In this document: positions 1 to 64,000 of the stretch, piece by piece | Layout: every line of letters begins with the position of its first letter | How positions within the stretch are numbered: position 1 is the stretch's first letter | Assembly (NCBI GenBank): GCA_008632985.1 | Contig: QPGO01000114.1 | Location: 124,001 to 188,000, forward strand | DNA from: Psammoneis japonica | Lineage: Eukaryota | Length of the DNA: 64,000 nt | Direction of reading: 5' to 3' | Program-made: the position numbers and the translations under genes | Notes under the pieces: model-generated | Told to the model about the DNA's origin: nothing | What the model saw: the letters and a program-made list of their open reading frames with translations, nothing else | Databases searched by the model: none

Positions 1-790
1 GCATGGCACCCACGGCACAAAGGACCGCCGCCGTGCCCATGGCGTAAAAGGGTGCCAGTGCATTTAAATTTTTAAAGAGGCACAGGGGTAAAACGCCAAT
101 TCACGTGACGACAAGGAGGCACACCACGACGGACCAACAGACATTGATTCCTTCCAGCAAGAGCTGCAAGGATTGAGACAAGATGGATGCGTTGGCAAAG
201 CAACCTGATGCAAATTAGGGAAAGGAGTAGTTAGCTAGAAAAGTTTGTCAAGAGTCGTTTCAACAAGAATACGTACATCATACTCTTGTCTACAATGATC
301 CTAAGCACATTTCGCTTCCAGGACTAGAGCACCTACGTAGCAACGGATCAAGAGTACTGGCTATTCCCACAGTCAATCGTCCTTTATGCCCAACCGTTCG
401 TTCCTCGTTCCCAACACTCACGGTATAGTTAGCCTAAATTAGATGAAATTCCAATTCTGTAGAGGAATGAAAAATTGCATGAGTATTGACGGCAGCAAGT
501 GATTTTTTGTATGACCTGTATCCACCAATTTGTATAACTCACAGTAAACAAAAATACCCAAAAATGGCTCCCAGCACGACAGTCCACCCTACATCGTTGA
601 ACACACATGGTGGGAACACAACATGACAACAAACGCTGACGCTGATGCCGTTGGCTGGTTCAATAACTGGGAATAAAATAGCATTAGTGTCGGTCGACAG
701 GGTTGGCCTTTTCCGCTATCTCGGTCCCTTGTTTCCCCCGTTCAGCGGTCGCCCCACCATTTTCACTTCAGCTTTTTCTCAAAGGGAATG
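1..790. repeat. Near-identical direct duplicate of 4288-5097 (runs off the left window edge)
   Basis: Sequence from base 1 (gcatggcacccacggcacaaagg...) recurs at 4288 with only a few substitutions and indels; identical 67-aa ORFs at 429-632 and 4715-4918. Confidence 0.95.
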
Positions 791-1012
791 CGTCTGCCCT
801 CCATCAGTCTTCAGTTTTAATAAGGTGGACCAGGTCGGAGGGAGAATTTCTGATTTCGAAATTTGTATATTTTATTGTATGTCCCCGTATATCGTATATC
901 CTGAAAGACCTCGTCAGTACTGGGCCAACTCGTACGCTTCTACTGAACTGAAATCAAAATGAAATGGTAAAAAACGTACGAAGAGCTACACAGTCGAATT
1001 GCTGTACCTTCA

Positions 1013-1230
1013 GTAGCTAGCTAGAGTGCGAGCCTCTCTCTTAGAGGGCCCTACCGGTACTCTAGAGTCTAAGTAGCTAGCTCTAGCTACTAGAGAGAGA
1101 GAGAGAGAGAGAGAGTAGGGGTCTAGTGGGGGTCTAGTAGAGCTAGCCTCTCTCTCTCTAGAGTAGAGGGTAGAGGGCCCTCTCATCTCTACTCTAGCTA
1201 GAGTAGCGCAGAGAGCTTAGATTGGCTAGA
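1013..1230. repeat. CTAG/GTAG-rich low-complexity tract containing an (AG)n microsatellite (1092-1115)
   Basis: Dense tagctag/ctctag/ctac words and an AG run. Confidence 0.85.
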
Positions 1231-2204
1231 CAAATCTCGCGCAGACAGCACCTTCAACTTTTCAGCATCCACCATGAAACCAGTCACCAGTCCAAAGTCC
1301 AAACATCTCTTGAGAGGAGAGAGGAGTTGAGGAGCTGGAGATAGTGAAGCGAATAAGAGGTCGCCAGTGGGTTAAATTTGATTTACGACGCCTTGCTCCA
1401 ATCCTTTTATCCACACCGACACCAAAGAACACGAAGCAGCCTTTCAGCAGCAAATGCCCGGGGAGATGACGACTCGTTCCGTGTTGCCTCACATCTGCAT
1501 TCAAATGTTTTGTCTTTTCTGCACATCTTGTTTTGGTGAGCCACAAAATTTGAAGTTGTGCTGAACAATTGCTTTTCTCCCAGTGACCATCCAAATGCGC
1601 AATTTCCATGTCGCAACCAACCCCCTGAGGTTGATTGGAAGACCCATTTCCAATCATTTCGGAGACTTGTCCAGCTGCGGGCATCTGGGAGAACCAGGTT
1701 AAGCTCCATGCGCTTTATAGTCCTCAGGCACAAGAACTAAAGCTTTATAATGACAAGCTCGGCACCAACAGAGCCATCTTTATAGTGTGGTTGCAATGCA
1801 GCATTTCACAACATGCTCGGTTATGAACATCAAGCTTCGTCGCACCGACCGCCTTCACTGCTCTAGAGAGTATTGGTGCAGAAAAGCCGAGATCCGTATT
1901 TTTCCAACTTATAACTGAGGAGCTTATTGCGAACAAAACTCTAGAGCATTTCGTAAAACTCAACAAAAGTCACCATGACACGATTGTCAATGTTGGACGG
2001 CAATCCACGTGAACGACCCATTCTGAGAGTGTTAAAAAAAGATCTCAGGGTGTCGGGAGTTTGTGTAAAATCGGGGTAAGACGGCCAAGGCGACATAAGA
2101 CTAGCTATTCACACTAGAACGAGCATTGCATAGAAAGAGGGCAACGCGTTCAGCCCAAGCACATTGACGACAACAGAGCACACACGAACGAATGGCCACA
2201 AGCT

Positions 2205-2962
2205 TTACCTAGCATGAGCCGCCGTCTTCAAGGGTATGACAATAGCACAATGCGGGGGCAGAGTGTAAGTTTGACTGGATGCGCCACCAAACGTTTCGTC
2301 GTCTAAAACCGCACCACCTGCAGCATTCGAGATAATCTTTCGAGCAGCCACATTGGCGCTCTCTGCGTGGCTGACATCGTGGTCGTCGAACTGTTCGACA
2401 AGGGCGCACTGCGTTGACGTTACCAACACAGCGGCTCCACCATCGTACACACATGCCTGAAGCAACTCGGTGCCTCCACCCTTGTTCCAACACGACAACG
2501 GTCATTCGGTCGGTAAAGCCAAGAGTCAACACATTGGACGCCAGCACACTCTTTTCCGACAGTTCGCTCGGAGGAAATTCGACTTGTGCCTTATAACCGG
2601 CATTAGCATCAATGTGTAATTCAGCACAAGCCCATGGCACGCGTGGTGGTATCTGCACCTAGAAGCGGGATAGTCATGGCACATGTCGGACCACCATGAG
2701 GACAACCAGCCACCTTGGTCGTAGTTGTAATGTTCAACAATTTGCGAATGTCTCGGGGATCTGCATTTGCCTTGAACGATGCACGATGCTGACTGACAAA
2801 AGAGGATTTCGCGTCAAGACAAAAAAACTTGACATCGGCATGGTGCGGAAAGACTTGTTTCAACCGGGCCGTGGCGCGTCCAAGAGATAGGACGGAGTGG
2901 AGCCTCCCGTTAAACACGATGGGTGACGTTTCAATTCCTCGGCATGATACAGTTTCAAGCAA
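2205..2962 (-). pseudogene. Frameshifted coding remnant, product unknown
   Basis: Three overlapping minus-strand ORFs (2621-2962, 2209-2658, 2205-2498) read as consecutive protein-like segments in shifting frames; no motif recognised. Confidence 0.35.
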
Positions 2963-2986
2963 TGGTCTCGATGCTTCAGCGTCTCG

Positions 2987-3560
2987 TCATCCTTGGCTTT
3001 GTGCATGTGTTTCACGTCGTTTGGCTTCAATGACAAGTGGGTATTGAATCATGCAATTGTAGAGAGACGTGGTACCGGCCTTTTGCGCACCCAACATAAA
3101 CGACGGTGTAGGACGTGTTCCCATATCCACCAAACGATCAATCGACCACCTTATCTGTACCAACTGCTCTCCCGGCTGCAACTGATATCGCTTCTTGACA
3201 ACATGGTCACTATCGACGTAATCCAATATTAAGTGCACACGATGATTGACAGTACAGCAATTGGATACTGCGTGCTTGACTTGCTGTTGGAGTTCGACCT
3301 CGTCCACCTCAAATAGCTCGATCACGGAATCTAACAGATCGAAAAGTTGTCGAATGGCACAACCGAGCGAGGAACAAGCATTGGCATCTACTCTACTTAC
3401 TAACTCGCCGTCGTCTTTCCCGACATAATGAATGTTGTTCATCGCGAGGGACGTCCTTAACATGTGAGTAGACGCCATGGCGTTGGAGATTCCGCCAAGA
3501 CCTAGTGCCACCGCGACAATAGGATCTACAACACTTTGAACCATTGCACTGCTTTGCACG
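2987..3560 (-). pseudogene. Truncated sulfotransferase gene (PAPS-binding 5'-PSB motif)
   Basis: PSFMLGAQKAGTTSLYNCMIQYPLVIEAKRRETH matches the GxxKxGTTxL...HP...KETH N-terminal motif of heparan-sulfate-type sulfotransferases; the ORF stops right after it. Confidence 0.65.
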
Positions 3561-3909
3561 ATGACTTCTTTTCTTGGCGTCAAATACAGTAACCGGAATC
3601 CACGACATTTGATGAGAACGGTGCGCCATCCCAATATCAAGACCTTTCCGAGCAACCACTTTTTCGACAACCAAGCACGCACTGCCTACCGCGGGTAACT
3701 TTGGGCTCTCATCAATCATCAAAGCGCGCATGAGCTCAAAAGTCCGTTGTCAAATCAGTACGTCAGATCGTAATCGACTCCTTTTATCAAATACACGCTC
3801 CCTTCAAGATCCCGTAAACGATTTACTTAATCACTCACGTGCACCACATTCCTTATATGCACGTCCTTGCTGAATCGAGAGATTCCAACTCTTGCTCGTA
3901 TCCCTCGTT

Positions 3910-4490
3910 TCATTGTTGGATACTTCGAATGAGTTTGGCTTTCATGGACAAGGAATCCTTGGGCGAGTAATTGTTGAGAATGTACGAGTCGCAATCTTGC
4001 CGAAACGTCAAAAAGCCCACAACAGCAATGGAAAAGTACACGACGGCAGTCAAGCCGAACGAGTAGAAAACGACTTGGCCAAATCGAGGAAGGCTGGCGT
4101 CCTTGAGTTCGGCGTAAAAGCGTGGACTATTGTAGTGCGTGTCAAAACTTGTATACCATGCAAACAAAGGGTAAGACACTAGTCGAATACCAAGGCGATG
4201 TTCTTTTCCCAAAGGGATCTCGTGAAATGCTGCTCTCGGCATCGTATTGACCACCCGATTGATAGGAACCGTCCATGTATCGCACAAGCATGGCACCCAC
4301 GGCACAAAGGACCGCCGCCGTGCCCATGGAGTAAAAGGGTGCCAGTGCATTTAAATTTTTAAAGAGGCACAGGGGTAAACGCCAATTCACGTGACGACAA
4401 GGAGGCACACCACGACGGACCAACAGACATTGATTCCTTCCAGCAAGAGCTGCAAGGATTGAGACAAGATGGATGCGTTGGCAAAGCAAC
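3910..4490 (-). pseudogene. Amino-acid transporter (Aa_trans/SLC38-like) fragment, frameshifted and 3' truncated
   Basis: LNALAPFYSMGTAAV...VRYMDGSY and HYNSPRFYAELKDASLPRFGQVV...GFLTF..DSYILNNYS lie in different frames. Confidence 0.7.
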
Positions 4491-5097
4491 CTGATGCAAA
4501 TTAGGGAAAGGAGTAGTTAGCTAGAAAAGTTTGTCAAGAGTCGTTTCAACAAGAATACGTACATCATACTCTTGTCTACAATGATCCTAAGCACATTTCG
4601 CTTCCAGGACTAGAGCACCTACGTAGCAACGGATCAAGAGTACTGGCTATTCCCACAGTCAATCGTCCTTTATGCCCAACCGTTCGTTCCTCGTTCCCAA
4701 CACTCACGGTATAGTTAGCCTAAATTAGATGAAATTCCAATTCTGTAGAGGAATGAAAAATTGCATGAGTATTGACGGCAGCAAGTGATTTTTTGTATGA
4801 CCTGTATCCACCAATTTGTATAACTCACAGTAAACAAAAATACCCAAAAATGGCTCCCAGCACGACAGTCCACCCTACATCGTTGAACACACATGGTGGG
4901 AACACAACATGACAACAAACGCTGACGCTGATTCCGTTGGCTGGTTCAATAACTGGGAATAAAATAGCATTGTAGTGTCGGTCGACAGGGTTGGCCTTTT
5001 CCGCTATCTCGGTCCCTTGTTTCCCTTTCAGCGGTCGCCCACCATTTTCATTATTCAGCGTTTTATTCGTTCTTCTACGCGCTTTCTCAAGGGAATG
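4288..5097. repeat. Second copy of the 1-790 duplication
   Basis: Direct sequence match, offset about 4287 bp. Confidence 0.95.
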
Positions 5098-5482
5098 GAC
5101 TTTGCTGCCTTTCAAAATCTCGGTTGCTTTGCGCAGCCATTTACTCATTCAATACGCAAATCCTTCGTTCATATATGTCTTTTTCCCATCGTGGGAACTT
5201 GCCCCAGCGGTTCTTCTCGATCTTCTGCTCAGAGGCATCCATTTTGACGAAAGCTCGGACCTTCCGAAAAACGTTTTGCCAATTAGCATCATAACCGAGA
5301 ATGTGACGTGGTATCTCGCGTCCATTGTATTCCAAACCAAGTACTCGAACGACCGAATGGTTGATTTTGGGATCAACAAGCATGATTTGCCTCTCCTGGG
5401 TCATGTTATACCTCGGAGCCGCAATTTGTGTGCTTCCGTGAGTGTCGCTATTCAACCGCGGCGCAATCGATGAAACCGACAT
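5030..5482 (-). pseudogene. Hypothetical protein, probably frameshifted
   Basis: ATG-initiated 113-aa ORF 5141-5482 appears to continue as LSKWLRKATEILKG... in another frame. Confidence 0.3.
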
Positions 5483-6116
5483 ATCTCAGCAAATCTAAAA
5501 CATGAACATGTACTTGAATACTGTTAGATCGTGTGTGCAAGGTTTGGTAGTTGTTATCGTAATAGGCATAGCGCTACAAGACGACGCGTCGGCGGCACTC
5601 GTCATGGTGTGCGATTTTTGCGGTGTTTGGGAAAAGTGGTTTTCAACAGGTCCCGTACGAAGGCCGGACGGAACCGCGCTGAGCGAGGCAGGTCGATCGC
5701 TTCTTACAGTACGAAGTACCGGTACCGGTAGAGAGGTCGCTTCGGCCTCTCTTTCTCTTTCTTCATTCTCTCACTTTGGGGGGCGTCTTTGGAAGTGAGA
5801 GCGTCGAAGGCGGTCTGATCGCCAGTGCGTTTGGGGGTTTTCCCAGTACAATTTGTACGCACAAGAAAACACGTAGGATCTGTCCAGAGGTCCCAAATAC
5901 CCAATCGCACTGATTGACAGACTGTTTTAGTACAAATTCTACGTAACTTTCTTCGACAGTCTCACTTCCGAAGACGTCCCCCAACTTCTTGCGGATGATT
6001 TTCCTGTTCGTGAGGATCAGATCCCTTCGATAGCTTGATCGCTGTTGGAGTACTTTATACTTTAGACATCGTTGTTTACCCCAGCTTATGCTGCTGATAT
6101 CTAGCTCATTTCCGTC

Positions 6117-7226
6117 ATGGTGATGGATGACTTTACGTGGCGGCTAGTCATGCGCTGGCTTGATGCTCGGGATGTCGGATCTGCGTCCAGAGTGTGTAAA
6201 TCCTGGAACAAAATGCTCTCCTCAAGTCAAGACTGTGGAGACTTGTGGAAACAAATCTGCACAAACACTTATTCCGAGAGTACGGTCCAGAGTTTTCTCT
6301 CCGTACAACCGAACTGGGATTTCCGTCGCTTGGCTGAAGCGCTCCAGAGTTTTCTCTCCGTAAAACCGCACTGGGATTTCCGTCGCTTGGCTGAAGCGCT
6401 CTCCAGGGAAGGGCTGATGGAGGAGCTTCCAATAGTTCCACTCACTCACAACCTTCCGTTGAACTCCATCTTTGCAGATGTGGAACTCTACCGAATCGAG
6501 AGATCCAACGATGTCAACAAAAACAATGGTCGCCGACACGTCATAGCTTCATGGACGCACGATCAGATTTGTCCCGATGCTTCGGATCAAATGTTGCGTG
6601 TGCGCGACACCGGAGGGGTGCTCACGGTTGAAAATCCGTACGCATCATCAACAGAATCCGGTCGAAAGTTTTGGTACTGTGATGATGATGAAGCGCTCGG
6701 TTTGAAGGGCATCACTGGCATCACAAGAGACATTGTAGAAGATGCTGTGACAACACAGATTTGCACAGATTTCCCCCGACTCCAAGTTACTCTGTTCAGG
6801 CGTGACAACATGAAATCAGTGTGCATTATAGACAGTGAACTCAACCACGGAACCGAATATACGTACCCTGACATCTACGAAAAGATGTTCTCTTGGACGA
6901 ATGAAGACATCAAGGTAGATTGCACTGATGCTGGAGGAAGGGCTCTCATTTTACAGGCCGAACATTTTGCACATGCCTTTCAATGCGAAGCGGATGTCCA
7001 TTTGAGAATCTTAGAGGAGAAGGAATTTCCTTGGCTTTCAGAGCTGAGAGACTGCAGAGGAGGGAAGCAGATTCGCAGCTTACTATCCAAAATACCTGCC
7101 TTCAAGGTTCAAATTTGTGACTTTAATCTGAGTTTTCATTGCACCAACACTGATTACCAGTATGTCTTATTTTTGGTGAGTGAAAATAACACGGCTGTCG
7201 CATTGGAAGGCTTGCGTTGGCGATGA
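6117..7226 (+). CDS. F-box domain protein, 369 aa
   Basis: N-terminal MDDFTWRLVMRWLDARDVGSASRVCKSWNKML...DLWKQIC is an F-box signature; uninterrupted ATG-TGA ORF with normal Tyr content. Confidence 0.85.
   Translation: MVMDDFTWRLVMRWLDARDVGSASRVCKSWNKMLSSSQDCGDLWKQICTNTYSESTVQSFLSVQPNWDFRRLAEALQSFLSVKPHWDFRRLAEALSREGLMEELPIVPLTHNLPLNSIFADVELYRIERSNDVNKNNGRRHVIASWTHDQICPDASDQMLRVRDTGGVLTVENPYASSTESGRKFWYCDDDEALGLKGITGITRDIVEDAVTTQICTDFPRLQVTLFRRDNMKSVCIIDSELNHGTEYTYPDIYEKMFSWTNEDIKVDCTDAGGRALILQAEHFAHAFQCEADVHLRILEEKEFPWLSELRDCRGGKQIRSLLSKIPAFKVQICDFNLSFHCTNTDYQYVLFLVSENNTAVALEGLRWR
6286..6399 (+). repeat. In-frame 57-bp tandem duplication inside the F-box gene
   Basis: QSFLSVQPNWDFRRLAEAL / QSFLSVKPHWDFRRLAEAL. 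Confidence 0.95.
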
Positions 7227-8315
7227 GCGAAGGAAGTGGAGGTATTGATGGTTGCGTTCCTACCTATAGAAAAGGCAGCACTCATCAAGTAGACAGCTTA
7301 GATTTGCTCTCAGCATGTACGGTATTGCGGGTCGTGAAAGTCACTCAAGTATCAATATCCTGAAGCATGGTGGGAAAGACATTGTAGTTTATTGAGCCTT
7401 TGCATGCCGATACATGGCGACTCGTTCGGCATCTACATGGCTTGATTATTTATCATTAGACGTTTGACGTACTACTGTGGTATTTTTATTGTCTATCATT
7501 AGACATTTGTCGAACTTTGGGCGTATTTAGTATCACATGTTGCAGAGTTGGAAGCGGTGCGGTATGCCGGTAGATACTCAACACTTCTGACCCGAGGTAA
7601 ACAAGTTGGCAGTGCATAGATGCTATTGGCGCTACGAAGTTTGGACGATCGTGTTTGTTTCATGTTGAATACCAATGGATTCATCAGTTGTTCTTGGCTT
7701 TGGTACTTGAGATGCTAGTGGCTTTCATTTTCAAAACAAGTGGTGCGAGTAGCGATGCTTTTCAATTGTTCCATGCGAGAATGGCCGTTTGCTACATTGG
7801 CCATGGACCACATAATATGTTCCACATCAGTTCATATTTTTATCATCATTCGAACAATCTTTGGTACTAGAAAAGCTTTCGTGAAACTACAATGCTATCT
7901 CCTCTTTCTCAGATAACAATCCAGTCTGTCTCCTCTCTCGGGCTAGAGAGACAAAATGTACAACCGCGTGATCGCCCCAAACAATGCACGGCTGTGTTGA
8001 ATATACCAATGGATTCATCATTTTTGCTCGACTTTGGTAATTGAGATGCACGAGTATCGATGCCTTTCGATTGTTCCATACAAGAGTGGTCGTGTACTAC
8101 ATTGGCCTAGACGGCATCTCTAGCTTGTACTATTTCCTATATTTTCTCAACATTCGGTTTCACATGGAGTTATTTACTTTTCACTTCCGATTCGAGATTT
8201 CATTGGTTTGTTGTGTAGGCCACGCTTCATCTTTGTCGGTGGAGGAGCTCTTGTCAAACGACGACGGTGAGTAAAACAACAGGCAGCACGTGCTGATCAA
8301 GCCAAAGCCAGTTTA

Positions 8316-9194
8316 TCAATTCTTGTCTGCCAAGAAGGATATTGTATCCTGTACAATTTCGTCTCGCGGATGCTCGGCGTACATCAAGTGTCCCGCCCGT
8401 TGGTAGACTTTAACCGACATGTTGGCCTTGTTGGCCGCCTCGACGGCCTGTATTGGATCAATGACAGTTTCTTCTTGACCCAACAACAGCAGCACGGGAG
8501 ACAATGCCGTAATGGAGGCTAGCTGCGTAGCGTTAAATGCCTCGGGCCGGATTGCTACCCTCGACGGCCCTACTTGATACGAAGCATGTCGCAGTTCGGG
8601 TCGATGGAGATCATCCAGCGACCTTATATCTGGATCGGCCAACATGTATTCTTGAAACCAAGTTCGCATATGGTTTGCCAGAGTGCTGTCACTTCCATGA
8701 GACTCGAAACAATCCCTACCCAAAATGGCCCGCATAATCCAAGGCACTCGTAGAGGAGCCACAACGCCAGCCGGAGCCAGGAGGACAATCTTGTGCACCA
8801 ATTCAGAATGCTTCAATGCCACACATGATGCAATAAAACTACCGAGAGAATAACCAATCACGGAAACGGGCGTTTGAACATTCAACTGATTCAAGACTTG
8901 GTAAACCCAGTCGGCAATTTGTTCCTTGCTTTCGAGAGAACAGTCGTCTTGAGGAACACTTCGCCCCGATGTCTCCGACGGTGCCAATCACAATACAAGA
9001 ATAACCTTTTGATACCAAGGCTGGAACCAACCAATCTCCATACATGAGCGAGTTGGGCACCAATTCCATGAAAGAACACTACGGGAGGGGTTATCGTTTC
9101 TTTGCCATGACAATAAACACTTGTGTCTTACCAAATGCAGTCGGCAGAAGTCGCGACTCGCCTTTGTCATAATATTGCAAAGCGAGTTTGTCAT
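8316..9194 (-). pseudogene. Alpha/beta-hydrolase, frameshifted in its 5' part
   Basis: Nucleophile elbow VIGYSLGS, catalytic His region AGHLMYAEHP; oxyanion motif FFHGIG and NSLMYGDWLVP...IGTVGDIG sit in other frames. Confidence 0.75.
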
Positions 9195-9935
9195 AAATGG
9201 AAAGGAAACGCTTCCAGTCTTGTCCCTCGTGCCACTTAATGTTTGGTGATGAAAGAAACAACTATGGGCTATGGTGCTTGATGAGATGTGCTTGCGTGAA
9301 ATCGTTTCTGTCAGTCGAAGCTCGCGTGTCCGCGCAAGCTCCGAGTGCCTTCCTAACGTATCGCCGACTGGATGTCCACTCCAGATCGATGCCTCAGGCA
9401 GAATGCAAGTAGATAGAATCTACCAACGAGCAGTAACGAGCATTTGGTCTTTCACAAAAGTGCTAGTGACCAAATTATAAGCTACCTAGACTGAATCTGC
9501 TGAATGCACCCAAACAGAGGTTGATCTGCAGGTTTGCACACCAGAGACTGGTGCAAACTTCAGGGTTGACCACATTCACAACAATCGCCCAAATGCTGCT
9601 GAACCAATCCATGGTTGGCTCAACATCCATGCAAAGCCTGTGATCTCCAAAGCACCGCCTATGATCCCCAAAGCATTCGGCTTGAGAATCAAGTCGACGT
9701 GGTGCGAAAAGAGTTTCAACAAGAGCTCCGACTGACGGAAGTGCAGACACGACAGAGAATCTGGGTTGGTGGACAGACGAACCACGACTCTCCCTCTCAT
9801 TCACAGATTCCAGCAACCAACAAGAAAATCGCAAACGAGAAAGCTCACACAATTGGCACAAGTTCAGAGCAAAGCTCCTGCATCTTGACCGAGCCACAAC
9901 ACACAACAAACAAAGGAAGCGATGCTTCCAAAGTG

Positions 9936-11520
9936 CTGCCACCCTTGGACCTTCAACCGGCTGTTCTCGAAGAGCTCTCGAGTCAAAGGCTTGGCAAGAT
10001 GATTGGTGAGTTGCTCGGCTGATTCCACCTTGATCGTGTTGAACTCATCACAGTGCAACCAGAACCAACGCCACTTGACGAGAAAACACTTGGTGCGGCT
10101 GGTGATGCTGCGGTGGTTGGCAGCCAGGTGACAAGCGCCTTGATTGTCTTCGAGCACAAGCGCACGAACCAAAGTCCTGAGATCTTGGGAGATGTCCAGG
10201 GCAAAGACGATCTCAAGGAGCAGGTTCTTCAAAGGCAGGAGAGTCCGAAGAGCACAGGAGGCGGCTTGATGCTCGGCTTTGAGGGTGGAGCAGGAAACAG
10301 CCGACTGGAGCTGCGACGCGTTCCAGGTCCAGGTGGGACCTCGCACTGCTGAACTGTGACATCGATGGTTTTTTGAATCACGTCGTGTGTCGCGCACGTG
10401 GATTTCTGCGTGATTTTTTCGACATTTTGTGTCATTTTACGGTGCACTTGTTGAGCGATCCATCCAACAACTTTTGACATTTTTTGTTGCAGCACGATTC
10501 TACAATGTCTTAAGAATCGCGCAGGGCAGGCGCATTTGCAATGACGTCGAGTGGCAAGAGGCACAATTGTGCCACAAACTTGGCCGTTTGTTTGATGTTG
10601 AAGACAAACATGTCCATCAATTAAATTCTCGCACTGCGGAGCTCGCACGCAGAATTCTGCGGGCCCAATGTCACACGGAGTCCCACCTGGGGCTGGAACG
10701 CGTCCTGCGATTTCCACACCAAAGGGCATCCACTGAGAGTTGTGATGCATCCGGTGCAAGACCTCACAGAACTCGGATCAGAATCCGCTTCGCAGCAACA
10801 GAGACCAGCAAAATCGGCGTCGACCCACAAATCAAGATCCAATGGACCGGCTGGAGACAGCAGCATCCTGTGATCACTTGTCCTCTTCAAGCAGCGGACC
10901 AGAGTCTTGGCTGCTGTGGCGCGCTGCTGTTTTGGGTTGGAGTTGAAGCATGCAACCTGACTGACGGCGAGGGAAATGTCAGGGCGGGTGTTGGTGGACA
11001 GATGCAGGAGCACTCCAATGACGGAGGGACAGCTCCAGTCCTCCTGCATGGGAACTCCATCCGCATCAGTGCCGAGAGCTTGGGGCGCCGCGGGGAGCAA
11101 GTTCGGTTTGCCATCAACCAAGCCGGTGGCTGACAGGATCTTGTCAATCAACCCTTTCTGCATCAACTTGACAGCACCGTCATTTCACCTTTCGAACTTG
11201 ACACCCAAGAACTCGGCGAAACTGCCCTCCTTCGTCAACTCAAATCCTTTGTCGCATGGCTGAAATGTCAGCTGATCAATGGTGGACTCCTGCGCTGCAC
11301 TGATCCCGCAATCTTCGACATGCAGGCAGACCACACAATCATGGCGGAGCAGGAGACATTGGCTGCACTCGCTTTGGATGAAACCCAAGTCCCAGAAGGC
11401 TTGCAGACAATGCTTGCACCACAACTTTGGAGCCGAGTGGAGTCCACAGAGACTCTTGACGAGCTTGAGACAAGCCTCAGGTCCTTTCGTCAAACTGAAA
11501 CCTCGTGGAGTCAGCCCAAG
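9936..11520 (-). mobile_element. Ty1/copia (CoDi-type) pol fragment: RT and RNase H, interrupted by a MITE
   Basis: KSLCGLHSAPKLW (KSLYGL), LHVEDCGI (YVDD), TNTRPDISLAVSQ, VDADFAGL, CPLVWKSQ|LQSAVSCSTLKAEH, EDNQGAC, ending QGW. Confidence 0.9.
10315..10704. mobile_element. 390-bp MITE copy 1, 24-bp TIRs, TSD CTGC
   Basis: TIRs gacgcgttccaggtccaggtggga / tcccacctggggctggaacgcgtc, CTGC on both sides; removal restores WKSQ-LQS of the copia RNase H. Confidence 0.95.
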
Positions 11521-11680
11521 CAACCCGCTGGCCTTTCCATGATGGAGAAGCCATTCTGATGCTGCGCTGGCATCAGATCCGCCAAGTCCTGCGCCTCCGG
11601 ACAGTTTGCGTGCGACGGCCTCAATGGCTCCATCGGCGACAAGCACATCCTGAAGCTCTGGCAGCTCACTGAACTTGTTT
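11521..11680 (-). mobile_element. Short fragment resembling a CRE-like non-LTR retrotransposon RT N-terminal region
   Basis: IEAVARKLSGGAGLGGSDASAASEWLLHHGKAS resembles the SGxAGxxGxD...WLLxxGxAS motif; abuts the copia fragment. Confidence 0.5.
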
Positions 11681-11885
11681 TTTGAACAGAAAATGTTGCC
11701 TTTTCTCTTTGTCAGCAACTTCAGAAGAATGGCTCAGCACATTTCGACCCACAGACATTTGGTTCAGACGCTTGTGAAGCAGGGTGCACAGCAGTGCTGA
11801 CAAAACCCGTGTGTGGTGCAAAACTTTGAATGGGGCTGAAGATTTCGGAAATTGTCTCCAAAAGTCACTCTTCCATGGTGTCTAA
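11680..11885. repeat. Dispersed repeat; inverted copy at about 23527-23736
   Basis: Shared segments such as ttgtcagcaacttcagaagaatg, catttcgacccacagacatt and aaagtcactcttccatggtgtct. Confidence 0.85.
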
Positions 11886-11946
11886 AATGCGCGTGCACTC
11901 CACTCTCCATCGTGAGTCCATGCGTCAGCCGCTCCTCGTGGACTCA

Positions 11947-12160
11947 ACTCTCAGAGAATTCAGACAGACGATGCACCAGGGTTGTGTGCATGCACCGGCC
12001 GGCATTGTGCTCCAGTCATTGTGGGAAGGGTGCTTTTTCTGGTGTGTTTTGTGTGAAAAACTCAAGAGTGTGAAGAGCCCATTTTGAGCCAAATCTGCAA
12101 GAGCACCGGAAATTTGAACACATCATTTTTCGCCACTGTCTGTCTGAATTCTCTGAGAGT
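11947..12160. mobile_element. Nested MITE, 23-bp TIRs
   Basis: actctcagagaattcagacagac ... gtctgtctgaattctctgagagt. Confidence 0.8.
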
Positions 12161-12170
12161 CTAAGACATT

Positions 12171-12475
12171 GCCGTGATTGTCACAGAAAATCTGTGCCAA
12201 AATCAGAATCTGCACCCATTTTTCAGGGCTTTATAAAATCTGCACCTGCTCTGAACGGAAATCTGGAATCTGTGCCCCAGTGCAAACACGTAGAAAGCGC
12301 CAGGCCTGGCTGGGGAGGGGTTCTTCAAATCTGAGAAAACCCAAATCCAGTTTTAGAAGAATCAGTGAAAATCTACACTTTTTGAGAATCTGCATCTATT
12401 TCTCCGGAATGCTTGAAAATCTGCACCAATTTTGAACCGAAATCTGTGGCACAGATTTTCTATGACAATCACGGC
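12171..12475. mobile_element. Nested MITE, 29-bp TIRs, internal aaatctg repeats
   Basis: gccgtgattgtcacagaaaatctgtgcca ... tggcacagattttctatgacaatcacggc. Confidence 0.85.
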
Positions 12476-12754
12476 ATGAATGCGTCTACCGGCACGCACC
12501 GCATGAGGTGACCCGGGTGTGCGAAGCGCGCGTGTGTCGGTCGACGCATAGACTCACGATGGAGAGTGTGGTTGTCGCGCGAAATTCGCGCGTTTTGAGC
12601 AAAATGCCCGCAGGTGCAGCGCGCCAATTCTTGGCGTTCGGAATTTTTCTGAAAAAAAAAAGAAGAATCGAAAGCGCACTTCAGCACAGCACAACATGGC
12701 AAGTGCTCGTTCAGTGCGACTGCTGCTCCTGTTGTTTCCATCAACACATCTACA

Positions 12755-13591
12755 ATGCCCGGTGGTCGTAACTCTGTAGGCGGTGGTGGTGCCGAGGTCA
12801 CTGTGAATGCCATTCTCAACCGTGAGAATGCTCATCGCGGCGGCATCAAGGAAGGTCAGACGCTCACGGGTGTCATGGCCGAAACAGCAGCAATTGGCGG
12901 TGACCTCGAAACTTGCATGAAGAATGCTGTCGAGAACGATGAAGACGTCGACAAGTTTCTTCAAGAATGCCGTGATCGTCTCAAGAAGCTTGCGGAACGT
13001 CGGCTTCACGCGCAACGTAACATCGATGCCTTTATGCACGTGGTTCGTCAGGACGTTCTCCACGAAGAATCTGAGAATTTCGAGGAACTGATTGACACCA
13101 AAATGAAGGAACATCACAATGCAAGGAAGGACTCTTGTTCGGATGTCAAGCAAGAAGAAACTTGTCGCGAAATTTGCAGCCGTCTCGGTGAGAAGCAAGC
13201 TGCTGCTCGCAATGGCAACGATGATGACGATGATGACCTTGAGGTGCTGGGTGGCGGAGAGTCGCTTGTGTGTCCCATTGTGGGAACACTCTTTGTTGAT
13301 CCTGTCACGAACAAGGCCTGCAATCACACTTGCTCGCGTGCCGGCATCATGCAAGTCATTTCTCATGGTCTGGCGTGTCCCGTTGCGGGGTGTGCTAACC
13401 AAAAGGTTGCCGTAGATCAGTTGGAAGCCAATCCAGAGATGGTGTTCAAGGTCAAGAGGCAGGAGCGTCGGCAAAAGTTGCAGCTCTTGAACCGTCAGAC
13501 TCAGGAGATTGATGATTCTGATGACGATTCAGATGACGACGATGCGGAGAAGAAGGAGTTACGGGTGATTAAGGTTGAAAAAGGTGTCTAA
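12755..13591 (+). CDS. NSE2: NSE2/MMS21-like SP-RING SUMO E3 ligase (SMC5/6 subunit), Tyr-free and probably mutated
   Basis: SLVCPIVGTLFVDPVTNKACNHTCSRAGI...CPVAGC matches the zf-Nse SP-RING, preceded by a helical region and DDDLEV. No Tyr in 278 aa. Confidence 0.8.
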   Translation: MPGGRNSVGGGGAEVTVNAILNRENAHRGGIKEGQTLTGVMAETAAIGGDLETCMKNAVENDEDVDKFLQECRDRLKKLAERRLHAQRNIDAFMHVVRQDVLHEESENFEELIDTKMKEHHNARKDSCSDVKQEETCREICSRLGEKQAAARNGNDDDDDDLEVLGGGESLVCPIVGTLFVDPVTNKACNHTCSRAGIMQVISHGLACPVAGCANQKVAVDQLEANPEMVFKVKRQERRQKLQLLNRQTQEIDDSDDDSDDDDAEKKELRVIKVEKGV

Positions 13592-14376
13592 CTGGGACAC
13601 TTGACGCAGTGTCCATAAACATTGCACACCATGGACCTTGAAGGCTTTGAGATCGGGTGCGCTGGAAAGTTGCACAGGTGCAAGTCAAGGCGACGGCATG
13701 GGGGGGGAGCATTCTCAAGCAGGTTACGGCCTTATGTGCCGAGTGCTTTAGGTGGTGTGATTTTTGATTGTCAATGCCGATTGGATTCGGTCCACTCTCT
13801 ATTGCAATTGCTGTTGCACCGGCAGTCACGTCACCTTGTTACACGCGAGAAATCTTTGACACCACATTTTGCCTTCTTTCTTACCGCCGTCACACTGTTG
13901 TCCACGCCAACGTTTTCCACAAACTGATGGGCTTGCGTTCCTCCTTATAACACTCGATCGTCGTCGGGCACGACTGGCGAAAGACTCGGAACCATGGCGG
14001 ATGCTATGCTGCACTGTACATGGTGCGCAGGGCAGGCCCTGGTTTTTAAGTGGCTTGGGCGATGAGAGTCCTACGCTCTTTAGGATTGTTGGATCAGGCG
14101 TTGATGCGATGTCGACTTGTGCAACTCTTTGTTTTCACACCTGTTGACAGCCGTTAAAATCAAAACCAAGCTCTTGTTTTCTCCAAGCTAAACCCCTCTA
14201 TAGTGCAACATGAAAGTCGCAATGACGATTTTCTAATTTTCCATTTTATAAACTACAGTCGAGAAAAGATTCGAACTTACGTACTACGATTACTAACTGC
14301 AGTTTGATACCAACACTCACGTACGGTAAAGCCTGGGTCTTGCTCCACTATCCTTGATTAGTGTTTCCCGAATGTG

Positions 14377-14658
14377 CATTTTGGTCGGACCAAATTGGAA
14401 AACGTCATTTTGGTCGGGGGAATTTGGCGCGCTTTCGGCGGGAATGTCTTCCGTTGGAAAGCGCGCATGTCGACATGCCGCGCAAATTTCGTAGGAGCTA
14501 CGTCAGAATTGTTTGTGTAGAAATGTGCATGAAAATGAATTTGGTCGAGATTTCGCAAATGTCAATTTGGTCGACCAAATTGATTTGGTCGGTTTGGCAA
14601 TTTGGTCGACAAAAGTGTTTTGGTTCGACCAAAATGCCAATTTGGTCCGACCAAAATG
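14377..14658. mobile_element. MITE-like element with 22-bp inverted repeats and many internal tttggtcg(accaaa) palindromic units
   Basis: cattttggtcggaccaaattgg ... ccaatttggtccgaccaaaatg. Confidence 0.7.
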
Positions 14659-14864
14659 TGGCGAAAATCCGTTTGTGATCGGTGAAAAGGGAGAAAGAAG
14701 TGAGGATCGCTCTTCAAACCACTTCAGCATTTTAGACCAAGCTCGCTGCCCTCGCAACCCCCTCCATTCCCTCCTTTCTCCTCTCCCCTCCCCCCCCTCT
14801 CTTGGAGTCACTGCCCCCCCAAAATCGCTGCCAGACTCCCAGTGGAGAGTGTCGGCAACCAACC

Positions 14865-15930
14865 ATGACTGAAACCAGTGACAACAGCATGATGATTTGC
14901 GGCGTCAACTTGGGTGGTTGGTTGCTCAGTGAGCGCTTCATTGCTCCCCATTTATTTGCACTGACGGATTGTCACTTGGATGGAATTTTTTTTTGGAACA
15001 TCCTGGCACGCAGTGTCGCGACACTGTGCGGATTGCAAGCCTCTGTTGGAAGAGCGCCTCTCGAATGAGGCAGATTGTCCCATTGACGCACATGCGCTCA
15101 TGGGCTCATGGGATCATGGACAGTTTTGATGACAAGATTGCTGCCAAGCGGTGCATGGAGCATGGAAAAGCTCACAGCTGCAGGATTTGCGCACACTGCA
15201 CCAGGCCCCAGAATGGATTTGACAGTTCGGGACAATTTTCAGGAGGAAACAAACCGACCGGAAAGGGATTGTGATTTTCCCGTGATGCGAGACTGCGACA
15301 TGCGTGCCAAGAAAATTGCATGTGACAAGCTCGGGGTGGACACCGCTGTGCATGTTGGCGACTTGTCTGACGTTGCGGTCTGGAATCATCCAGAAGACAA
15401 TGTTCATTTGGGCTCCCCGCATTTTCGGTCATGTGAGTCCGCGTCAGCATTGGGCTTGTGTGTCGAAAACAATGCCGTGATGCATCAGGGTGTTGTTCCA
15501 ACATTGGAGTGAAGCGCATGATTGGTGAATGGAGTGCAGCCTTTGACACACTGGTGGGTGCCCAGTTGGATCGAGTTCATGGAGGGAATTGCGTGAAACA
15601 GCGTGGCTCCATTCTTGAACCGGACCCTGCCACCCAAGCATCAAGACTTTTTAAAGCACTGCGTCCAGGCTCAAATGGTCGCGCGTGAAAATGTGACGGA
15701 CGCTTGGTTTCATTGGAATCTCAAGACCAAGGGCGGTGCCTTTGCGGAGTGGGATTTTTTGTGTGGACTCCACGAGGGATGGATGACGGCTCCAATTTCT
15801 TCTTCCCTGCAAGAAACAGTGCTGGATGCCAAGGACGATCACAGCATTGTGCACGAGTGCCCCAATGCTTCCCCAATGAATCCCAGCAATTGGCGGGGCG
15901 CGGATGTCGATGATGATGTTGTCATGTCAC
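14865..15930 (+). pseudogene. GH5 exo-1,3-beta-glucanase-like pseudogene
   Basis: ICGVNLGGWLLSERFIAPHLFA, MIGEWSAAFD, AQMVARE..AWFHWNLK..GGAFAEWDF; deletions, frameshifts, Tyr positions read His/Arg/Cys. Confidence 0.8.
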
Positions 15931-16419
15931 ACAGAGAGTCCTTGTTGACAAAGAACCACACAAGTGCCAGTTTTGCCCTGGTCCTGGAGACGAGCATCTT
16001 CCAGTCAATCATTTCGACAACAACACGACCCCTGTCACCACTGGTCGAACGCCACTGCCACCACACCATCATCATTGGTCGTTTGGCTCCGTCCCATTGA
16101 TTGTTTTGATCGTTTTGAGTGTCAACCATCACAAACAGGAACGATGCACCGCATTGAGATCCTCCGATGAACACCACTCGCTTGTCGTTCAGAAGAGAAG
16201 TTGCAACTGGAGTGTGCGATTAGAGCCAATGTTGGCCGTCCCTCCCGAAATGAAAGCTGGAATGATGCAACGGCTCATTCAAGATTTGAGAAAAAAAAGC
16301 CACTTCTCCGACAATGCGATGATTGTGTCCTTGGCCAATTGGATTGTCGGCCTTTGTCATCGTCTGTCCCACTCTCCTTGGGGTGATCCAGAAAAAAATT
16401 CCAAAGCCGTGCAATGCCT

Positions 16420-16530
16420 TTGAGGAAGCCAATGCTCCACAAGCACCAGGTGGATGCTGTTTTTGCTGGACACGTTCACAGCATGGAATTGACCACGCAG
16501 TCTTGCACAACCAATCCGATTGCAGCGCTG
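16420..16530 (+). pseudogene. Purple acid phosphatase / metallophosphoesterase C-terminal fragment
   Basis: PMLHKHQVDAVFAGHVHS corresponds to EPxLYKYxVDxVFAGHVHxYER. Confidence 0.6.
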
Positions 16531-19500
16531 TCCACAACACCTCGCACATTTGCAATGCGAGCAAACCCGTCTGTGTGGTGGCCAGTGATCCGTCCGATTG
16601 TGAATCCACACCCCACTTTGAGGACAGCAGGGAATGGACACTTTGGCGCTTGCACAAGTTTGTTCATGCTGCAAGTGCGCTGACGGCTGCACAGGCTCAG
16701 ATGTTCAGGTTGGGCCTGCCATCGAGAGTGATGAGATTGTTGCGATTGAATTTTTTGTGCATTCTGCAACGCGACAAGCAGCTCATCGGGTCACTCTGGC
16801 CAAGCCCAGAAAATGCGATGATTTCAAGGAGGACAGCGACCCAGCCATCCAACAACCGAATGCCGACAACTGAACGATGAACGTGAGTGCGAACACCTCA
16901 TGCCTGCGAAATCAACGCTGTTGCGGCAGTCACCAGTCGGAACAAATGTCGCACCTGGGAACAAAACCAATGGAGTTTTGGACATCAATGCGTCCAGTGC
17001 AAGTTGGGCACAAGTTGCCGCTCTCCGACAAATCTGCAACTCGCTGGGAGGTCCGTCCTGGCTCATGGCAAAGGATGGGTCGGTGCTGACAGCATCGCCA
17101 ACAGCAAAAATGCTTGTGGATGGTGTGGTGTCACTTGCCAGCCTGTGGTCGACCAAATGCTCCCCGATGCGGGATCTGGATCTAACTGCGGCATGATGGC
17201 TCTACGTCTGGCGTTCAACGATTTGCGCATTTCGAGCTCTTGGAACTTCGTTGCAGACAATCGACCTTTCGTCAAATTTGTCAATGGCAAGCTCTGCATT
17301 TTGGAAGAGGTGTTGCCAAGAGCACACACTGTTGCTCTTTCTCCGTGGTCTTCTTCTGCTGCGTCCACATCAGGGCATCTGTCTCGTCATCGCAGTGCCC
17401 ATCACAGCACTCAGGAGCGAAGCAAAAGGGAAAGGGGTTTCACGCGAGGTTGCTCGGTTGGCTGCTCAAGCTGCCGTCAGTGTCTCCTCCTCATCTCAGC
17501 AGAGCATTCTAACGAGACTAAATTGACAGCGCATTGCCTCATCAACCTCACCTCTCCAGGTGGTGGATGATCATGTTGTGCTCACATCATTGCGTGTGGC
17601 ACGGTTTCACAGTCAATCATAAACTGATGCTCTGTTGTTGTTTCCGACAACTCCACGTGTCCAGCCAGTTCTGCAAACTGAATCATGATTCATTCTCAGT
17701 GTGGTGTGCGAGCTCGAATTGTGATGAAAACAGCAAAGATTGCCACCACAACAAAACCGAGTGCAATTTTATGTGCTGCGTCCCACGAGGAATCATCTTC
17801 ATCAGAGCAGTCATTGTGACTTGAATGAGGTGGAACGCAGACACGATCTAAAGCAATCCCCTTCTCTTTTTGTTGCAGTGGCACTGGAGGATTGCTCTCC
17901 TGGCACACAACTTCCACACATTGTGCACGACAATCGTTCACATTGCTTTTTGTGCACTGCCCTCTAACTGCCTGCTGTCTGCCGCACCGCACTGTCTGTC
18001 ATTTGTCGCTCATTTGTCATCCTTCCTTCGGCCGGCTCCTCTTCTTCACATTGGGTGCTTCATCAGTTGATCCACCACGACGGTGACGCAATCCGAGCTG
18101 ATTCGAGAAAGGGTCGCTGCGAATCGATGCATTGACCCGTGATTCCACATCATCCACAAACCTGGCAAACATGGCAACAGGATCACTTGTGGAATTGATC
18201 AAAGCCGCGGCTGTGATGCTTTGAGACATGATGGCATTCACAGTGCCTTTCTCATGTGCGTCACGAATCAGCACGATAAAACGATCAAGCTCACCCCGAC
18301 GCGAAGCCTTGCACTCATCCTCGCTCATCCTTGTGCGATCTGCAGTCGGATGCTCTTCATCCACCTTGCGATGAATTGACATCAATCGCTCGATTGGCAG
18401 TGACACGCCCATGGGAGCTGCAGCTGCGACGATGTTTGATGCTTCGGCATGACGTCGCCTGTGATTGGATCTTTCCATCTCTGTCGCATCCTCGACAAAG
18501 GTGTCGCATGTCGTGAGATGAAGCTGAAATGCACAATCATCTTCCATCATTGCGCCAGTCGGAAACAACCCCTTTTAAGACATTTTAAACACCAAATTTG
18601 GAGTTGGGCCAAAAATTGAACCACCACATTTGGTTTCGTGACTGGCTTTTAAGCCACTCGTGAATCGAAATGAGCTCAAGATTTGGCGGGTGACATCACT
18701 CCCTCCAAGAGGAGGCAGCGAGTTGCAGGTGTTGTTGACATTTTTTTCATGCTTTGCACTCGCTGGCAACTGCATTTCCCTGCAATGCAATGTCTTGCAA
18801 CAATGATGAAAATTTCCTGAGGACTTGTGGAGCTGGCAAGTGTTTCTTTTTTGGTGCATGCCCCATTTCGAGTGGCAACAAGCACTCAGTTGCAACAGTC
18901 GAATTGTTCTCCTGCTCCGCTGCCTTTGCTTTTTTGACATCAGACGCAATTGCAAAGGCTCTTCTCGTCCACAAATTCAATGACAAATCTGACCCAGATC
19001 CTCCGTTTGGAGAGCATTGATTGCGAGCGATGCATGGTGCTGCGTCATTTCTCTGGTTCACGACCGAGATCTCGAACATTGTGCCAATCCGTCGTCTCGA
19101 CTGCTTCTCGGGCGGTCTTGACACCTCAAGCCACAAATCAGACGGGACGCACGCCTTTTAGTGCCGTTTTTAAAAATGAACAAACAGTTGTTTTTTAGCT
19201 CTCTAGAGCATTGCAGGCAGGCAGATCTTTTTGCGCGGGCAACCGACTGTGGAATGCAGAAGATTGTGATGATGGCAAGGTGTTCTTGTGGTTGTGCTTT
19301 GGCTGCAGCTTGCATTGACCAGTCCAAAGAGACAGTGGGGACGTGATCATTTTGACAAAGAGCTGCCACCATTCGTTTTCTTTACCTCCAAACGACCAAA
19401 TCTAATTTTGAAAAGCATGCTCCCAATGAATCAAGTCGCTGGTGACTTTCATCATCTCAAAGCGAAGAACACGATGGAAACCTGCAGAGAAGAGCCAATG

Positions 19501-20218
19501 TGCCAATTCAGCATTTCAAAAAATGTTGAATCATCAAGCATTCCCAAGAAGATGAACCAACGATCACTGCTTGCCACAGACCGACTGGAGTGTTTTGGCG
19601 CGTCGAATTTTTTGGCGCCGTGACTCGGGCGAAGCATCAAAGTGCTCGGCGGAGCATGACTCTTGGTGTTCAGGCTTCACAAACAACTTGGCACTTCCAA
19701 CCAGTTTCTTCTTGGAGTGAAAACATCAATTCCTGGACTTCTTGGCTGGCGGCGGGTGCACAAATGCTTCGCATTCTTCGTTGCTCAAATTTGCTGAAAT
19801 TTGATGATGTTGTTCCTCGAAAGCACGGGGCGAATTGGGGACATCAATGCCACCTGCAAGCATGTCAGCAACGTTTGTCTGTTGTCTGTGCACCCCAACG
19901 GGAGAGGGAGGTGGTGGGAGGGAACAGTCTGCCTCGTCGGGTGACGCAGTTGGACCCGTCATGGCGGAAGCAGTTTTGCCGGAAAAATTGCGCGAAAATG
20001 CCGCATTTTTGACAGGCACTGCTCAACGACTGAAGGTCACACGGAGATGATCGAAGAGTGGAAACACGTGTTTTAGAGTGCGCAGAATTCGTTCATGCAG
20101 TCATTTGGGGCTCAAACCTGATTTTGTCGGACACAATCGCTGAGTCAAAATTTGAAACACCACATGTGGTGTTTAAATTTTTTGAAACACCACACATGGT
20201 GCTTGTTCCCGATTGGCG

Positions 20219-20640
20219 TCAAAGGAAGACGGTCATCACCGCCCTCCTCCTTGTCCCCTCCACTGCCAGACATGATGCCGGCATGGAAAAAAATGATGTC
20301 AGTTGTTGATCAGCGTGCCTTTTTGAGAATGCGTGTGTGTGTGGGGCCTGCTGCAGTGCCTGCCAGCTAGCCAGCCAGTGCACACGCGAATCAATCTACT
20401 CTTCATTCATTGGATGGCGATGAATGGATCCGTCTGTGTCTCCCACCTGACCCACCGGCAAACCCAAACGGACTGGAGGTGTTGCATGTCGTGAGATGAA
20501 GCTGAAACGTGTGATCATCATCCATCATCAAAGGAAGACGGTCATCACCGCCCTCCTCCTCGTCCCCTCCACTGCCAGACATGATGGAAAAAAATGATGT
20601 CAGCATTGTTGATCAGCGCACCTTTTTGAGAATGCGTGCG
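20219..20640. repeat. Direct repeat pair (20219-20380 and 20528-20640; the second copy continues at 22634-22672 after an insertion)
   Basis: tcaaaggaagacggtcatcaccgccctcctcc...gaatgcgtg occurs twice; the continuation gggcctgctgcag...gctagc follows the inserted element. Confidence 0.85.
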
Positions 20641-22633
20641 CATGTCCCCAACCCGTGACTTGAGGGGTCACAAAATGCACCCTCACTTTTCAGTCACGAA
20701 TTAAGATGTCAGAACGATTTGATGCGAAACTTGCCTGAACATGACAAAACAGAAGCTTTCCTTCTAAAACAGGCCATCATCGCAAAATGTGGTCGCCAAA
20801 TGCATTTCGATGCCCTGCAAGCTCGTTAAAGCCAAAGCTTTTTCGTCCAAATTGATCGCCAAAACTGAGCAGGGGACACAATGTGCACTGCACCCTCACG
20901 CAACGCATTTTTCGCGACAATTGTTGCACTGCACATGTGACACTGTTGACATTGTGTGTGTGGCTGGCTGATCCAAAAACAGCAAAAACGACGTTTTCCC
21001 GCGCTGCGAACGCCAACTCACACACCGCAAGAAATCGACCATGACAACATCGACAGGCGGCGCTCGATTGTGGCGCCCACACGCTTCCTGACAATCACAT
21101 CAGCAAAGAATGCATTGCCATTCGCTGCAACAAATGTGCCCATGAAAAGAGAGGTGAGAAAAAGTGGAAGAATGGACAAAACACCGCATTCTGCACCATC
21201 TGCTCGATTTTCGCTGGGGCCCCACTTGTTTCTCATGCTTGTGTTGTGTTTTCGGTTTGTTCTCAACAGATTGACAAGGGCACAACCCATTGTTTCCTGA
21301 AGGTCTCAAAGAATTTGAGTCTGCTGGGTTGCTCTTGTCACCAAGTGTGCCAAGTGAGCACGGGGCTTGGAACTTCGGGCTTGTTTGTCGCGTTGCCGAT
21401 GGAATCAACAATCCACCCAACTCAGCAGGAGCAGCCCGAATCCCTGGAATGGTGAACAGCATCAAGAGGCAGCAGTGGCAGTGGTGACAGGTCCAACCGC
21501 TGCAACTGTGCGACAAGTGGCAGACGCGTTCCAGCCCTGGGTGGGACTCCGTGTGACATTGGGCCCACAGAATTCTGCGTGCGAGCTCCGCAGTGCGAGA
21601 ATTTAATTGATGGACACACTCATCTTCAACATCAAACAAACGGCCAAGTTTGTGGCACAATTGTGCCTCTCACCACTCGACGTCATTGCAGACGTGCCTG
21701 CCCCACGCGATTCTTAAGACATTGTAGAATCGCGCTGCAACAAAAAATGTCAAAAGTTGTTGGACGGATCGCTCAACAAGTGCACCGTAAAATGACACAA
21801 AACATCGAAAAAATCACACAGAAATCTGTGTGCGCGACATGCGACGTGATTCAAAAAACTGTCGATGTCACAGTTCAGCAGTGCGAGGTCCCACCCAGAC
21901 CTGGAGCGCGTGGGCAGCAGCAGCAGCGGCAGCATGCGCAATCGATGGAACTGTTCATTCAGGAATCGGAAGAGTTTTCGGCACATGTTGACAGTGCCAA
22001 CCAGATGCTGGAGTTGGCTCGGCAACAAAGGGAACATGCATGCTTTGCTCTCTAGCATGGTCACTCTTGTTGATGCCGAAAGTGGATGTTGCAACAGATT
22101 TTGAAACACAGTGCACAGCGACACACACAGCTGCTTCTGCTTGCTGCATTTTGCTGAGTGACAAAACATTTGGTGACAATGCAATGTGTGCTGTGACTTT
22201 GCATTTTGCAGCGCATTGCTGCACAACACAATGCATTGCTGCACAACACAAACAGTGTTGTGTGTGGCCATTGACAACTTCGCCAACAATTGCTTTGTGT
22301 GACACAGCACACCCAACAACTGCTGGCTGAGGTGGTTGTTAGTTTCATGTGACCGTTGCAGCAACGCTCATGATCTGTTGCTGAGAATTCTGCCACTTCC
22401 GCATCAAAAAATTTGGCCATGTTGTGATGCAGCATTGTGGCAAGGTTGCAACGTGTTACGGAGACGTTGCAAGGTCAACAGAGGCACTTGTTTGCATGCC
22501 GCCGATGGCTTCATGACTCACCCTCTGAGGGTGCATTTTATGTCCCCGAAGGTGGCGGAATCCGGATTCTGGATTTTTGACAAAAACACCGTCGGGGACA
22601 TTTTGTGACCCCTTGGCGCGGGTTGGGGACATG
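20641..22633. mobile_element. About 2-kb non-autonomous TIR element inserted in the second repeat copy
   Basis: catgtccccaacccg...aggggtcacaaaatg at 20641 is inverted at 22599-22633; the flanks rejoin to match the uninterrupted copy. Confidence 0.8.
21523..21912. mobile_element. 390-bp MITE copy 2 (inverted relative to copy 1), TSD GGCA
   Basis: Colinear reverse-complement match to 10315-10704; GGCA on both sides. Confidence 0.95.
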
Positions 22634-22809
22634 TGCAGGGCCTGCTGCAGCAACTGCTGGCTAGCTGGCTGGCAGAGTCGATCCCAAAATGAGACCCGGC
22701 ACAAATTAACTTTTTCCGCACCCACGCGGTTTCGCGCGATTGCCGCATTTAAACAAAATTTTCAGTTGTGAAGATTGCCAACACAAATGACAAAACTTTT
22801 CCACTCAAA

Positions 22810-23331
22810 TGTGTGAGCCATGTGCAGGGGTTGTGAGTCCCGAAAAACAGGGTTTGGGCCGATTTCTGGTGCAAAACTCACGCAGAAAATTCGCGCAGAA
22901 TGTCTTGTTCGTCGTGCTTTTCCCGTGCTTTGCAAAAAATGGGCCACGACCTCAAGAGGAATCGATTTCAGCCATGACGGTTGACACTTTGCGTGCTTGC
23001 TTTTTGATGACAAACACGACGATGTCCGCCATTCAGAAAAACTCCATTGTTGGAAAATGTTCACTGTGGTTGGACCGCGGTGAAGTGTTGATCGAATTTC
23101 TGAAAAAATGGAATTTTGAAGTGTTCACAAACAGAATCGTGTTGCTTGTGTAAAAGTCATCATGTAAAGTGTCAATGGTTTCAGGGGAAAACGATTCCTT
23201 GAGGCGTCGGTGGAGCAGAGAAGCACGGCAGCAGAAGCACCAGAAAAAAATCGGCCCAAACCCCAATTTTTACAATTTTTTCTGTGCAGAATTTCTGCGT
23301 GATTTTTGTGCCAGTGCACATGGCTTGCACA
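22810..23331. mobile_element. Probable MITE with short TIRs and subterminal inverted motifs
   Basis: tgtgtgagccatgtgca / tgcacatggcttgcaca; gggtttgggccgattt / aaatcggcccaaaccc. Confidence 0.5.
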
Positions 23332-24315
23332 AACAAATGTGTGCTGTTTCGACCGTGACAGTTTTGTCCAATGGCATTGCAAGCCCCAGGACAGACTTTG
23401 GACCTGCAGTTTGGACAGCTGCGAAGAGATCCGTGCCACACGCACAACCGGACGACACATCTGAATGGACCAGGGCAACAGGGTGCAAAAAAGTGACGGA
23501 CAGATGCGTGCATGCTGGGGACGTGTGCAGACACCATGGAAGAGTGACTTTTGGTGACAATTTCCGAAATCTTCGGTCCTGTTCAAAGTTTTGCATCATG
23601 CGTGGGTTTTGTCAGCAGGGCTGTGCACCCTGCTTCACAAGTGTCTAAACTGAATGTCTGTGGGTCGAAATGTGTCAAGCCGAGTCATTCTTCTGAAGCT
23701 GCTGACAAAGAGGAAAGGCAACATTTTCCATTCAAACAACACAACACCAGGAAATGTGTGACCCGGCAAACCCAAACGGGCTGGAGACAGACGAGCATTG
23801 TAAGACGAAGTCAGCAGAGCAGTTGCCGCCCGCAGCCGGCCGACATTTTTTGGGATTGACCACTTTCAAAATGACCAAACTCGCAACCGGTCTTTGTGAC
23901 ACATGGCATGTACGAAATACAACGCAATGACTTTCCCACGGTTCGGGGTCTTGCAACTGCACACACACTGTCATCGGTGACACGCACACACACATCATCC
24001 ACACCCAACACGACACACCAATAAAATTCACACAAGTGGGGTCAGGGCTGGTTTTCTTCGACGTCGAATGTGTATTTTCTTATTAAAGTATATATATATA
24101 TTTAATATATTATCTTTTTTCGAAAACTTGTAAAATATACTGGCATATATATTATATTCCTTTACATCGACGACGCGGCAATTTTTCCATATTCGTGGCC
24201 GGTTAAAAAAGGAAAACGAAAAAAAGAGGGGATTGCAGAAGCTCTCTCAGCTACTCTAGAGCACCTCTACTAGTAGCTAGAGTAGAAGATAGAAACGACG
24301 AGCGACAAGACTACC

Positions 24316-27300
24316 ATGGCAAACGACGATGATCATAAAGAGGACGACGGGCCAAGCAGTGGCAGTATTTCGGCTCTAGCAAAGAGTGCTTTTGATAAAG
24401 AAGATCAAAAGATTTGGAATGTAACCGCGCCCGTGGTAATTAAAAATCTGTCTCTCCGTAAAGATACTCATTCAACGTTTGGTGGTAGCAACACCAGCGC
24501 TGACAATGCAATTCAGACTGCTCCCAATTTTGCTACTGCCATTTTAGGTCGATGGCTTGCCGATAAATTGAAGCTGAGTGAACCGGCACCCGCATACCAT
24601 GAACGTTCTGACGACGAGAACAACGACTATGTATTTGAGAATTTGAACGCACTCGTCTTGCCCGGAGAAGCCACGCTCGTGTTGGGTCCGAGTTCAAGCG
24701 GAAAGACAACTTTGTTGCAAACCATATGTGATTTGGCAACCACTAAATTACCAAAACAAAAGCGCAAGTACATCGAGGGCACGCTCTTGTTGGGAAGCAC
24801 GGATCCATATGAATCGGCCGAAAACTTGACGCGCACGGCTGCCTTTGTCGATCAAAGCGACTTGACGCTGACTCCGATTTTGACCGTCGAAGAAACGGTG
24901 CGCTTCGCCAATTCTTGTGCAGATGCAACATATGATAAGGAGGCGGTCGATGAATATTTTCGTCTCGTGGGCCTCGACCATGTCAGGTCGACTGTGGTCG
25001 GAGATGCCGACATTCGAGGTGTTAGCGGTGGACAGAAACGTCGAGTCAAGCTTTTAGAAATGGCCGTGGGAAATAAAGTACGATTGCTTGCGTTGGATGA
25101 AATCACCAATGGGTTGGATGCAGCAACGGCTTTGGAAATTTGCAAGGTGGTCCAAGTTGCGGTTGAAGTAGCGGGAGCCACCGCGTTGGTGACCCTCTTG
25201 CAACCATCTAGCGAAGTGCTAAGTACCTTTGCGCGGCTCATTTTGCTTACCCAAGATGGAAAGGTTGCCTATTCGGGTAAAACCAGCGAGGCGATTCCCC
25301 ATTTTGAGTCACTGGGGCTCGTCAAGCCAACGGAAATGAATGAAGCTGAATTTCTGCTGCGCTGTGCAACCTCGCCGACGGATTTCTGGGAGGCAGGCGA
25401 AGACATTCCTATGAATGTATCCTCTTCGGCGAAAATTGTAAAGACCTTTGAAGACTCTCAAGCTGCTCAAAGAAATTTGCAAGAGATTTCATCAGTACAA
25501 GAGGCAGAAGTACTCAAGATGAGCAGCGGTAAAGCCAAGCAGAATGAAAACATGGCTAGTTTTGCTCGACCCATTCATGAGCAAATTGCCTTGTTGTGTG
25601 GACGTGGGTATAAACTTGTGGTGCGAAACCCATCCTCAATGCAACGGGTCTTGTTCTCGATTATCTTTGGTGCCTTCATTGCGACTCTGTTTCTTAACAC
25701 GGCATCCGACGCGGCGGGTACTTCTGTTCGAGCAGGCTACGGTGAGTGTCTCAGGTTAAATACTAACGACGTTTTTCTCGCGTTGAGATTCATACTAACT
25801 ATATTTGTCGCATCCTTCCCTTCCTGGTCCACTCTCTGCCTTAGTTTTGACGTTGCTCTTCTTGGTTTTTATCAATTCTACTTCTGCCCCACTTGACGAT
25901 CTATTCAAGGATAGGCTAACCTTCTACACTCACCGAAGGGCATCGGTAAGGACTTTGACATGTACTAGCTTTCTCGTTTCAAGGCTTTCCATGCAAGTCC
26001 TCAATCTTTGCTTGAATTTTCTTTTTACAGTTCTACCGGACATGCTCATACTACATTGCTCAATCGATTTGCTCGGCAATCGTTCCGTTGCTCGAGGCTT
26101 TCTTTCTTTCAATCATTTCCTTTTATGGGGTTGGCATGAATGCAAGGGGTGGAGCAGCATTTGCTTATTTTTGGGCAATGTTCTCTCTAGTTTCGTAAGA
26201 CAGTTCAACGCTTTGTGTCAAGAGCTACAGCTTTGTCATCGTTTGTTCATCATCTCGTCTCCTCCCTTTTTGTTGTTGCTTTGGCAGACTCTGTGGCGCA
26301 TCCATTTCACGCGTCTTGTCATATGGTCTCCCTTCAACTGACATTGCACAGAGTTTGGCACCGGCGGTACTGCTCTTGTTTGTTTTGTCAGCTGGCTATT
26401 CGCCGCAGTATCAACAGCTCCCAAGCTGGTTGCAATGGCTAGCTTGGATATCGCCTTGTGCTTACACCTACGAGGGTGTCATTGTCAGTGAAGTCTGGGG
26501 ACGCAACGTTGGAGATGTCAACGGCGATGTCTGGGCGCAAGAAAATCTTGGTATTCCGCGCATCCCTTACAAGGACGCTCCATCAAGCCTCGACTCAAAT
26601 GCAAAGGTCATGCTCTTTGATGCCATGATGCTCATTGTGCTCTCTGTTGTCTTTGACGTTCTGGCCTGCTGCCTACTCCATAATAGCCAAAAGTGGTTTG
26701 GTCCGACCACAAAAAGGTTTCAAGTTGCTTCTGGTATGAGTCTGTCAGCCCCACCATGGCCAAAGTCCGACCCAAGCGGGAGCGAGACTACCAGTGTAGA
26801 GGAAGGCCAGCCATCGTCAGACGAAGATACGTCAATTCCAAAGGCTCCGGCCGTTCACCTTACCGCCAAAGACATCGTTTATGAAGTTGACATTGCGGTG
26901 GATCCAAAGGAGACGCAGCCTGACTCAGAGGCTAAACCGCAGGCTTCAGCGAGTGAGGATAGAGGCGACAAGTCGACTGGCGTGATTGACGGAGAAACGG
27001 AAAGTCTAATGTTTGAAGAGCGAAGGGACGTTCTAATTACAGCGCGGGAATATGGACAGGCCGGCAAAGGTACGGCGAAGGAGTGGGCAATCAAGAGAAG
27101 GCTTGGCGAGGACGCCTTGAATACACCAAGTTCCTCAGCTAGTTTTCGAAGGTCTTCGTCTCGTTTAGAGCTTCCACCACCAGCACCCGGTCGTCTACGC
27201 CTACTTAGTGGCGTCACTGCATCGTTTGAGCCTGGTACAATGACGGCACTCATGGGAGAAAGTGGTGCAGGTACGTTCTTCTCTAATCTGCTTGCTCTTT

Positions 27301-28965
27301 TTGTTGTCTTTCGGCGAAATCCGTAGTTCGCCACGTTCACGATTCTTTTATGGCTTTCGTCCCTTACCATAAGGCAAGAGTACTCTGTTAGACGTATTGG
27401 CAGGCTACAAGACCGGTGGTCACATTGACGGAGAAATTAAAATCAATGGGAAGCCGAAGACGGACGAAACGTGGAAATCGATTTCAGGATACTGCGAGCA
27501 GGTCGATCTGCATAACCCGGCAATGACAGTTCGAGAATCGGTCATCTTTGCTACAAGACTACGATTACGTCCTTTTTCCATACCAGATGACGCCAGAATC
27601 TCCTTTGCTGAGCAAATCATAAGTCTCTTGGAGTTAGGAGAGGAGGCGGACATGCTAGTTGGCGACGAAGCGAGTGGAGAAGGATTACCGAAACATGCTC
27701 GAAAAAGGCTCACTGTTGGCGTCGAGTTGGCTGCAAAGCCGTCAATCGTTTTTGCTGACGAGCCGACAAGTGGGCTAGATGGGTTGAGTGCAGCTGTCGT
27801 GGTTGGGTGTTTGGAGCGAGCAGCCAAACAACAGGGTCTCACGGTGCTTTGCACGATTCACCAACCATCACAGGAGGTTTTTAAAGCATTTGACAACCTT
27901 CTGTTGCTCCGCAAAGGTGGCGAATGTGTCTACAATGGCAAGATTGAATATCTGGATTCGTATATGCAGGCAGCTCCAAACGGAGAAAATTTTGTGAGAC
28001 CAGCTGGTGCAAACCCCGCTGATCATGTTCTTTCCGTTTTTTCCCGCCAGCCGGGCGACGAGAAAGACTGGGGTGAGCTTTACAGGGACTCAGACATGGC
28101 ATTTTTGGCCAAAACAAGCTTTACATCCTGCTCATGTGAGTCGTGCAACTCTGTCGAGACTGCAATTGATGCAGCACCCATGAGCTTTTGGTCAGAGTTA
28201 TGGATTGTGACGCAGAGGCAAGCCCTGTCGCACTGGCGAACGCCTACTTACATGGCTGTGCGCTTTTGGTGGACACTTGTTGCGAATGTGCTAGTCGGCA
28301 TCGTTTACTTTCAGACTTCGGTAATTTTTGACATTATCGGAGCTATTTTCTTTTATGTGAACATCGCGACGGTACCGCTAACCTCCGCAATTGTACCGCT
28401 ACTGTCTGAGCGAGCTGTGTATTACCGCGAGGTTGCATCCGGAACCTATAGAAGGAGTACATACGGAATGGCAGTGCAGTTGGCGGAGGTCATTTTCAAC
28501 GTCGTCTCTGCCTTGGTGTCGTTTGTTGTGTTCTATTTCATGGTTGGATTGAAGAATGACGGCGACCGGATAATTTACTTCTTCCTGATGGCCTTGGCGA
28601 CGTACTGGATGCTCCCAACATTTGGGCAGCTGTTTGGCATGTTGTCTCCAAATGTAGGCGCAGCCGTAGGGACTGGGGCGCTAGTACTGACACTCTTTAC
28701 TCTCACGATGGGCTTCCTTCTACCCCCCAACAAGATTCCAGATTGGTACATTTGGATTTACTGGACTAATCCGCTACGTTATCTCCAACAAGGCTTCGTC
28801 GTCAACGAAGTTGGTGGCGATCCACTCGGTGATGAGATTTTGAGCCAATTCAGCTGGTCGTTTACCGACCGGTGGTGGTACTGCTATGTCGCCGTTCTCC
28901 TTTTCGGTGTGGTTGCCGGGGTGGGAGTTGTATGGTCGACAAAGATCAGCTGGCTCAAACGCTAG
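24316..28965 (+). CDS. Full-size ABCG/PDR-type ABC transporter (NBD-TMD-NBD-TMD); exons 24316-25741, 25845-25945, 26031-26194, 26288-27270, 27374-28965
   Basis: Walker A GPSSSGKTT, signature VSGGQKRRV, LDEITNGLD; second Walker A GESGAGKST formed across intron 4, FADEPTSGLD, CTIHQPS; four GT-AG introns splice in frame. Confidence 0.93.
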
Positions 28966-31900
28966 TCGCTCGAATGGCTGAATGAAGGAACCATATGAAC
29001 GTATGCAACAAGCCTGGTGCATGCATCTATATGGTTGGTTAAGGCCTCCGGTATGGATTGTGGTTGTGCGGATTTTGAACACCCATTCCTTCCTTCTTTA
29101 CCGTTTCTTCTCTACTCCAAATAGTAATGATTGTTGCATTCGGACGGCAGGGCCCTAGTGCTGCTTGCTTCAGCTCGTAGAACAGCACCATCTCTTGGCC
29201 AATTTTTGTTGGATTCCAGCCTGGTAGCTCCTGTAGGGTTACCCTCCAGAACATTCCTGAGCATGCATTATAATGCTTCTTTCAAAGTAACTTCTTGCAT
29301 TGTTTGCTTCGTTTTGTTTGTTTTAATGAGGGATTGATGTGCGGGCCCTTCAGACTGCAGAACTTTAGAAGGGATCATAAAATTGTCGGTGAACGTCTCG
29401 TTGAAATCAAGCAGGGATGCAAGACCACTGTGGAAGTTCTGCAAAGGGCCCTGCTCGTGAACCAACATGCCAACAAGACCCTTCCTCAGTCTGGGCATCA
29501 TCACAATGCCAGCAAAAGCCACCTGTGGAGTTGCAAGAAATGCAGGAGAGCTTGACCAACTGGATTCACAACAAAGATGGACACCTGTCCCATGACGTGA
29601 CAGTTGCCAGGCAAGACATTGCATCCCTGGGATCAAGAGCAACTTGAATGTGTGTGTCCTTGTCATTGTGATAGATCCATGTGCTTGGGTCCAGCGTCCT
29701 GTCATGACGAGAATTGCATCAACACAATCACTTGGGCACGCAAAAAAGCAGAACACCCAGAGAGTCGGCACATTGAATCGGCACAACAGAGCTGTCACAA
29801 GAGCTGCCAATCCATTGTCTTAGAGTGGGGCAAGATGGAAGACATGACCAGATGCAAAAACACTGCATTGTCTGGCCAACCAAGTCAGACTCATGGATGT
29901 TGATGAACCTGAATCACTCCAATGGTGCTCCTGCTGGGTGCTTTGCTTTTTGGAGCTTTGCTTCTCCATCATGACACATGGTGCTCTGATGCATGCTCTT
30001 TGCCAGAAGAAGAGAACTCCAGATGTTGCACTCTGGAGAACAGAAAGCATCAAAGTCACCAAGAGCAAGGGGTTGGTGTGCGCGTCAAGCCCGTGCTTTG
30101 CCACAAAAGCTGTTGGTGCAAAGAAAACTGCGTGAATGACTGGGGTGCTTTTTAATTTGTGTTGATGCCACAAAGCTTTGAACAAGGTTGATGCATTGTG
30201 CACAGATGTCATCAAATGAAGAGCAAGATGTTCCAATGCTGTGCATGGAAACCATGTGTGCACCAAGCATTGAGAATTGGGCATGATGACAGAGCATGAT
30301 TCAACCAGCCCCATTGTTTTTCTGGCAGTGGCACATCCCTGTGCATGGACAAAATTTTGAACAAGTTGAACTCAACCAAAGAATGTTGTGTTGTGTTTTG
30401 TTCTTTCCACCACCCTGTCCAAGACATGTTGACTGCCAGCCCTCATCAGATTTGCAGTCTGAGGGGTCATGCTCCTCCTTTGCCATGATGCACGGCCATC
30501 AACAAGAAGGAGTGCTGCTTGCCTGTGACACCCCAGAGGGGGCATGTGCAGGTTGTTGTGGCCCATCAGCTCTTGCAACAGCCACACTCAACATTTTTTA
30601 AAATGAGCAACACAAAAAAACTCAGAGCTTTCTGAACTTGGTGCTTTCCTGACCATGGGGCCTGTTGTTTGCTTGGTGCACCACCAGGGTTCTGGGCTTG
30701 TCTTTTTCATCAAGGTGTGTTCCCAATCTTGCCGTTTTAGTTGTTGACATCAGACACTTGTCAGCGGCAGCAATTGCAAGAAGTTTGAACTTGCATGAGA
30801 AGAAAGAAGGAGCACAACTCTGCCAATTTGTCATCATCAGAAAGGGGGCTGCTGGCACTTCTTCCAATCTTGCAGAGAGCTGCAATCTCACTAATTGCAG
30901 AGAGGGTGGTTGATGCATTGACAAGAAAAAGTGAGATGAAAACACATTGTGCAGAAGATCACAAGACAAAAAACAAGAAAAAATTCTGTGCTGGCCTCTG
31001 CCTTTTTCAATTCAAACACATCATGGATTTTTTTGATTTTGCACCAAGCACTTCTGTCCATGTGACCAGTTCCGGCAAAGATGGTGATGCCAAATGGCTG
31101 CATGTGCACCTCAAGTTGCAAAGTCATGTGTTGACAATTGCTGCTGCAAAAGGTTTTGGTGCTGGTGTTTTCAAAAAGCAACAAAGAGACATTTTGGAAA
31201 GGCAAAATAAAAAATGTGATGTGGAGCCAAACCCATGTGCTGGCATGCTTTTTTTCAAAATGTTTTGACACTTCGTGTTGTCATGAATGAAGGTGTAAAA
31301 TGACACACATTGCCATCAGACTGTGGATGGTTGCTTTTTGGGAGTTGACAAAGCCCGCCATTGCCTGTCATCTTTTCAGCTGCGGCCACTCAGTTGAGTG
31401 CATCAGGCAAGTCAGTCAAGCAGCAGATGTGAGGGCACAACGCTTTGAGCACTGCACAGTCATCTCAAAAAGCAGAGGCATTGTGTCACCAGCACATTGC
31501 CAGTGTGCCACAGTCAACCGCCTGCTGAAATCCATTGAGATGACAGCCTTCCTCCATTCTCCATTTGCACACTCAAGTTGTCACAACAGGGCAGCTCATC
31601 ATGTCATTGCCATGCTGCAGAAGCACTCCAGCTCTGGCCGGCAGAAAAATGAGCTGGGTGCATTTTCAACATCTGGAGAGTGTTCCCAGGCATGCTGGAA
31701 AGGGTGTGCTTCAAATGCAGAAGATGAGGTGCATTTGCAAGCTTGCCTGTTTTCCTGCTGAGGATCATTCGTGCACTGGCTGCTTGACAATTTTGAAACA
31801 GAGCTCACACACAGACAAAATTTGCAGTCCAAATGCCACATGCAGCCACTGACCAATTGTGCTCTTGCTCTTGCTGTCATGCTTTGCATCAGCTGTGTTG

Positions 31901-32691
31901 TGTTGCAATGATCATGACATCAATGGCTTCGAAGTGAAAATGACAGACGCAATTTGAACCCACTGACAGCCAAAATGGCTGCAGCTTTCAACAACCATGA
32001 TGGCCCAGTTTTTTCAACCTTGTGGAAAAATGAGTTGTGTGATGATGAGGGCAGCAGCATTTTGTGCAGTCTGACTTGTCAACAACAATGATGTGATGCT
32101 TGTTGCAGGCCACAGCACTGCAAAGAAGACAAAGCTGCATGGTCAGCAACAACAGCTGAGCCTTGTTTCAGAGGGCAAGCTCTTCTCCACTTCCACATGC
32201 ATTTCCTGCTCCATGCCATCAACTGATGCAATTGTTTCAGTCATTTGTGTCAGTGACATGGTGAAAAAGAGGCCAAAGTTGATGCCATTGTGTGGGCTGA
32301 ATTTCAGCATTTCTTCTTGCATCTTCTGAAGAAACTCAGGCAGTCATCAACGAATGTTTGATTTGTCAAATTGAGAGCAACTTGTGCTCATGTGTTGTGA
32401 CAAAAAATTGTTCAGGTGTTGCCAAAGAGTTGATTTTTGAATGAGAAGATTTGCTCCACATTCTTGTTGGCACATGAATGCAACAACAAATTGCATCTCA
32501 TGGCGCCATTTGGCAATCAACAACTCTTTCCACCCTCAGCTTCACACACACATGGGTGCACACACCAGACCTTTCTGCACATGCCCACAGCAATGCATGT
32601 GAAAATCATTGTGTTTCATCCTTTCAAAACTGTGCCAAAAGCTTGGACCATGTGTCACATGCAAAAAGGGGCATTTTTTGCGCATGTGCAT

Positions 32692-33085
32692 GATGTGTCC
32701 CAGGCACAGGTGGGAATCGTCCGTGTGACATTTGGCCCACAGAATTCTGCATGTGAGGAGCTCCACAGCAAAATCACCAGGCAATGAACATGTCATTGAT
32801 TGCCAACAGAAAAAGAGGCAATTTTGCAGATGCAGCACAAACTCATCCATGATTGAAGCACATCATTTCTCACTTGGCTGGGTGCATTCTTCAGGGATTG
32901 AAGAGCACACCTGGCCCCACAAATCTGTCAAATAAAAAGTCTGGGGTTTCATAAAACAGCAAGTCTGGGGCAACTCTGTGGGAGAGCACATGCAGAAATG
33001 TGTGCGCAAAACATGTGATGGATGACAAAAAATGACCATGTCACATGTCAGTGCTGTGAGCTCCCACCTGGGGCTGGAACGAGCC
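32692..33085. mobile_element. MITE copy 3, older, same subfamily as 36662-37061 and inverted relative to it
   Basis: Degenerate TIRs gatgtgtcccaggcacaggtggga / tcccacctggggctggaacgagcc and the shared subterminal gtgacatttggcccacagaattctgc. Confidence 0.8.
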
Positions 33086-34517
33086 ACACACCCAAGTGTC
33101 TCAAACGAGTCTTTGGGGCAGCAAACAAGAAGCCTGAGAGCACAAGGCTTTTGCAGAATGAGAAGAGGGCGCCAGAAATGTGACAAGATTTGCAGGTGAA
33201 AAAGGATTGTCTTTTGTCCAATGATGACACCAGCTTTCATTCATCAGCAGTGATGTGGCCTGCATGATGAGGGCCATGTCAATCGGCAGCAGAGTGGTGG
33301 CAGCAAGTGCCATCATCTCATGCTTGATGTGCATGAGGTCAATCAATTGACAGCTCATGCAAAGAAGTGTTTTGGAACATTGATGGGGTGAGAGGCAGCT
33401 TTTGTGGGACAGACAGACAGTGTTGCAGTGAAAGATGTGCCAACAACTGCTGCGCGTGCTGCTGCTGCGGCGCTTTTGGGCTTGCAACTCAGGTTGTTGA
33501 GCAGGCTTTGTGCCCACCTTTTAGCTTCTGCACCTGGCTGATGCAGCAATTGTGGCCAACATCAATGGGAGTGTGTTTGTGGGCTGTGAAGCCAGCTTGG
33601 GTTGGCGAGACTGAATGTGTGCTGGCTGGCAAGCCGCAAAGCGTTCTTGTCTGCAGGCTGTTTTTAATTTTAGATGGTGAAGGGTTGGGAGCAGTGTTGG
33701 GGAATGAAGCCACCACATTTGCACCGGCAAGGCAGTTGGCAGCTCTGGGGTGGCCAAAAGAAATGCACAAAATCACCAAGCTTAAAGAGCACCAAAGAGA
33801 GAGGGCAGGTCACACTGCTGGCCTGTTCCAGCTCCAGGTGCTCCACTTTTCATCACGCTAGATTTTCTGTGCAGTTTTCAGTGCCAGACATTTTTGTCTC
33901 CACCTGGCAGAGCTTGCACTTTTTGGCTTCATGCAAACATTGATTGTTTTGATGACATGACACATTTGTGACATTGATGATCATGTGCAACAACTGAGGT
34001 GCACAATGCGTCACAGGAAGAATCGTGTCAGTTGGCATTTAAAATTTCTGGTGATGCACAGAACAACACTGACTTCTACGAACACGTGCCGTCCACCCAG
34101 GCCAGCGAACACACACCAGTCACAACGCAGCACACCGCTGTCACCACTCCACAACCCCCTCTTCACCCTTGCGGTTGTTTGCAACCATCTGTTCCTTTCA
34201 TTTCAAAGTCACATCGTTGTTGTCGCAATGCGATTGCGGCTCTAAAGAGTTGCTGTCATTGCAGAGAACACCATCTCTTCGCATTCTCTTGTTTCGAATT
34301 CGGCAAGTTGCTTCATCGTGTTTTTTTTTACGCGTCACCGTGTGCGTGTGTTTTTCTGGTTGTTTCTCACGTCTTGTTTTATGGTTGTTTTGCACCAGGG
34401 CCATCGGAATTTCCACAAAACTGAAGCATTCGCCCAGTCGTTCTCCGAGTGACATTTTGCACTGGAGCCAACTTGTCTTGGTTTGTTTTCACTGTGACGC
34501 TCACTGTTTGTGCTCTC

Positions 34518-34757
34518 CAGCATCTGGAGCTGCCTTGGAGGCTGCCTCTGTTCATCCGTGTCACTTTCGCGGCAACTGACGTTGGCCCCCTCTCTGGAGT
34601 GCATTTGTCGCACAAGCGGGAGCGCAGCTTGCTGTTTGACACTTTTCAGCATCTGGAACTGCCTTAGAGGCTGCCTCTGTTCATCCGTGTCACTTTTGCG
34701 GCAACTGACGTTGGCCCCCTCTCTGGAGTGCATTTGTCATGCAAACAGGAGTGCAGG
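34518..34757 (+). repeat. Tandem repeat with 129-bp period in the left arm of the transposon
   Basis: cagcatctgg...ctctctggagtgcatttgtc at 34518 and 34647. Confidence 0.9.
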
Positions 34758-37700
34758 GGCAGTGCATTTGCCATGGACACATTGGCCAAAGCAGCCTCCC
34801 AGCAGCGTCCCATTGGCGGCAGTTCCCCTCAAGCAAACGACAACTCTTCCAGCACGTTGAAGGTTTCCATTTGCGTCCAGCGTTGCATCGAGGCACTCAC
34901 GGAACATTGCCCACTGCAGGGTGAAGCCAAAACTTGGCACACTGTGCCTCTCCAAGAGGCAGTCAATCCCCTTGAGTGCCCTCAAGGTCTTGCAGATTTG
35001 AGCATCTTGACCACAGAAGATTGTGCGTCAAAGAAGATGAGCCCTCTCTTTCATGTTCTTCATCACAAGAATGGTTTGGATGGGTTCAACAGTGCCAAAA
35101 CACAGAACATGTTCCGCGACACTGTTGTCGATTGGTTTTGTGAAAAATTCAACTCCGAGAATCGACCGCAACTGAACCAGCGCATCAAGGACAAGAGCCA
35201 GCACCTCTTGATGTTGGTTGTGGTGCCATCAGGAATGTTGATGAGGGACGCCGTGAAGGACAAGCAAAATGTTGCCACTGTTTTGATGTGCCGTGTCAAG
35301 ACAAACATTGGCCTGCTTGTTGATTGCATCTGTGTGACAGAGTCTGAGGTTGTGGAGGTTGGGACGGGCAATGAGAGTGAAAAGATCATGCTGTCGAGTC
35401 AAGGTGCATGTCCTTTTTTGATTGGACTTGCCCAAGCCATTTGCCATGGTGTTGTCAAGAAGATGGATGCATGTCTTCATTGTCAGAAGACATTGAAGTC
35501 TTGTCACATGGGAGTGATGGGTTTTGAGGACATCGCGGACACCATGAGTGATCGTTCTGACCTGGCGGATGTCCACAAGCACTGGGACTGGGATCATCTC
35601 ATGGAGAATGATCAAGGCAACACTGTTGCCCTGTGTGCAAAGGAGAGGATTGCTCCAATGAGCTCTGCAATTGTTTTGGCATTGCCTCATTCCAGCGCTG
35701 AGCATCAGAATGTCGCAACAGATGTCCGCAACAATGAAGACTGTTGGGACGAACCGCTTGTTGAAGGAGGATGCATCGCTGATCACCGACTCCACTTGGC
35801 ATCTTTGGTCAACATTCAAAAACTAGAAATGCACGATGATGAAAAGTCGACATTAGATTTAAAAGCGCATGCGTGGCTGCCGTTTGGCAACGTCGTGTTT
35901 CAAAGTTGGTGGGGAATTGAGTCTCCAACGGGGAAGAAGAACAATTTTGAAATGTTGGCTTTGAAGGGGTTGCATGTCAAGTTCTGCTGTGAAACAAAAT
36001 GTCCCATTCTATCTGCCAAACAGCATTGGGGTTCAATCTGCAACTGTCGCTCTGTTGCAAACGAAGTCGCTCAGAGGAAGCAGGTGGATGAAAAGCAACG
36101 TCGAAAACCACGCATCAGCTGCAAGAAGTTGAAGAAGACCATTGTGGATCACAGCAACGATTGTGTTTTTCATGTCAAGCATTGCAAAAGGGAAGAGCTT
36201 GAACAGTCGGATGATGACATGAAGGAAGATCCCTGCACTCCCGAGCTTCCCACCAACGTACAATGCAAAGTGCTCACAAGTTGCGTGAATGGCTGCAGGA
36301 GGATTTTCTCATTTGGGCCATGCGACCCCAATGACAGACTGCCATCCAAGGCCTTGTTTGACATCTTTGCAGGTTGGTGGCACAACCATGTGTTGCGGAT
36401 GACCTCTGATGGTGAGTGCAGAGGCACCACTTGTCCGCCGGACCAGCGGTGCAAGCCTTTCAAGCCGCGACAATGCTCCCAGTCAGTGGAGGCCGTCACC
36501 GAAGACAAACACATCTTTGAAGTTCACTTCCCCGCCGGACCAAGCAGGAAGGACCATTGCAAAGAGCCGCTCAATCACCTTGCTGATTGGTGCAAGGCAG
36601 CTCCTGGACTTGCATGGTGTGAGTTTTGCAGAAGGATTCGTTGCCATCATCACTTGCATCAGACGCGCTCCAGCTCTAGGTGGGACCTCGCACGCACTGC
36701 TGGACTGTGACACAATTATTTTTTGTCATCCGTCGTATGTTTTGCATGCACATTTCTACGTGTTCCATTGTAAAAAATTGTTCCACACTGCCTCTTTTGC
36801 GAAGCCAAAGGCTTTCTGTTTTCTGCATTTGTGACAACAAAAATGCGCTGGGTGTGTTCTTTAATGTCTAAAGAACATGCCCGGGCAAACCACAAATGAC
36901 GCACTTCAAATTTGGAGGAGGAGATACGTTCATAAAATTGCCTCTATTTCTGTCAGCGATCATTCATATTTTCATTGCTTGACAATTTTGCTACGGAGCT
37001 CGCACGTAGAATTCTGCGCGCCCAATGTCACAAAAAGTCCCACCTGGGATTGGAACCCGTCATCACGCCAGTGCCTGTCATGCAAGGTTGAAGGAAGAGC
37101 TGGAGGAGGAGGAAAAAGAAGAGGGGAAGGAGGGCACTCAAGAGACGGATGACCTGCAAAAGGCCGAGGCTGGCACTGCCAGGTTGCAACTGCAAGACAA
37201 AAACCAGGAGGAGGAAGATGGGGCCATGGATCAATCGTCTGAGGAAGAGGAGGAAGATTGCGGTGTGCGAGACGGAAAAATCCAGGAGGAGCAAGATCCA
37301 GAGGAAACTGAGGACGAGGAGGAAGATGAAGACAAGGAAGAAGTTTCTGAAGCCAAGGCTGCAGAAGAGAAGAGGGAGAAAGCCAAGGCTGCAAAAGAGA
37401 AGAGGGAGAAAGCAAAGGCTGCAGAAGAGAAGCGGGAGAGGGCGGGGGATGCTTTTTGCAGACGTGACAGGCAGCTCATGAAAGACACAACTGGTGTGCA
37501 AAAGGATGAGGATCTCATTGGCCTTCGCAGCTCTGTCCCGAAACCAAGGCCAAAAGGAGCCACTTCATGGCATCGGTTGACCAAAGAGCAGCGACACCAA
37601 CAAGAAAGGGATTGACTCGAGCATGAGTGCGAAGACGCTCAAGTGATGTTGCAGGTTAAAAAATTCATTTGGATTGATCCAAGTGCATGGAACAGCAGGC

Positions 37701-38770
37701 GCCAGCATCCTGGAGATTCCGAAGGAGCTGTTCCTCACTTGTTTGGTTGCTTTGAAGGGAAAAACAAGGGCGTCATTTTGTGGGAACCATGGTTTGATGT
37801 GCGACACAATGAAATGAACGGCCACCCCATGAACACGTGTGCGGCCCTCATCTCACGCACCAAACACAAACCAAACATTCCCCAGCAACTCAATCGAAAA
37901 TGCAGGGACGAAATTAAGAACAAGGTGGAATCGATTTGCAACCCACCACAGATTGCCAAACTGAAGAGATTGGCTGAAGCGGAGATTCAAAAACTTCCAC
38001 CTGTTGGTCGGGGAGCTGATTTCATTGGCTGCAGCTCAGAGGGGAACCGTCCCATGTGTGCAACCCTGGATTGGGCTGAGTGCAATTTCAAGTTTCGGTT
38101 TCCAGATGTGTGGAAAGATTTGAAACAGTTGAAGCCATCGGATGGTCATTGCTCCTTGCCGGAAGGAAATGTGTTGATGCCATCGAACAGAAACTTGCCG
38201 ACGAGCGGTCCACCTGTGAAATTCCTGCAAGGACAAAATGACACTTGCGTTTTTTCCTCCCTGGCCAGTGTTCTTGATTGTGTTGGCAATGTGGAAATGA
38301 GAGACTGCATTGCTTCTCACATTCAAACATCCACCAACTGTGCTGACACCAACAACAAGTGCATGTTGTTTGCAAAGAACATGTTGAACGGTCGTTTGAA
38401 GGGAAAATTCCCGCCCACAAACTCAAACATGAAGTTTTGCGGCAGTGTGGATCGATCGATTTCCCTGGCAGCAGGTGATGAATTTGATGTGACAACCTGC
38501 AATTGTGACTTCACAACTTTGTGCCGTCTTTTGAACAACCACTGCATTGCCTTGCACCATGGATGGATCTTTGATTCCAACCACCCTTTTGCATTGCCAG
38601 CAAACGACACCAAGTGCTTGAATTGGTGTCTTGGGAACAAGGAACATGAGGTGAAATGTGTGGCAAAAAAGCGTCTGCAACAAGTGTTCATGGTGCACCA
38701 GTTCGAACTTCCCAGGGCGGCGCAGCAGCAGCTGTGTGCAAAAAGGAAAGCTTTTGTGTTGGATGGTTAA
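34728..38770 (+). pseudogene. Transposon cargo ORF (about 1200 aa reconstructed): possible GNAT-like region, acidic linker, papain-like peptidase domain
   Basis: Removing the MITE and one TSD joins HHHLH to HASACHARLKEE in frame; one in-frame TGA at 37613-37615; C-terminal Q-x4-T-C-VFSSLAS ... H-CIALHHGWIF-D-SN. Confidence 0.7.
36662..37061. mobile_element. 400-bp MITE copy 4, TSD ATCA, retains many TpA
   Basis: gacgcgctccagctctaggtggga ... tcccacctgggattggaacccgtc with ATCA on both sides. Confidence 0.95.
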
Positions 38771-38828
38771 TCCAGCTGCACAATTTAAAATGACAATCAC
38801 AGTGTTTGTTCATTTTCCCATTTGCACT

Positions 38829-41800
38829 TCATTTGTCCGACTCATCACCGTCACTGCCCCCTGCCACGCTCTCATCATCCTCCACAGTGCGTTCCATGCC
38901 GTCATTCTCTCCCTCACACTCACCAGCTTTGATGTTTTGTTCCTCCACCTCGTCCAAACAGTCCTCAAAATGGTCCATTGCCTCCCGCTGTCGGGCGGCA
39001 TCCAGAATTCCTTCATGCTCGTCATCGCTCAAATGACGTGGATGAAGAAGTGAAGCCTCATTCCTGTTGCATGTGCTTGGCAGTTCCCGATTGGCCGATG
39101 GTTCATCAAGCTCAATGTTGGCAATTGCAGCTTGCTTCAGCAACACTCTTGTCTTGCATTCCTCAGCATCACCGGGAGTGTGCCATCCTCTGGCCCGTGG
39201 AACAGGGTCAAGATGCATTCCCTTGCAAACCCATTCACCGGCCTTGACAGTTGTGGGTGGGTCAAACTTTTCCCACACCTCATCCTCCTGTGCTTTGTGG
39301 GGGAGTTCATCCCATTGCAGCAGACAAAAGCCCTCCTCAGATTCACAAGACAATGTGGCATGGCTGTTTAGAACAATTTCCTTGGCCATTTCCTCAGTCA
39401 GGAAGTCCAACACAGATTTGTGAACCAACTGCACCTCGTCAGCATCACTCTTGTCTGTTTGGATCACCTGACACACTTGCCAATCATTCAGTCCCTCAAA
39501 GACAGGCCACAATTTGCAAGCTCGGTTGCCACCTGCATGTCGTGGCTGCTCTGTTGGCTCGACATTTTCAACCCAAGGGCGTTTGAGCTGATCCAGGCAG
39601 GCTTCACAAGCACAAGGAATTCTTCGCATGGCAACCCAACCAGTGGGGAAAAGAGGTTCAAATCGGAAATGGCACAAGGCTCCAATGCCACAATGGCATG
39701 TGCACACTTGCACCAATCCAATCAACTTGACTTCAATTAAAGAGCCAATGACTTCATCAGCTTCTTGCAGACAATGCACCCTTTGCACTGACTTTTGAAG
39801 GGATTCCCTCTTGGCATGTTTTCTGTCACCAGCTGCGCCCAAAGCATTCTTTTCCTTTGTGACTGTTTTGCAACATTCCTTGGCATGACTGTGTGCAGCT
39901 GCAACACACTTGTCATCCATGACCAAAGCTTCAGGTCTAATTTTTCCATCCTTGTCATTGACTCCTGCGACAATTGTGGACTGCATTTCTCGATGCACGA
40001 GTGATTTGATGCAGGCTCCAATGCCATCAACCTCTCCTTTGCCATGTCCAGGTGCTCCAATGGCACGGTCAAACACAATGTTGCATTTGTGCGCAAATGC
40101 AGACAACAAGCACAGTGCCAAAGCACATCGGCACTGTTTGGCACAACCATCAGTGTGATCCCAAATCACAAGCCACGCCTTGCACAGGTTGCGGTTTTTT
40201 AACCAGATGACAAACTTTTCCAAGTGAGTGTGGGTGGTGGTGGGATCTTGCTTGGAAGAGTCAGAGAGACGCGCATGATGTGTTTTCTCAAGCACATTGT
40301 CAACCATTGCATTGCAAACTCTTCCTTCAATTGACAATGTTCGGTTGTTGCCACAATGGTCACCCTGAACTTGCTTGTTGAACTTTGCCTTCTGATGCTC
40401 GGAGAAGTCATGAGACGTGAACAGGCTGTTGGGCATTGACTCAAATGCTTTGCGACGCATTTCCATGCAATGATTTTTCCCAAGAATGACCACATGGGGA
40501 AGGTGGCAGCGCAGCTTCTCTAAACTTGGAATGCAGTGCTCTTTTACAAAGACACCGACTGGTTTGCGGAACCTTGTCAACAAGGTCCTTCATTTCACCT
40601 TTGCATCCTTGTTCCCATCTGGATCTGCCTCACAAACAGGACATGCTTCCATGTGCACACCATGCTTGGAACAACTTTTTACAGTCAAGTGACGTTGAAA
40701 CAAAACTTGGGGTGCACCAGGACTTTCATTCTGCTCCAACAACGGAGTTGGACAGGATGGGCAATGCTCACATTCACCCAAAACGCATTTCCAATGAGGA
40801 TGATCCTGACCATTGACGCTGCCCCAAATGATGGTTGCAACTGCATCTCGGGCTTTAGGATGAAGGTGATGGCCGTTGGGGCCAAACGCCTCATCTTGAC
40901 AGACACACATTGTTTCCTCCAATTTGCCAAGGGCACTGTCACAGTTCTCCGAGTTCTCAGGATCCTCACTTGCAAGCTTCAACCGACTTTGCTCCACCTC
41001 CATCTCTTTCAAAAGCTTCCTTCGAAACGTGTTCAATGCATCTTGCAGAAAATTGGCGTTGGTGCAATCGCTGCATTGACACATGCTGCGTTGACTTGCG
41101 CTCATTTTTCGACACTGCTTGGGAATCAAAAACCAAAACATCGTGTGGCTGATGAGGGTCTTGCCATTGGCATCACGTGCATGTTTGAATCCACCAACAG
41201 AAACAGGCTTCAACATGTTGTTGTGAAGCTCACGCATGGACACATTGCGCAACCATTTGTTCACTCGTTTCTTGTTTCCATCTTCATCTTCAATGAGAGT
41301 CATGTCTCGTGTGTTGGGAGACTGCACTGTGTTGGGATGATTTGACAACCAGTGCACAAATGCCTTGCGGATCTCAGGGGAAACTTTGTGAGGACGCCGA
41401 CGGGGTTGCACAGAAGACCACATGACATCGTGAGTGTTTGAAATCAAGGCCTCTCTGATTTCCTTCCCCTTCTTCATTTGGCGATGAACAGTGCTTCGAT
41501 TCAGGCCAAGTGCCTTGGCATGGTCATGGGAAGACAACATTTTCTCATCAGCAGATTTTTCTGGTGAACCGGAGATTCCAGTTGCCAGAGCATGGACAAA
41601 TGATTTTTTGTTGTCAGCGAGGTGTTGACCATTGCTGGTGTCGTTGGCACGTGCCCACATTTTGCCCAGCTGCTGGGTGATTTGCAAGGCCGCAGAATTT
41701 GTGCTTGGCAACGTCAAATTGCAAGCCTGAACAAATGGGGACAACTCGGGAAAATGCAAAGTGTGCACAAAGGCACAGATTTGTTGTTCTTGAGTGGCGG

Positions 41801-42360
41801 CGCAAGACAGCACTTCTTCTCTTGCTTTGACCGCTGCACGACAAAGTGCCTGTTGGGGATCTTTGTGAGTTGCTTTAAATGCATGAGGATTGAAAGTGGG
41901 GCAACCTTTGGAGGTGGCAAGGTTGACATCAGCTCGGTTGGCTGAAGCGACAGAGGGAGCAAGGGCGGCATTGTCAGAGGTGAGGTTGGAGGGAACGGCG
42001 GCAGCTCCTGCAGCGTGCATTTGGGAGGGGCCTGGTGGTCTTGGCAAGGACAACCCTGGACAATGAGTGGGGTGCTCTGTGGAGGTGTTCAGGTTGAAAG
42101 CAGCCAGGTTGGTGGGAGCAACGGAGGGAGTGACGGCGGCAATGTCAGCGTTGGGGTTGGAGGGAGTGGAGGCCACTCCTGCAGCGTGCATTTGGGAGTG
42201 GCTTGGCGGTCTTGGCAAGGACGACCCTGGACAATGAGCGAGGTGTTCTGTGCAGGGGTTCGGGTTGAAAGCAGCCTGGTTGGCGGGAGAAACGGAGGAA
42301 GTGACAGAGACAGCAGAGTTTGGGTTGTTCGGGTTGGAGGGAGTGGCTGCAGCTCCTTCA
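38829..42360 (-). pseudogene. Transposase (over 1100 aa) with one in-frame TGA at 40590-40592 and 171-bp repeats in its N-terminal part
   Basis: HDFSE, WDHTDGCAKQCRC (DGCxxQYR) and GAPGHGKGEVDGIG motifs plus Cys-rich segments; the 542-aa and 584-aa ORFs are in the same frame. Confidence 0.8.
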
Positions 42361-43764
42361 ACTCAGCCTCAGCAACGACATGGTCGGAGACCGTGTCGTG
42401 TTTTTCAAGTTCGCGAGGCTTTTGTTTTTGCTGTTGCCAGTCCCTGACTTGTGTCAACGGCCAACTCCATTTTGCTTCTTCCTCTTGTTGCCCATGATGC
42501 ACTGGAAATTTGATTAAAAGTGTGCATCAAGAGGGCTGCTGGTGGATGAGACGGGCGGCAAGTCGAGAGGACACATTTTTTTGGCGCGCTCAATCACATT
42601 GGCTGTTCTGTGTCTGCATGAATGAGGCATGTTCGGACGTCAGTTGAGTTGAAGAAGACCAAACACACGAGCTCCGAAAAATGAAAAAGTGAACAATCAC
42701 CAGCATTTTTCACGTGGAATGGGGCACCAGCCAAAAATCACATTTGGCACAAACAAGTCCTTCATTTTTGATCATTTCGAAAATCGAAAGGTGAGTGTGC
42801 ACCCGAAAACACATGTAAAGTGCACACTCACCCTTCAATTTGGCAAAAAACGGATTTTGAAAAAGTTAATTGCGCCAAACCTAAAAATGGGCTGATGGTG
42901 GGAATCGAACCCACTCGGAGCACCTGGAGCTGGAACAGGCCTGCTCTGACGAGCACCATGTCGAAAGGACTTGCTGGTGATCATCTGGTCTGCAACTTGT
43001 GGAAAGGGATGACACAATCATGTGAAGCAGAAAGTGAACACATTGCAACAAGCATTTCAAGCGCCGCACATTCCTTGACGGAACGGGGATGCATTCCGTG
43101 CGCGAAGTGGCTGCTCTAGAGCTGCCAAGTACGAAGTGGTAGCAGCACTGTAGTTACTTGTGGGATACAGATGAAGCGTCATTTTTCGATTTGTCCAATG
43201 ACAAGCATTAAAATATCATCATTGGTTTATTATTCTATTTAATTTTTGCAGCGGCAATGACTTGTGGGATTTTGTTTGTTAAATCAAAGGTCATTCCAGC
43301 GCTGAATATGATATTATTTGTGTCTGAATACATCTATTGTAGGGCATAAACAATTAGAAGGGCTTATCTTCCTCACGTTTTGATCAGCGATTTGATGACC
43401 AAAATGCAGTCGAAACACTAGCCCCATGCTGTTGAGTGTCTTTGTGAGCACCACGGCAATGTCCACAAGAGTGCCTGTTGACCAACACTCTTTCAACAGG
43501 TTTGAGCAAGCACACGTTGTTTGATGAGTTCCGTCCTGTTCTAGTGAGGAACACAGAGCAATCGCCACGAAAGCTATACCTGTCGGAAGCTCTGTCGGCT
43601 TCGTCTTGGAGCTTCAAACTGTTCACAGCCTCCGGTAAGAGTGAATTAACCTGTTTTCTTCTATGTACGCTTTTCATGATGAGGACTTGGGCTGTATTGC
43701 TTGTTCAATTTGCTTCTTTGACGTATCTAACAAACTATTGTTGCCTCGATCGCGTTGCAGAATA

Positions 43765-44442
43765 ATGAATATGTCCGCCTTTGAAAGAGTCGCGCAAAGT
43801 TCTGGCACACCAAATGATGAAGCATTTCAAAATCTCCTTGCATCACAACAAGCACAATTGCAGCCAAATTCTGGGTCCAAGTCCACTGACTCTCTCGCGA
43901 ATCTTTTCAACCAATATCCTCTCCATCAAGAACCTGTTGGAACTCTAGAACAAACGGCGGTAGCGACGGGGATGCAGTTTGGTAGTGGCTTGAACGAGCC
44001 CAATCTCTCTTTGAATATGATAAATGGCTCTCTGTCTGACAATATATCAGGCCTAAAGAATGGGATGCTGTCGGTGCTACCACATAATGGGTCAAACATG
44101 CGAGCACAGAGGAGGAGAAGCACTCTTCAATTTCTGAACTACGTTTTCGATCCGGCCCAGCAGCTACCACGACAACAAGCTGACTCTATTGTCAACCAAG
44201 GCGACTTGGAACCGCTAGATTATAGAACCGAAACAATGGATTACAGAAGTCGGCTGAATACGTTAAAAGAAGCCATGGAGAGGGCGCAGAAGAGCCAACA
44301 AGATATTCACGACTGGGACAAGAAGATGGGGCTCAAGAAATCACATTCCAAGACGATGAGGTTGACTAGAAGATCTAGAAAGAAAATATTGAAGATTCTG
44401 AGCAAGGAGATAAATGCCCTCAAACGAGCGAAGCGAACATGA
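43765..44442 (+). CDS. Hypothetical protein with a basic C-terminal motif
   Basis: Intact ORF with normal composition ending AMERAQKSQQDIHDWDKKMGLKKSHSKTMRLTRRSRKKI; start uncertain (43663 or 43765). Confidence 0.7.
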   Translation: MNMSAFERVAQSSGTPNDEAFQNLLASQQAQLQPNSGSKSTDSLANLFNQYPLHQEPVGTLEQTAVATGMQFGSGLNEPNLSLNMINGSLSDNISGLKNGMLSVLPHNGSNMRAQRRRSTLQFLNYVFDPAQQLPRQQADSIVNQGDLEPLDYRTETMDYRSRLNTLKEAMERAQKSQQDIHDWDKKMGLKKSHSKTMRLTRRSRKKILKILSKEINALKRAKRT

Positions 44443-44899
44443 ATGGTAAATGGTAGAGTGTTGACTGTTATAGCTGTCGCTCGTGAGAGAGGATACAATC
44501 GTCCTTTATTTTGGGGTGTAGAGAGCGAAGAAGTGGAAAGTTTAAAATCGTTGTTGAATTACGAGTCTCTATGTATTCTATCATAACCGAGCTTGAGCCT
44601 GCACTGCAGCCTATCCGTCAATTGTGTGGGGGCGGATTCTTAGTTGGATTTGTCGCCATGGTTGCGTTGAGCATTGGTGTGTTTTGCATAGATGCTTCTG
44701 GTGGTAGTTAGTGCATCAGCCAATTTGTTCCGCAAGAGGGGCATAAACACCTTTTGAGAAAATCAAATTCACTATCTGCGAAATAATAAATGAAGGAACG
44801 TCGAAAATGACCTGTCTACTATGAAGAATACAAAAGTGTCGTACTAAGAAAAAGACATTACCGTCCGTTGCTGCCTTTGGCACAATTTTCGTATCTTGA

Positions 44900-47800
44900 T
44901 CGAGACTTGTCCGCCCCACTGCGAGTTGTCAACACTGGCCAAACAATCAATTTCACCCGTCCCCTGCGAATTTCTCTAATTCTTAGAAATTGGGCGCTCA
45001 CAATCAGAGATTTTCTAATCCACACCACAAAATTAAAATGACAACCCCCCTTCTTCCCCCCTGGGAAAATGTCTCCGGAGTTCAGAGAGGTTGGAGTGGC
45101 CGCTGCTTTGCTCTTGCAGTCAGAGGGGCTGGCCCAGCGCTCTGCAAAGTTGGCTGTGTTTCCTCCTGAGAAATGTTTTTTTCTCATTGACAGAGCTTCA
45201 AAAACAAGAAGCTGTGCGCTGGAATTTTTTTGCGTGTGTGCAAGTTCCCTGCGCTGCGCTGCACTTGGCCCACATCTTCGACAACTGTGGCTGCTGCAGG
45301 CTGCCCTGGTGGGCTGCTCAGTTGCTTTTCTCATTTGAGCGCCATTTCCAGGGAGTGCACAATCTGAGCAAGATTGTCTGGTGCTGTCACCCACATGACA
45401 CACACTGTTGATCTCATCTTTTGCTGCTGGTGCCAGTGTGCTGGCGTGTGATGTGTGGCCCAGCTGCTCCGCGCCACGTGTTTGGGCTGTTGGAAATGGC
45501 ACAGAGAGGCACGTGAGAATTTGTTGTGCAAAATTGCTCTGCAAAAAGAAGAGCAAGCTTCTTCTCAGGGGCTTCACTCTCCTCTTTTTCCATTGCTTGT
45601 GTTTGCCCAGTTTTCTCAAAGAGGTGGGTGCCGTGATTTTTTGCTTTTCAAAATCCAGAATCTTTCTGCTCCACACACAGCAAACACACTGCTGGGCTTC
45701 ACAAAAGGTGTGGTCATCCCCATGTCAGCTCACACACCAGCCTGTGTCACCATGCACCAAACCTGCAGGGCAGGTGGGCAGGCATTCAGAGTTTGTGGTC
45801 GATCGAAGAATGAGCTGATGCGGCGGATCGAGCCATTGACAGATTGTTGGCAACGTTTTTGGTGTTCATGTGTCATGTCACCCCCACTCCAGTTGATGTC
45901 CAGCCCACATTGTTTCCCCTCTTGGCGCACTCCTGTGCTTCATGTTCTTGGCCTTTTTTGCAAGCTTCTCATCCTTCTTGACAGCACCATGCTCACACAC
46001 GCAACTCATCTTCTTGGAGTTTTTTGCATCATGCTTGAGGAGTTGCTGGCCTGGCTTGAATGTGCACAGCCTGATGTCATTGACTTTGAACACCATGGCT
46101 TGTTTGCCCATCTTTTTGTCTGGCAGACAGAGCTCATTCACTGCTCTGTTGTTGTGCATGATGCAGCACTTGCCCTTCCAGGCTGCAGTCTCTCACAAGG
46201 CTCTTCTTGAGGCCCTTGCAAAAATGGTCATCACTGTTCTCTGCAAACAGGCATGCAGCCCATGTCTCAAATGCAGTGTCCTTTGGTGTGGTTTGCTCCA
46301 CTGGGAAAATGCAGTGCTTGTGTGCCTTGGTGTTCTTGATGGGTCCATCCAGCATCTTGACACCAAGACCATTGCTTGCAGCATCTTGTTGATTCTTAAA
46401 TCTTGATGGGCAGCCCTTCAGCAACTTGTCCTCTTGTTGTTTCACTTCCCAAGCATGTGCTTCAGGGATTTGGCAAGTGTGTGGAATGGACATGGACCTC
46501 TCATGGAGTCAAGCTCAGTGACTGGATCAGCTTCAACAGTTTGATTGGTTGATCAGGTCATCTCTGATGTTGTCACAACTGGGGTTGGTGAGCACTCTCT
46601 GACTCATCAGTGTGGGATTGCTGCGCAAGTGCAGTGGCCTTGTTCTCCTCAAGCAAATTTCATTTTCTCATCACAGTCATGTGATTTGACAACCTTGCAC
46701 TCCTCATGCTTGCAGCTGCTTCTCTTCTTGTTGCAACTTCTGGGAAAATTTCTCCTGACAACCACAATTGTTTGGGGCTGACCCTGGGGCCACAACTGTT
46801 GTTGGTGCCCCCAATGCAAAAGGTTCCCTCGCTGGAGAAATCCTTGGTGCAGGCCATGTCTTCCAGAGACCTTGTCAGATGTGTGCAACCTGATCATGCT
46901 CTTTCTGTGTGTGGGTGATGATCTTCTTCTTGATGTCCTTGCATGCTCCTGTTCATCAATGATGGGTGAAACTTCCACTCTGGCCCAAAGTTCCTCTTTG
47001 GGTTGGTCTTCTTGCCCTTGTCACAGGAATGCTTGTGGCCTCTGCCACCCCTGCCTGGGTCATGTCCTTGGCCTTCAGAGTGCTCACATTCTGCCTCCTC
47101 CCCTGCCACTCATGATGCAGGCTTCCTGCATTGGAAATTTTGCATGGAGGTTGCGGCAGCACTGCATGCACCAAATGCAGTGCTTGCAACTCTTTGGAAA
47201 AGTGAGTGTTGAGTCAACAAGTCAATGTTGTCAAAAGGGAATCCTCTGGGGTTTCCTGTGCCACTTGTTGCACTTGCCCTGGTTGCCATGGCAACTGTGG
47301 TTTGCCTGGAAGTCTCCAACAAACTTTGGCCTTGCAATGTGACAGGTGCCTGCTGACATCACAGTGTGGCTTGTGTGGGCCAGATGGCTCACACTCCAAA
47401 GAGTGAGATCAAAAGAAGAGTGCAGGTTGGCAAGATTGGTGACAAGCACACATTCATTTGTTGGTGCTGCCGAACCCACCACAAGGCACGATTGCCTTCA
47501 ATCTGACCATGCAGCTTTCCAATGATCATGATTTCTGCCCTTGCTTCAACCTTCACACAGCATGTGGGCCGGGATCTTTGCATGGTGAGTTGGCTTTGCA
47601 TGAGGCAGTTTGTGGCATGACTGTTTGGTCAGTCAGCAAGTTCTTTTTGGACAATGATGACAAAGAGCATGTCTGCAAATGGGGCGAGTGTGGCTGCCAT
47701 CCAATCCACACAGCTTTTTTTGCTTTGCGTGGTGGAGCCCACTGCTGCCAGAGCAAAGCTTGTGAGATTTGTTGTCAAACAGAGCTGATGCTTCTTGCAT

Positions 47801-49660
47801 TGATGCCAACAACAGCGCTCCTTTTTGTTGGGCTTTGCAGGGCTGGTGGTGGCAAAGATGGGGTGCATGTGCTTTCAATGAAGAACTGCCCTCTTGGCAT
47901 GCTCTCCATTGGCAAAAACCTTGTTGTTGCACTGAGTCATTTAGGCATGTGTTGCATCTCTCAAAGGGGTTGTGCAATGCCAAGGTGGTGGCAGCAATGA
48001 GAATGTTAGAGGGCACTTGCTTTTTGTGCTTGTCTGGTGACTTTGAAGCCGTCAAGAAGAGGAAAAGAAAGACAAAGTGCACAGCACAAGCTTGTCAGGT
48101 TTCAGGGCTAAAAGAAGACATTTTGTGCTGCTGTTTCTTTCTTCCAATGAAGTTGAAGCTGTGTGTCAACCACAAATGTCATTTTTTGTGTGTGTTGTTG
48201 CAGCATGTCTGAGAGTGAGTTGCTTCATTCCTCACCAGGTGGCGCTCAAGCCGATCCCCTCATCATGGCGTGGCGGAAGAGAAGACTGCCCCCCCCTCCC
48301 CCACCCACCCTGCCCTGTGCATGTGACAGGCAACAAAAAGCAGATGTGTTTCAGTTGTGTCGTTGTGGAAATCATGAGCTAGTTTAGATGCAGAGAAATG
48401 GGATCGTGCGCTCACACTTTTGCCTTCTTTTTGAAGCAAAGGTTTCCAGAACAAGCAAGGATGATGTGCCTCTTCATGTGGCCACATGCGCTGGCGGCAA
48501 GGGCATCATGGCAGCTGCCATCTTGTTGAAAAATGGTGCTCACTCTGTGGCACTCAACAAGCAGCTCAGATGGCCCCTGGATGTTGCAGCCAACAAATTC
48601 TCTGAAGAGTTGAAAGTGGGCTTGTCTCCAAGTGGTTTGAGCTGTGACCTGAAATTGACTCGCTGGATGTTGCAACCTGTGGATTTTCTGAACAGTTGAA
48701 AGTGAGTTGTCTCCAAGTGGCTCCAGTGGTGACCTGAAAGAAGATTAAAAAAATGCAAACAAAAAAAGCAGCAGATGGCCAAAATTGAGGAAACCTGCAA
48801 CACACTCACACCAGCTGTCAGGTCTCCTCAGACTCTCTCACAAAAGCTCGGACACTCATGCTTCACCATCCGGAGTGTCTGGAGCCTGCAAACACTCTGA
48901 AGTCTGAACATTTTTGGCAAGCTCCTGATTGCATCAAGTCCATCATGAGCCTCTGGATCATTGTGGCAGCAGTGGCATTCTTGGCAGCAATGCACTTTCA
49001 AGAGTTTGGAGGATGCTCTGGATCTTGGTGGCGGCAACAATCAACATGCAGCATCGTTGCTTCTTGCTGTGCTTGAAGGATGCCTGGATTTTAGAAGCTG
49101 CAGCATTCTTGGCACTTGGCAACAAAGTTTTGAAACACCCTCTGCCTGGATTGTTGTTGCAGCAGCAGTCATGTTCTTGGCAAAAGCGTGCTTGACCAAG
49201 CTTCGAAAAGCATGCTTGGTCATCTTGATGGCACTGATCTTTTTGTGCACCACATTGAAGGCTGGAGGAATGGAGTGGACATGCCACAGCACTGACTCCA
49301 TTGACAAGTTGGGAATCTCCATGATGTTCACACGGACATTGTGGGTTACATTCACTCTGCAGCTTGTGCTGACAAAGCCTTTGGATCCATGTTGGCTGAG
49401 TTTGCGTGGGAAAACAAGGTGGCCATTTCAACCCTAATTCCCAAATTGTTGGATTTTCTCAGTCACTTTGTCAAGTCATCAACATGTGTTGCTTTACTCT
49501 GCACAACAACACAATGGAAATGGGAATCTTCCTTGCCTCAGCAGAGGGCAAGACAGTGCTTGTTCTCAATGTGTGCTTGCCAATTGCCCCCCAATTTGCT
49601 GTTGGATGTGGTGCAGAACACTTTTTATGAGCGTTGAAGTGGCGGAGGGGGGCACACACC
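44900..49660. other. TpA- and CpG-depleted domain 3 of heavily decayed sequence
   Basis: Very TG/CA-rich; faint remnants resembling copia gag (~46180-46265), an ankyrin repeat (~48440-48600) and IQ-like motifs (~48950-49170). Confidence 0.85.
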
Positions 49661-50085
49661 GGTACAGTAGGTGCGTGCTGGTACGCAGGGCACGTCAGTA
49701 ACTACCGGTACTTAGGGCCTAGAGCTCTCGTCCACATCATGTGATTTTGAAATTCGTGAACTTGCTTCCAAGAAAATTGACGATGAGCAGGTATAACGTT
49801 CTACAAAGCAGCAGCGCACAGTTCCAGATCCGAGAAGTGACATTACTGCACCCCATGCTTTTGTCGGCTGTGAATGATAGAGTCCAGCACAAGACTTTTC
49901 GCGATGCGACGAATGGGATATGACCGTGGCTCTTTTGACGCACAAACTCGTTGTTTTAGAGAATCGCTATCGTACGTTTGCTCTTCTTTCCGTCAAGCAG
50001 AAAGAAACGCTTTTGCCTTAGAATTTACTATTCCCTTACAAGACTGCGGCTTACAGTACAAGCAGCGAGGTCGTGTTCATCCTAC

Positions 50086-50089
<4 letters not shown>

Positions 50090-50120
<31 letters not shown>
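50090..50120. repeat. (CT)n microsatellite
   Basis: Directly visible. Confidence 0.95.
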
Positions 50121-50124
<4 letters not shown>

Positions 50125-51602
50125 AACGATACGGCGTGCCTGTCACTACGACCCTTCTTCAAGCTCACAACACCAAGAAATCGGTTCGACGGGGGACGCA
50201 TATTATTGCATCATTTGTAATATCATTGGAAATAAAGTAGTTTGGCGGCCAATATGATTGGACAAGTCATGGCGGCTATTCCGAGTCAATCACAGAAAGA
50301 GACTCCGTGGAGAGGTGCAAATGACGGGAAAACACGGTATTTTGAATACCAGGGCATCTGCGCTGGTGGAATAGAGTTGGGACCACAAGCACGGAGGGTG
50401 CGATGAATTAAAAAGAAACGAGTGTATCGGACGGTCGTTGCTCCTTGGAGATACTTCCGTCTCATTCGGTCGTCAGAGAAGCAATGATTTGGATAGCGCG
50501 GGGCAGAGTAGAGGAGTTCCAATGGCAATTGTGCCTCCTGCCGGTGCAACAAACTTCTGCCTACTAGCTAGCAGCGACTAAGGCTGAAGCGATATGTTCA
50601 GTACTAAACACGGCGGTGGGTTACCGACATGCCAAAGAAGAAGATTTCCCAGAAAGCTGGAGCCGAAACACGAGACGCAAGAAAGCTAGATGGCGACATG
50701 GCGATCTAGCGCAAGGTTGGAAGTCTCTACTAGGAAGTCGGACGCAGTGTACCTCGATAGGTGGGCTTCCCGGGTTCTTCGCTCGGAACGGGAATTCACT
50801 GCAGAAATGGAAATGAGGCACTGTTCAGAGCATCGCGCTACCACAAGCACCTCAAGGAGTCATGTCATGGTTGAATTCAGGGAAGTTCTGGTCCACATCT
50901 TGCACGTGTGTTTTGCAACGAAAAGGAGATAGTTCAGAATACTACGATATATCCGTCTTGCTTTAAGACTGACGACCGCCTCTTACGGTAGAAGTGCGCA
51001 CGTGCGAGCTAGAAATAGCACTAAGGTATTTTAAAAAAGAATTGCAAGCGGACGTTTTAGGAACTCTGTTTTCCATTCCTTTTATGTGAGACGATTTTTT
51101 TTGTCTCTCTAGCTAGTGAGGTATGATTTGTAGCGTTTTTCATGGGAGCCTTATGAAATTCTTGCTCCCAGTCGCCTTCCTGTATGGACTGCTAGCTACG
51201 CTCGTAGTTGTTTTCTGCTGGTAGTGTCTTCCCAGAGAGTTCGCACATAGTCCATCTAGAGATGTTTCAGGACAACCCCATGCGACAACCTCGCAAGTTG
51301 AGTGACTTCCTTATCAAGATTCATCTTGACTGGAAGAAAGCCGTTTGGTACTATACTGCAAAGGCGATTGCATCAACAAGCTTAAAGGTAGATTTGAACG
51401 GGAAAGATAAGGAAATTGATTTCTATTGCATATCGTTGTTCACTAATTTTCTTATGGGAGAGCGTTATGTTCCAAGAAAGTGATGCTCTTGCTCCCGCCC
51501 GCATTCAGCGGCGACGGTATTGTTATGTAACACCACAGCTTCAAAAGCCACCCCATTCCACATGATCTTTTCTCTTGAATACAAGGTCAGCCCACTGTTC
51601 CT

Positions 51603-53473
51603 TTAAACGGCCGCCCAGAGCTCCTCACGGAAGTCTGTCAGAATCTCGGCACATTCAAGGTCTCGACTTACACGCTGATAGACGACACTAATAGAAGCAA
51701 GATCCACACCACCAAGCACAATGTCGCGAGAAGAGTCGTGTAGTTGAGATGGATGCAACTGCTTTATACTCAGAAGGTCCATTACACCAAGCGTCTCTTC
51801 CGTCATCTCGCGTTGAGCTTCCATAATAATGTCAGCGTCGTATATTTTGTCATGGTCTTTGGTTCCATGAGACGGAATGGTTCTCAAGGCAAGACATTGT
51901 TCGTAGAAGGCAGAACTGTCAACAGCATTGCGCCACGTCGATTTGCCGGGCTCCGCCGTTGTACCACAACGACAGAGCTGAAACTGAAACAACCCACCCT
52001 TCTTCTTGCTCGGTACAAAAGGCTCAATAAAATAAAGACCGTCATACCGGTAAATCTCTTGTGTCTTTTTTGGCCAAGAGTCACTGCTAGCTCGAAAGGA
52101 GCTTTGGTACTTCTTGGAACGGAAAACTCGAATAGGTAATTGCTTCTGATAGCTAAGGACCAATGCGTTGGCTCCAACTCGTGTTTCTGCGGCATACATG
52201 ATTTTGGAGAATCGATCGTCTCCTTTCCTTTTCCCACTAACAATAATTGCGTCACAACCCTGTTTAGAGTTGCCACTAATGCCGCTTTGGTAACTATAAT
52301 GCCCGCGTTTCTGCACTAGCTCTGATCTAGGGTACACATGCCCTTCACATATGCCATCGACAGAGCCGAATGTTGGACCTGAGCAGGGCTTTGGTGCCTC
52401 CAAACATGGGCGTGGAGAACCTGAATCCTTGTCGAATTCTTTGTACTTGCCATCCCTAAAGATGATGGCAAGTCTACGATTGGCAGCCACAACACCTTCC
52501 TTTTTCTTCTCCGAAATACGAGGCACTCCGTGAGTCCAAAAGAATTGCATTTCGCCTGGCACGTTTCAAATTCGAGAAGAAATTCTGGTGAGTTATAATG
52601 TCAAGGAAGCAAAGAGCTCACTAAGGGTAGATCAATACTCAATACGCACCGTCCATCATATAGGAATCACCAGGTTGCAGGATGAGTTCGATTTTCTGAT
52701 CCCCACTTTGGAGCGACTTGTTGGCAACTTTGGGCTTGATTAGGACTTTACGAGGCTCATCAGTAGGAGCATCCACCACAAGCGCCACAATTTTCGTCTC
52801 CCCTTGATCGTCGTCTGTAAATTTCGATGTAAATGATCGTAAGGTCTCACGTATACATCAACAACGAAGTATTCATACACACATCACATTTTCTCGCTTT
52901 CTCACCTGCATGCTGCCCCATTTTATCATGTCCGCCCCTGTACAAAACCGCAGTGACACCGATGTTCCACCTTGACACTTCCGCAATCTCAGCCATGCGT
53001 TTCGACAGCCCCTCTAACTTGCTTGCCATGGAAAGTGGACGAGCCTTTGCTGTTATACTACGGTTGTTGTATCGATACCCAGGTTGTTTCTGATCAAAGT
53101 CGAGCGTCGCGCTTTCGTGAAACTGGCAGTGGACTCGCGGTTCATGACTGAATCCTTGGCTGCGGTATAAACGGAAAATGTTGACTCCGAGTCGTTCGCT
53201 CAGCAGTTCCTCGGTAACTTCTTGCGCTTCTTTCTTCGAAATAACCTGTGGTATAATGGAGACACACCCACCTGGTGAGAGTGCAATGTCGACGCGGTTG
53301 CCATCGTCACGTGCGAGAACTTTTTCGGCTTCCCATGTGCGTCCATTGTAAGTTTTAACTGTGGCAAGCACGCGACCATCACCTGCTGCATCAAGCGGCA
53401 GGTCAGCGACTGTGCCGTTGACGGTGAGTGCTTTTCGTTGCAACCTTGCGCTTTGTGGTATCTCAAGATTCAT
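51603..53473 (-). CDS. AlkB-family 2OG-Fe(II) dioxygenase fused to an SRA/YDG domain; exons 53473-52906, 52814-52650, 52555-51603 (561 aa)
   Basis: Spliced product has VLYRGGHDKMGQHAD (HxD), LQPGDSYMMDGEMQFFWTHGVP (distal His) and RRLAIIFR, then FGSVDGICEG..RSEL...GISG..GCDAIIVSG...PIRVFRS...YRYDGLY. Two GT-AG introns splice in frame. Confidence 0.88.
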
Positions 53474-53908
53474 GCTGTTTGTTGGTTTCAGACGTATGTC
53501 TCTGAGCCTACTACAGAGCTACCACACTCCGAACTGCTCCTCTAGAGGTTGAAAGTAGTTTTGTAGCGAAGGATCTTCGCAACAAGACGCTGCGTCTCCT
53601 TCTGTTTCAACGCACGCTGCCGTGGGGGTTCTTGGTGAGTATTCCCGCAAGTACATTTTTTTTTAATTTACTTATTCGTTTTTTAATTTTATTTATGTTT
53701 CTTTTCCCGCCGAAAAAGCACATGATAGTAAAACATAAATTTTTATACAGGCTTTTAAACACAATATTAAATCGCAAGCACCGTCATTGTCATGCTCGCA
53801 ATACTGTAGCAATCTTTCGCGCTGTAGAGTCATTTACGTAGAAATATGTAGAACAGTACCAAGATAATTATTGAATAGTCTGTCTGTCTATCCTTAACGA
53901 TTTTTAAC

Positions 53909-54014
53909 TTTGCGAAAAATGGACTTGACTGTTTTCTGATCAGGTGTATTTTTCTTCAACACATTTGCAAAAATGCACCTGACCCGATAACAGTCAAGTC
54001 TATTTTTGCACAAA
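53909..54014. repeat. Imperfect long hairpin at the edge of a TpA-depleted domain
   Basis: aaaaatggacttgactgtt...tcaggtgtattttt pairs with aaaaatgcacctga...aacagtcaagtctattttt. Confidence 0.8.
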
Positions 54015-54049
54015 TTGTGTGAACATGACAGTTTCAGTACAAAAACGTG

Positions 54050-55850
54050 TAGATTCTGCAGGCGTCCACAGCTGTTTTGTGCTTTTTACATCACAGGTCA
54101 TTTTCGAAAGATTCCTGTTGACATGCACCTCAATTGTTCAGTCTGCACAAGGCAAAGCAAGTGCACGCGAGCGAAATAAATCAAGAAATGATGTCAATTT
54201 GTCACATTTTAGAATGGGGCATTGGAGCAAGTTTGTGGCTTGACCTCTGAGAAGATTTTTTTAGAAAGAAAAGGATCTGGGGCAGTGTCCGCTGCAAGCT
54301 TTGTTGTGAAGAAGTCATCCTCTGTGTCTTTTTGACAAACATTTGACATTGGGAAAAGAGCTGGCCCTTTGCCTGTTGGGGGTTCCATTGGAGATGATGA
54401 CACACGATGTGTCCTTTCGCTGTGGAGAGCTGGGGTTTCAAGCCCCCCCCCCCTTGGTGTGGCGGTGCGAAGTGGCTGGGGGCAACCAACAATCACATCA
54501 GAGTGGCCTTGCAGCTCTCAACCACAGCTCTCAACCGCAGTTCTCAAAGCCTGTTGGGGTCCACCAAAAAGATCTCCAGCATGCTCCAGCTGCAGTTGTT
54601 GGGGTGGCTGGCACAATCAAGCCATGTGAGACAATGGCTGCTGCAGCCATGACTCCTGTCTCTGTCCACTCTCATCAACGCAGACATTCTCTGCCACAAA
54701 TGGCAGCTCTCCTCTCTGTGGCAGCAAACAATGGAAACCAACCATTCTGTGGCAGTCAGCGTCTGGAGCAAATGTGCGCAACTTTGTTGGTCATTTGGGC
54801 TTGATGGTTTCACGCATTTGATGGTCAGATTGGTGCGCGGGGACAACTCCGCAGAAGAGGCACCATGTGGGGACAACTCTGGAAAAGTGAGAAAAAAAAT
54901 GGCATGGTGAACAACTCTTGGCTGCAAAGCAAAGCCACAGCAATTCTTGCAGTGTGCTTTTTTGCTCACCTTTCTCTGCTCCAAATGATTGTCACAAAAG
55001 CTGTGCACTGGTGCTCCCAAAAAACTCAATGTGACCCACAACAAACAACCCCAATCCACACCCTTCTTTGTGAACCTCTGCGTTGTCATTCAAGCATGAC
55101 ACAACCTTGATCTTTCTTGCACTCTGTCAAATTTGCTCTTTGGGGTGTGTGGAAGAGAATGCCAGGGTCAATCATCAAAGCAAAACCCAAAACCCATTTT
55201 TAAGGTGCTGCCACACTTCTGCCCTGCAACTCTGGCAAACACCCCAAGCACACTTAAAGTGTGGCAGGAAAAAGCCAATCATGAACAACAGAAACTGAGC
55301 CCAAATGTGAGAGCACTCGCCTGCATCGGGGTGGGAACAGCGCAAGAACCCCCCAACAAGTGACACATCTTTGTTCAAGCACCATGACGCACCCTTGACA
55401 TTTCCTTGGCTCTGTCTGATTTGCGCTCCAGGGTGTGCAGAAGAGAGCATCAGAGCTTGCAATGTGTGACAGCAGGTGCCCAGCAACACACCAGACAAAG
55501 CAAAATCACAAAACACCACATGATTTGCTCTAAAGAATGAGAGAGAAGCTAAAAGGGGAAAGAGATCAGCTGCAATGAAAAATCTCAGTCACAAAGACAA
55601 GTCGCCAAAGCTGCCATTTCAACAGAGCCACAGCATGTTCTCTTTGACACACCCTGGTTTCTCAAATTTTCTGTGATCTGGGTGCAGTTGCAACACCATC
55701 CTGAAGAGGCAAGTGTCAGTGCCCTTGCTTTTTTGCATCATCTGGAGTTCTTCTCACGTGATTTGATGTCTTTTTCCACCACTCCTTGTGCCCCCTGTGT
55801 GCAAGCATTGTGCCCTGGCAGTGTCGCAAGACTTGGGCACACTGAATTAA
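54050..55850. other. TpA- and CpG-depleted domain 4
   Basis: TA nearly absent; no recognisable protein. Confidence 0.8.
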
Positions 55851-56459
55851 TCTCACGTATTGGGCGGCGCCCCTGACCCCACTTTCACCCCAGATTGTCA
55901 AAATGTGTAAAACACCCCTGTTTTGTAAAACGCCCTAGTAACAAGCAGCGGCTTGGGTCGTCATGGTGCTTTCGACAGTCGAGTCGAGCAGTTTTTGCTG
56001 TTTGCGCATTCAAATCGCGCGCAGTGACAGTGAATCTTCACTTCCGGGTTCCTTCTGGTTTTGTTTCGACATCAAACATGACTGACGACTGACCGACGAA
56101 TGCTCGAAAAAGCCTGCTACGTAGGATCCTACGTAAGATATAGGGTAATGAGCCAAAATGTGTGTTTTACACGACGAAGCACGTGTTTTACAGAATAACA
56201 CGTGGTTTTACGATTCCCCCCCTCCCCCCCCTTTCACCGCGATGGTTGCGCCCAATACGTGTCAGCGCGCCCCTTGCCAGAGCAGGGGCTGTTTCTCTGC
56301 TTGTTTTCCACATTCCACAAGTGTTCTCGAAATGACTGAGTTGAGCTTGTTCGTTCTTGAACGAAATTTCCACAGATTTGCTTTTGACACAATCGAGAAT
56401 CTTGAGCTTGGCATCAGCCTTGTATGTGGAGGTTCCCAAGATTTGCTTTGCTCTGCCAG

Positions 56460-57300
56460 AGTGGTCGTGATTGAGATTCCCTTGAGTTGGATACGCGATA
56501 TTCGAAAACTGACACCCACCAACGTGCTTGCTACTATATTGATTGCGATTGGTCTATTTTCTGTTCTGTGCATGGCCTTTGTCTATGGTTCGGAAAGTGA
56601 AGTTTACGGTGAGGGACCTCGGTTTCTGTCAAATTTGGAGAAGTTGCCGGCTGTGACCGATGCTTGGTTCATCTTTATTGGAACAAGCTTCTTTATGATG
56701 GAGGGCGCCATTACCTTGCTCGTTCCACTTCAGGAAGCCGTCTTTCTTGAAGAGGACAAGAAGAAATTCCCCAAAGTGAATCAAATTGTCACGTGGTGGA
56801 TCGTGGCTTTCTACATTTTGTTCTCCATAATATGCTGTGCTGCATTTGGCGATGGGATCCAGACAGCTCTCACGGCATCCTTGAAAGGGTCCTTGGCGAC
56901 GTTTGTTCAATTTGCATATTCGATTGCTGTAATTTTCACTTTCCCGTTGCAGGCGTTTCGAGCAATGGAGGTTGCCTCCAATGCAATCCTAGGCAAGACG
57001 GGAGGTCGAGGCGACGGGGATAAAGTCGCCTTCCAGAGGAATATTCTCGCCACGACGGTCACTTGTTTGTTAGGGGTCATTGCCATATTCGCCATCGATT
57101 ATCTGGGAAATGTTGTCAGCATCCTTGGGTCACTTTTCGGTATTCCTCTGGCGCTGGTGTTTCCGCCGTTGATGCATAATAAATTCGTCAAGGACTCTTC
57201 TAGAAACGAAAGGCGACGAACAACTGCGTTGTCGCAGTCGGCTTTCTTGCCATGGGCAGCGGCGTCTTTTGCAACCATCGCATATGGGACAAGGGAGCAT
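56460..57300 (+). pseudogene. Proton-coupled amino-acid transporter (SLC36-like), C-terminal half only, apparent frameshift near the 3' end
   Basis: EIPLSWIRDIRKLTPTNVLA, FIGTSFFMMEGAITLLVPLQEA, YSIAVIFTFPLQ, VVSILGSLFGIPLALVFPPLMH; N-terminal helices not found. Confidence 0.7.
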
Positions 57301-57879
57301 AAGGCGGAAGAACGGTATCCAATCTTTTCAGCGGTACGCGCAACAGGTGAAAAGCTGACGGATTCTATCAAACAACCCATTTTTTGTTATTGTGATGCCG
57401 CAGCCGTTTGGATGTAGAATCTCGAAGCATGCCTCATGGTAGAACGTTCTTTGTTGTTGAACCCAAGCTCGATTCAATACGGAGCCTCTCCTTGTACCCC
57501 TGAAGAATCTATTGCGATACGAAGATAACTCACTCACAACTACGTTACTCTGGCTTCAATTTGCTTTTGCTCATGCTCAATGGACTCCACATTCACGGTG
57601 CGCCGACAACTATCACTTCATGAAATCTCAAAGTCTGTTTTGATAGGCAGTGCATTCCATAGCAAGTGCTTGACGAGGCCAGTTAGTTGGGCGCTGCAAT
57701 GGATAATTGTCCAACTAATTGACACCCATGAAACAGCTGTGTCGCCCTTTCTGCATTAGCTGCATCGGCAAAGGTAGAATGAACCTGAGCCTGAGGATAG
57801 GTTCCACTTTTCCAGGGCACTCTTTGCTTTCCTCTTGCACCTCCACATTCGGTTCCTCGTCAATGAGAGAAAAGAGCTA

Positions 57880-58498
57880 CCAGCTCTCATACCCGTAAAA
57901 GGACGACTTGGTTCCAGATTCCAGTGCTTCTTATTGTCAGTGGTCCTCCCGGTACTGGCAGATCGGAACTTGTACAACGGCTCATTGACGAAAGTGACGG
58001 TCGTGTTGTTGCTCCCAAACTTCTTCACCGCATCAAGTATGAAGCAACCTATGAACGATTGCAGATACGAGACGAGTTTCTGCAAGAAATTGATGATCGC
58101 TATGGCGTCACCAAGGAAAGAATCTTGTTTGCCGCACCTGCTCCAGCTGATGATGATGGCAAGACTAAACGAGAATCTGCAGTTATTGTGGATGCGATGT
58201 GGAACTGGCCAAGAAACTGACAGCGTCATTGTCAGGAGCCCGTTTGACTGGAGTCTGGGTTGGATTGGATAGCATGGACAAGTTTGAATCTCGACTCGAG
58301 GCTGAAATAGAATCCGGAAAGATTAAAATTCCACCGGATGAAACCAAGGAAAGTGTAATGCGCGCCAAAGTCAAGGAAATCGTCAACGACATTGAATATG
58401 GTGTTGTGAGTGGCGTGTTTGAGTTTACCATTCTCAATGACGACGTTGACAGCAGTTTGGAGCAACTCAAATTTGCAGGAGAATACTGTTTTAAATAG
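57880..58498 (+). pseudogene. Guanylate-kinase-like domain, frameshifted and 5' truncated
   Basis: P-loop LLIVSGPPGTGRSELVQRLI and C-terminal FEFTILNDDVDSSLEQLK are in different frames. Confidence 0.7.
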
Positions 58499-58579
58499 TA
58501 GCATACAAGTAAAGACGCTATTGATTAATGAAATTGGAATGGAACGTACAGTATGCATCGATATGATGAGATATGCTCG

Positions 58580-58920
58580 ACTCTTAGCTACTAGACTTCA
58601 ATTGTACAGAGAGGAGAAAAGGAGTTCCCCTTCCCTAGGTATACAAGTAGGGGCCCTACTACTAGGACTAAGAGAAAAATGAGAACACGAGGGTTCAGTA
58701 GCCTACTCTACCGGTAGCTAGAGAGAAGGCCCTCGTTACTCTCTACTCTAGTACTTTTACTCTAGCTCTAGAGAGAGTCTCTCTACTCTAGCTACTCTCT
58801 ACTCTAGCTAGAGTAGTAGCTGCAGCAGCTACTCTAGTAGGAGTACTTCTCTAGAGAGAGAGTAGCTACTATTGCACTGTAGGTCTACTCTCTAGCTCTA
58901 GAGAGAGAATACCGGTAGGT
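58580..58920. repeat. CTAG/CTAC/GTAG-rich low-complexity tract
   Basis: Dense ctctactctagcta words, same style as 1013-1230 and 24240-24290. Confidence 0.85.
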
Positions 58921-59111
58921 CACATTTGCAAAGAATAAAAAGTAAGCTTGTACTGTACACATGATGCGCTATGCACTGAATCGCATTGCGTCAATGCTGA
59001 ATAGAGGGTATTGTCTGTACCGCAAGTAGAGCAATTCATACACGTAGCCCGTTAGATTGATTAGTTTGTAAGTCTACAGAATTAGGGCCATAATGCAGCA
59101 CGGTCGACACT

Positions 59112-59567
59112 TTAGTTTGTTTGGTCACCACGGCACCTCCTACACGTTCCATGCACTTTTTCATGTGGTTTGCATACGGTTCCCTGCTTACACCCATCGC
59201 AAAAATACCAACTGAGCTGCAACTTTTTACCTTCTTCGAGACAATCAAGGCAATATCCTGCACAGTACGCCCAATCACGGCTCCGAGTATTGCCGCCTGG
59301 AACCTCCACATAACCCGCGTTCACCACACCTTTCCGACCATGGGCAGGACATCCATGGTGGCGCAACTTCCACTCTTTTCGTTGGCAAGCACGCGAGCAG
59401 AATTTGATTAAACCACAACCACTGCACTTTAGGTTGGCTGGTCTACGACACAAAAAGCAAATGTTGGATGTCTCTGTAGCGCGTTCGTCGTCTTGATCAT
59501 CTGCGTCCAAGATTTCAATTGACACCATGTTCGATGGATGATTTGTGTTTCGATGATTCGTTGTCAT
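59112..59567 (-). CDS. MYND-type zinc-finger protein, 151 aa
   Basis: CFLC...CSGC...FCSRACQRKEW..HHGC followed by further CxxC pairs. Confidence 0.75.
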   Translation of the reverse strand: MTTNHRNTNHPSNMVSIEILDADDQDDERATETSNICFLCRRPANLKCSGCGLIKFCSRACQRKEWKLRHHGCPAHGRKGVVNAGYVEVPGGNTRSRDWAYCAGYCLDCLEEGKKLQLSWYFCDGCKQGTVCKPHEKVHGTCRRCRGDQTN

Positions 59568-60547
59568 CCTTGTGGACCATGTGGTGCCGAAGTAGAGAGT
59601 GGACGACAGCGATCGCTTTCGTCAATTTTTATGTACAGGTTACAATGTTCTCTTTGATCTTTTTGTGATGCGTCGAAGAATCACTCTCTGGTGTTAGTTG
59701 TCAATCAATCACCAATTAGAATACTGTACACGCCTTTTGCTCGACGCGCGTCACGGTTCAGGGTGTACACAAATTTTGTACCACAGTGGCGTAAGTGATT
59801 TTTATCTGACATTCTACATGCGCCTAGTGGCGTAGGCCCAGTACAAAAGCAATAAATTTTTGAAGTTTTGTGACGTAGGTACGGTACGGTACAAAGTCAG
59901 AGCATGTTGTGGCGTACCGGGTAGATTCGACATCAACAAGGCTTCGCGCAACACTCGCAACAACCAAGACAACAGAAAACCGCTCGCAAAATCTCGCTCC
60001 CAATTTACACGTTGCAGCTGATGTGGTGTTGTTCATTCGTCTCACTCGTTTTCATCGTGGAACCTCCTGGTGACACAGGGTGTCTTTCAGGCATGTGCAT
60101 CGGTCTGATTGCCCCCCCCCCCCCTCTTTGGGCAAGAATGGGGTGTGTGGTTTGCTTCTTGAAGACACCAGACCAGCTGCAAGGAGCTTGCAGTGGAGAG
60201 CTGGCAAGCAAAGCACTGGGCTGCACCACAAGGCACTGGCTGATGGGACAGCATTGGGCAAGCACAACCACAAGCATTTTCCTGAGGGCACTCTTGCACT
60301 GTGCTCGAAGAACGAGTGCAAACGAAAGTGGAACAGTGTGCGAAAAGTGGAAATTATGAGATTGAATTTTGCTCTGTGATTTTTGGTTTCTCCGAACGAG
60401 TTCTCAATGGCCCAAAGCTTCTGCACTGCTTCTACAGACAAAAGGCCTTTCGGAGAATGTGTTCGTGACAACAGATTGTCTGGACGCGATTGCCATTGAC
60501 ACGCAAGATGTCAACATCGTCAATCGATCGTATTTGCAATTCTCGAC

Positions 60548-60821
60548 TGACAGAAATTGAAGGCAAATGGCAAGAATTCAAACAATGACTCCTTGCTGCT
60601 GTCTAAATGGCAGATGAGTCTCCGCTCAGAGACCGTTGCAGGAGCCGAGAGACGTGCAAGTCGGCACAATCGGGCCACTGTTGTCATTCTTGTGAGCCTT
60701 GTGGCTCGAAAGCAAACCACATCGCGCGTGAACGCGCGGAACTAAAGCACACAAAACTGTGCACGGCAAACTAAACAGCGCGTGATGCTTCGCGCACCCA
60801 AATCCTGTTCAAATCCTGTCA
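60548..60821 (-). mobile_element. Probable 3' LTR (274 bp) of the copia element
   Basis: On the minus strand a purine-rich tract aactggggag is followed by TGACAGGATT; the matching inverted terminus tgacagaaatt is at 60548. Confidence 0.65.
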
Positions 60822-63800
60822 CTCCCCAGTTTGCTTGAGGAGCCACAGAAACAGATTCGACTTCGGATGGAATGAAGTTCCAGAACATGAGGGGGCGGAG
60901 AAGGTCCCAGATTTGGGAGCAACCCCAATGCTTTCTGAGAATGTCAGCAGGGTTGCGGGAGCCTTCGATGAAGTGGAGCTCAAGGTGGCCAGAGGCAATT
61001 GCCTCACACACGCGGTGGAACGACAGTGCGGTGTGTCGCTTGTGTAACTTGGAGTGCGGGATGGTGGCACTGTCTACAACCGACTTGTTGTCACCGAACA
61101 TGCAACCAACGTTGCGGATCGGGACGCCAAGGTGGCGCAGGGTGATGCGCAGGTTGACAATCTGCTCAACACAAGTCCTTGCGGCAACAAATTCAGACCC
61201 GCAGGTCGCAGTCTCCACGGTGGCTTGTTTCTTAGAGAACCAATCAGCCGGGAATTTGTTGAGGAAGTGGAGCATTCCCATGACAGAGCGTCCGGTGAGC
61301 ATGCAATGGCACAAGTTTGCATCGACGCAGTGGGTGGTGGTGACGAACTTGCCAAGGGGCGGTGGAGCGTCCTTCGGGATCATCTCTTCTGCTTCGCCAT
61401 GCACGGAATGCATCCATTCATGGGCCGGAGCAGGGAGATCCGAACAGTCGGGCTCTTCCGTGCGAACGCGGAGAGCACCGTGTCGCATCTTGGAGAGGCA
61501 CCCACAGACGCGTTTGGCACGGTCCAAGTGGCCTTGACGGGGCGCAGCTCGGAAGCTAGAGAGTGACATGACGGCCGTGGTGATGTCAATTCGACCAAGG
61601 GACACTGCCCATTGGAGTGAACCAACAAGAGACTGAAACTTGTGAATGCCATCGGGTCCCAGCAGTTCGGAAGTGTCCAGTTCGGGGTGGTCACCCTTCT
61701 CCAGAGGTGACAGGGCGTTGGTGGTGGGTTTCTCCCCAAACAGTCGGGCGCAGCTGTCGACCATGCGCTCGATGTACTTGCGCGGAGACAGGCACAAGGT
61801 TCCGTCGGGGTCCCGGGAAAAGTCGCAACCCAGATGGAACTCAATGGGTCCCGCACCCTTGAGCTTGAACTTGCACTTTTCCGTGAGAGTGTCGACGAAA
61901 GATTGAGGGTCCTTCATGGCAATGGCGAGGTCATCCACATGAACGGCAATGCATTCACAGTGGTCGCCGTTCCTGCGCATCCAAATGTCGGGTTCGGCGC
62001 GGCAGGGGAAGAAGCCTTCAGCTTGCAGGCAGTCGGCGAAGCGCTCGTGCCAGCGGAGACCGGAGCTGCGCAGTCCACACAATGCCTTGTGGATGACAAG
62101 GATGTGTCCTTCGAGTTTGCCGAACTCGGGTCCAGCTACAATGTAAAGCTTCTCCTTGGTGGTGGCTTCAAGGCAGGCATTGCCAATGTCGGTGGCCCAT
62201 GTCTCCAACTCGTTGAGTTCGGCCAGGAAAATCATCAGCCGAAGGCCACGGAGGGAGACTGCTCCGGAGCAGACACTGTCGACAGGTGCATCCGTGAGGT
62301 GCCCGTCGGCTGCGAGTCGTGCCTTGTGGCGACCGTCGTGTTTCACGTCGCACACTGGGTGCACTCGGATCTTCTTGTGTCCCGCAGGAGGAGTGGAAGA
62401 CTTGAAGGGCCCGCAGTCATGGAAGACTTCGTATTCGTCGAGTTGGTCCATCTCGAGATCAGTTGCGTCTCCCCACTTGCGATTGCCGTTGCATTCGTCC
62501 AGTGACATGGCGTGTTTGCAGTTTCGAGGAACTTCGCATCCATGCTTGCAGTGAGGTGCAGTGCGGAAGGAGCGAAGCTTGGCTTGGTTGGCCATGCGAA
62601 GTGGCTTCTTTTGGCGCCTCGCGATGGTGCGGAACTGCTTCCAGCCATCCGTGTCGAGGAGTCCGTTCTCTCGTGCATAGATGGCACAGGTGACAGGGTC
62701 GTCCTTGGCGATGATGGCAAGAGGCTCGGACGTGATCTCCCCACTTTCCCATTCAAGCATGATGTTGTAGCTGGAGCCTTTCCAGGTTGGGTCGTGAGGC
62801 TTCAGAGGTCCTTCGTGCGACACGATGCGTCGAAATTTCCAAACAGTGGCATCTTCGTCTTCTTGCTCAATGTGATTCATGATGTCATTGCAGGCAAGGA
62901 CTTCCTCGCATTCGTCATTGTTGACAGAGCAGACGAACTCAGTGAGCTCGGGATTGCCGTTGACTTTCCATTCGTGGTCTTCGACGGCCTTGACGATGCG
63001 AGCTCTGTGGCGTTGTCCGTCCTCTTGTGGCTGCATGAGGAAGGCACGTCCAATGATGTCTTGCGGATCGAAAACTGGCATCTTGGGTGTCCTGATCTCC
63101 CCATCAGGAGAGTCGACGGGGTTGTCGTCATGGCGAGATTTGATGATGGGTTCAGGTGGCTCCCCATCAGGAGGATCAAGACGCAGGTTTCGAACGGCAG
63201 GATCGGGGGTGGCGGAGCGGACGTTGGACCGGCAGAGGATCTTCTGAGTCTCGTCAGATAGAATCTTGAAGGTCATCTGGTGGCCGACATGCTCAGCAAT
63301 GCCAACGAAGCGTCCACGCAACTCACGGGATTCAGACGGCCAATCGGAGTCATCGAGGTGGAAGCACATGGGTTCCCACCAATGAAAGCAAAGCAACGGG
63401 CTGATGTCCGGGGTGGAGCCAGTGAGAGTCTCGAGGGGCGTGCGCCAGTGGAGACGTGGGGACGCTGTGTGGTTGAGCATGAAGCACACGCACATGAGCG
63501 CCAGCAGCCATGCATGGGCGGGCGAACCAAAACGATCCATGACAGTGTTCGCCATGCGCTTCACGGTCTGGTGTCGACGTTCGGCAAAGTTTTGGTGTTG
63601 CTGGTGAGGCTCACTTTGCCAGCTAGAGATGAAGAGGGCGCGCAGGATCCCGAGCACTTTGTTGCTGATCTCAACTTGAGCACGGTTGCCAATGAGTTTG
63701 GATGGGGCACCACGTTCACGGATCTGATCCTCGAGTGTGTTGACAAACTCTTTGTCTGTCTCAGTGCCGCAGACGTCAGTGACGGCAGACTCGGTGCCAA

Positions 63801-64000
63801 CAAACAGTTGGGCGCTGGTGCAACCAGAGTCGACGGCCGGGGTGTCGGCACAAACGGTGTCAGTGGCGACAGGCTCGTTGCGGCGGTGCACATTGAGGGC
63901 GGGGTTGGGTGATTTGTGGGCCTTGCGAAGGTGTGCACCGGCGGGCATGCGGGCGCACTGCGTGGTGCAGTCAAAAGTACGACGGACCGCATCGGCAGGT
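60742..64000 (-). mobile_element. Ty1/copia (CoDi-type) pol: integrase-RT-RNase H, open for over 1000 codons, continues beyond the window
   Basis: QSEPHQQHQNFAERR (integrase), DVKHDGRHKARL, DIGNACLEA, KALCGLRSSG, VHVDDL (RT), VDANL, ETATCGSEF, FGDNKSV, NPADIL (RNase H); integrase precedes RT. Confidence 0.95.

Follow-up and report, generated by a model that had tools for sequence, protein, structure and literature searches.

In Bigelowiella natans, integrated viral DNA has been found to undergo TpA>TpG/CpA hypermutation de novo (Mettrop et al., bioRxiv 10.64898/2026.01.13.699255, a 2026 preprint). In mutation-accumulation lines of this alga, two integrated viral regions gathered 231 mutations, of which 230 were A>G/T>C; according to the authors these all fell on TpA, and they arose in some lines only. 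TpA-depleted coding sequences in B. natans showed an excess of RT and DDE domains. The preprint puts forward an ADAT2/TadA-type deaminase as a candidate, and amphioxus ADAT2 has been reported to deaminate DNA (PMC10354150). TpA hypermutation is thus not unprecedented, as the same mutations have been seen arising in B. natans. The original prediction for the locus studied here noted no known system of this kind in diatoms, and this still stands: the preprint does not mention them, and the literature searched for diatoms yielded no report of TpA>TpG/CpA hypermutation.

We analysed one 64-kb stretch of Psammoneis japonica DNA (the window; 64,000 nt, QPGO01000114.1, 124,001-188,000, forward strand, GCA_008632985.1). 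In sliding 1-kb windows, TpA O/E was 0.00-0.15 within a series of blocks and 0.45-0.9 elsewhere, while TG and CA O/E reached 1.4-2.1 inside the blocks. The pooled counts were 143 TA in 36,310 bp of blocks versus 1205 in 26,890 bp outside (Fisher p = 1.8e-291), corresponding to O/E values of 0.07 and 0.63 (156 block TA under slightly different bounds). Tyrosine followed the same division: six block ORFs contain 5 in 3826 residues, and ten gene ORFs 94 in 3445. The extreme TpA depletion of the blocks is real, and the predicted contrast between nearly TpA-free blocks and normal genes was confirmed.

Block edges were placed from TA positions, giving seven sharply bounded stretches of about 36.5 kb and a genic remainder of 26.9 kb (Table 1). 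TA-free gaps extended up to 1637 bp, and at every edge the TA density returned to normal over tens of bases; an amino-acid-transporter ORF starts 34 bp beyond the end of the block at 54262..56118. Of the five sharply bounded blocks proposed originally, the sharp edges held and the number did not, since the TA positions delimit six or seven.

Table 1. Positions of TA-depleted blocks, mobile elements and other features in the window
Feature	Position	Strand	Description
Direct duplicate, negative control	1..777	+	98.3% identical to 4288-5064, normal TA content
TA-depleted block	9487..12162	.	7 TA, O/E 0.046, CpG O/E 0.69; contains MITE copy A and degenerate copia RT fragment
MITE copy A	10315..10704	-	390 bp, 25-nt TIR, TSD CTGC, 4 TA
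Degenerate copia-type RT fragment	10621..11733	-	RVT_2 E 5e-10, 0 Tyr in 371 codons
Partly depleted patch	12549..13400	.	7 TA, O/E 0.14; spans most of the SP-RING ORF
Nse2/Mms21-type SP-RING ORF	12653..13591	+	312 aa, 0 Tyr, zf-Nse E 4e-13
TA-depleted block	14518..23801	.	45 TA, O/E 0.078, CpG O/E 0.76; contains MITE copy B
MITE copy B	21523..21912	+	390 bp, TIR, TSD GGCA, 4 TA
TA-depleted block	29378..43117	.	57 TA (13 in young MITE), O/E 0.063; left part (29.4-34 kb) CpG O/E 0.1-0.2
MITE copy C	32696..33081	-	Diverged sub-family, 2 TA
Second large ORF of the DDE-type element	34668..38770	+	0 Tyr; interrupted by young MITE
Young MITE copy, normal TA	36662..37061	+	13 TA, TSD ATCA; inserted in an ORF that was depleted before
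DDE-type transposase-like ORF	38829..42362	-	1178 codons, one internal TGA, 0 Tyr
TA- and CpG-depleted block	45034..49347	.	9 TA, O/E 0.033, CpG O/E 0.19
TA-depleted block	54262..56118	.	11 TA, O/E 0.093, CpG O/E 0.36
TA-depleted block	60006..64000	.	20 TA, O/E 0.104, CpG O/E 0.86; continues past window end
Ty1/copia polyprotein ORF	60742..63999	-	1085 aa, RVT_2, 5 Tyr

The mobile elements identified in the blocks comprise two copia pieces, one DDE-type element with two large ORFs, and four MITE copies. The DDE-type ORF falls in a protein family with 1517 public members, and the predicted model of a homologue combines an integrase/DDE-transposase-like core with a BAH-like C-terminus. About 20 kb of block sequence carries no recognisable mobile-element homology; no protein domain was recognised in the block at 45034..49347, and within 14518..23801 MITE copy B is the only part identified. 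The SP-RING ORF retains its zinc ligands and has Cys in place of one Tyr of a relative.

To read the direction of change, we used alignment columns with conserved tyrosine. The copia polyprotein, compared with 30 homologues among 120 matches listed, carries C18, H3, F2 and Y4 at 27 such columns and keeps 506 of 552 conserved non-Tyr columns (92%); Tyr content was 2.9-5.0% in all 120 homologues among the matches listed. The DDE-type ORF, compared with 13 homologues among 150 matches listed, carries C6, H6 and F2 at 14 columns and keeps 133 of 185 non-Tyr columns. The copia RT fragment was too diverged and was left out. Together, the 41 columns read C24, H9, F4 and Y4, and 9 of the 33 Tyr hits lie on the antisense strand. 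As predicted, a single coding strand thus carries both Tyr>Cys and Tyr>His. Among public relatives of the DDE-type protein, some likewise contain little Tyr and show C/H where Tyr is conserved; one of them (P0293) reads H6, C3, F2 and R1 at 12 aligned Tyr columns. Strong TA depletion was found in 0 of 80 metagenomic loci encoding DDE-type relatives (TA O/E 0.35-0.81), so the process is uncommon among those relatives.

The MITEs provide a comparison between copies. TIRs of 24-25 nt were present in all four, and perfect 4-bp TSDs in three. Copies A and B are 92% identical, with 30 mismatched columns in 389: ten adjacent TG/CA doubles account for 20 columns, seven are CG/TG or CG/CA, three are other transitions, and none is a transversion. 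Where the young MITE has its 13 TA, copy C, which is mutated, reads CA at 8, TG at 4 and TT at 1. Excision of the young MITE with one TSD copy from the second DDE-type ORF restored 1233 codons with one internal stop, whereas two control joins gave 23 and 26 stops. The young MITE was inserted after the surrounding block had been depleted; it serves as a reference copy free of the mutations and as a time marker. Judged from these alignments, the predicted polarisation holds: the change runs from TA to TG or CA, on both strands and independently in each copy.

A native TA-avoiding sequence style, from which the elements came or to which they evolved, would explain the low TA count itself and nothing further. 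Conserved tyrosines have become Cys or His, copies carry TG versus CA at the same sites with TA in a sister MITE copy, and TA and Tyr are normal in relatives elsewhere; we give this explanation practically no weight. A sequencing or assembly artefact, in which modified TpA adenines in heterochromatin are base-called as G and the consensus picks TG or CA, is quite unlikely. Strand-specific miscalls could produce the sharp regional bounds and the random-looking choice of TG or CA per site, but their simple majority consensus should yield TA and CG calls as well, and TA is nearly absent while CpG is not raised. Furthermore, a MITE copy within a block retains 13 TA, independent public protein sets include the Tyr-poor relatives, and Illumina data of the B. 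natans mutation-accumulation lines gave the same signature in the preprint (10.64898/2026.01.13.699255).

Because the affected sequences include MITEs, with their TIRs and TSDs, and a DDE-type ORF besides a retroelement, as had been proposed, a DNA-level, two-strand process is the best reading. Editing of element transcripts by an ADAR- or ADAT-like enzyme, followed by genomic fixation through reverse transcription, would fit the Cys:His ratio of copia (18:3), a sense-strand A>G excess, and ADARs prefer U upstream of the edited A (10.64898/2026.01.13.699255, Discussion). The DDE-type ratio is 6:6, however, antisense hits occur, and neighbouring TG/CA sites form no strand runs (z -2.0 to +1.6, the same as in normal DNA). 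AA is not depleted, although ADARs edit after A as well, and flanking bases largely predict the copia bias (13.6 of 21 Cys expected under the context model), with a possible residual sense-strand excess beyond that context. RNA editing is accordingly highly improbable.

An additive two-strand model fits ten tetranucleotide classes, with loads of A 0.32, G 1.11, C 1.92 and T 2.51. Survival, measured against host genic DNA rather than unmutated elements, was best for TTAA (0.50) and fell to 0.002 for ATAT. At 45 polarised sites, the 3'-neighbour model (logL -30.2) outperformed a reading from position -2 (-41.7) and was only about 1 log unit better than the 50:50 null (-31.2). AA, GA and AT O/E were not reduced in the blocks. 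Error-prone repair synthesis limited to heterochromatin, by a Pol eta-like polymerase or another biased mismatch or patch repair, is very unlikely on this evidence. Pol eta has a known A>G hotspot at TA, but the WA motif includes AA, whose O/E is up in the blocks (1.27 versus 1.11 outside) while AG is not, so the candidate named in the original prediction fits poorly. TA loss is also near-complete, close MITE copies show no transversions, and the simple additive per-strand neighbour rule resembles a base-specific enzyme.

CpG is depleted as well (O/E 0.1-0.4) at 29.5-34, 45-49 and 54-56 kb and not at 9.5-23.8 or 60-64 kb, a feature not stressed originally. In mass balance, TA (-1278) and CG (-839) decreased and TG (+1109) and CA (+936) increased; the rise in TG and CA makes up for what TA and CpG together lost. 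Spontaneous, non-enzymatic deamination of a modified adenine (e.g. N6-methyladenine at TpA in silenced DNA), comparable to 5mC decay at CpG, would give the same two-strand, dinucleotide-specific and self-limiting pattern, and CpG decay is present alongside in three blocks. In the copia and 9.5-23.8 kb blocks, however, TA loss is saturated where CpG O/E is still 0.7-0.9, and the copia ORF is well kept, so the rate must lie far above that of CpG decay. The 6mA known in eukaryotes lies at ApT, not TpA, and the blocks show no drop in AT O/E. The B. natans rate exceeded background about 1000-fold, in some lines only (10.64898/2026.01.13.699255). We consider spontaneous deamination unlikely.

We therefore regard a TpA-specific A:T>G:C hypermutation of mobile-element DNA at the DNA level, probably by an adenine deaminase and with CpG decay in some blocks, as the likely explanation. 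The A of 5'-TA-3' would be converted to G on either strand of chromosomal mobile-element DNA, with independent, interspersed hits, nearly to saturation and with adjoining genes spared. The most likely chemistry would be enzymatic: adenine in silenced or foreign DNA would be deaminated to hypoxanthine, which the following replication reads as G. Either product would remove the 5'-T context on the opposite strand; each TpA would thus be open to one hit only, and for this reason CpG is not created. One adjacent base would set the rate, the 3' neighbour being the most likely (T > C > G >> A), which would explain why TTAA survives best. The process would have acted on copies separately and in episodes, given that a MITE which entered a depleted block later on carries no such mutations. 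Ordinary CpG decay by 5mC deamination would be a second source of TG/CA in three blocks. Tyr codons are lost to Cys or His, TAA and TAG stops are lost so that dead ORFs remain open, TA-containing regulatory and transposase-binding sites disappear, and copies diverge.

The original prediction was partly supported overall. Its repeat-targeting did not gain support: the 777-bp tandem duplicate of host sequence, 98.3% identical and overlapping an Aa_trans gene piece (ORF 3913-4350), is untouched, as is one MITE copy inside a depleted block. The signature points to a putative DNA-level adenine-editing defence.

Among known processes, CpG decay feeds the same TG/CA pool but cannot remove TpA. The two are separable because several metagenomic DDE-type relatives are CpG-poor (O/E 0.15-0.4) with normal TA, and three blocks are TA-free with near-normal CpG. 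Animal deaminase editing of retroelements, by APOBEC on cDNA and ADAR on dsRNA, likewise fixes hypermutated element copies in the genome as a side effect of defence. Those enzymes act on retroelement intermediates in strand-coordinated C>T/G>A or A>G tracts, whereas in the window the process reaches cut-and-paste elements, hits on the two strands are intermingled, and the need for a 5' T is almost absolute. RIP in ascomycete fungi shares dinucleotide-specific transitions on both DNA strands, sharply bounded mobile-element blocks, inactivated coding capacity and divergence of copies. It runs in the opposite direction, however, making TpA from CpA/TpG, lowering GC and creating stop codons, while the process here removes TpA together with TAA and TAG; RIP is also triggered by duplication, and the host duplicate was spared. 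ADAT2/TadA naturally acts on tRNA A34 after invariant U33, a 5'-U/T-A context resembling the one here; its activity on chromosomal double-stranded DNA is only putative, and no deaminase gene lies within the 64-kb window. The closest counterpart, as far as the preprint describes it, is B. natans, a rhizarian alga in which NCLDV and virophage inserts are targeted, as opposed to copia, MITEs and a DDE-type element in a diatom (stramenopile). In B. natans the mutations were caught arising de novo and TpA is modestly depleted (rho TpA 0.45, NCLDV region), whereas here depletion is near saturation (O/E 0.03-0.10) and seen as an end state; the proposed neighbour rule comes from the present analysis, the preprint's main text containing no flanking-base analysis. 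Both show TpA>TpG/CpA on both strands, clusters depleted in TpA and enriched in CpA and TpG, a tie to foreign or mobile sequences with ordinary genes spared, and signs of episodic activity.

TpA was strongly depleted in several stretches of the window, and TpG and CpA were enriched in the same stretches. A sliding-window scan, a check that accompanied the original prediction, was run on the whole window in 1-kb windows; the observed/expected ratio (O/E) of TpA was 0.00-0.15 in these stretches vs 0.45-0.9 elsewhere, and TG and CA rose to 1.4-2.1 in them. The edges of the depleted blocks were placed using the 1374 TA positions of the window (see table). TA density shifted within tens of bases at every block edge, and the longest gap without TA was 1637 bp. 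Of the original prediction of five sharply bounded blocks, the sharp bounds were thus recovered, but the number of blocks is six or seven. A run with TA every 2-5 bases at 24081-24155, upstream of the ABCG gene and about 280 bp outside the block edge at 23801, shows how sharply the process stops. Tandem repeats, examined as a cause of the blocks, accounted for none of them.

Depleted blocks, mobile elements and genes identified in the window
Feature	Position	Strand	Basis
Block	9487-12162		TA positions
Block, partly depleted	12549-13400		TA positions
Block	14518-23801		TA positions
Block	29378-43117		TA positions
Block	45034-49347		TA positions
Block	54262-56118		TA positions
Block	60006-64000		TA positions
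Ty1/copia polyprotein	60742-63999	minus	RVT_2
Degenerate RT fragment	10621-11733	minus	RVT_2
Nse2/Mms21-type SP-RING ORF	12653-13591		zf-Nse
Element with two convergent large ORFs	34.6-42.4 kb
Second large ORF of this element	34668-38770	plus
DDE-type ORF of this element	38829-42362	minus
MITE copy A	10315-10704	minus
MITE copy B	21523-21912	plus
MITE copy C	32696-33081	minus
MITE, young copy with normal TA	36662-37061	plus
Alpha/beta hydrolase	between blocks		Pfam
F-box protein	between blocks		Pfam
Full-size ABCG transporter	between blocks		Pfam
2OG-Fe(II) oxygenase adjoining SRA domain	between blocks		Pfam
Amino-acid transporters	between blocks		Pfam
MYND-finger protein	between blocks		Pfam

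Pooled over the blocks, 143 TA were found in 36,310 bp, compared with 1205 in the remaining 26,890 bp (Fisher p = 1.8e-291). When the bounds were shifted slightly, 156 TA fell within the blocks, and TA O/E was 0.07 there vs 0.63 outside; the corresponding values were 1.60 vs 1.13 for TG and 1.64 vs 1.22 for CA. Relative to the genic expectation, the blocks lacked 1278 TA and 839 CG and had gained 1109 TG and 936 CA. Both the dinucleotide ratios and this mass balance show clustered TpA depletion coupled with enrichment of CpA and TpG. When blocks were compared with the outside, no depletion of other A-containing dinucleotides was detected (O/E of AA 1.27 and 1.11, GA 1.04 and 1.09, AT 0.87 and 0.89, respectively).

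The loss of TpA has marked effects on reading frames. Per 1000 trinucleotides, TAA fell from 9.4 outside to 1.9 in blocks and TAG from 11.0 to 1.1, while TGA rose, and long open tyrosine-free frames are therefore abundant in the blocks. Six block ORFs contained 5 Tyr among 3826 residues vs 94 among 3445 in ten gene ORFs, and the expectation that the interleaved genes would have normal TpA and Tyr agreed with this count and with the TA ratio outside. The depleted blocks (9487-64000) carry many long stop-to-stop ORFs in several frames, and of the 71 ORFs in the window with 150 aa or more, the majority lie in these blocks. Gene callers would accept such ORFs because most TAA and TAG stops have been lost, and would over-predict proteins in the blocks; divergence-based dating of these elements would likewise be inflated.

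A Pfam scan covering 248 ORFs in total (59 + 150 + 39) detected only RVT_2 (twice) and zf-Nse inside the blocks, and no transposase family there. A tblastn search of the window with 31 retrieved element proteins returned three already known places and nothing further. The affected targets comprise the copia element, MITEs, the element carrying the DDE-type ORF and also the Nse2-type ORF; about 20 kb of the blocks showed no Pfam match among the 248 ORFs and no tblastn match to the retrieved proteins. The ten gene ORFs are spared, directly up to the block edges. The Nse2-type ORF has no Tyr in 312 residues, is still open, keeps its zinc ligands and carries a Cys in the SP-RING where one relative has Tyr; a search for its parent yielded just two distant matches and no close one.

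Among the spared genes, the ABCG piece had diatom proteins as its closest named matches, from Thalassiosira exigua (63%), Skeletonema menzelii (59%) and Seminavis robusta (53%), and the best match outside these reached 71%; this marks the host as a diatom with no near relative in the database searched. The F-box gene contains a 57-bp unit repeated twice (6286-6401, 96% matches), which doubles a 19-residue peptide. At 51603-53518 (minus strand), a 2OG-Fe(II) oxygenase ORF (AlkB-like, PF13532) immediately precedes a SAD/SRA ORF of the same orientation, and the two are probably one gene with an intron. SAD/SRA domains bind methyl-cytosine. This pair, a fusion of DNA-modification type, is located 2 kb from a hypermutated block and has normal TA and Tyr.

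To determine the direction of change, we compared element proteins with their homologues. The copia ORF was aligned with 30 of 120 listed homologues (2024 matches; 57-69% identity), and columns with Tyr in at least 80% of homologues were taken as conserved. At these 27 columns the copia ORF has Cys 18 times, His 3 times, Phe twice and Tyr 4 times, and at the other 552 conserved columns it matches the consensus 506 times. The DDE-type ORF, aligned with 13 of 150 listed relatives, retains no Tyr at its 14 conserved Tyr columns, which carry 6 Cys, 6 His and 2 Phe, and 133 of 185 other conserved columns are kept. Cys or His thus occupies 33 of the 41 columns, and every Cys codon is TGY and every His codon CAY; the ancestral codon was therefore TAY, changed by A>G on the coding or the opposite strand. 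The predicted occurrence of both A>G and T>C within one coding strand is evident in each ORF. The loss of Tyr is not shared by the copia homologues, of which all 120 listed contain 2.9-5.0% Tyr. In the RT fragment only 75 of 213 conserved columns are kept, and it is too diverged to inform.

The MITE provided comparisons between copies of noncoding DNA. Its four copies, 386-400 bp long, all have terminal inverted repeats (TIRs) of 24-25 nt, and three of the four have perfect 4-bp target site duplications (TSDs; CTGC, GGCA, ATCA); with TIRs, TSDs, small size, several copies and no coding capacity, they qualify as MITEs. Copies A and B differ at 30 of 389 columns, and 20 of these differences form 10 adjacent doubles in which TG faces CA, as expected from independent conversion of a shared TA on either strand. 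The others are 7 cases of CG vs TG or CA and 3 other transitions, with no transversions. The young copy keeps 13 TA, and at these positions the mutated, diverged copy C shows 8 CA, 4 TG and one TT, so 12 of 13 pair with CA or TG. The polarised copy comparison that had been recommended therefore gave the predicted direction, and the Tyr columns and MITE alignments agree in showing that TpA underwent A>G/T>C transitions to TpG or CpA. That DNA transposons would be hit as well as retroelements also held, with MITEs bearing TIRs and TSDs on one side and copia on the other.

The young MITE interrupts the second large ORF as a 400-bp insertion. Removal of the MITE together with one ATCA copy gave 1233 codons with a single internal stop, compared with 23 and 26 stops for two control joins; precise excision thus restores the interrupted ORF. 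Since a MITE with normal TA lies within an already tyrosine-free ORF, the process was inactive at that site afterwards.

The DDE-type ORF consists of 1178 codons with one internal TGA, and its family has 1517 public members at E <= 0.001, with full-length relatives 30-36% identical. A Pfam scan of 12 relatives found nothing except a PHD finger in one, a PDB profile search for the family gave nothing credible, IMG/VR contained no relative, and neither half of the second large ORF had a PDB sequence match. We examined a predicted structural model of one public relative, P0243 (mean pLDDT 70.8). Residues 612-852 of the model align to the integrases of MMTV, RSV and HIV and to the transposases Mos1, IstA and TnsB at Z 7.0-8.2, and residues 987-1113 to BAH domains at Z about 6; a Foldseek search with the model returned no match at E <= 0.001. 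The ORF is a probable DDE-type transposase or integrase, judging from the putative RNase H-like core in the predicted model. Its N-terminal Pro/Ser/Ala-rich part contains a 171-bp unit repeated 2.3 times (41909-42305, 83% matches), corresponding to a low-confidence region of the homologue's model.

Tyr content was below 1% in 11 of the best 150 public relatives of the DDE-type protein, and nine Tyr-poor relatives were aligned at conserved Tyr columns. P0293 has His at 6, Cys at 3, Phe at 2 and Arg at 1 of 12 aligned columns; P0350 has 2 His and 1 Cys, P0379 1 Cys and 1 His, and P0364 5 Phe and 3 Cys, and the other aligned proteins were uninformative. P0293, P0350 and P0379 have hardly any tyrosine, and Cys or His stands where Tyr is conserved. 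These protein alignments suggest that other genomes may hold copies struck by the same kind of process. Strong TA depletion was found in 0 of the best 80 of 113 metagenomic relatives (TA O/E 0.35-0.81).

Three blocks carry a second signature, with CpG O/E of 0.19-0.43. The ratio is 0.1-0.4 at 29.4-34 kb, 45-49.3 kb and 54.3-56.1 kb, where CpG depletion is accompanied by TG/CA gain, the pattern of CpG-methylation decay. Transposons are methylated in diatoms, and we infer ordinary decay of methylated CpG. This decay is an additional process without explanatory power for the TA loss, and the two are separable because several metagenomic relatives of the DDE-type element have CpG O/E 0.15-0.4 with normal TA. 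Five whole loci (L080, L049, L037, L062 and L027) have CpG O/E 0.15-0.30 and normal TpA (0.46-0.69), and their elements are marked by CpG decay alone. In the window itself, TA loss is saturated at 9.5-23.8 kb and 60-64 kb where CpG O/E is still 0.7-0.9; with near-intact CpG and a little-changed copia ORF, the TA-specific rate must have been very high.

We then analyzed the local context of the surviving TA. Survival relative to genic DNA was 0.50 for TTAA, 0.30 for CTAA/TTAG, 0.10 for GTAA/TTAC, 0.09 for CTAG, 0.02 for GTAC and 0.002 for ATAT. The ten tetranucleotide classes fit an additive model with a per-strand load from one flanking base (A 0.32, G 1.11, C 1.92, T 2.51), in which survival data by themselves cannot show whether that base is the 3' neighbour or the one two positions upstream. 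Using 45 polarised sites, log likelihoods were -30.2 for the 3' neighbour, -41.7 for the upstream base and -31.2 for a 50:50 null, favouring the 3' neighbour over the upstream base and only slightly over the null. Each site would be hit only once, as either product would remove the T preceding the A on the other strand; such a rule agrees with two negative observations, no Tyr>Arg in any of the 41 Tyr columns and no CpG gain in the blocks.

The 18 Cys to 3 His in copia might point to a strand bias, but for these 21 hits the flanking bases give an expectation of 13.6 on the coding strand, and Cys and His are balanced (6:6) in the DDE-type ORF. For both ORFs together, the flanking-base model expects 21.1 of 33 coding-strand hits and 24 were observed (9 of 33 antisense), so an extra strand bias is unnecessary. 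Strand-coordinated tracts were tested for in every block and none was found, successive TG/CA giving z from -2.0 to +1.6, like normal DNA. ADAR-type hyperediting of dsRNA, fixed by retrotransposition, would lead to hits in retroelements only, sense-strand A>G, strand-coordinated tracts and editing after A too. The window fails these expectations: MITEs and the DDE-type ORF are hit, antisense hits occur, strand runs are lacking and AA is not depleted. Since MITEs move as DNA, editing of an RNA intermediate does not account for their hits. ADAR-type or APOBEC-type retroelement editing thus fails on target range, strand pattern and context, and the interspersed strand choice, the antisense Tyr hits and the MITEs support the proposed two-strand, DNA-level process.

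TA content is normal in a stretch of host sequence, 777 bp or longer, that occurs twice in direct orientation (1-777 and 4288-5064) with 98.3% identity. This recent tandem duplication overlaps part of an amino-acid-transporter (Aa_trans) gene (ORF 3913-4350), and another Aa_trans gene is present at 56152-57417. The two copies of the duplicate differ by five substitutions, each a transversion, and TA>TG or TA>CA is not among them. Because this duplicate was spared, duplication as such is not established as the trigger. Fungal RIP, in which any duplicate is targeted, does not match this normal TA in a 98.3% identical pair. RIP also converts C:G>T:A at CpA/TpG and creates TpA, whereas the Tyr columns and dinucleotide ratios here show the opposite direction, as the original prediction had held; in chemistry RIP is the mirror image, and RIP depends on duplication.

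These findings indicate that the phenomenon is real in the sequence as given. The window most likely records hypermutation of a diatom's mobile DNA, acting at the DNA level and specific to A:T>G:C change at TpA, and the chemistry is probably enzymatic adenine deamination. To our knowledge, editing of adenine in DNA by an enzyme has not been demonstrated in any genome-defence system. We tentatively suggest, at somewhat less than even likelihood, that diatoms possess a natural 5'-TA-3' dsDNA adenine deaminase (TAT/TAC preferred, TAA avoided) that acts on silenced mobile DNA and is homologous to the activity in Bigelowiella. If so, TpA editing would be an ancient SAR-wide genome defence and nature's equivalent of engineered adenine base editors.

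A literature search on TpA>TpG/CpA hypermutation returned one directly relevant report, a preprint on Bigelowiella natans (Mettrop et al., bioRxiv 10.64898/2026.01.13.699255). In its mutation-accumulation lines, 231 of 302 nuclear mutations fell within two integrated viral regions; of these, 230 were A>G or T>C changes, all at TpA according to the authors. Such mutations accrued at about 6e-7 per site per generation and were confined to some of the lines (bioRxiv 10.64898/2026.01.13.699255). RT and DDE domains were enriched in TpA-depleted coding sequences, and an ADAT2-like protein was proposed as the candidate enzyme; its text makes no mention of diatoms or stramenopiles and contains no flanking-base analysis (bioRxiv 10.64898/2026.01.13.699255). 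PMC12220804 names a deaminase only as a viral TadA. The claim that no such system had been described thus stands for diatoms in the literature found, but the same signature has been reported for B. natans.

The window is therefore a new instance of a kind described once, in 2026, and it adds mechanistic constraints: a near-absolute 5' T, the flanking-base rule, a single hit per site, strands struck independently and activity in episodes. If read-level data confirm the pattern, TpA-specific A:T>G:C hypermutation of invading DNA would be known from two lineages, the diatom being the first stramenopile among them, with saturation spanning retroelement and DNA-transposon sequence. Confirmation would point to a natural enzyme editing adenine in DNA, carry a phenomenon so far documented in one preprint over to an important group of marine primary producers, and suggest that it is old or recurrent in SAR. 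The signature is common to Bigelowiella and the window, but the two differ in the SAR member concerned, in the transposon targets and in the far higher saturation seen here; in Bigelowiella a de novo rise above background was observed, whereas the window shows saturation at TA with little other change.

Follow-up and report, generated by a model that had tools for sequence, protein, structure and literature searches.

Borders and layout of the element

The stretch of DNA analysed here (the window, 64,000 nucleotides) carries at positions 33820-42941 what is very probably one full-length, inactivated copy of a multi-copy Sola2-type cut-and-paste DNA transposon residing in a eukaryotic (protist-like) genome. 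Two long genes converge within it, a transposase gene on the minus strand and a companion gene on the plus strand, the latter interrupted by a small nested element (MITE). The features are the following.

33816..33819, no strand: left TSD copy, TGCT
33820..33844, plus strand: left 25-bp TIR, GGCCTGTTCCAGCTCCAGGTGCTCC
34504..34756, plus strand: tandem pair of units of about 125 bp (89-90% alike), left subterminal and overlapping the start of the companion frame
34668..36661, plus strand: companion gene, 5' part; first ATG at 34773
36662..37061, plus strand: nested 400-bp MITE with TIR GACGCGCTCCAGCTCTAGGTGGGAC and its own ATCA TSD (36658-61 and 37062-65)
37066..38770, plus strand: companion gene, 3' part, with an acidic low-complexity linker, a TGA at 37613-37615 and a TAA stop at 38768-38770
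38195..38767, plus strand: predicted papain-like cysteine peptidase domain
38829..42362, minus strand: transposase gene, about 1,176 codons
39465..40562, minus strand: predicted catalytic core with RNase H fold
42917..42941, minus strand: right 25-bp TIR
42942..42945, no strand: right TSD copy, TGCT

The first-pass annotation of this DNA had described perfect 25-bp TIRs and a TGCT duplication, and both are present at the 33820 and 42941 ends. The TIRs are perfect inverted copies of GGCCTGTTCCAGCTCCAGGTGCTCC. When up to 3 mismatches were allowed, this sequence was found twice in the whole window, once at each end of the element, while two matches were obtained in none of 100 shuffles. Summed k-mer depth is about 1,600-3,200 across the element as opposed to 60-120 in the flanks, and single-copy unitigs end at 33848 and resume at 42919; thus, the borders of the repeat lie at the TIR ends. 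The unitigs also revealed an internal-deletion derivative in which 33877 is fused to 42752. A search of sequencing runs found the stretch in one DNA study (0.40 of words matched), with no RNA data set listed among the matches.

The TIR core of the element, TCCAGCTCCAGGTG, is common to MITEs of the window and to two metagenomic relatives, L004 and L011. In degenerate form the core has 8 matches in the window against 0.23 expected, and the consensus of about 25 bp reads G-R-C-N-Y-G-Y-TCCAGC-W-C-Y-AGGTG. Ends of this type delimit other copies as well: four of the five window elements that have the core are flanked by perfect 4-bp TSDs (TGCT, ATCA, CTGC and GGCA), the fifth, MITE_B, showing no 4-bp duplication. 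The 4-bp flanks of L004 and L011, the two relatives with clear TIRs, mismatch (TTGT/ATCA and TGGC/CCGA), which chimeric short-read contigs could explain. The nested MITE has TIRs of the type seen in the large element and a summed depth of about 24,000-26,000. Removal of its sequence (36662-37061) along with one ATCA copy rejoined the companion gene in frame. Each of the two genes contains a single in-frame TGA. Together, the borders, the TSD and the two genes support the original description of a complete two-gene DNA transposon with a 4-bp TSD.

The transposase and its relation to Sola2

The minus-strand gene had been taken for a large transposase, and its frame is indeed open from 42362 to 38832 except for one TGA at 40590-40592. 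Its N-terminal 220 codons are of low complexity and contain, at 41895-42236, a tandem repeat of 171 bp. A homolog search returned 1,548 relatives at E<=1e-3, 99 of them at E<=1e-30; the best one, of 1,185 aa, is 34% identical and collinear across residues 4-942. Intact relatives occur on marine metagenome contigs, for example at L004, L011 and L015. Viral contigs of IMG/VR gave 47 pattern matches, among them no relative. In a tree of transposases meant to show whether presence of the companion follows phylogeny, the window sequence sits on a branch of length 2.18, too long for placement.

Comparison with HMM libraries placed neither the window protein nor any of 57 relatives in a Pfam transposase family. 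A Pfam scan of the five window ORFs produced nothing but sub-threshold HTH matches, and a PDB sequence search with the C-terminal half of the transposase produced no match. The nearest named family by language-model features was Pfam DUF7869 (PF25273; score 0.93). Membership in this family was rejected, the window protein being unmatched at E<=1 and at E<=10 and none of the 57 relatives matching at E<=0.01 (hmmscan). A literature search found no paper on DUF7869.

The catalytic core was modelled with AF2 (pLDDT 85.8). The top VIA matches of the model were retroviral integrase cores (Z 9.2, rmsd 3.5, 149 aligned); Mos1 was also matched (Z 8.7, 172 aligned), and Metnase, IstA, Sleeping Beauty, Hermes and Tn5 were further structural matches. 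The Foldseek list comprised integrases, PIWI, Hermes and IstA. The core is, as modelled, an RNase H-type DDE/D domain. Its motifs include HDFSEH (40412-40395), DHTDGC..KQCRC (40160-40125), HGKGEVDG (40046-40023) and RRIPCAC (39626-39606). The candidate acidic residues are kept, and conserved Tyr positions in the core read Cys or His.

Sola2, a superfamily of eukaryotic DNA transposons reportedly described by Bao et al. in 2009, is to our knowledge among the least studied cut-and-paste superfamilies; we know of no solved structure and of no tested element. The Sola2-type motifs named in the first-pass annotation have counterparts in the Sola2 alignment of Bao & Jurka 2013 (PMC3627910, supplement). 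The blocks published there (DFAENY, QDEIQSxHW, SDGCxxQYKN and SHGKxxCDGxGG) correspond to RDYAERL, EIQSxHFG, TDGCAKQYRC and PGHGKxxVDG in the alignment of the present family; these four collinear blocks, occurring in the same order, were compared by eye. Both groups combine a 4-bp TSD, short TIRs and an RNase H-fold core with a large transposase in which D[FY][AS]E, E[IV]QSxH[WF], [ST]DGCxxQY[KR] and HGKxxxDG are collinear; Cys/His motifs lie upstream of the core in both. The assignment of the transposase to the Sola2 type is thus supported by the motif blocks, the fold and the length of the TSD.

An alternative is that the element represents a distinct, undescribed DDE/D superfamily whose Sola2 motifs are convergent or very ancient. 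The failure of the window protein and its 57 relatives to match any Pfam model, DUF7869 included, speaks in its favour, as do the length of the protein (about 1,150 aa versus 888 aa for the Sola2 proteins treated in PMC3627910) and extra conserved Cys motifs such as RRIPCACxxC. Pfam itself is, according to a passage of PMC5751038, devoid of a Sola2 model. We consider this alternative improbable, since the four collinear blocks match published Sola2 sequences down to the unusual DGCxxQY(K/R) and HGKxxxDG motifs, and the 4-bp TSD of four of five elements and the RNase H fold of the core point the same way. A two-gene organization has a parallel within Sola2 in the chimeric Sola2-Fanzor elements of dictyostelids (PMC3627910). 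The element differs from these dictyostelid representatives, which have AWWT TSDs: the TSDs seen here (TGCT, ATCA, CTGC and GGCA) are not AT-rich, and the second gene encodes a papain-like peptidase protein in place of Fanzor/TnpB. The lineage of the element has so far been seen in the window and in marine metagenome and metatranscriptome contigs only.

A companion gene with a predicted peptidase domain

The convergent ORF of about 1200 aa annotated as cargo corresponds to a gene of about 1,233 codons, convergent to the transposase gene and split by the 400-bp MITE. The term cargo, on the other hand, does not fit, as homologous convergent ORFs occur at six loci. At three marine metagenome loci (L015, L018 and L025) such ORFs lie convergent behind the transposase gene, and at three others (L013, L014 and L049) partial ones are found at contig ends. 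Among the 15 related loci in which 1 kb or more follows the transposase, only 3 have the companion. It is missing from L004 and L011, single-gene elements whose TIRs are near-identical to those of the window element and whose proteins are about 32-34% identical to its transposase.

The motifs of the C-terminal domain comprise Q-x5-C (QGQNDTC, 38228-38248), SLASVL and a His motif, HCIALHH..WIFDSN (38540-38581); Q-x5-C and H..W.FDSN are conserved across 5-7 sequences. Confidence in the model of the companion is moderate (mean pLDDT 64, about 80 within the peptidase domain). With VIA, all 50 of the 50 matches listed for this domain were papain-like peptidases, headed by a C39 domain (Z 9.5, rmsd 3.3, 127 aligned), and the top Foldseek match (E 5.8e-4) agrees. 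An Atlas search with the 3' ORF gave weak leads only (0.83), including IpaJ and C39 peptidase clusters, and the Pfam peptidase families C39, C48 and OTU were matched at E<=1 neither by the window ORFs nor by the intact ORFs of L015, L025 and L018. The C-terminal domain of the companion is thus a predicted papain-like cysteine peptidase (clan CA), with an oxyanion Gln, a Cys nucleophile and a His.

The 5' part has no such affinities. None of 7,018 candidates scored in a homolog search with its 680 aa, and the N-terminal 660 codons or so have no homolog, related loci included; hhalign against the relatives gave 16.6% probability over 112 columns. An acetyltransferase-like pattern, RGxG...YxxxGF, was a resemblance by eye that found no support. 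A homolog search with residues 520-950 of the intact L015 companion returned one match, P0160. The idea of a Fanzor/TnpB passenger was discarded, as there was no OrfB/TnpB match in Pfam and the conserved domain, in the modelled 3' part, is the peptidase.

The loss of TAA and TAG codons that marks the element (see below) could in principle have created the plus-strand gene as an open-frame artefact in a truly single-gene element. Only TGA stops can survive such a loss, and as many as 39 frames of 100 aa or more lie across this region; the orphan status of the first 660 codons and the single-gene organization of L004 and L011 would also fit. However, the companion frames contain no TGA in 666 and 385 codons, whereas other plus-strand frames contain 16-32, so that these frames are not a mere effect of TAA/TAG loss. 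Moreover, the 3' third has relatives with conserved catalytic motifs in the same convergent position at 6 loci, and a confident peptidase fold. We regard an artefact as highly unlikely overall and as already refuted for the 3' part. Judged from its sequence, what had been called cargo is a gene conserved as a companion of the transposase and encoding a papain-like peptidase domain, not an incidental passenger.

Among transposons with peptidases, KI-MULE carries ULP1. More generally, OTU and C48/ULP1 are listed as accessory domains of DNA transposons in a section of PMC5751038. These carriers likewise have a cysteine peptidase beside the transposase of a cut-and-paste element; they differ in that the domain found here is nearest to C39/staphopain/Josephin-like papain folds (VIA), has no Pfam C48 or OTU match, and forms the end of a separate protein of about 1,200 aa. 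No link between Sola2 and a protease was seen in a literature search that covered sections of PMC5751038.

In its intact state, the transposase would be a protein of about 1,150 aa with an N-terminal DNA-binding region, Cys-rich motifs and the DDE/D core with RNase H fold. It would bind the TIRs of about 25 bp, excise the element and reinsert it through a 4-bp staggered cut, giving rise to the 4-bp duplication. The second, convergent gene would contribute a protein of about 1,200 aa terminating in the papain-like peptidase. The companion accompanies the transposase in no fewer than two family branches; its most likely role is therefore that of an accessory transposition factor, whose peptidase may serve in protein processing or in the removal of a ubiquitin-like modifier. 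Taken together, the element and the 1,548 relatives mark out a large marine-protist branch in which the TIR is conserved and a peptidase companion gene recurs; intact relatives such as L004, L011 and L015 are candidates for testing.

Loss of TpA and of tyrosine codons

The five ORFs of the element contain no Tyr in 2,441 codons; the complete absence of this residue had been recognized in the first pass, which put the count at about 2350 codons. The observed/expected ratio of TA is 0.052 in the element, compared to 0.646 in host-like DNA (host genes), with TG and CA at 1.55 and 1.68. At 18 alignment columns where Tyr is conserved, the window residues are 9 Cys, 6 His, 2 Phe, 1 Leu and no Tyr. 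In all, Cys or His stands at 15 of the 18 columns. In the control columns, Trp is retained at 7 of 8 conserved positions and Cys at 18 of 20. TA ratios of 0.02-0.1 are found in the TE blocks of the window, namely the Sola2-type element, Copia and most MITE copies, and some of these blocks are CpG-depleted too. Residual TA sites indicate an order of preference in the loss: TAY > TAG > TAA.

The MITE copies provided a direct view of the changes. Wherever a TA-rich copy has TA, three depleted copies have TG or CA. Between copies C and D there are 30 differences in 389 bases, 20 of which belong to 10 TG/CA swaps while 7 are at CpG. Since paired repeat copies differ mainly by such swaps, TpA must have become TpG or CpA after insertion. 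The loss of Tyr and TpA is thus a post-insertional hypermutation by the host, not a property of the element, and a process of this kind was already reported in a 2026 preprint (bioRxiv 10.64898/2026.01.13.699255). At two displayed CA-versus-TG sites, all other contigs (5 and 6, respectively) read TG; therefore part of the family may have been copied, that is, amplified after being mutated.

This sharing of one state by all other contigs could also mean that many copies have always been TA-free, owing to the composition of the donor or to selection against TA, and that hypermutation played no part. That 15 of 18 conserved Tyr positions now hold Cys or His while Trp and Cys were kept argues against a native composition, as do the equal depletion of unrelated elements in the window (the Copia RT and MITEs) next to spared host genes, the 10 swaps separating two MITE copies, the existence of a TA-rich copy of the same MITE and the de novo TpA-to-TpG/CpA mutation measured in Bigelowiella natans (main text of bioRxiv 10.64898/2026.01.13.699255). 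A native origin is largely refuted and has, in our estimate, very little chance of being correct. A dinoflagellate origin with 5-hydroxymethyluracil was dropped when a search for the spliced-leader relic gave no match at <=2 mismatches.

According to the main text of the same preprint (bioRxiv 10.64898/2026.01.13.699255), B. natans subjects integrated viral DNA to TpA-specific hypermutation, and TE-type Pfam domains are enriched among its TpA-depleted CDS. The change is in both cases exclusively from TpA to TpG/CpA (A to G / T to C). In the window, by contrast, the signature is near saturation and lies on every TE block rather than on viral inserts; the TAY preference and the CpG depletion are absent from that main text, in which the words "trinucleotide", "context" and "CpG" do not occur.

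Fungal RIP changes C to T at CpA, yielding TpA. The outcome is alike, with dense transitions limited to mobile or repeated DNA, every copy killed and neighbouring genes spared, whereas chemistry and context are opposite, the present process destroying TpA (A to G). RIP itself was rejected as the cause, TpA being depleted about 12-fold in the element and not enriched. A further difference lies in the high-copy 400-bp MITE, which is little affected within the mutated element and fairly TA-rich (13 TA, ratio 0.44). Given this, and given that the main target in B. natans is single-copy (main text of bioRxiv 10.64898/2026.01.13.699255), a dependence of the window hypermutation on repeats is doubtful.

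The history of the copy is very probably as follows. After insertion, the host process turned TpA into TpG or CpA, so that about 95% of the TpA sites were lost, together with all Tyr codons and almost every TAA and TAG codon. A slower CpG-to-TpG/CpA decay, one TGA per gene and the insertion of the MITE added to the damage. It is possible, if on balance unlikely, that two linked and broader propositions hold. The peptidase companion would genuinely be the second component of a Sola2 branch that is widespread in marine protists and as yet without a name. This would amount to a new two-protein transposition system, in which the companion is required either to transpose or to escape silencing by the host, for instance by acting as a deubiquitinase-like enzyme. 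The window would, for its part, record a genome-wide, saturating, TAY-preferring adenine-editing defence. It would kill all classes of mobile elements (the DNA transposon, the LTR retrotransposon and most MITE copies), spill over into about 170 bp of flanking DNA and far outpace CpG decay. In function, such a defence would correspond to fungal RIP with the chemistry reversed, and it may operate outside the sole species reported so far.

Being full-length and having many relatives, the element is a calibrated record of the TpA-to-TpG/CpA process, here seen to reach saturation on transposons, and the 3'-neighbour preference (TAY) constrains the candidate enzyme. It thereby documents, cleanly and in a natural setting, both a transposon lineage about which little is known and a recently reported, genome-defence-like hypermutation. 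On the practical side, the loss of TAA and TAG sets a trap for annotation, as it leaves very long open frames in dead DNA.

Ends, genes and affinity of the large element

The two-gene transposon is bounded by perfect 25-bp TIRs with TGCT adjoining both ends, as the first-pass annotation had stated. Within the window, the terminal 25-mer has no third match when up to 3 mismatches are allowed; two matches at this tolerance appeared in 0 of 100 shuffles.

Features of the large element
33820-33844, plus strand: left TIR, exact match to GGCCTGTTCCAGCTCCAGGTGCTCC
34668-36661, resuming in frame at 37066-38770, plus strand: companion frame, one TGA at 37613-37615
42362 to 38832, minus strand: transposase frame, single TGA at 40590-40592
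42917-42941, minus strand: right TIR, exact match to the same 25-mer

The frames are as proposed: each gene has one TGA, and the companion frame reads through once a 400-bp MITE (36662-37061) is excised together with one copy of its ATCA duplication. The five stop-to-stop ORFs of the element do lack Tyr altogether, in 2,441 codons rather than the approximately 2350 counted at first. Since TA is almost absent, neither TAA nor TAG can arise, and the length of an open frame is no evidence by itself; the region is overlapped by 39 frames of 100 aa or more. The two companion frames show no TGA in 666 and 385 codons, whereas the other plus-strand frames have 16 to 32. Thus, these two frames are genuine former coding sequence.

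The reading of the minus-strand gene as a large transposase was supported by its relatives, predicted fold and motif blocks. The 956-residue read-through (TGA read as W) retrieved 1,548 proteins at E<=1e-3, of which 99 reached E<=1e-30. They derive from contigs of about 4-7 kb in ENA, JGI and Logan, and their names are all uninformative. The top relatives, 1,130-1,185 aa long and 34-36% identical, are collinear across residues 4-942. HMM and structure searches had been suggested as checks. The former yielded only sub-threshold HTH matches for the window protein and no transposase Pfam match in any of 57 relatives (no family in 10/10 of a first set and 44/47 of a second, unrelated domains in 3/47). 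The latter used a model of the core of L001, an intact relative (alignment of 45 sequences, pLDDT 85.8), with secondary structure in the order beta-beta-beta-alpha-beta-alpha-beta-alpha. Its best matches were retroviral integrase cores (Z 9.2, rmsd 3.5, 149 aligned) and then Mos1 (Z 8.7, 172 aligned), followed by Metnase, IstA, TnsB, Sleeping Beauty, Hermes, Tn5 and P element; Foldseek produced a list of like kind.

By language-model features, the nearest named cluster was DUF7869 (0.93), for which no literature was found; membership was rejected, an HMM match being absent despite that score. One 1,359-aa relative (P0043) bears an N-terminal PHD finger (residues 142-189, E 3.5e-7), a domain assignment suggestive of chromatin-directed targeting in some family members.

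The published alignment of Sola2 transposases contains the blocks DFAENY, QDEIQSxHW, SDGCxxQYKN and SHGKxxCDGxGG (Bao & Jurka, PMC3627910, supplement file 2). Blocks of the window family follow the same order (RDYAERL, EIQSxHFG, TDGCAKQYRC, PGHGKxxVDG), and CxC and CxxC motifs lie upstream in both alignments. This comparison, made by eye between two alignments, agrees with the Sola2-type motifs named in the first-pass annotation. The element thus appears to fit Sola2 by TSD length, motif blocks and predicted fold.

The companion gene

The convergent ORF of about 1200 aa was correctly recognized as a real gene, but the term cargo did not hold, as convergent relatives lie behind the transposase at related loci. 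When the 3' part was compared by tblastn with the 77 metagenome loci encoding transposase relatives, four matched (L018, E 9e-15; L015, 4e-14; more weakly L025, 7e-9, and L013, 5e-5), all directly behind the transposase and on the opposite strand. Using intact companion ORFs as queries added L049 and L014. The ORFs of L015 (at least 950 aa) and L025 (at least 846 aa) are open at the contig end. At least 1 kb of sequence follows the transposase in 15 of the 77 loci, 3 of which have the companion. Its absence is certain in L004 and L011, where the right TIR comes directly after the transposase. In a tree of 26 transposase cores, L013, L025, L014 and L018 form one clade (support 100/100); the window transposase falls outside it, on a very long branch of unsupported position. 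These placements put the companion gene in at least two branches of the family.

No Pfam match or homolog was found for the 5' 680 aa in our searches, nor did window ORFs or intact relatives match any Pfam peptidase family. The companion alignment does contain conserved motifs (Q-x5-C...SLASA; HC..V..W.FDSN). A model of the L018 protein (424 aa) had a pLDDT of 64 overall and about 80 in residues 260-424. All 50 matches listed by the VIA structure search were papain-fold peptidases, including a C39 double-glycine peptidase (Z 9.5, rmsd 3.3, 127 aligned), staphopains, ComA, AvrPphB and Josephin/UfSP-type deubiquitinases; the top Foldseek rows were a Josephin-like clippase (E 5.8e-4), PCAT1 and staphopain. 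From sequence conservation and modelling, our conclusion is that the second gene, a conserved companion, ends in a predicted papain-like cysteine peptidase. Two-gene Sola2 elements are already known with Fanzor as the second gene, unlike the peptidase companion here. No mention of a peptidase gene in a Sola2 element was found in the part of the Sola2 transposase and protease literature searched.

The TIR family and loss of TpA after insertion

The TIR core TCCAGSWCYRGGTG matches 8 times in the window, against 0.23 expected; two of these mark the termini of the large element, and the other six lie in four copies of a MITE of about 390-400 bp.

MITE copies in the window
36662-37061: MITE A, inside the large element, 4-bp duplication ATCA
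about 32690-33085: MITE B, no perfect 4-bp duplication
10315-10704: MITE C, 4-bp duplication CTGC
21523-21912: MITE D, 4-bp duplication GGCA

The TIR/TSD pair therefore delimits other elements at MITEs A, C and D, each of which, like the large element, has its own perfect 4-bp TSD, but not at MITE B, nor at two metagenome loci. The core pattern occurs in 3 of 77 related loci. In two of them it forms perfect inverted repeats that enclose a single-gene element, of 3.9 kb in L004 (25-bp TIR, GACGTGTTCCAGCTCTAGGTGAGAC) and 4.4 kb in L011 (24-bp TIR). Their 4-bp flanks differ (TTGT/ATCA at 196-199 / 4090-4093; TGGC/CCGA at 4786-4789 / 9173-9176), possibly through chimeric assembly.

Three AT-rich metagenome contigs (L033, L036, L037) have identical transposase cores. 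L033 has 34-nt inverted repeats (94%) at 87-120 and 11923-11956, about 11.8 kb apart, with dense palindromic repeats between them, and may represent a much larger element bearing a transposase relative.

Contigs of the one DNA sequencing study found to contain the stretch gave summed depths, which are not copy numbers, of about 1,600-3,200 across the large element versus 60-120 in the flanks. Depth reached about 8,400 in the right-end bin and about 24,000-26,000 over MITE A, the highest in the region covered. Single-copy unitigs stop at 33848 and resume at 42919, and one record joining 33877 to 42752 is a short deletion derivative. Copy differences are mostly transitions (933 places versus 309 transversions). 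Of 1,265 variant places, the best 40 include two CA/TG sites, at both of which every other contig has TG; hence, part of the family may have been copied after mutation.

Three observations concern the origin of the TpA loss. Tyr occupies 18 alignment columns in 5 or more of 9 relatives; there the window carries Cys 9 times, His 6 times, Phe twice and Leu once but never Tyr, while control columns are largely kept (Trp 7/8, Cys 18/20, His 12/16). MITE A, fairly TA-rich despite lying inside a saturated element, keeps 13 TA where MITEs B, C and D have TG or CA. Between MITEs C and D, 30 of 389 bases differ. Of these, 20 make up 10 TG/CA swaps, each the trace of a single TA that changed in a different way in each copy; the rest are 7 changes at CpG, 3 other transitions and no transversion. 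Together, these data show that TpA loss arose by mutation after insertion. In 33.1 kb of depleted DNA, 77 of 120 surviving TA are in YTAR (64%), as against 227 of 1,157 (20%) in host blocks. Relative to host DNA, survival is 0.03-0.05 for TAY (TAC, TAT), 0.12 for TAG and 0.27 for TAA, so the targeted A prefers a 3' pyrimidine (5'-TAY-3').

MITEs C and D are carried by an inverted duplication within the first TA-depleted block (10316-11931 versus 21523-23741). Its arms are 87-92% alike, about 10.8-11.9 kb apart, and differ chiefly by TG/CA swaps and CpG changes.

Extent of depletion and comparison with Bigelowiella natans

About half of the window has a TA o/e of 0.02-0.1, with TG and CA at 1.5-2.0; host-like blocks have a TA o/e of about 0.65. 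Depleted and host-gene blocks alternate with sharp boundaries.

TA-depleted blocks and a feature in the last
9660-23700
29400-43117
45034-49092
54262-55201
60006-64000
60742-63999, minus strand: Copia-type reverse transcriptase (RVT_2, E 2e-22), 1,085-aa open frame running past the window end

Depletion affects every TE-like block and no recognisable host gene; genes of normal blocks include an ABCG transporter, an amino-acid transporter, SAD/SRA, 2OG oxygenase, an F-box protein and a hydrolase. The Copia-type frame has a TA o/e of 0.10 without CpG depletion. CpG o/e is 0.15-0.24 in 29400-33819, 45034-49092 and 54262-55201, 0.73-0.86 in the first and last blocks, and intermediate (0.52) in the large element. 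This fits a slower second decay, CpG to TpG/CpA, on the same elements, usable as a relative clock.

TpA hypermutation itself has already been described. According to the main text of a 2026 preprint on B. natans (10.64898/2026.01.13.699255), 230 of 231 mutations in two integrated viral regions are A-to-G or T-to-C, all at TpA; TpA-depleted, CpA+TpG-enriched clusters are enriched in TE-type Pfam domains, and an ADAT2-like deaminase is proposed without proof. The window shares this signature, which was measured directly in B. natans. That main text, the part compared, does not contain the words 'trinucleotide', 'context' or 'CpG'; relative to it, the window adds saturation on transposons, the TAY preference and the CpG depletion of some blocks. 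The mild effect on high-copy MITE A and the single-copy main target of the preprint argue against a simply repeat-dependent process.

The data directly support the parts of the system, its 4-bp duplications, multi-copy state and mutational history, and, as predictions, the folds of both conserved domains. The transposase would bind the conserved TIR, cut the element out and reinsert it with a 4-bp stagger, presumably assisted by the companion peptidase; it would also move, in trans, MITEs and deletion derivatives that carry the same ends. The host would then mark the inserted DNA and edit A at TpA.

The 172 bp outside the right TIR (42946-43117), single-copy by k-mer, contain no TA, against about 8 expected at host density, and their CpG (0.81) is not depleted. 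This reflects either leakage of the TpA process beyond the element or a leftover piece of a different element. In host-like DNA, a SAD/SRA-domain ORF of methyl-cytosine reader type (51603-52565, minus strand, E 2e-17) adjoins a 2OG-Fe(II) oxygenase-domain ORF (52847-53518, minus strand, E 6e-7, just under the Pfam cutoff); both may be relevant to DNA modification in the host. Finally, a direct repeat of about 780 bp (1-777 versus 4288-5064, 98% identical, 4.3 kb apart) lies in host-like DNA with normal TA.

Follow-up and report, generated by a model that had tools for sequence, protein, structure and literature searches.

A gene on the minus strand of the 64,000-nucleotide stretch of DNA analysed here (the window) almost certainly encodes an intact fusion of an AlkB-type dioxygenase to an SRA domain, belonging to a family of ochrophyte proteins. 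Judged by its sequence, the locus is an ordinary, intact nuclear diatom gene, and the family is conserved among ochrophytes. As its most likely role we propose, by analogy with characterised enzymes, that it repairs N-methyl lesions (3mC, 1mA) by direct reversal where chromatin is cytosine-methylated; to this reading we give an even chance or slightly less.

An intact three-exon gene

The gene runs from 53473 to 51603 in three exons separated by two GT..AG introns, and its 1686-nt coding sequence translates to 561 amino acids (Table 1). Translation starts at 53473 (-), the first in-frame ATG downstream of an in-frame stop, and ends with TAA at 51605-51603 (-), the only stop of the spliced coding sequence. 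Splicing is required, because reading through intron 1 reaches a stop after about 20 codons and because the HxD iron motif (H188-A-D190) is assembled only by joining exons 1 and 2. In BLASTP the spliced protein aligned with more than 60 relatives of the same architecture, for the most part from diatoms, each time as one collinear match running across both junctions; the best was Cylindrotheca closterium P0016 (45.5% over 393 aa, E 4e-102). Of the near-invariant family columns covered by exon rows, 55 of 58 are kept, as are the H, A and D at the junction. The initial annotation had described an intact three-exon gene in which an SRA domain comes after a complete set of AlkB motifs, and these results bear it out: its coordinates are exact and all catalytic residues were found. 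An erroneous gene model or a decaying copy is scarcely credible, given a 561-codon frame that is open once two canonical introns are removed, collinearity with relatives over both junctions, the retained near-invariant residues and a dinucleotide composition that is normal, unlike that of the mutated copies around the gene. We likewise rejected a transposon- or virus-borne gene, as its composition is normal and repeats are absent.

Table 1. Features of the AlkB-SRA gene and its surroundings (positions in the window)
Feature	Position	Strand	Remarks
Exon 1	52906..53473	-	aa 1-189 and first base of codon 190; beta extension at the N-terminus, specific to the family; AlkB domain, first half with H188
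Intron 1	52815..52905	-	91 nt, GT..AG, phase 1; relatives align gap-free over the junction
Exon 2	52650..52814	-	completes D190; aa 190-244 and first base of codon 245; central strands of dioxygenase core
Intron 2	52556..52649	-	94 nt, GT..AG, phase 1
Exon 3	51603..52555	-	aa 245-561 and TAA stop; end of AlkB domain (H253, R272, R278), conserved DSG linker, SRA domain, helical tail
AlkB-type Fe(II)/2OG dioxygenase domain	52443..53263	-	aa 71-282, both introns inside; ALKBH3/ALKBH2-like
HxD iron-binding motif	52804..52912	-	H188-A-D190, then DDQ; spans intron 1
Second iron-ligand His	52521..52535	-	H253, within T-H-G-V-P
2-Oxoglutarate-binding arginine pair	52449..52475	-	R272-x5-R278, exon 3
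SAD/SRA domain	51966..52370	-	aa 307-441; Pfam 64 bits, own model, Foldseek
Divergent pocket-loop segment of SRA	52185..52241	-	S-G-K-R (aa 351-354) replaces canonical G-G-Y
Conserved Tyr in M-Y-A-A-E	aa 364-368, within 52185..52241	-	much shortened loop after Tyr
YRYDGLY motif	52032-52052	-	aa 413-419, inside SRA
C-terminal tail	51606..51965	-	aa 442-561; one conserved helix after SRA, then low-confidence helices without family match
TpA- and CpG-depleted block	45000..49500		3' side of gene; context, outside gene
TpA- and CpG-depleted block	54100..55900		about 0.6 kb upstream of ATG; context, outside gene

The dioxygenase is closest to ALKBH3

By profile comparison, the dioxygenase is nearest to human ALKBH3, then to ALKBH2. 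Searching solved structures with the family profile, we found ALKBH3 (E 1.4e-9), ALKBH2 (0.026) and ALKBH7 (0.23), with no match to E. coli AlkB, ALKBH1, ALKBH5 or FTO; profiles were needed for such matches, and a PDB search with the single relative P0003 gave none at E<=0.01. The iron triad H188, D190 and H253 falls entirely at near-invariant family columns, and the R-x5-R pair of the 2OG site (R272, R278) is present. Pfam 2OG-FeII_Oxy_2 (PF13532) scored 24.8 bits (E 2.9e-5) on the exon 1 fragment, aa 71-186, short of its 31.2-bit cut-off, since the domain is divided among three exons. Among 64 relatives, PF13532 was detected in 62, and 60 carry both PF13532 and PF02182.

The predicted structure of relative P0014, about 40% identical to the window protein and used as its stand-in, agrees with this placement. 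The model (pLDDT 89, pTM 0.85, linker confident) matched ALKBH3 at TM 0.77-0.81 and ALKBH2 at 0.76-0.82, both ahead of FTO and E. coli AlkB, and it suggests that AlkB and SRA form a fixed two-domain unit with an apparently rigid, conserved linker. TET/JBP membership was considered and rejected, there being no such matches by Pfam, profile or fold comparison. ALKBH3 and ALKBH2 carry out direct-reversal repair of 1mA and 3mC; ALKBH3 prefers single strands and acts on RNA too (m1A and m3C in tRNA and mRNA).

An SRA fold with a divergent pocket

The SRA fold of the window protein is confirmed by structure prediction. Pfam SAD_SRA (PF02182) scored 64 bits on exon 3 against a cut-off of 30.7 (E 1.7e-17), and a model of the window's own aa 286-561 has pLDDT >90 over the domain. 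With this model, Foldseek returned TagI (E 1.9e-9), SUVH5 (TMt 0.68-0.70) and UHRF1/2 (about 0.6). At the sequence level, too, the best match was not a eukaryotic reader but a bacterial protein, the modification-dependent restriction enzyme TagI, with E 3e-18, and 1e-21 when a profile was used. A protein atlas returned only generic SRA clusters, with scores <0.9. Shared with TagI, SUVH5/6 and UHRF1/2 are the fold, the YDG motif, the stretch G-I-S-G-x...D-A-I-x-x-S/N-G and the conserved Tyr.

The initial annotation had taken it as established that SRA domains read methylated cytosine; the domain it called stands, but 5mC reading cannot be transferred to it as a matter of course. In UHRF1 structures, the 5mC pocket consists of two stacking tyrosines and an Asp, and the NKR finger is formed by the loop after the conserved Tyr. 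Following the UHRF1 literature, we take the S-G-K-R/G-G-Y and M-Y-A-A-E positions to be pocket sites. At these, and by alignment only, the M-Y-A-A-E tyrosine is retained along with an Asp, while the canonical 'GGY' tyrosine is replaced by a family-conserved Arg in alignments to both TagI and UHRF1. Beyond the conserved Tyr the family is about 16 residues (7+9) shorter than TagI, a difference that takes away the NKR-finger region of UHRF1; this loop is short in 42 of the 42 family rows shown, and a UHRF1-type long finger loop is absent from that alignment. The domain thus appears to depart from 5mC-reading SRAs at both the pocket and the finger loop, and we treat it only as a candidate 5mC reader.

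A large family with additional reader domains

A family search gave 430 cluster representatives at E<=1e-30. Of the top 150, 86 run from HxD to YDG in one stretch, so that by sequence there are at least 86 full-span AlkB-SRA representatives. Of 18 long members examined, 10 have additional reader domains: SGF29-Tudor, zf-CW, PHD-like or chromo/Tudor-knot. A search for related loci with an 11-row family alignment recovered two metagenome contigs only, of 2.4 and 2.9 kb and without flanks. Our literature search for a characterised AlkB-SRA protein found none.

Possible roles of the fusion

How might the two domains work together? The dioxygenase would oxidatively remove N-methyl groups from DNA bases, with 3mC and 1mA the substrates of its nearest characterised relatives, and the SRA-like, base-flipping-type domain would hold it on modified, probably cytosine-methylated chromatin, perhaps helped in larger paralogues by their histone-mark readers. 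The fusion may in this way clear 3mC and related alkyl by-products of cytosine methyltransferases exactly where those enzymes work. The initial annotation had named repair of methyltransferase-derived 3mC among its suggestions, and of these it is the best supported, through the nearest relatives ALKBH3 and ALKBH2 and through the logic connecting DNMTs to ALKB2. The reader domains of long members, the predicted fixed arrangement of the two domains in P0014 and the CpG depletion of the blocks around the gene also count in its favour. According to a review, DNMT1/3 co-evolve with ALKB2 because DNMTs make 3mC (PMC9246332), and a preprint describes M.SssI expression as more mutagenic in E. coli lacking alkB (10.64898/2026.01.24.701492). 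Against the repair reading count the divergent SRA, the single-strand preference and RNA activity of ALKBH3, and the 6mA proposal of Iyer et al. If the repair reading is true, a lesion-repair enzyme would be tethered by a modified-DNA reader to the sites of methyltransferase damage.

A bolder reading is unlikely. In it, the family would be the missing diatom DNA demethylase, an eraser and not a repair enzyme, whose divergent SRA-like domain recognises a modified base in the chromatin of repeats and whose rigidly attached AlkB domain oxidatively removes 6mA or 5mC. In a still bolder variant, the fusion would restrain methylation-linked A:T-to-G:C mutagenesis, as in alkB-deficient E. coli with a CpG methyltransferase, and so be tied, as guard, to the TpA hypermutation of this genome. 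Were an eraser of 6mA or 5mC the right reading, demethylation in diatoms would run through an AlkB enzyme, not TET.

More narrowly, the enzyme could be an epigenetic eraser of 6mA in DNA, with the divergent SRA-like domain reading 6mA or another non-5mC mark. The 6mA-active clades are ALKBH1, ALKBH4, ALKBH5 and FTO; these are not the best matches here, and for ALKBH3 and ALKBH2, the nearest enzymes with known activity, the substrates are 1mA and 3mC. We hold this reading to be quite unlikely, even with the non-canonical SRA pocket region and the histone-reader fusions of relatives in its favour, along with a proposal by Iyer et al. that AlkBH3-/AlkBH5-clade fusions to PHD, AT-hook and SAD/SRA 'conceivably demethylate m6A in DNA' (PMC4738411).

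Chromatin-reader domains in 10 of the 18 long relatives examined, together with closest solved SRA matches (TagI, SUVH5/6, UHRF1/2) that all bind DNA, make it improbable that the protein is an RNA enzyme, working as ALKBH3 does on m1A and m3C in tRNA or mRNA with an SRA/PUA-like domain that binds modified RNA. This idea draws on the presence of RNA binders among PUA-like folds (PMC4738411) and on the RNA-active ALKBH3 being the nearest solved relative.

More doubtful still is an AlkB-based 5mC oxidase standing in for TET, in which the SRA flips 5mC and the dioxygenase oxidises it at or beside the site, leading to demethylation. The modelled rigid fusion of an SRA fold to a dioxygenase would suit such an enzyme, and ALKBH2, ALKBH3 and AlkB reportedly oxidise 5mC weakly in vitro. 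A base in the SRA pocket cannot, however, simultaneously occupy the AlkB active site; in its active-site motifs the protein is like enzymes that repair N-methyl damage, and the SRA pocket residues are non-canonical.

The gene and the surrounding hypermutated blocks

The gene had been described as lying between two hypermutated blocks, and it does. TpA observed/expected stays at 0.00-0.16 as far as about 49.5 kb and is back in that range between about 54.25 and 55.75 kb, whereas values of 0.43-0.96 prevail over 49.5-54.0 kb and the AlkB-SRA coding sequence has 0.58. CpG observed/expected of the blocks around the gene is 0.07-0.46, as would be expected if the genome methylates the cytosines of its repeats. 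This position is uninformative, because 35 of the 64 1-kb bins in the window are TpA-depleted and because the 4.6-kb island of normal composition that holds the gene has counterparts around four other host genes between blocks (an ABCG transporter, an amino-acid transporter, a hydrolase and an F-box gene). The initial annotation had itself noted that proximity may be coincidence.

That annotation had also suggested an activity that could link 5mC-marked repeats to adenine chemistry; on this view the enzyme would be part of, or antagonist of, a repeat-directed TpA to TpG/CpA hypermutation. We found no support for this and regard it as highly improbable. AlkB chemistry strips N-methyl groups; it does not deaminate adenine and does not turn A into G, and the family is present in many diatoms and a pelagophyte. 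In favour, the hypermutation is real in the window, and the depleted blocks adjoining the gene are CpG-depleted as well. In E. coli C2523, moreover, M.SssI expression raised AT-to-GC mutations only with alkB deleted, so at least one system has an A:T-to-G:C process that is linked to methylation and can be suppressed by AlkB, which there acts as guard, not mutator. Bigelowiella has the same mutation signature as the window, and the authors of that work favour an ADAT-type deaminase; no NCBI-named Bigelowiella protein appeared among the 64 relatives, which, from a word-based search, is weak evidence against the link. A literature search for TpA depletion in diatom transposons found none. As a lead to the enzyme responsible for this genome's TpA-to-TpG/CpA hypermutation, the AlkB-SRA gene lacks credibility.

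Comparison with known systems

The AlkB-SRA architecture is not new, having been catalogued by Iyer, Zhang and Aravind (2016), who noted AlkBH3-related AlkB+SAD fusions, sometimes with a PHD, in 'two stramenopiles' (PMC4738411). Domain order and collinear full-length similarity match the window protein to that stramenopile family, and the three shared traits, AlkB followed by SAD/SRA, stramenopile lineage and relationship to AlkBH3, are all reproduced here. That paper gives two stramenopiles and no experiments, in contrast to the full-span cluster representatives, at least 86 in number, found here; also beyond it are the variants with reader domains (SGF29-Tudor, zf-CW, chromo) and the divergence of the SRA pocket. 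Fungal SAD+AlkB fusions similarly carry a SAD/SRA-like domain and an AlkB dioxygenase on a single polypeptide; the authors of the same paper (PMC4738411) place them in a minor AlkB clade of their own, which has a zinc ribbon, and describe the fusion as independent. We rejected membership of that group, in which SAD comes first, whereas here AlkB precedes SRA. An 'ALKBH12' clan has been defined for fungi and diatoms (Mielecki et al. 2012, PMC3265494).

Human ALKBH3 and ALKBH2 have in common with the diatom fusion a double-stranded beta-helix, the iron triad HxD...H and a 2OG site of the form R-x5-R, but identity in structural alignments is only 14-21%. The human enzymes are single-domain, whereas in the diatom protein the SRA domain, the conserved linker before it and an N-terminal beta extension come in addition. 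A parallel in logic is the co-evolution of DNMTs and ALKB2, in which cytosine methyltransferases make 3mC and their sites of action for this reason need an ALKBH2/3-type enzyme (PMC9246332). There the partners are separate, co-occurring genes, whereas in the diatom protein a putative modified-DNA reader is fused to a predicted repair enzyme, which by analogy would amount to physical targeting. If the repair reading holds, the AlkB-SRA family would be the physical form of a DNMT-ALKB2 partnership that has so far rested on co-evolution.

An intact AlkB-SRA fusion gene on the minus strand

The initial annotation had placed a three-exon gene, with AlkB motifs followed by an SRA domain, at 51603-53473, and the coordinates, the motifs and a Pfam SAD_SRA match all agree with it; the gene lies on the minus strand. 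The gene starts at an ATG at 53473, the first in frame downstream of a stop, and joining the exons by script gave a coding sequence of 1686 nt (561 codons) with a single stop at its end; the unspliced frame runs into a stop about 20 codons into intron 1. The HxD iron-binding motif (H188-A-D190) is formed only after splicing, and exon 3 encodes the second histidine, H253, followed by the R272-x5-R278 pair. SAD_SRA was matched on exon 3 (E 1.7e-17, 64 bits versus a cut-off of 30.7); 2OG-FeII_Oxy_2, matched on the exon 1 fragment only, stayed under its cut-off (E 2.9e-5) because the dioxygenase domain is divided among three exons.

Protein relatives provided comparative support for this model. 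A search with exon 3 returned three longer proteins with both Pfam domains, and one of these three, P0003, retrieved 64 relatives, 60 of which carry both PF13532 and PF02182 (two have PF13532 alone and two PF02182 alone). The spliced protein aligned with its relatives in single BLASTP segments crossing both exon junctions, the best partner being from Cylindrotheca closterium (45.5% over 393 residues, E 4e-102). Sixty-one columns of the family alignment are each at least 90% conserved among the other 42 rows; the three exon translations cover 58 of them and match 55 of these 58, and the remaining three, the junction residues H, A and D, are all present in the spliced product. From the collinear alignment and the conserved columns kept, we infer that the gene is intact and, at the level of sequence, constrained like its family.

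Gene structure, TpA-depleted blocks and neighbouring genes (o/e, observed/expected)
Feature	Position	Strand	Remarks
Exon 1	53473-52906	-	ends before GTGAGA donor
Intron 1	AG at 52815, 91 nt	-	GTGAGA donor, AG acceptor
Exon 2	52814-52650	-	between the two introns
Intron 2	between 52650 and 52555, 94 nt	-	GT..AG
Exon 3	52555 to TAA at 51605-51603	-	carries terminal stop
TpA-depleted block	10000-24000		TpA o/e 0.02-0.2
TpA-depleted block	29500-43000		TpA o/e 0.02-0.2
TpA-depleted block	45000-49500		TpA o/e 0.02-0.2
TpA-depleted block	54100-55900		TpA o/e 0.02-0.2
TpA-depleted block	60000-64000		TpA o/e 0.02-0.2
F-box protein	6105-7226	+	normal-composition island between blocks
Alpha/beta hydrolase	8316-8987	-	normal-composition island between blocks
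ABCG/PDR-type transporter	24286-28965	+	normal-composition island between blocks
Amino-acid transporter	56152-57417	+	normal-composition island between blocks

The AlkB-SRA family has the layout of a chromatin protein

Named family members come from the diatoms Nitzschia and Cylindrotheca, a Bacillariaceae MAG and the pelagophyte Chrysophaeum taylorii. A profile built from 45 members matched 4845 of the 1.84 billion cluster representatives searched at E<=1e-3, of which 430 reached E<=1e-30. Among the best 150 matches, 86 run unbroken from before HxD to past the YDG motif, 56 end before YDG and 8 are without the front, many of these being fragments. Both core Pfam domains were found at E<=1e-4 in 16 of 18 long members examined, and 10 of the 18, all larger proteins (P0044, P0203, P0005, P0056, P0062, P0202, P0215, P0217, P0199 and P0240), have added histone-mark reader domains: SGF29 Tudor in two, zf-CW in one, a PHD-like zinc finger in two and chromo/Tudor-knot/MSL3-like domains in five. 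The domain layout of the family is that of a chromatin protein; in excerpts of the catalogue of Iyer, Zhang and Aravind (PMC4738411), PHD alone is named as an added reader.

Affinities of the dioxygenase and SRA domains

Searched against every PDB sequence, the family profile matched ALKBH3 (E 1.4e-9), ALKBH2 (0.026) and ALKBH7 (0.23), with no further AlkB-type match up to E 10. Fold evidence for the dioxygenase is by proxy, from the AlphaFold model of P0014, a relative about 40% identical to the window protein, rather than from the window's own protein; this model (pLDDT 89.2, pTM 0.85, linker confident) superposed on ALKBH3 at TM 0.77-0.81 and on ALKBH2 at 0.76-0.82, with E. coli AlkB and FTO behind. 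The profile and fold results agree with the assignment of AlkB-SAD fusions, noted in two stramenopiles, to "a group related to AlkBH3" (Iyer, Zhang and Aravind, PMC4738411).

In the model of window residues 286-561 the SRA domain is confident (blocks at 90-97) and the helical tail poor. Foldseek ranked TagI first (E 1.9e-9, 28% identity), followed by UHRF2/UHRF1 (TM ~0.6) and SUVH5 (0.68-0.70), and the sequence profile also put the TagI SRA clearly first (3e-18 or 1e-21, versus ~1e-11 to 1e-12 for SUVH5/6 and UHRF1). TagI, a bacterial modification-dependent restriction enzyme, is thus the nearest solved SRA by both measures, with plant and animal readers further away. In alignments to TagI and UHRF1, the tyrosine of "GGY", one wall of the 5mC pocket in UHRF1, is replaced by an Arg that the family conserves (S-G-K-R in the window); the segment past the conserved Tyr, which forms the NKR finger in UHRF1, is 16 residues longer in TagI than in the family. 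The domain is an SRA by fold and motif, diverging from 5mC readers at two features. This domain (51966-52370, minus strand) may be of bacterial origin.

Hypermutated blocks in the window

TpA observed/expected falls below 0.25, often to 0.02-0.1, in 35 of the 64 1-kb bins, with CpA and TpG at 1.4-2.1, and the longest TA-free run is 1637 bp. Several TpA-depleted blocks have also lost CpG strongly (0.03-0.3). Two inverted copies of a repeat 400 bp long (21520-21918 and 10708-10310, 91.75% identical) show 31 differences, 30 of them transitions; 20 of the mismatches belong to 10 dinucleotides where one copy has CA and its partner TG, and seven more set CG against CA/TG. The CA/TG pairs point to ancestral TA altered independently on either strand, after duplication. 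The same signature has been described in integrated viral DNA of Bigelowiella natans, where the explanation preferred by the authors is an ADAT-type adenosine deaminase (2026 preprint 10.64898/2026.01.13.699255).

Because TA loss removes TAA and TAG stops, the depleted blocks hold many long open frames, four of which (384-680 codons) gave no Pfam match. Another, of at least 1085 codons (60742-63999, minus strand, continuing beyond the window end), has the RVT_2 domain of a copia-type reverse transcriptase (E 2e-22). A direct repeat of ~780 bp (1-777 and 4288-5064, 98.3% identity) lies in sequence of normal composition.

Repair at methylated DNA as a candidate function

The ALKBH3/2-type catalytic centre is intact and is accompanied by an SRA fold; the linker is conserved and confidently modelled, and paralogues carry chromatin-reader domains. 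The dioxygenase would oxidatively strip N-methyl groups from DNA bases and the SRA-like domain would select the sites of removal. Fusion to a modified-DNA reader would station such a repair enzyme where methyltransferase damage arises. By analogy, we tentatively propose that AlkB-SRA repairs N-methyl lesions at methylated DNA, a reading to which we give not quite an even chance. Depletion of the repeat blocks in CpG as well as TpA fits cytosine methylation of repeats. The protein could instead erase 6mA, which we consider unlikely, act on RNA, which seems less likely still, or oxidise 5mC, which we regard as improbable.

The initial annotation had offered two ideas, a link between 5mC-marked repeats and adenine chemistry or repair of 3mC made by methyltransferases. 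It is supported in part: the repair idea stands as the likeliest reading, and the link to hypermutation does not, as we found nothing that connects the gene to the TpA process. To our knowledge, A-to-G conversion is not among AlkB chemistries. The gene does occupy a stretch of normal composition 4.6 kb long (49.5-54.1 kb), but four other ordinary genes, for the hydrolase, the F-box protein and the two transporters, share such a position; the ABCG transporter has its best named matches among diatoms, namely Attheya sp. (69%), a record "Helico..." (55%) and a Bacillariaceae MAG (55%). The window is diatom DNA, and the protein database contains no close relative of it. The family is also common across diatoms, and NCBI-named Bigelowiella proteins are absent from the 64 relatives, which is weak evidence from a word-based search. 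A role as guard against methylase-linked AT-to-GC mutation, such as AlkB prevents in one E. coli strain (preprint 10.64898/2026.01.24.701492), would run opposite to that of a mutator, AlkB being preventive there, and we consider a tie of this kind to hypermutation extremely improbable.

The window gene is a new addition to an already known, uncharacterised family: literature searches found no experimental work on any AlkB-SRA protein. The gene offers a well-defined target for straightforward biochemical testing. Mielecki et al. 2012 (PMC3265494) describe an "ALKBH12" clan of fungi and diatoms, and Iyer, Zhang and Aravind (PMC4738411) a separate fungal group, SAD+AlkB, whose domain order is opposite to that of the window gene. 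For repair of N-methyl lesions at methylated DNA, the best fit is ALKB2 biology: DNMT1 and DNMT3 co-evolve with ALKB2 because methyltransferases yield 3mC as a by-product (review PMC9246332), and expressing the CpG methylase M.SssI causes more mutations in E. coli when alkB is missing (preprint 10.64898/2026.01.24.701492).

Follow-up and report, generated by a model that had tools for sequence, protein, structure and literature searches.

In the 64,000-nucleotide stretch of DNA analysed here, referred to below as the window, a copia pol gene at the very end has lost nearly all of its conserved tyrosines while its reading frame has stayed open. What kind of process could rewrite so many codons of one kind in a transposon, and is it confined to this element?

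The copia pol frame and its missing tyrosines

An ORF scan placed this gene in a minus-strand stop-to-stop frame of 1085 codons (60742..63999), open at the window end; the initial annotation had found the same frame but drew it slightly short (60742-63948, 1068 aa). The frame encodes a Ty1/copia pol, a dead copy with an RVT_2 domain at residues 538-749 (Pfam E 2e-22; 80.4 bits vs a cut-off of 31.6). By tblastn, residues 802-1850 of the relative P0001 (1859 aa) aligned with 63999-60859 at 69% identity, collinear with a full-length gag-pol. There are 2024 relatives of this pol, the gag-pol relatives being about 1860 aa long. The RT of the window ORF is preceded by about 530 conserved residues in which Pfam gives no rve domain, nor does it give one in P0001 or P0005, two healthy relatives. 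The parts of the element and its flank are as follows:

60853..63999, minus strand: Ty1/copia pol (integrase-side part, RT and RNase H side), ending at the window end and covering approximately residues 802-1850 of gag-pol relatives, from RVT_2 and tblastn
61930..61941, minus strand: RT catalytic motif, HVDD here and YVDD in 40/40 aligned relatives, with CAT derived from TAT/TAC
60742..60852, minus strand: extension of the ORF by read-through beyond the homologous part (which ends at 60853-60880), up to a TAG (60742-60744) that has survived in the refractory context T-TA-G
60295..60800, minus strand: putative 3' LTR of very high copy, with an uncertain inner border and an outer end ...GTGCA at 60295; 6 TA in about 505 bp
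59923..60294, no strand assigned: piece of a different, low-copy repeat, TA-poor, that separates the LTR end from the TA-normal flank, with one TA (60006) in 370 bp and a depth of about 600; TA density is normal below 59922

We placed the putative 3' LTR only from its very high copy depth and its ...CA end at 60295; the 5' end of the element lies beyond base 64000. Summed contig depth in the public DNA run X1 was 60,000-540,000 over this putative LTR; it falls to about 600 below 60255 and is 52 where the flank is single-copy. The family is indeed of high copy, with 8304 contig pieces in run X1, 1989 of them at least 99% alike, while the 64-kb window itself has no nucleotide sister copy of the element. 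Among the sequencing runs listed as containing it, none is of RNA. An ABCG gene neighbours the element, and its best named matches are from diatoms.

The copia ORF contains only 5 tyrosines (0.46%), alongside 45 cysteines and 52 histidines, in its 1085 residues, and our recount thus bears out the number given in the initial annotation. By comparison, tyrosine makes up 3.3-4.9% of residues in 40 aligned relatives, and no member of the 120 relatives listed falls below 2.9%. The loss is concentrated on tyrosine itself. Among 575 columns that are conserved (the same residue in at least 80% of the 40 relatives), tyrosine was kept in 4 of 29, being replaced by 20 Cys, 3 His and 2 Phe, whereas the residue was retained at 499 of the 546 non-tyrosine columns. 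The scarcity of tyrosine in this ORF is far beyond chance. All 11 altered motifs quoted in the initial annotation are present, and each quoted Cys or His falls on a column that is Tyr or Tyr/Phe in the 40 relatives: tyrosine is found in 40/40 at YGL, YVDD, NAYL and TYGSEF, while the VCDVKH column has 24 Phe and 16 Tyr. Thus, the substituted residues are not ones that the aligned relatives share. The proposed Val to Ala and Leu to Pro changes also fit, with V563A (GCA) as expected from GTA>GCA and L548P (CCA) as expected from CTA>CCA. Tyrosine is scarce because TA has been lost almost completely by TA>TG and TA>CA.

The same changes explain how the YxDD motif of RT could be inactivated without stops, as had been suggested: the motif reads HVDD, and neither TA>TG nor TA>CA makes a stop. 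We do not follow the further claim that the element is young, and the process fast, since so many changes preceded any indel or nonsense mutation. Because TA>TG and TA>CA never make a stop out of a sense codon, and remove TAA and TAG, an open frame is expected at any age and only the absence of indels is informative. In the five non-coding frames of pol, TAA and TAG together number 13, compared to 112 in the healthy relative L001, and the ORF extends about 37 codons beyond the end of homology before it reaches the surviving TAG.

Specificity, grading and independence of TpA loss

The dinucleotide composition of the copia ORF is altered at TA and its transition products. With only 15 TA in 3.26 kb, observed/expected values are 0.10 for TA, 1.57 for CA, 1.26 for TG and 0.89 for CG; in the element AA, AT, TT and CG are all near 1, and since AA, AT and TT are unaffected, we ruled out GC-biased gene conversion. 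Relative to L001, the nearest healthy relative, TA fell from 44.7 to 4.1 per kb, a loss equal to the combined gain of CA and TG (40.6 per kb), while CG density is 72.8 per kb compared to 78.1. Thus, 91% of TA is gone from this copy while CpG is barely touched. Likewise, the single-step transitions at conserved columns, 43 in all, comprise 33 at TpA, 7 at CpG and 3 elsewhere; the changes are context-specific, as the initial annotation held, and divergence outside TpA is far from matching that at TpA.

Not all TA sites are equally affected. Measured against gene regions, which stand in for the ancestral repeat composition, survival is 0.58 for TTAA, 0.34 for CTAA/TTAG and 0.01 for ATAT, such that R-TA-Y is preferred over Y-TA-R (symmetrically) and TTAA and TTAG/CTAA are spared. 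The TA sites that are still polymorphic between two environmental relatives, L030 and L035, lie in the same refractory contexts. We considered whether the rate might depend on the base that follows the edited A on its 3' side; such a model fits the survival data and the skew from Tyr to Cys, but it accounts for only 10 of 16 informative L030/L035 sites and 5-6 of 8 sister-copy sites, and we therefore keep to the symmetric preference. An analysis of k-mer excess was confounded by CpG decay.

Environmental relatives of the copia pol showed the same signature in 4 of 50 cases; the contigs of these four TA-poor metagenome loci are 1-2.8 kb long and have no LTR pairs. One of them, L014, is only partly converted, having kept 12 of 23 conserved tyrosines with a TA observed/expected of 0.31. 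Tyr>Cys to Tyr>His ratios are 20:3 in the window copy, 6:5 in an integrase-like ORF of the window (described below), 7:8 in L030, 7:6 in L035 and 6:5 in L014, and T>C on the sense strand (Tyr>His, Val>Ala) is present in all five elements examined. The skew of the window copy to Cys is significant (P = 0.018 vs a context-based expectation of 0.65), and this coding-strand skew would also fit some editing of sense RNA. Viral contigs, searched by protein query and by alignment query, gave no full-length TA-poor relative that has both LTRs. A scan of genome contigs yielded one locus, L051 (53% identity), in which TA is only moderately low (0.17-0.65) and which we left out of the comparisons.

Differences between copies point to the same dinucleotide. 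In run X1, which may be the window's own source, copies differ by 256 transitions and 39 transversions. Among 40 of the 297 difference rows, 37 are transitions, and at 29 of these the window reads CA or TG. Nine adjacent pairs in these rows switch between TG and CA; in eight of the nine the TA-forming change is on more contigs than its partner, with one tie. Since adjacent pairs switch in this way among the X1 copies, a single site can have TA, CA or TG in different copies, a combination that could not arise from a CpG ancestor. L030 and L035, which are 94.6% identical, differ by 20 CA/TG swaps, 26 sites with TA against CA or TG, 12 other transitions and 7 transversions, compared to 3 swaps and 75 other transitions between L017 and L023, which are healthy and equally divergent. 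An origin of the swaps in CpG decay was ruled out on counts, both in an in-window repeat pair and in the X1 copies. The process is thus TpA-specific, acts on both strands, is graded and has run independently in sister copies.

TA-poor repeat blocks and the genes between them

The initial annotation singled out copia pol as the affected element. It is affected, but the process is window-wide and not specific to copia, since an integrase/transposase-like ORF and further ORFs also have 0 Tyr. Every repeat block of the window is TA-depleted, whatever the element type, non-coding parts included and on both strands:

9501..12251, no strand assigned: TA-depleted block in which a further RVT_2 fragment (minus strand, 11188-11733) has 0 Tyr
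14501..24001, no strand assigned: TA-depleted block, TA observed/expected 0.02-0.14
29301..43101, no strand assigned: TA-depleted block, the first 4.5 kb also CpG-depleted (CG observed/expected 0.10-0.32)
45001..49651, no strand assigned: block depleted in both TA and CpG, from dinucleotide counts
54101..55901, no strand assigned: block depleted in both TA and CpG, from dinucleotide counts
10316..10704 (plus strand) and 21523-21911 (opposite strand): 389-bp repeat pair with 30 mismatches, 0 transversions and 0 gaps
38832..42362, minus strand: repeat-encoded protein unrelated to copia, a 1177-codon frame with one stop, with a predicted RNase H-like integrase/transposase core and a BAH/Tudor-like domain; 0 Tyr

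The TA-depleted blocks make up 57% of the window, with 161 TA in 36,605 bp (4.4 per kb), whereas the gene regions between them hold 1047 TA in 23,104 bp (45 per kb). Their borders are sharp, with depletion ending within about 100 bp of the adjoining genes. Tyrosine follows the same division: there are 77 in 2820 residues (2.7%) in the ORFs of host-gene regions and 6 in 4107 (0.15%) in those of TA-poor blocks. CpG depletion is superimposed on TA loss in the blocks at 29.3-33.7, 45-49.6 and 54.1-55.9 kb. Pfam detected nothing in most TA-poor blocks.

Two repeat pairs within the window behave differently. The mismatches of the 389-bp pair comprise 10 CA/TG dinucleotide swaps (20 bases), 7 sites with CG against CA or TG and 3 other transitions, while 24 CG are shared. 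In contrast, a 777-bp direct repeat (1-777 and 4288-5064, 98% identity) is untouched, with 37 shared TA. Therefore, either mere duplication is insufficient, or this duplication is too recent.

The integrase/transposase-like ORF (38832-40589) has no tyrosine in 586 aa and has 1118 relatives. Conserved tyrosines were kept at 0 of 12 positions (6 Cys, 5 His, 1 Phe), compared to 123 of 179 other residues. No Pfam family matched it or 5 of its relatives, and Foldseek gave no match to its AF2 model (pLDDT 74.7) at E ≤ 0.001. VIA-align paired the model with RSV integrase (Z 8.1; rmsd 3.6 Å over 149 residues), Mos1 (Z 7.6) and IstA (Z 7.1), a Z of about 8 being middling. From this predicted fold, it is likely that TpA loss also affects DNA transposons. 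An MMS21-like ORF in the window is likewise free of tyrosine; a homologue search returned a single weak match, and it is possibly a gene damaged between repeats.

Explanations and parallels in known systems

Our preferred reading, to which we give a probability of roughly 0.6, is that the repeats have undergone a TpA-specific A:T>G:C hypermutation that works at the DNA level and is confined to repeats, resembling RIP in its logic but opposite to it in chemistry. TpA would become TpG or CpA through an A:T>G:C transition on either strand. The process would act on chromosomal DNA, presumably after integration, and would be targeted to repeated or silenced DNA. Its likeliest routes would be an enzyme that deaminates adenine at TpA, or a modified thymine of TpA that mispairs with G. 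The expected outcome is that YVDD becomes HVDD and the enzyme is killed, that GC content rises, and that TAA and TAG are erased; since stops would never be created, long pseudo-ORFs free of stops and tyrosines would remain. We hold more tentatively, at a little short of even odds, the broader idea that some diatoms have a dedicated defence that singles out repeated or silenced DNA and turns TpA into TpG or CpA on the chromosome, its agent being a context-specific A:T>G:C DNA editor (a DNA adenine deaminase or a modifier of the T of TpA). RIP would then have been invented a second time, outside fungi, in a chemically opposite form.

The changes might instead be a slow, passive by-product of base modification or of a repair defect in silent chromatin, a miscoding T or A at TpA behaving like 5mC at CpG, rather than a dedicated, episodic defence. 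The self-complementary target and the TG and CA products are exactly those of CpG decay, the effect is graded in L014, TA and CpG loss coincide in several blocks, and the recent 98% duplicate is untouched. We nevertheless consider this unlikely, since with 91% of TA gone, a CG observed/expected of 0.89 and 3 other transitions, the rate at TpA must be far above that at CpG in the same DNA. Moreover, a preprint (10.1101/2024.10.28.620566) reports one diatom with 5mC only and no 6mA; it also places eukaryotic 6mA at ApT near transcription start sites, not in repeats, and describes it as hardly mutagenic. We give still less weight to editing during retrotransposition, in which an ADAR- or ADAT-like deaminase would act on UA of genomic RNA, and possibly on minus-strand cDNA, before integration, comparable to the APOBEC and ADAR marks in vertebrate retroelements. 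ADAR and ADAT-type deaminases favour adenosines that have a uridine on their 5' side, and the sense A>G skew at Tyr codons of the window copy points the same way. Against it, sense T>C is common among converted tyrosines (8/15 in L030, 6/13 in L035, 5/11 in L014 and 5/11 in the integrase-like ORF), an integrase/transposase-like element without RT and the MMS21-like ORF are affected, and entire blocks, including non-coding DNA, are depleted on both strands.

Some long-read base-callers systematically miscall modified motifs, and a modified base at TpA in repeats could thus be misread in sequencing or assembly. We think this very improbable: the signature is also found in contigs of run X1, four independent contigs of environmental origin, taken from other records, show it too, and copies have TA, CA or TG at one site rather than a uniform miscall. 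Least credible of all is a natively TA- and tyrosine-poor, functional family produced by adaptive recoding or odd codon usage. The open frame and the many near-identical sister pieces would agree with it, but residues that are invariant in 40/40 relatives, including the catalytic Tyr of YxDD, have been replaced, TA is still present at the same sites in sister copies, and the non-coding parts and the five other frames are equally depleted.

If TpA-directed hypermutation of repeats is correct, both the chemistry and the eukaryotic supergroup would be new for such a defence, and its agent would be a natural sequence-specific A:T>G:C DNA editor of interest for base editing. Transposons would be killed without stop codons and repeats pushed to higher GC, giving rise to GC-richer islands in which genes caught between repeats may be damaged. 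Gene callers would predict the stop-free, tyrosine-free frames as proteins, in which domain models often fail. Furthermore, divergence between copies and between LTRs would be inflated, such that the usual LTR dating and Kimura landscapes would give wrong results for genomes of this kind.

To our knowledge, repeat-directed hypermutation as a defence has so far meant cytosine deamination, by RIP in fungi and APOBEC in vertebrates, and we found no description of a TpA-directed form in the literature searched. The element itself resembles the diatom Ty1/copia elements (CoDi groups) of Maumus et al. 2009 (PMC2806351) in its copia gag-pol, its RVT_2 domain and its diatom setting, here with many marine and freshwater environmental relatives; none of the terms RIP, dinucleotide, point mutation and tyrosine occurs in the text of that paper. 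Dead copies with clusters of a single type of transition are also the mark of ADAR A-to-I hyperediting and APOBEC3 G-to-A hypermutation in vertebrate retroelements (PMC4866542). Such marks are confined to one strand and to retro-copies. In contrast, both strands, non-coding DNA and an element without RT are affected here, with depletion of 91-98%. CpG decay through 5mC shares the self-complementary target, the TpG and CpA products and the CA/TG discordance between copies, and it co-occurs in some blocks. However, the ancestral dinucleotide here is TA, as seen from converted TAY tyrosine codons and from sister copies that hold TA, and CG stands at 0.89. Since TA rather than CG is ancestral, no cytosine chemistry can produce the pattern.

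The closest parallel is RIP, as known from Neurospora crassa and other fungi. In both, repeats only are hit and neighbouring genes spared, both strands are affected, the target is a specific dinucleotide, and transposons are inactivated by saturating point mutation that is graded and independent of other copies. RIP, however, changes C:G to T:A mainly at CpA, and thereby makes TpA, lowers GC and creates many stop codons, whereas here A:T is changed to G:C at TpA, TpA is destroyed, GC is raised (57% vs about 48%) and no stops are possible. The host here is a diatom rather than a fungus, and, unlike in RIP, the two-copy 777-bp duplicate is untouched. Indeed, the hallmark of RIP, an excess of TpA with a deficit of CpA and TpG, is reversed in the copia ORF (TA 0.10, CA 1.57, TG 1.26).

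Tyrosine and TA loss in the copia pol frame

The Ty1/copia pol frame lies at the edge of the window:

60742-63999, minus strand, 1085 uninterrupted codons that begin at the window end (63999) and are closed by a TAG (60742-60744); copia-type reverse transcriptase (Pfam RVT_2, E 2e-22) at residues 538-749

A protein search with this frame returned 2024 relatives (top identity 69%), the majority of them gag-pol polyproteins of about 1860-1900 aa. Since the frame aligns to residues about 802-1850 of these polyproteins, the element extends past the window end, with gag, protease and the 5' LTR outside. The initial annotation had pointed to the scarcity of tyrosine, which we confirmed: of its 1085 residues, 5 are Tyr (0.46%), 45 Cys and 52 His, compared to 3.3-4.9% Tyr and 0.9-1.6% Cys in 40 aligned relatives, and to at least 2.9% Tyr in every one of 120 relatives listed. 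At the 575 columns with at least 80% conservation among the aligned relatives, Tyr is retained at only 4 of 29 (the rest being 20 Cys, 3 His and 2 Phe), and other residues at 499 of 546. All of the altered motifs that had been quoted were found, and every Cys or His in them occupies a Tyr or Tyr/Phe column of the relatives; the Tyr of YVDD, YGL, NAYL and TYGSEF is present in 40 of 40.

Depletion of the TA dinucleotide is the cause of the tyrosine loss. Over 3.26 kb, the element retains 15 TA (observed/expected 0.10), with CA at 1.57, TG at 1.26 and AA, AT, TT and CG near 1. Relative to the coding strand of its nearest healthy relative, L001 (TA 44.7, CA 75.6, TG 53.5 per kb), the window copy (4.1, 89.3, 80.4) has a TA deficit of 40.6 per kb, which equals the combined increase in CA and TG (40.6 per kb). 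Among the 72 replacements in conserved columns, 33 are single TA changes, including TA steps across codon junctions (28 TA>TG; 5 TA>CA); the remainder comprise 7 CpG-type changes, 3 other transitions, and 17 transversions and 12 multi-step changes that are likely ordinary family differences. The 20:3 ratio of Cys to His at former Tyr codons is skewed relative to the context expectation of 0.65 (P = 0.018), and is compatible with a strand-coordinated event or some sense-RNA editing.

A process of this type never makes stop codons, because T>C gives no stop-codon base and A>G after T yields only TAA to TGA, and it erases existing ones (TAA to CAA; TAG to CAG or TGG). We found 13 TAA plus TAG in the five non-coding frames of pol, compared to 112 in L001, as well as open frames of 250-264 codons on the opposite strand, and the pol frame itself overshoots the end of homology by about 37 codons, ending at a TAG that has survived in T-TA-G, a refractory context. 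Thus, the open frame does not speak for youth, for which only the lack of indels counts, and the description of the element as young is unsupported. The proposal of a fast, specific and stop-free process was essentially right.

TA-poor blocks and the genes between them

Attributing this process to one element proved far too narrow, as all repeat blocks of the window are depleted of TA:

9.5-12.25 kb, TA-poor block
14.5-24 kb, TA-poor block, CpG retained
29.3-43.1 kb, TA-poor block
45-49.65 kb, TA-poor block
54.1-55.9 kb, TA-poor block
59.9-64 kb, TA-poor block

Together covering 57% of the window, these blocks have edges that are sharp within about 100 bp, and show TA observed/expected values of 0.02-0.15, compared to about 0.6-0.96 in the gene regions between them (161 TA in 36,605 bp; 1047 in 23,104 bp). 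Tyrosine in ORFs follows, with 6 of 4107 residues in blocks and 77 of 2820 in gene regions. The TA-normal regions encode F-box, ABCG, SAD/SRA and amino-acid transporter genes (Pfam); for the ABCG transporter gene neighbouring the copia element, the best named matches are all from diatoms (Attheya, Helicotheca, a Bacillariaceae MAG and Thalassiosira), which identifies the host as a diatom. SAD/SRA is a domain type that reads methylated DNA, and the position of this gene (51603-52565, minus strand) between repeat blocks is probably a coincidence.

Some blocks are also poor in CpG: 29301-33751, 45001-49651 and 54101-55901 have observed/expected TA of 0.02-0.1, CpG of 0.03-0.3, and CA and TG near 2.0. 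The copia element, unlike these, has a CG value of 0.89. Thus, TA loss is separate from CpG decay and faster, and appears to precede it in repeats.

We also noted a 777-bp direct repeat (1-777 and 4288-5064; 98.3% identical, spacing 3.5 kb) with normal TA and 5 mismatches, none of TA type, an untouched duplicate where other repeats lose TA. Further frames in or beside the blocks are:

12653-13588, plus strand, MMS21/NSE2-like SP-RING SUMO ligase ORF (Pfam zf-Nse E 4e-13; PDB MMS21 E 1e-7)
34668-36707, plus strand, Tyr-free frame of 680 codons
37616-38767, plus strand, Tyr-free frame of 384 codons
44861-45724, minus strand, Tyr-free frame of 288 codons
38832-42362, minus strand, second element, 1177 codons with one stop

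The MMS21/NSE2-like ORF, flanked by two repeat blocks and overlapped by a 324-codon ORF on the opposite strand, lacks Tyr in all 312 residues, and its TA density is about 21% of normal; a host-type gene or gene copy harmed by spill-over of the process is one possibility. The three Tyr-free frames, all in TA-poor blocks and without a Pfam match, may represent genes that belonged to unknown elements and were hypermutated, or reflect mere stop-codon erasure.

The second element is unrelated to copia and belongs to a family of 1118 relatives of about 1130-1190 aa; neither its ORF nor the relatives tested matched a Pfam family. Its C-terminal 586 residues contain 0 Tyr (2.3-5.2% in 19 relatives), and at columns with at least 60% conservation Tyr is retained at 0 of 12 (6 Cys, 5 His, 1 Phe) and other residues at 123 of 179. 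In a structure model (pLDDT 74.7), residues 39-270 match retroviral integrase and Mos1/IstA transposase cores by structure comparison (RSV integrase Z 8.1, rmsd 3.6 Å over 149 residues; Mos1 Z 7.6) and residues 398-525 resemble BAH/Tudor-like domains. The Z values are middling, and a Foldseek search gave no match at E ≤ 0.001; the element is likely an RT-less, DDE transposase-like one, and the family possibly represents a so far undescribed superfamily of algal DNA transposons. Tandem proline/asparagine-rich repeats occupy its N-terminus (41895-42360).

Flank preference and independent copies

Survival of TA depends upon the flanking bases and fits an additive model, with the highest susceptibility at R-TA-Y and the lowest at Y-TA-R.

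Survival of N-TA-N in blocks relative to gene regions
TTAA: 0.58
CTAA/TTAG: 0.34
GTAA/TTAC: 0.10
ATAA/TTAT: 0.08
CTAG: 0.075
CTAC/GTAG: 0.05
ATAG/CTAT: 0.037
GTAC: 0.035
ATAC/GTAT: 0.025
ATAT: 0.01

We compared 50 environmental relatives, found with search patterns built from the mutated protein and thus biased towards mutated relatives, and 4 of the 50 were TA-poor.

TA-poor environmental copia loci (TA observed/expected; conserved Tyr retained)
L035: 0.13; 2 of 17
L030: 0.27; 1 of 18
L014: 0.31; 12 of 23
L049: 0.37; 0 of 7

Replacements of Tyr in these four are Cys and His about equally; the remaining 46 retain most Tyr, with replacements chiefly to Phe. As these contigs come from other records, the process reaches beyond the organism of the window, and it is graded, since L014 is an intermediate with conversion about half complete. 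The sister copies L030 and L035 (94.6% identity over 1721 bp) differ by 20 CA/TG swaps (CA in one, TG in the other), 26 TA-versus-CA/TG changes, 8 CpG-type changes, 12 other transitions and 7 transversions; a healthy pair of equal divergence, L017 and L023, has 3 swaps, 15 TA-type changes, 75 other transitions and 26 transversions. At shared Tyr columns, L030 and L035 have opposite outcomes (His/Cys) at 8 and the same at 7. Their polymorphic TA sites are enriched in the contexts that are refractory in the window blocks (TTAA, TTAG or CTAA at 12 of 25), which suggests a single mechanism common to both hosts.

We also compared window positions 59500-64000 with contigs of a public DNA run that is possibly the window's source, so that the comparison is not assembly-independent. 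The copia family has very high copy number (8304 contig pieces; summed depth about 60,000-540,000, compared to 52 on the single-copy flank), and its copies differ by 256 transitions (A>G 63, C>T 68, G>A 74, T>C 51) and 39 transversions. Among 40 of the 297 differences, 29 of 37 transitions coincide with a CA or TG in the window sequence. Nine adjacent pairs listed switch between TG and CA, and the TA-forming change occurs in more contigs than its partner in 8 of them, with one tie; thus, some sister copies must still carry TA, and a CpG ancestor, which would give the inverse inequality, is contradicted. By depth, TA is still read at these sites in about 10-30% of the family. The copia sister copies were struck INDEPENDENTLY. 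CpG>TpG/CpA changes private to the window copy also set it apart from almost every sister contig (e.g., 60481, 60763, 60783, 62636). At LTR positions 60547 and 60782-60791, many sister contigs share a consistent alternative sequence, so an indel or a subfamily change separates the window LTR from the majority form.

A 389-bp repeat pair (10316-10704 and 21523-21911) has 30 base differences, made up of 10 CA/TG swaps (20 bases), 7 CG-versus-CA/TG changes, 3 other transitions and 0 transversions. CpG decay is ruled out as the source of these swaps because 24 CG are still common to both, such that well under one swap is expected; the swaps must derive from a saturated TA source.

Mechanism and comparison with known systems

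The process is a TpA-specific A:T>G:C transition that acts on both strands and in repeats only, is graded and independent from copy to copy, and has a common flank preference. The TA>TG/CA signature in the window repeats is secure, and a DNA-level, repeat-directed process is its best-supported reading (probability about 0.6). Mutation would occur in chromosomal DNA after integration, because sense-strand T>C is frequent in 5 of 5 elements examined, entire blocks are affected, including non-coding DNA, and so are the second element, predicted to lack RT, and the MMS21/NSE2-like ORF. The agent might be an adenine deaminase acting on DNA or, alternatively, a modification of the thymine of TpA that pairs with G. 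Canonical 6mA is disfavored as the cause, since a preprint reportedly places eukaryotic 6mA at ApT near transcription starts, as a hardly mutagenic mark absent from the diatom Phaeodactylum (10.1101/2024.10.28.620566).

In the full-text literature searched we found no description of TpA-directed repeat hypermutation in diatoms or other algae, and a term search of the main text of two diatom transposon/genome papers (PMC2806351, PMC8147415) gave no mention of it. Fungal RIP follows the same logic, but its chemistry and compositional outcome are reversed. CpG decay gives the same products, although the ancestor here is TA. In contrast to the process in these repeats, ADAR and APOBEC leave single-stranded marks, in retro-copies only.
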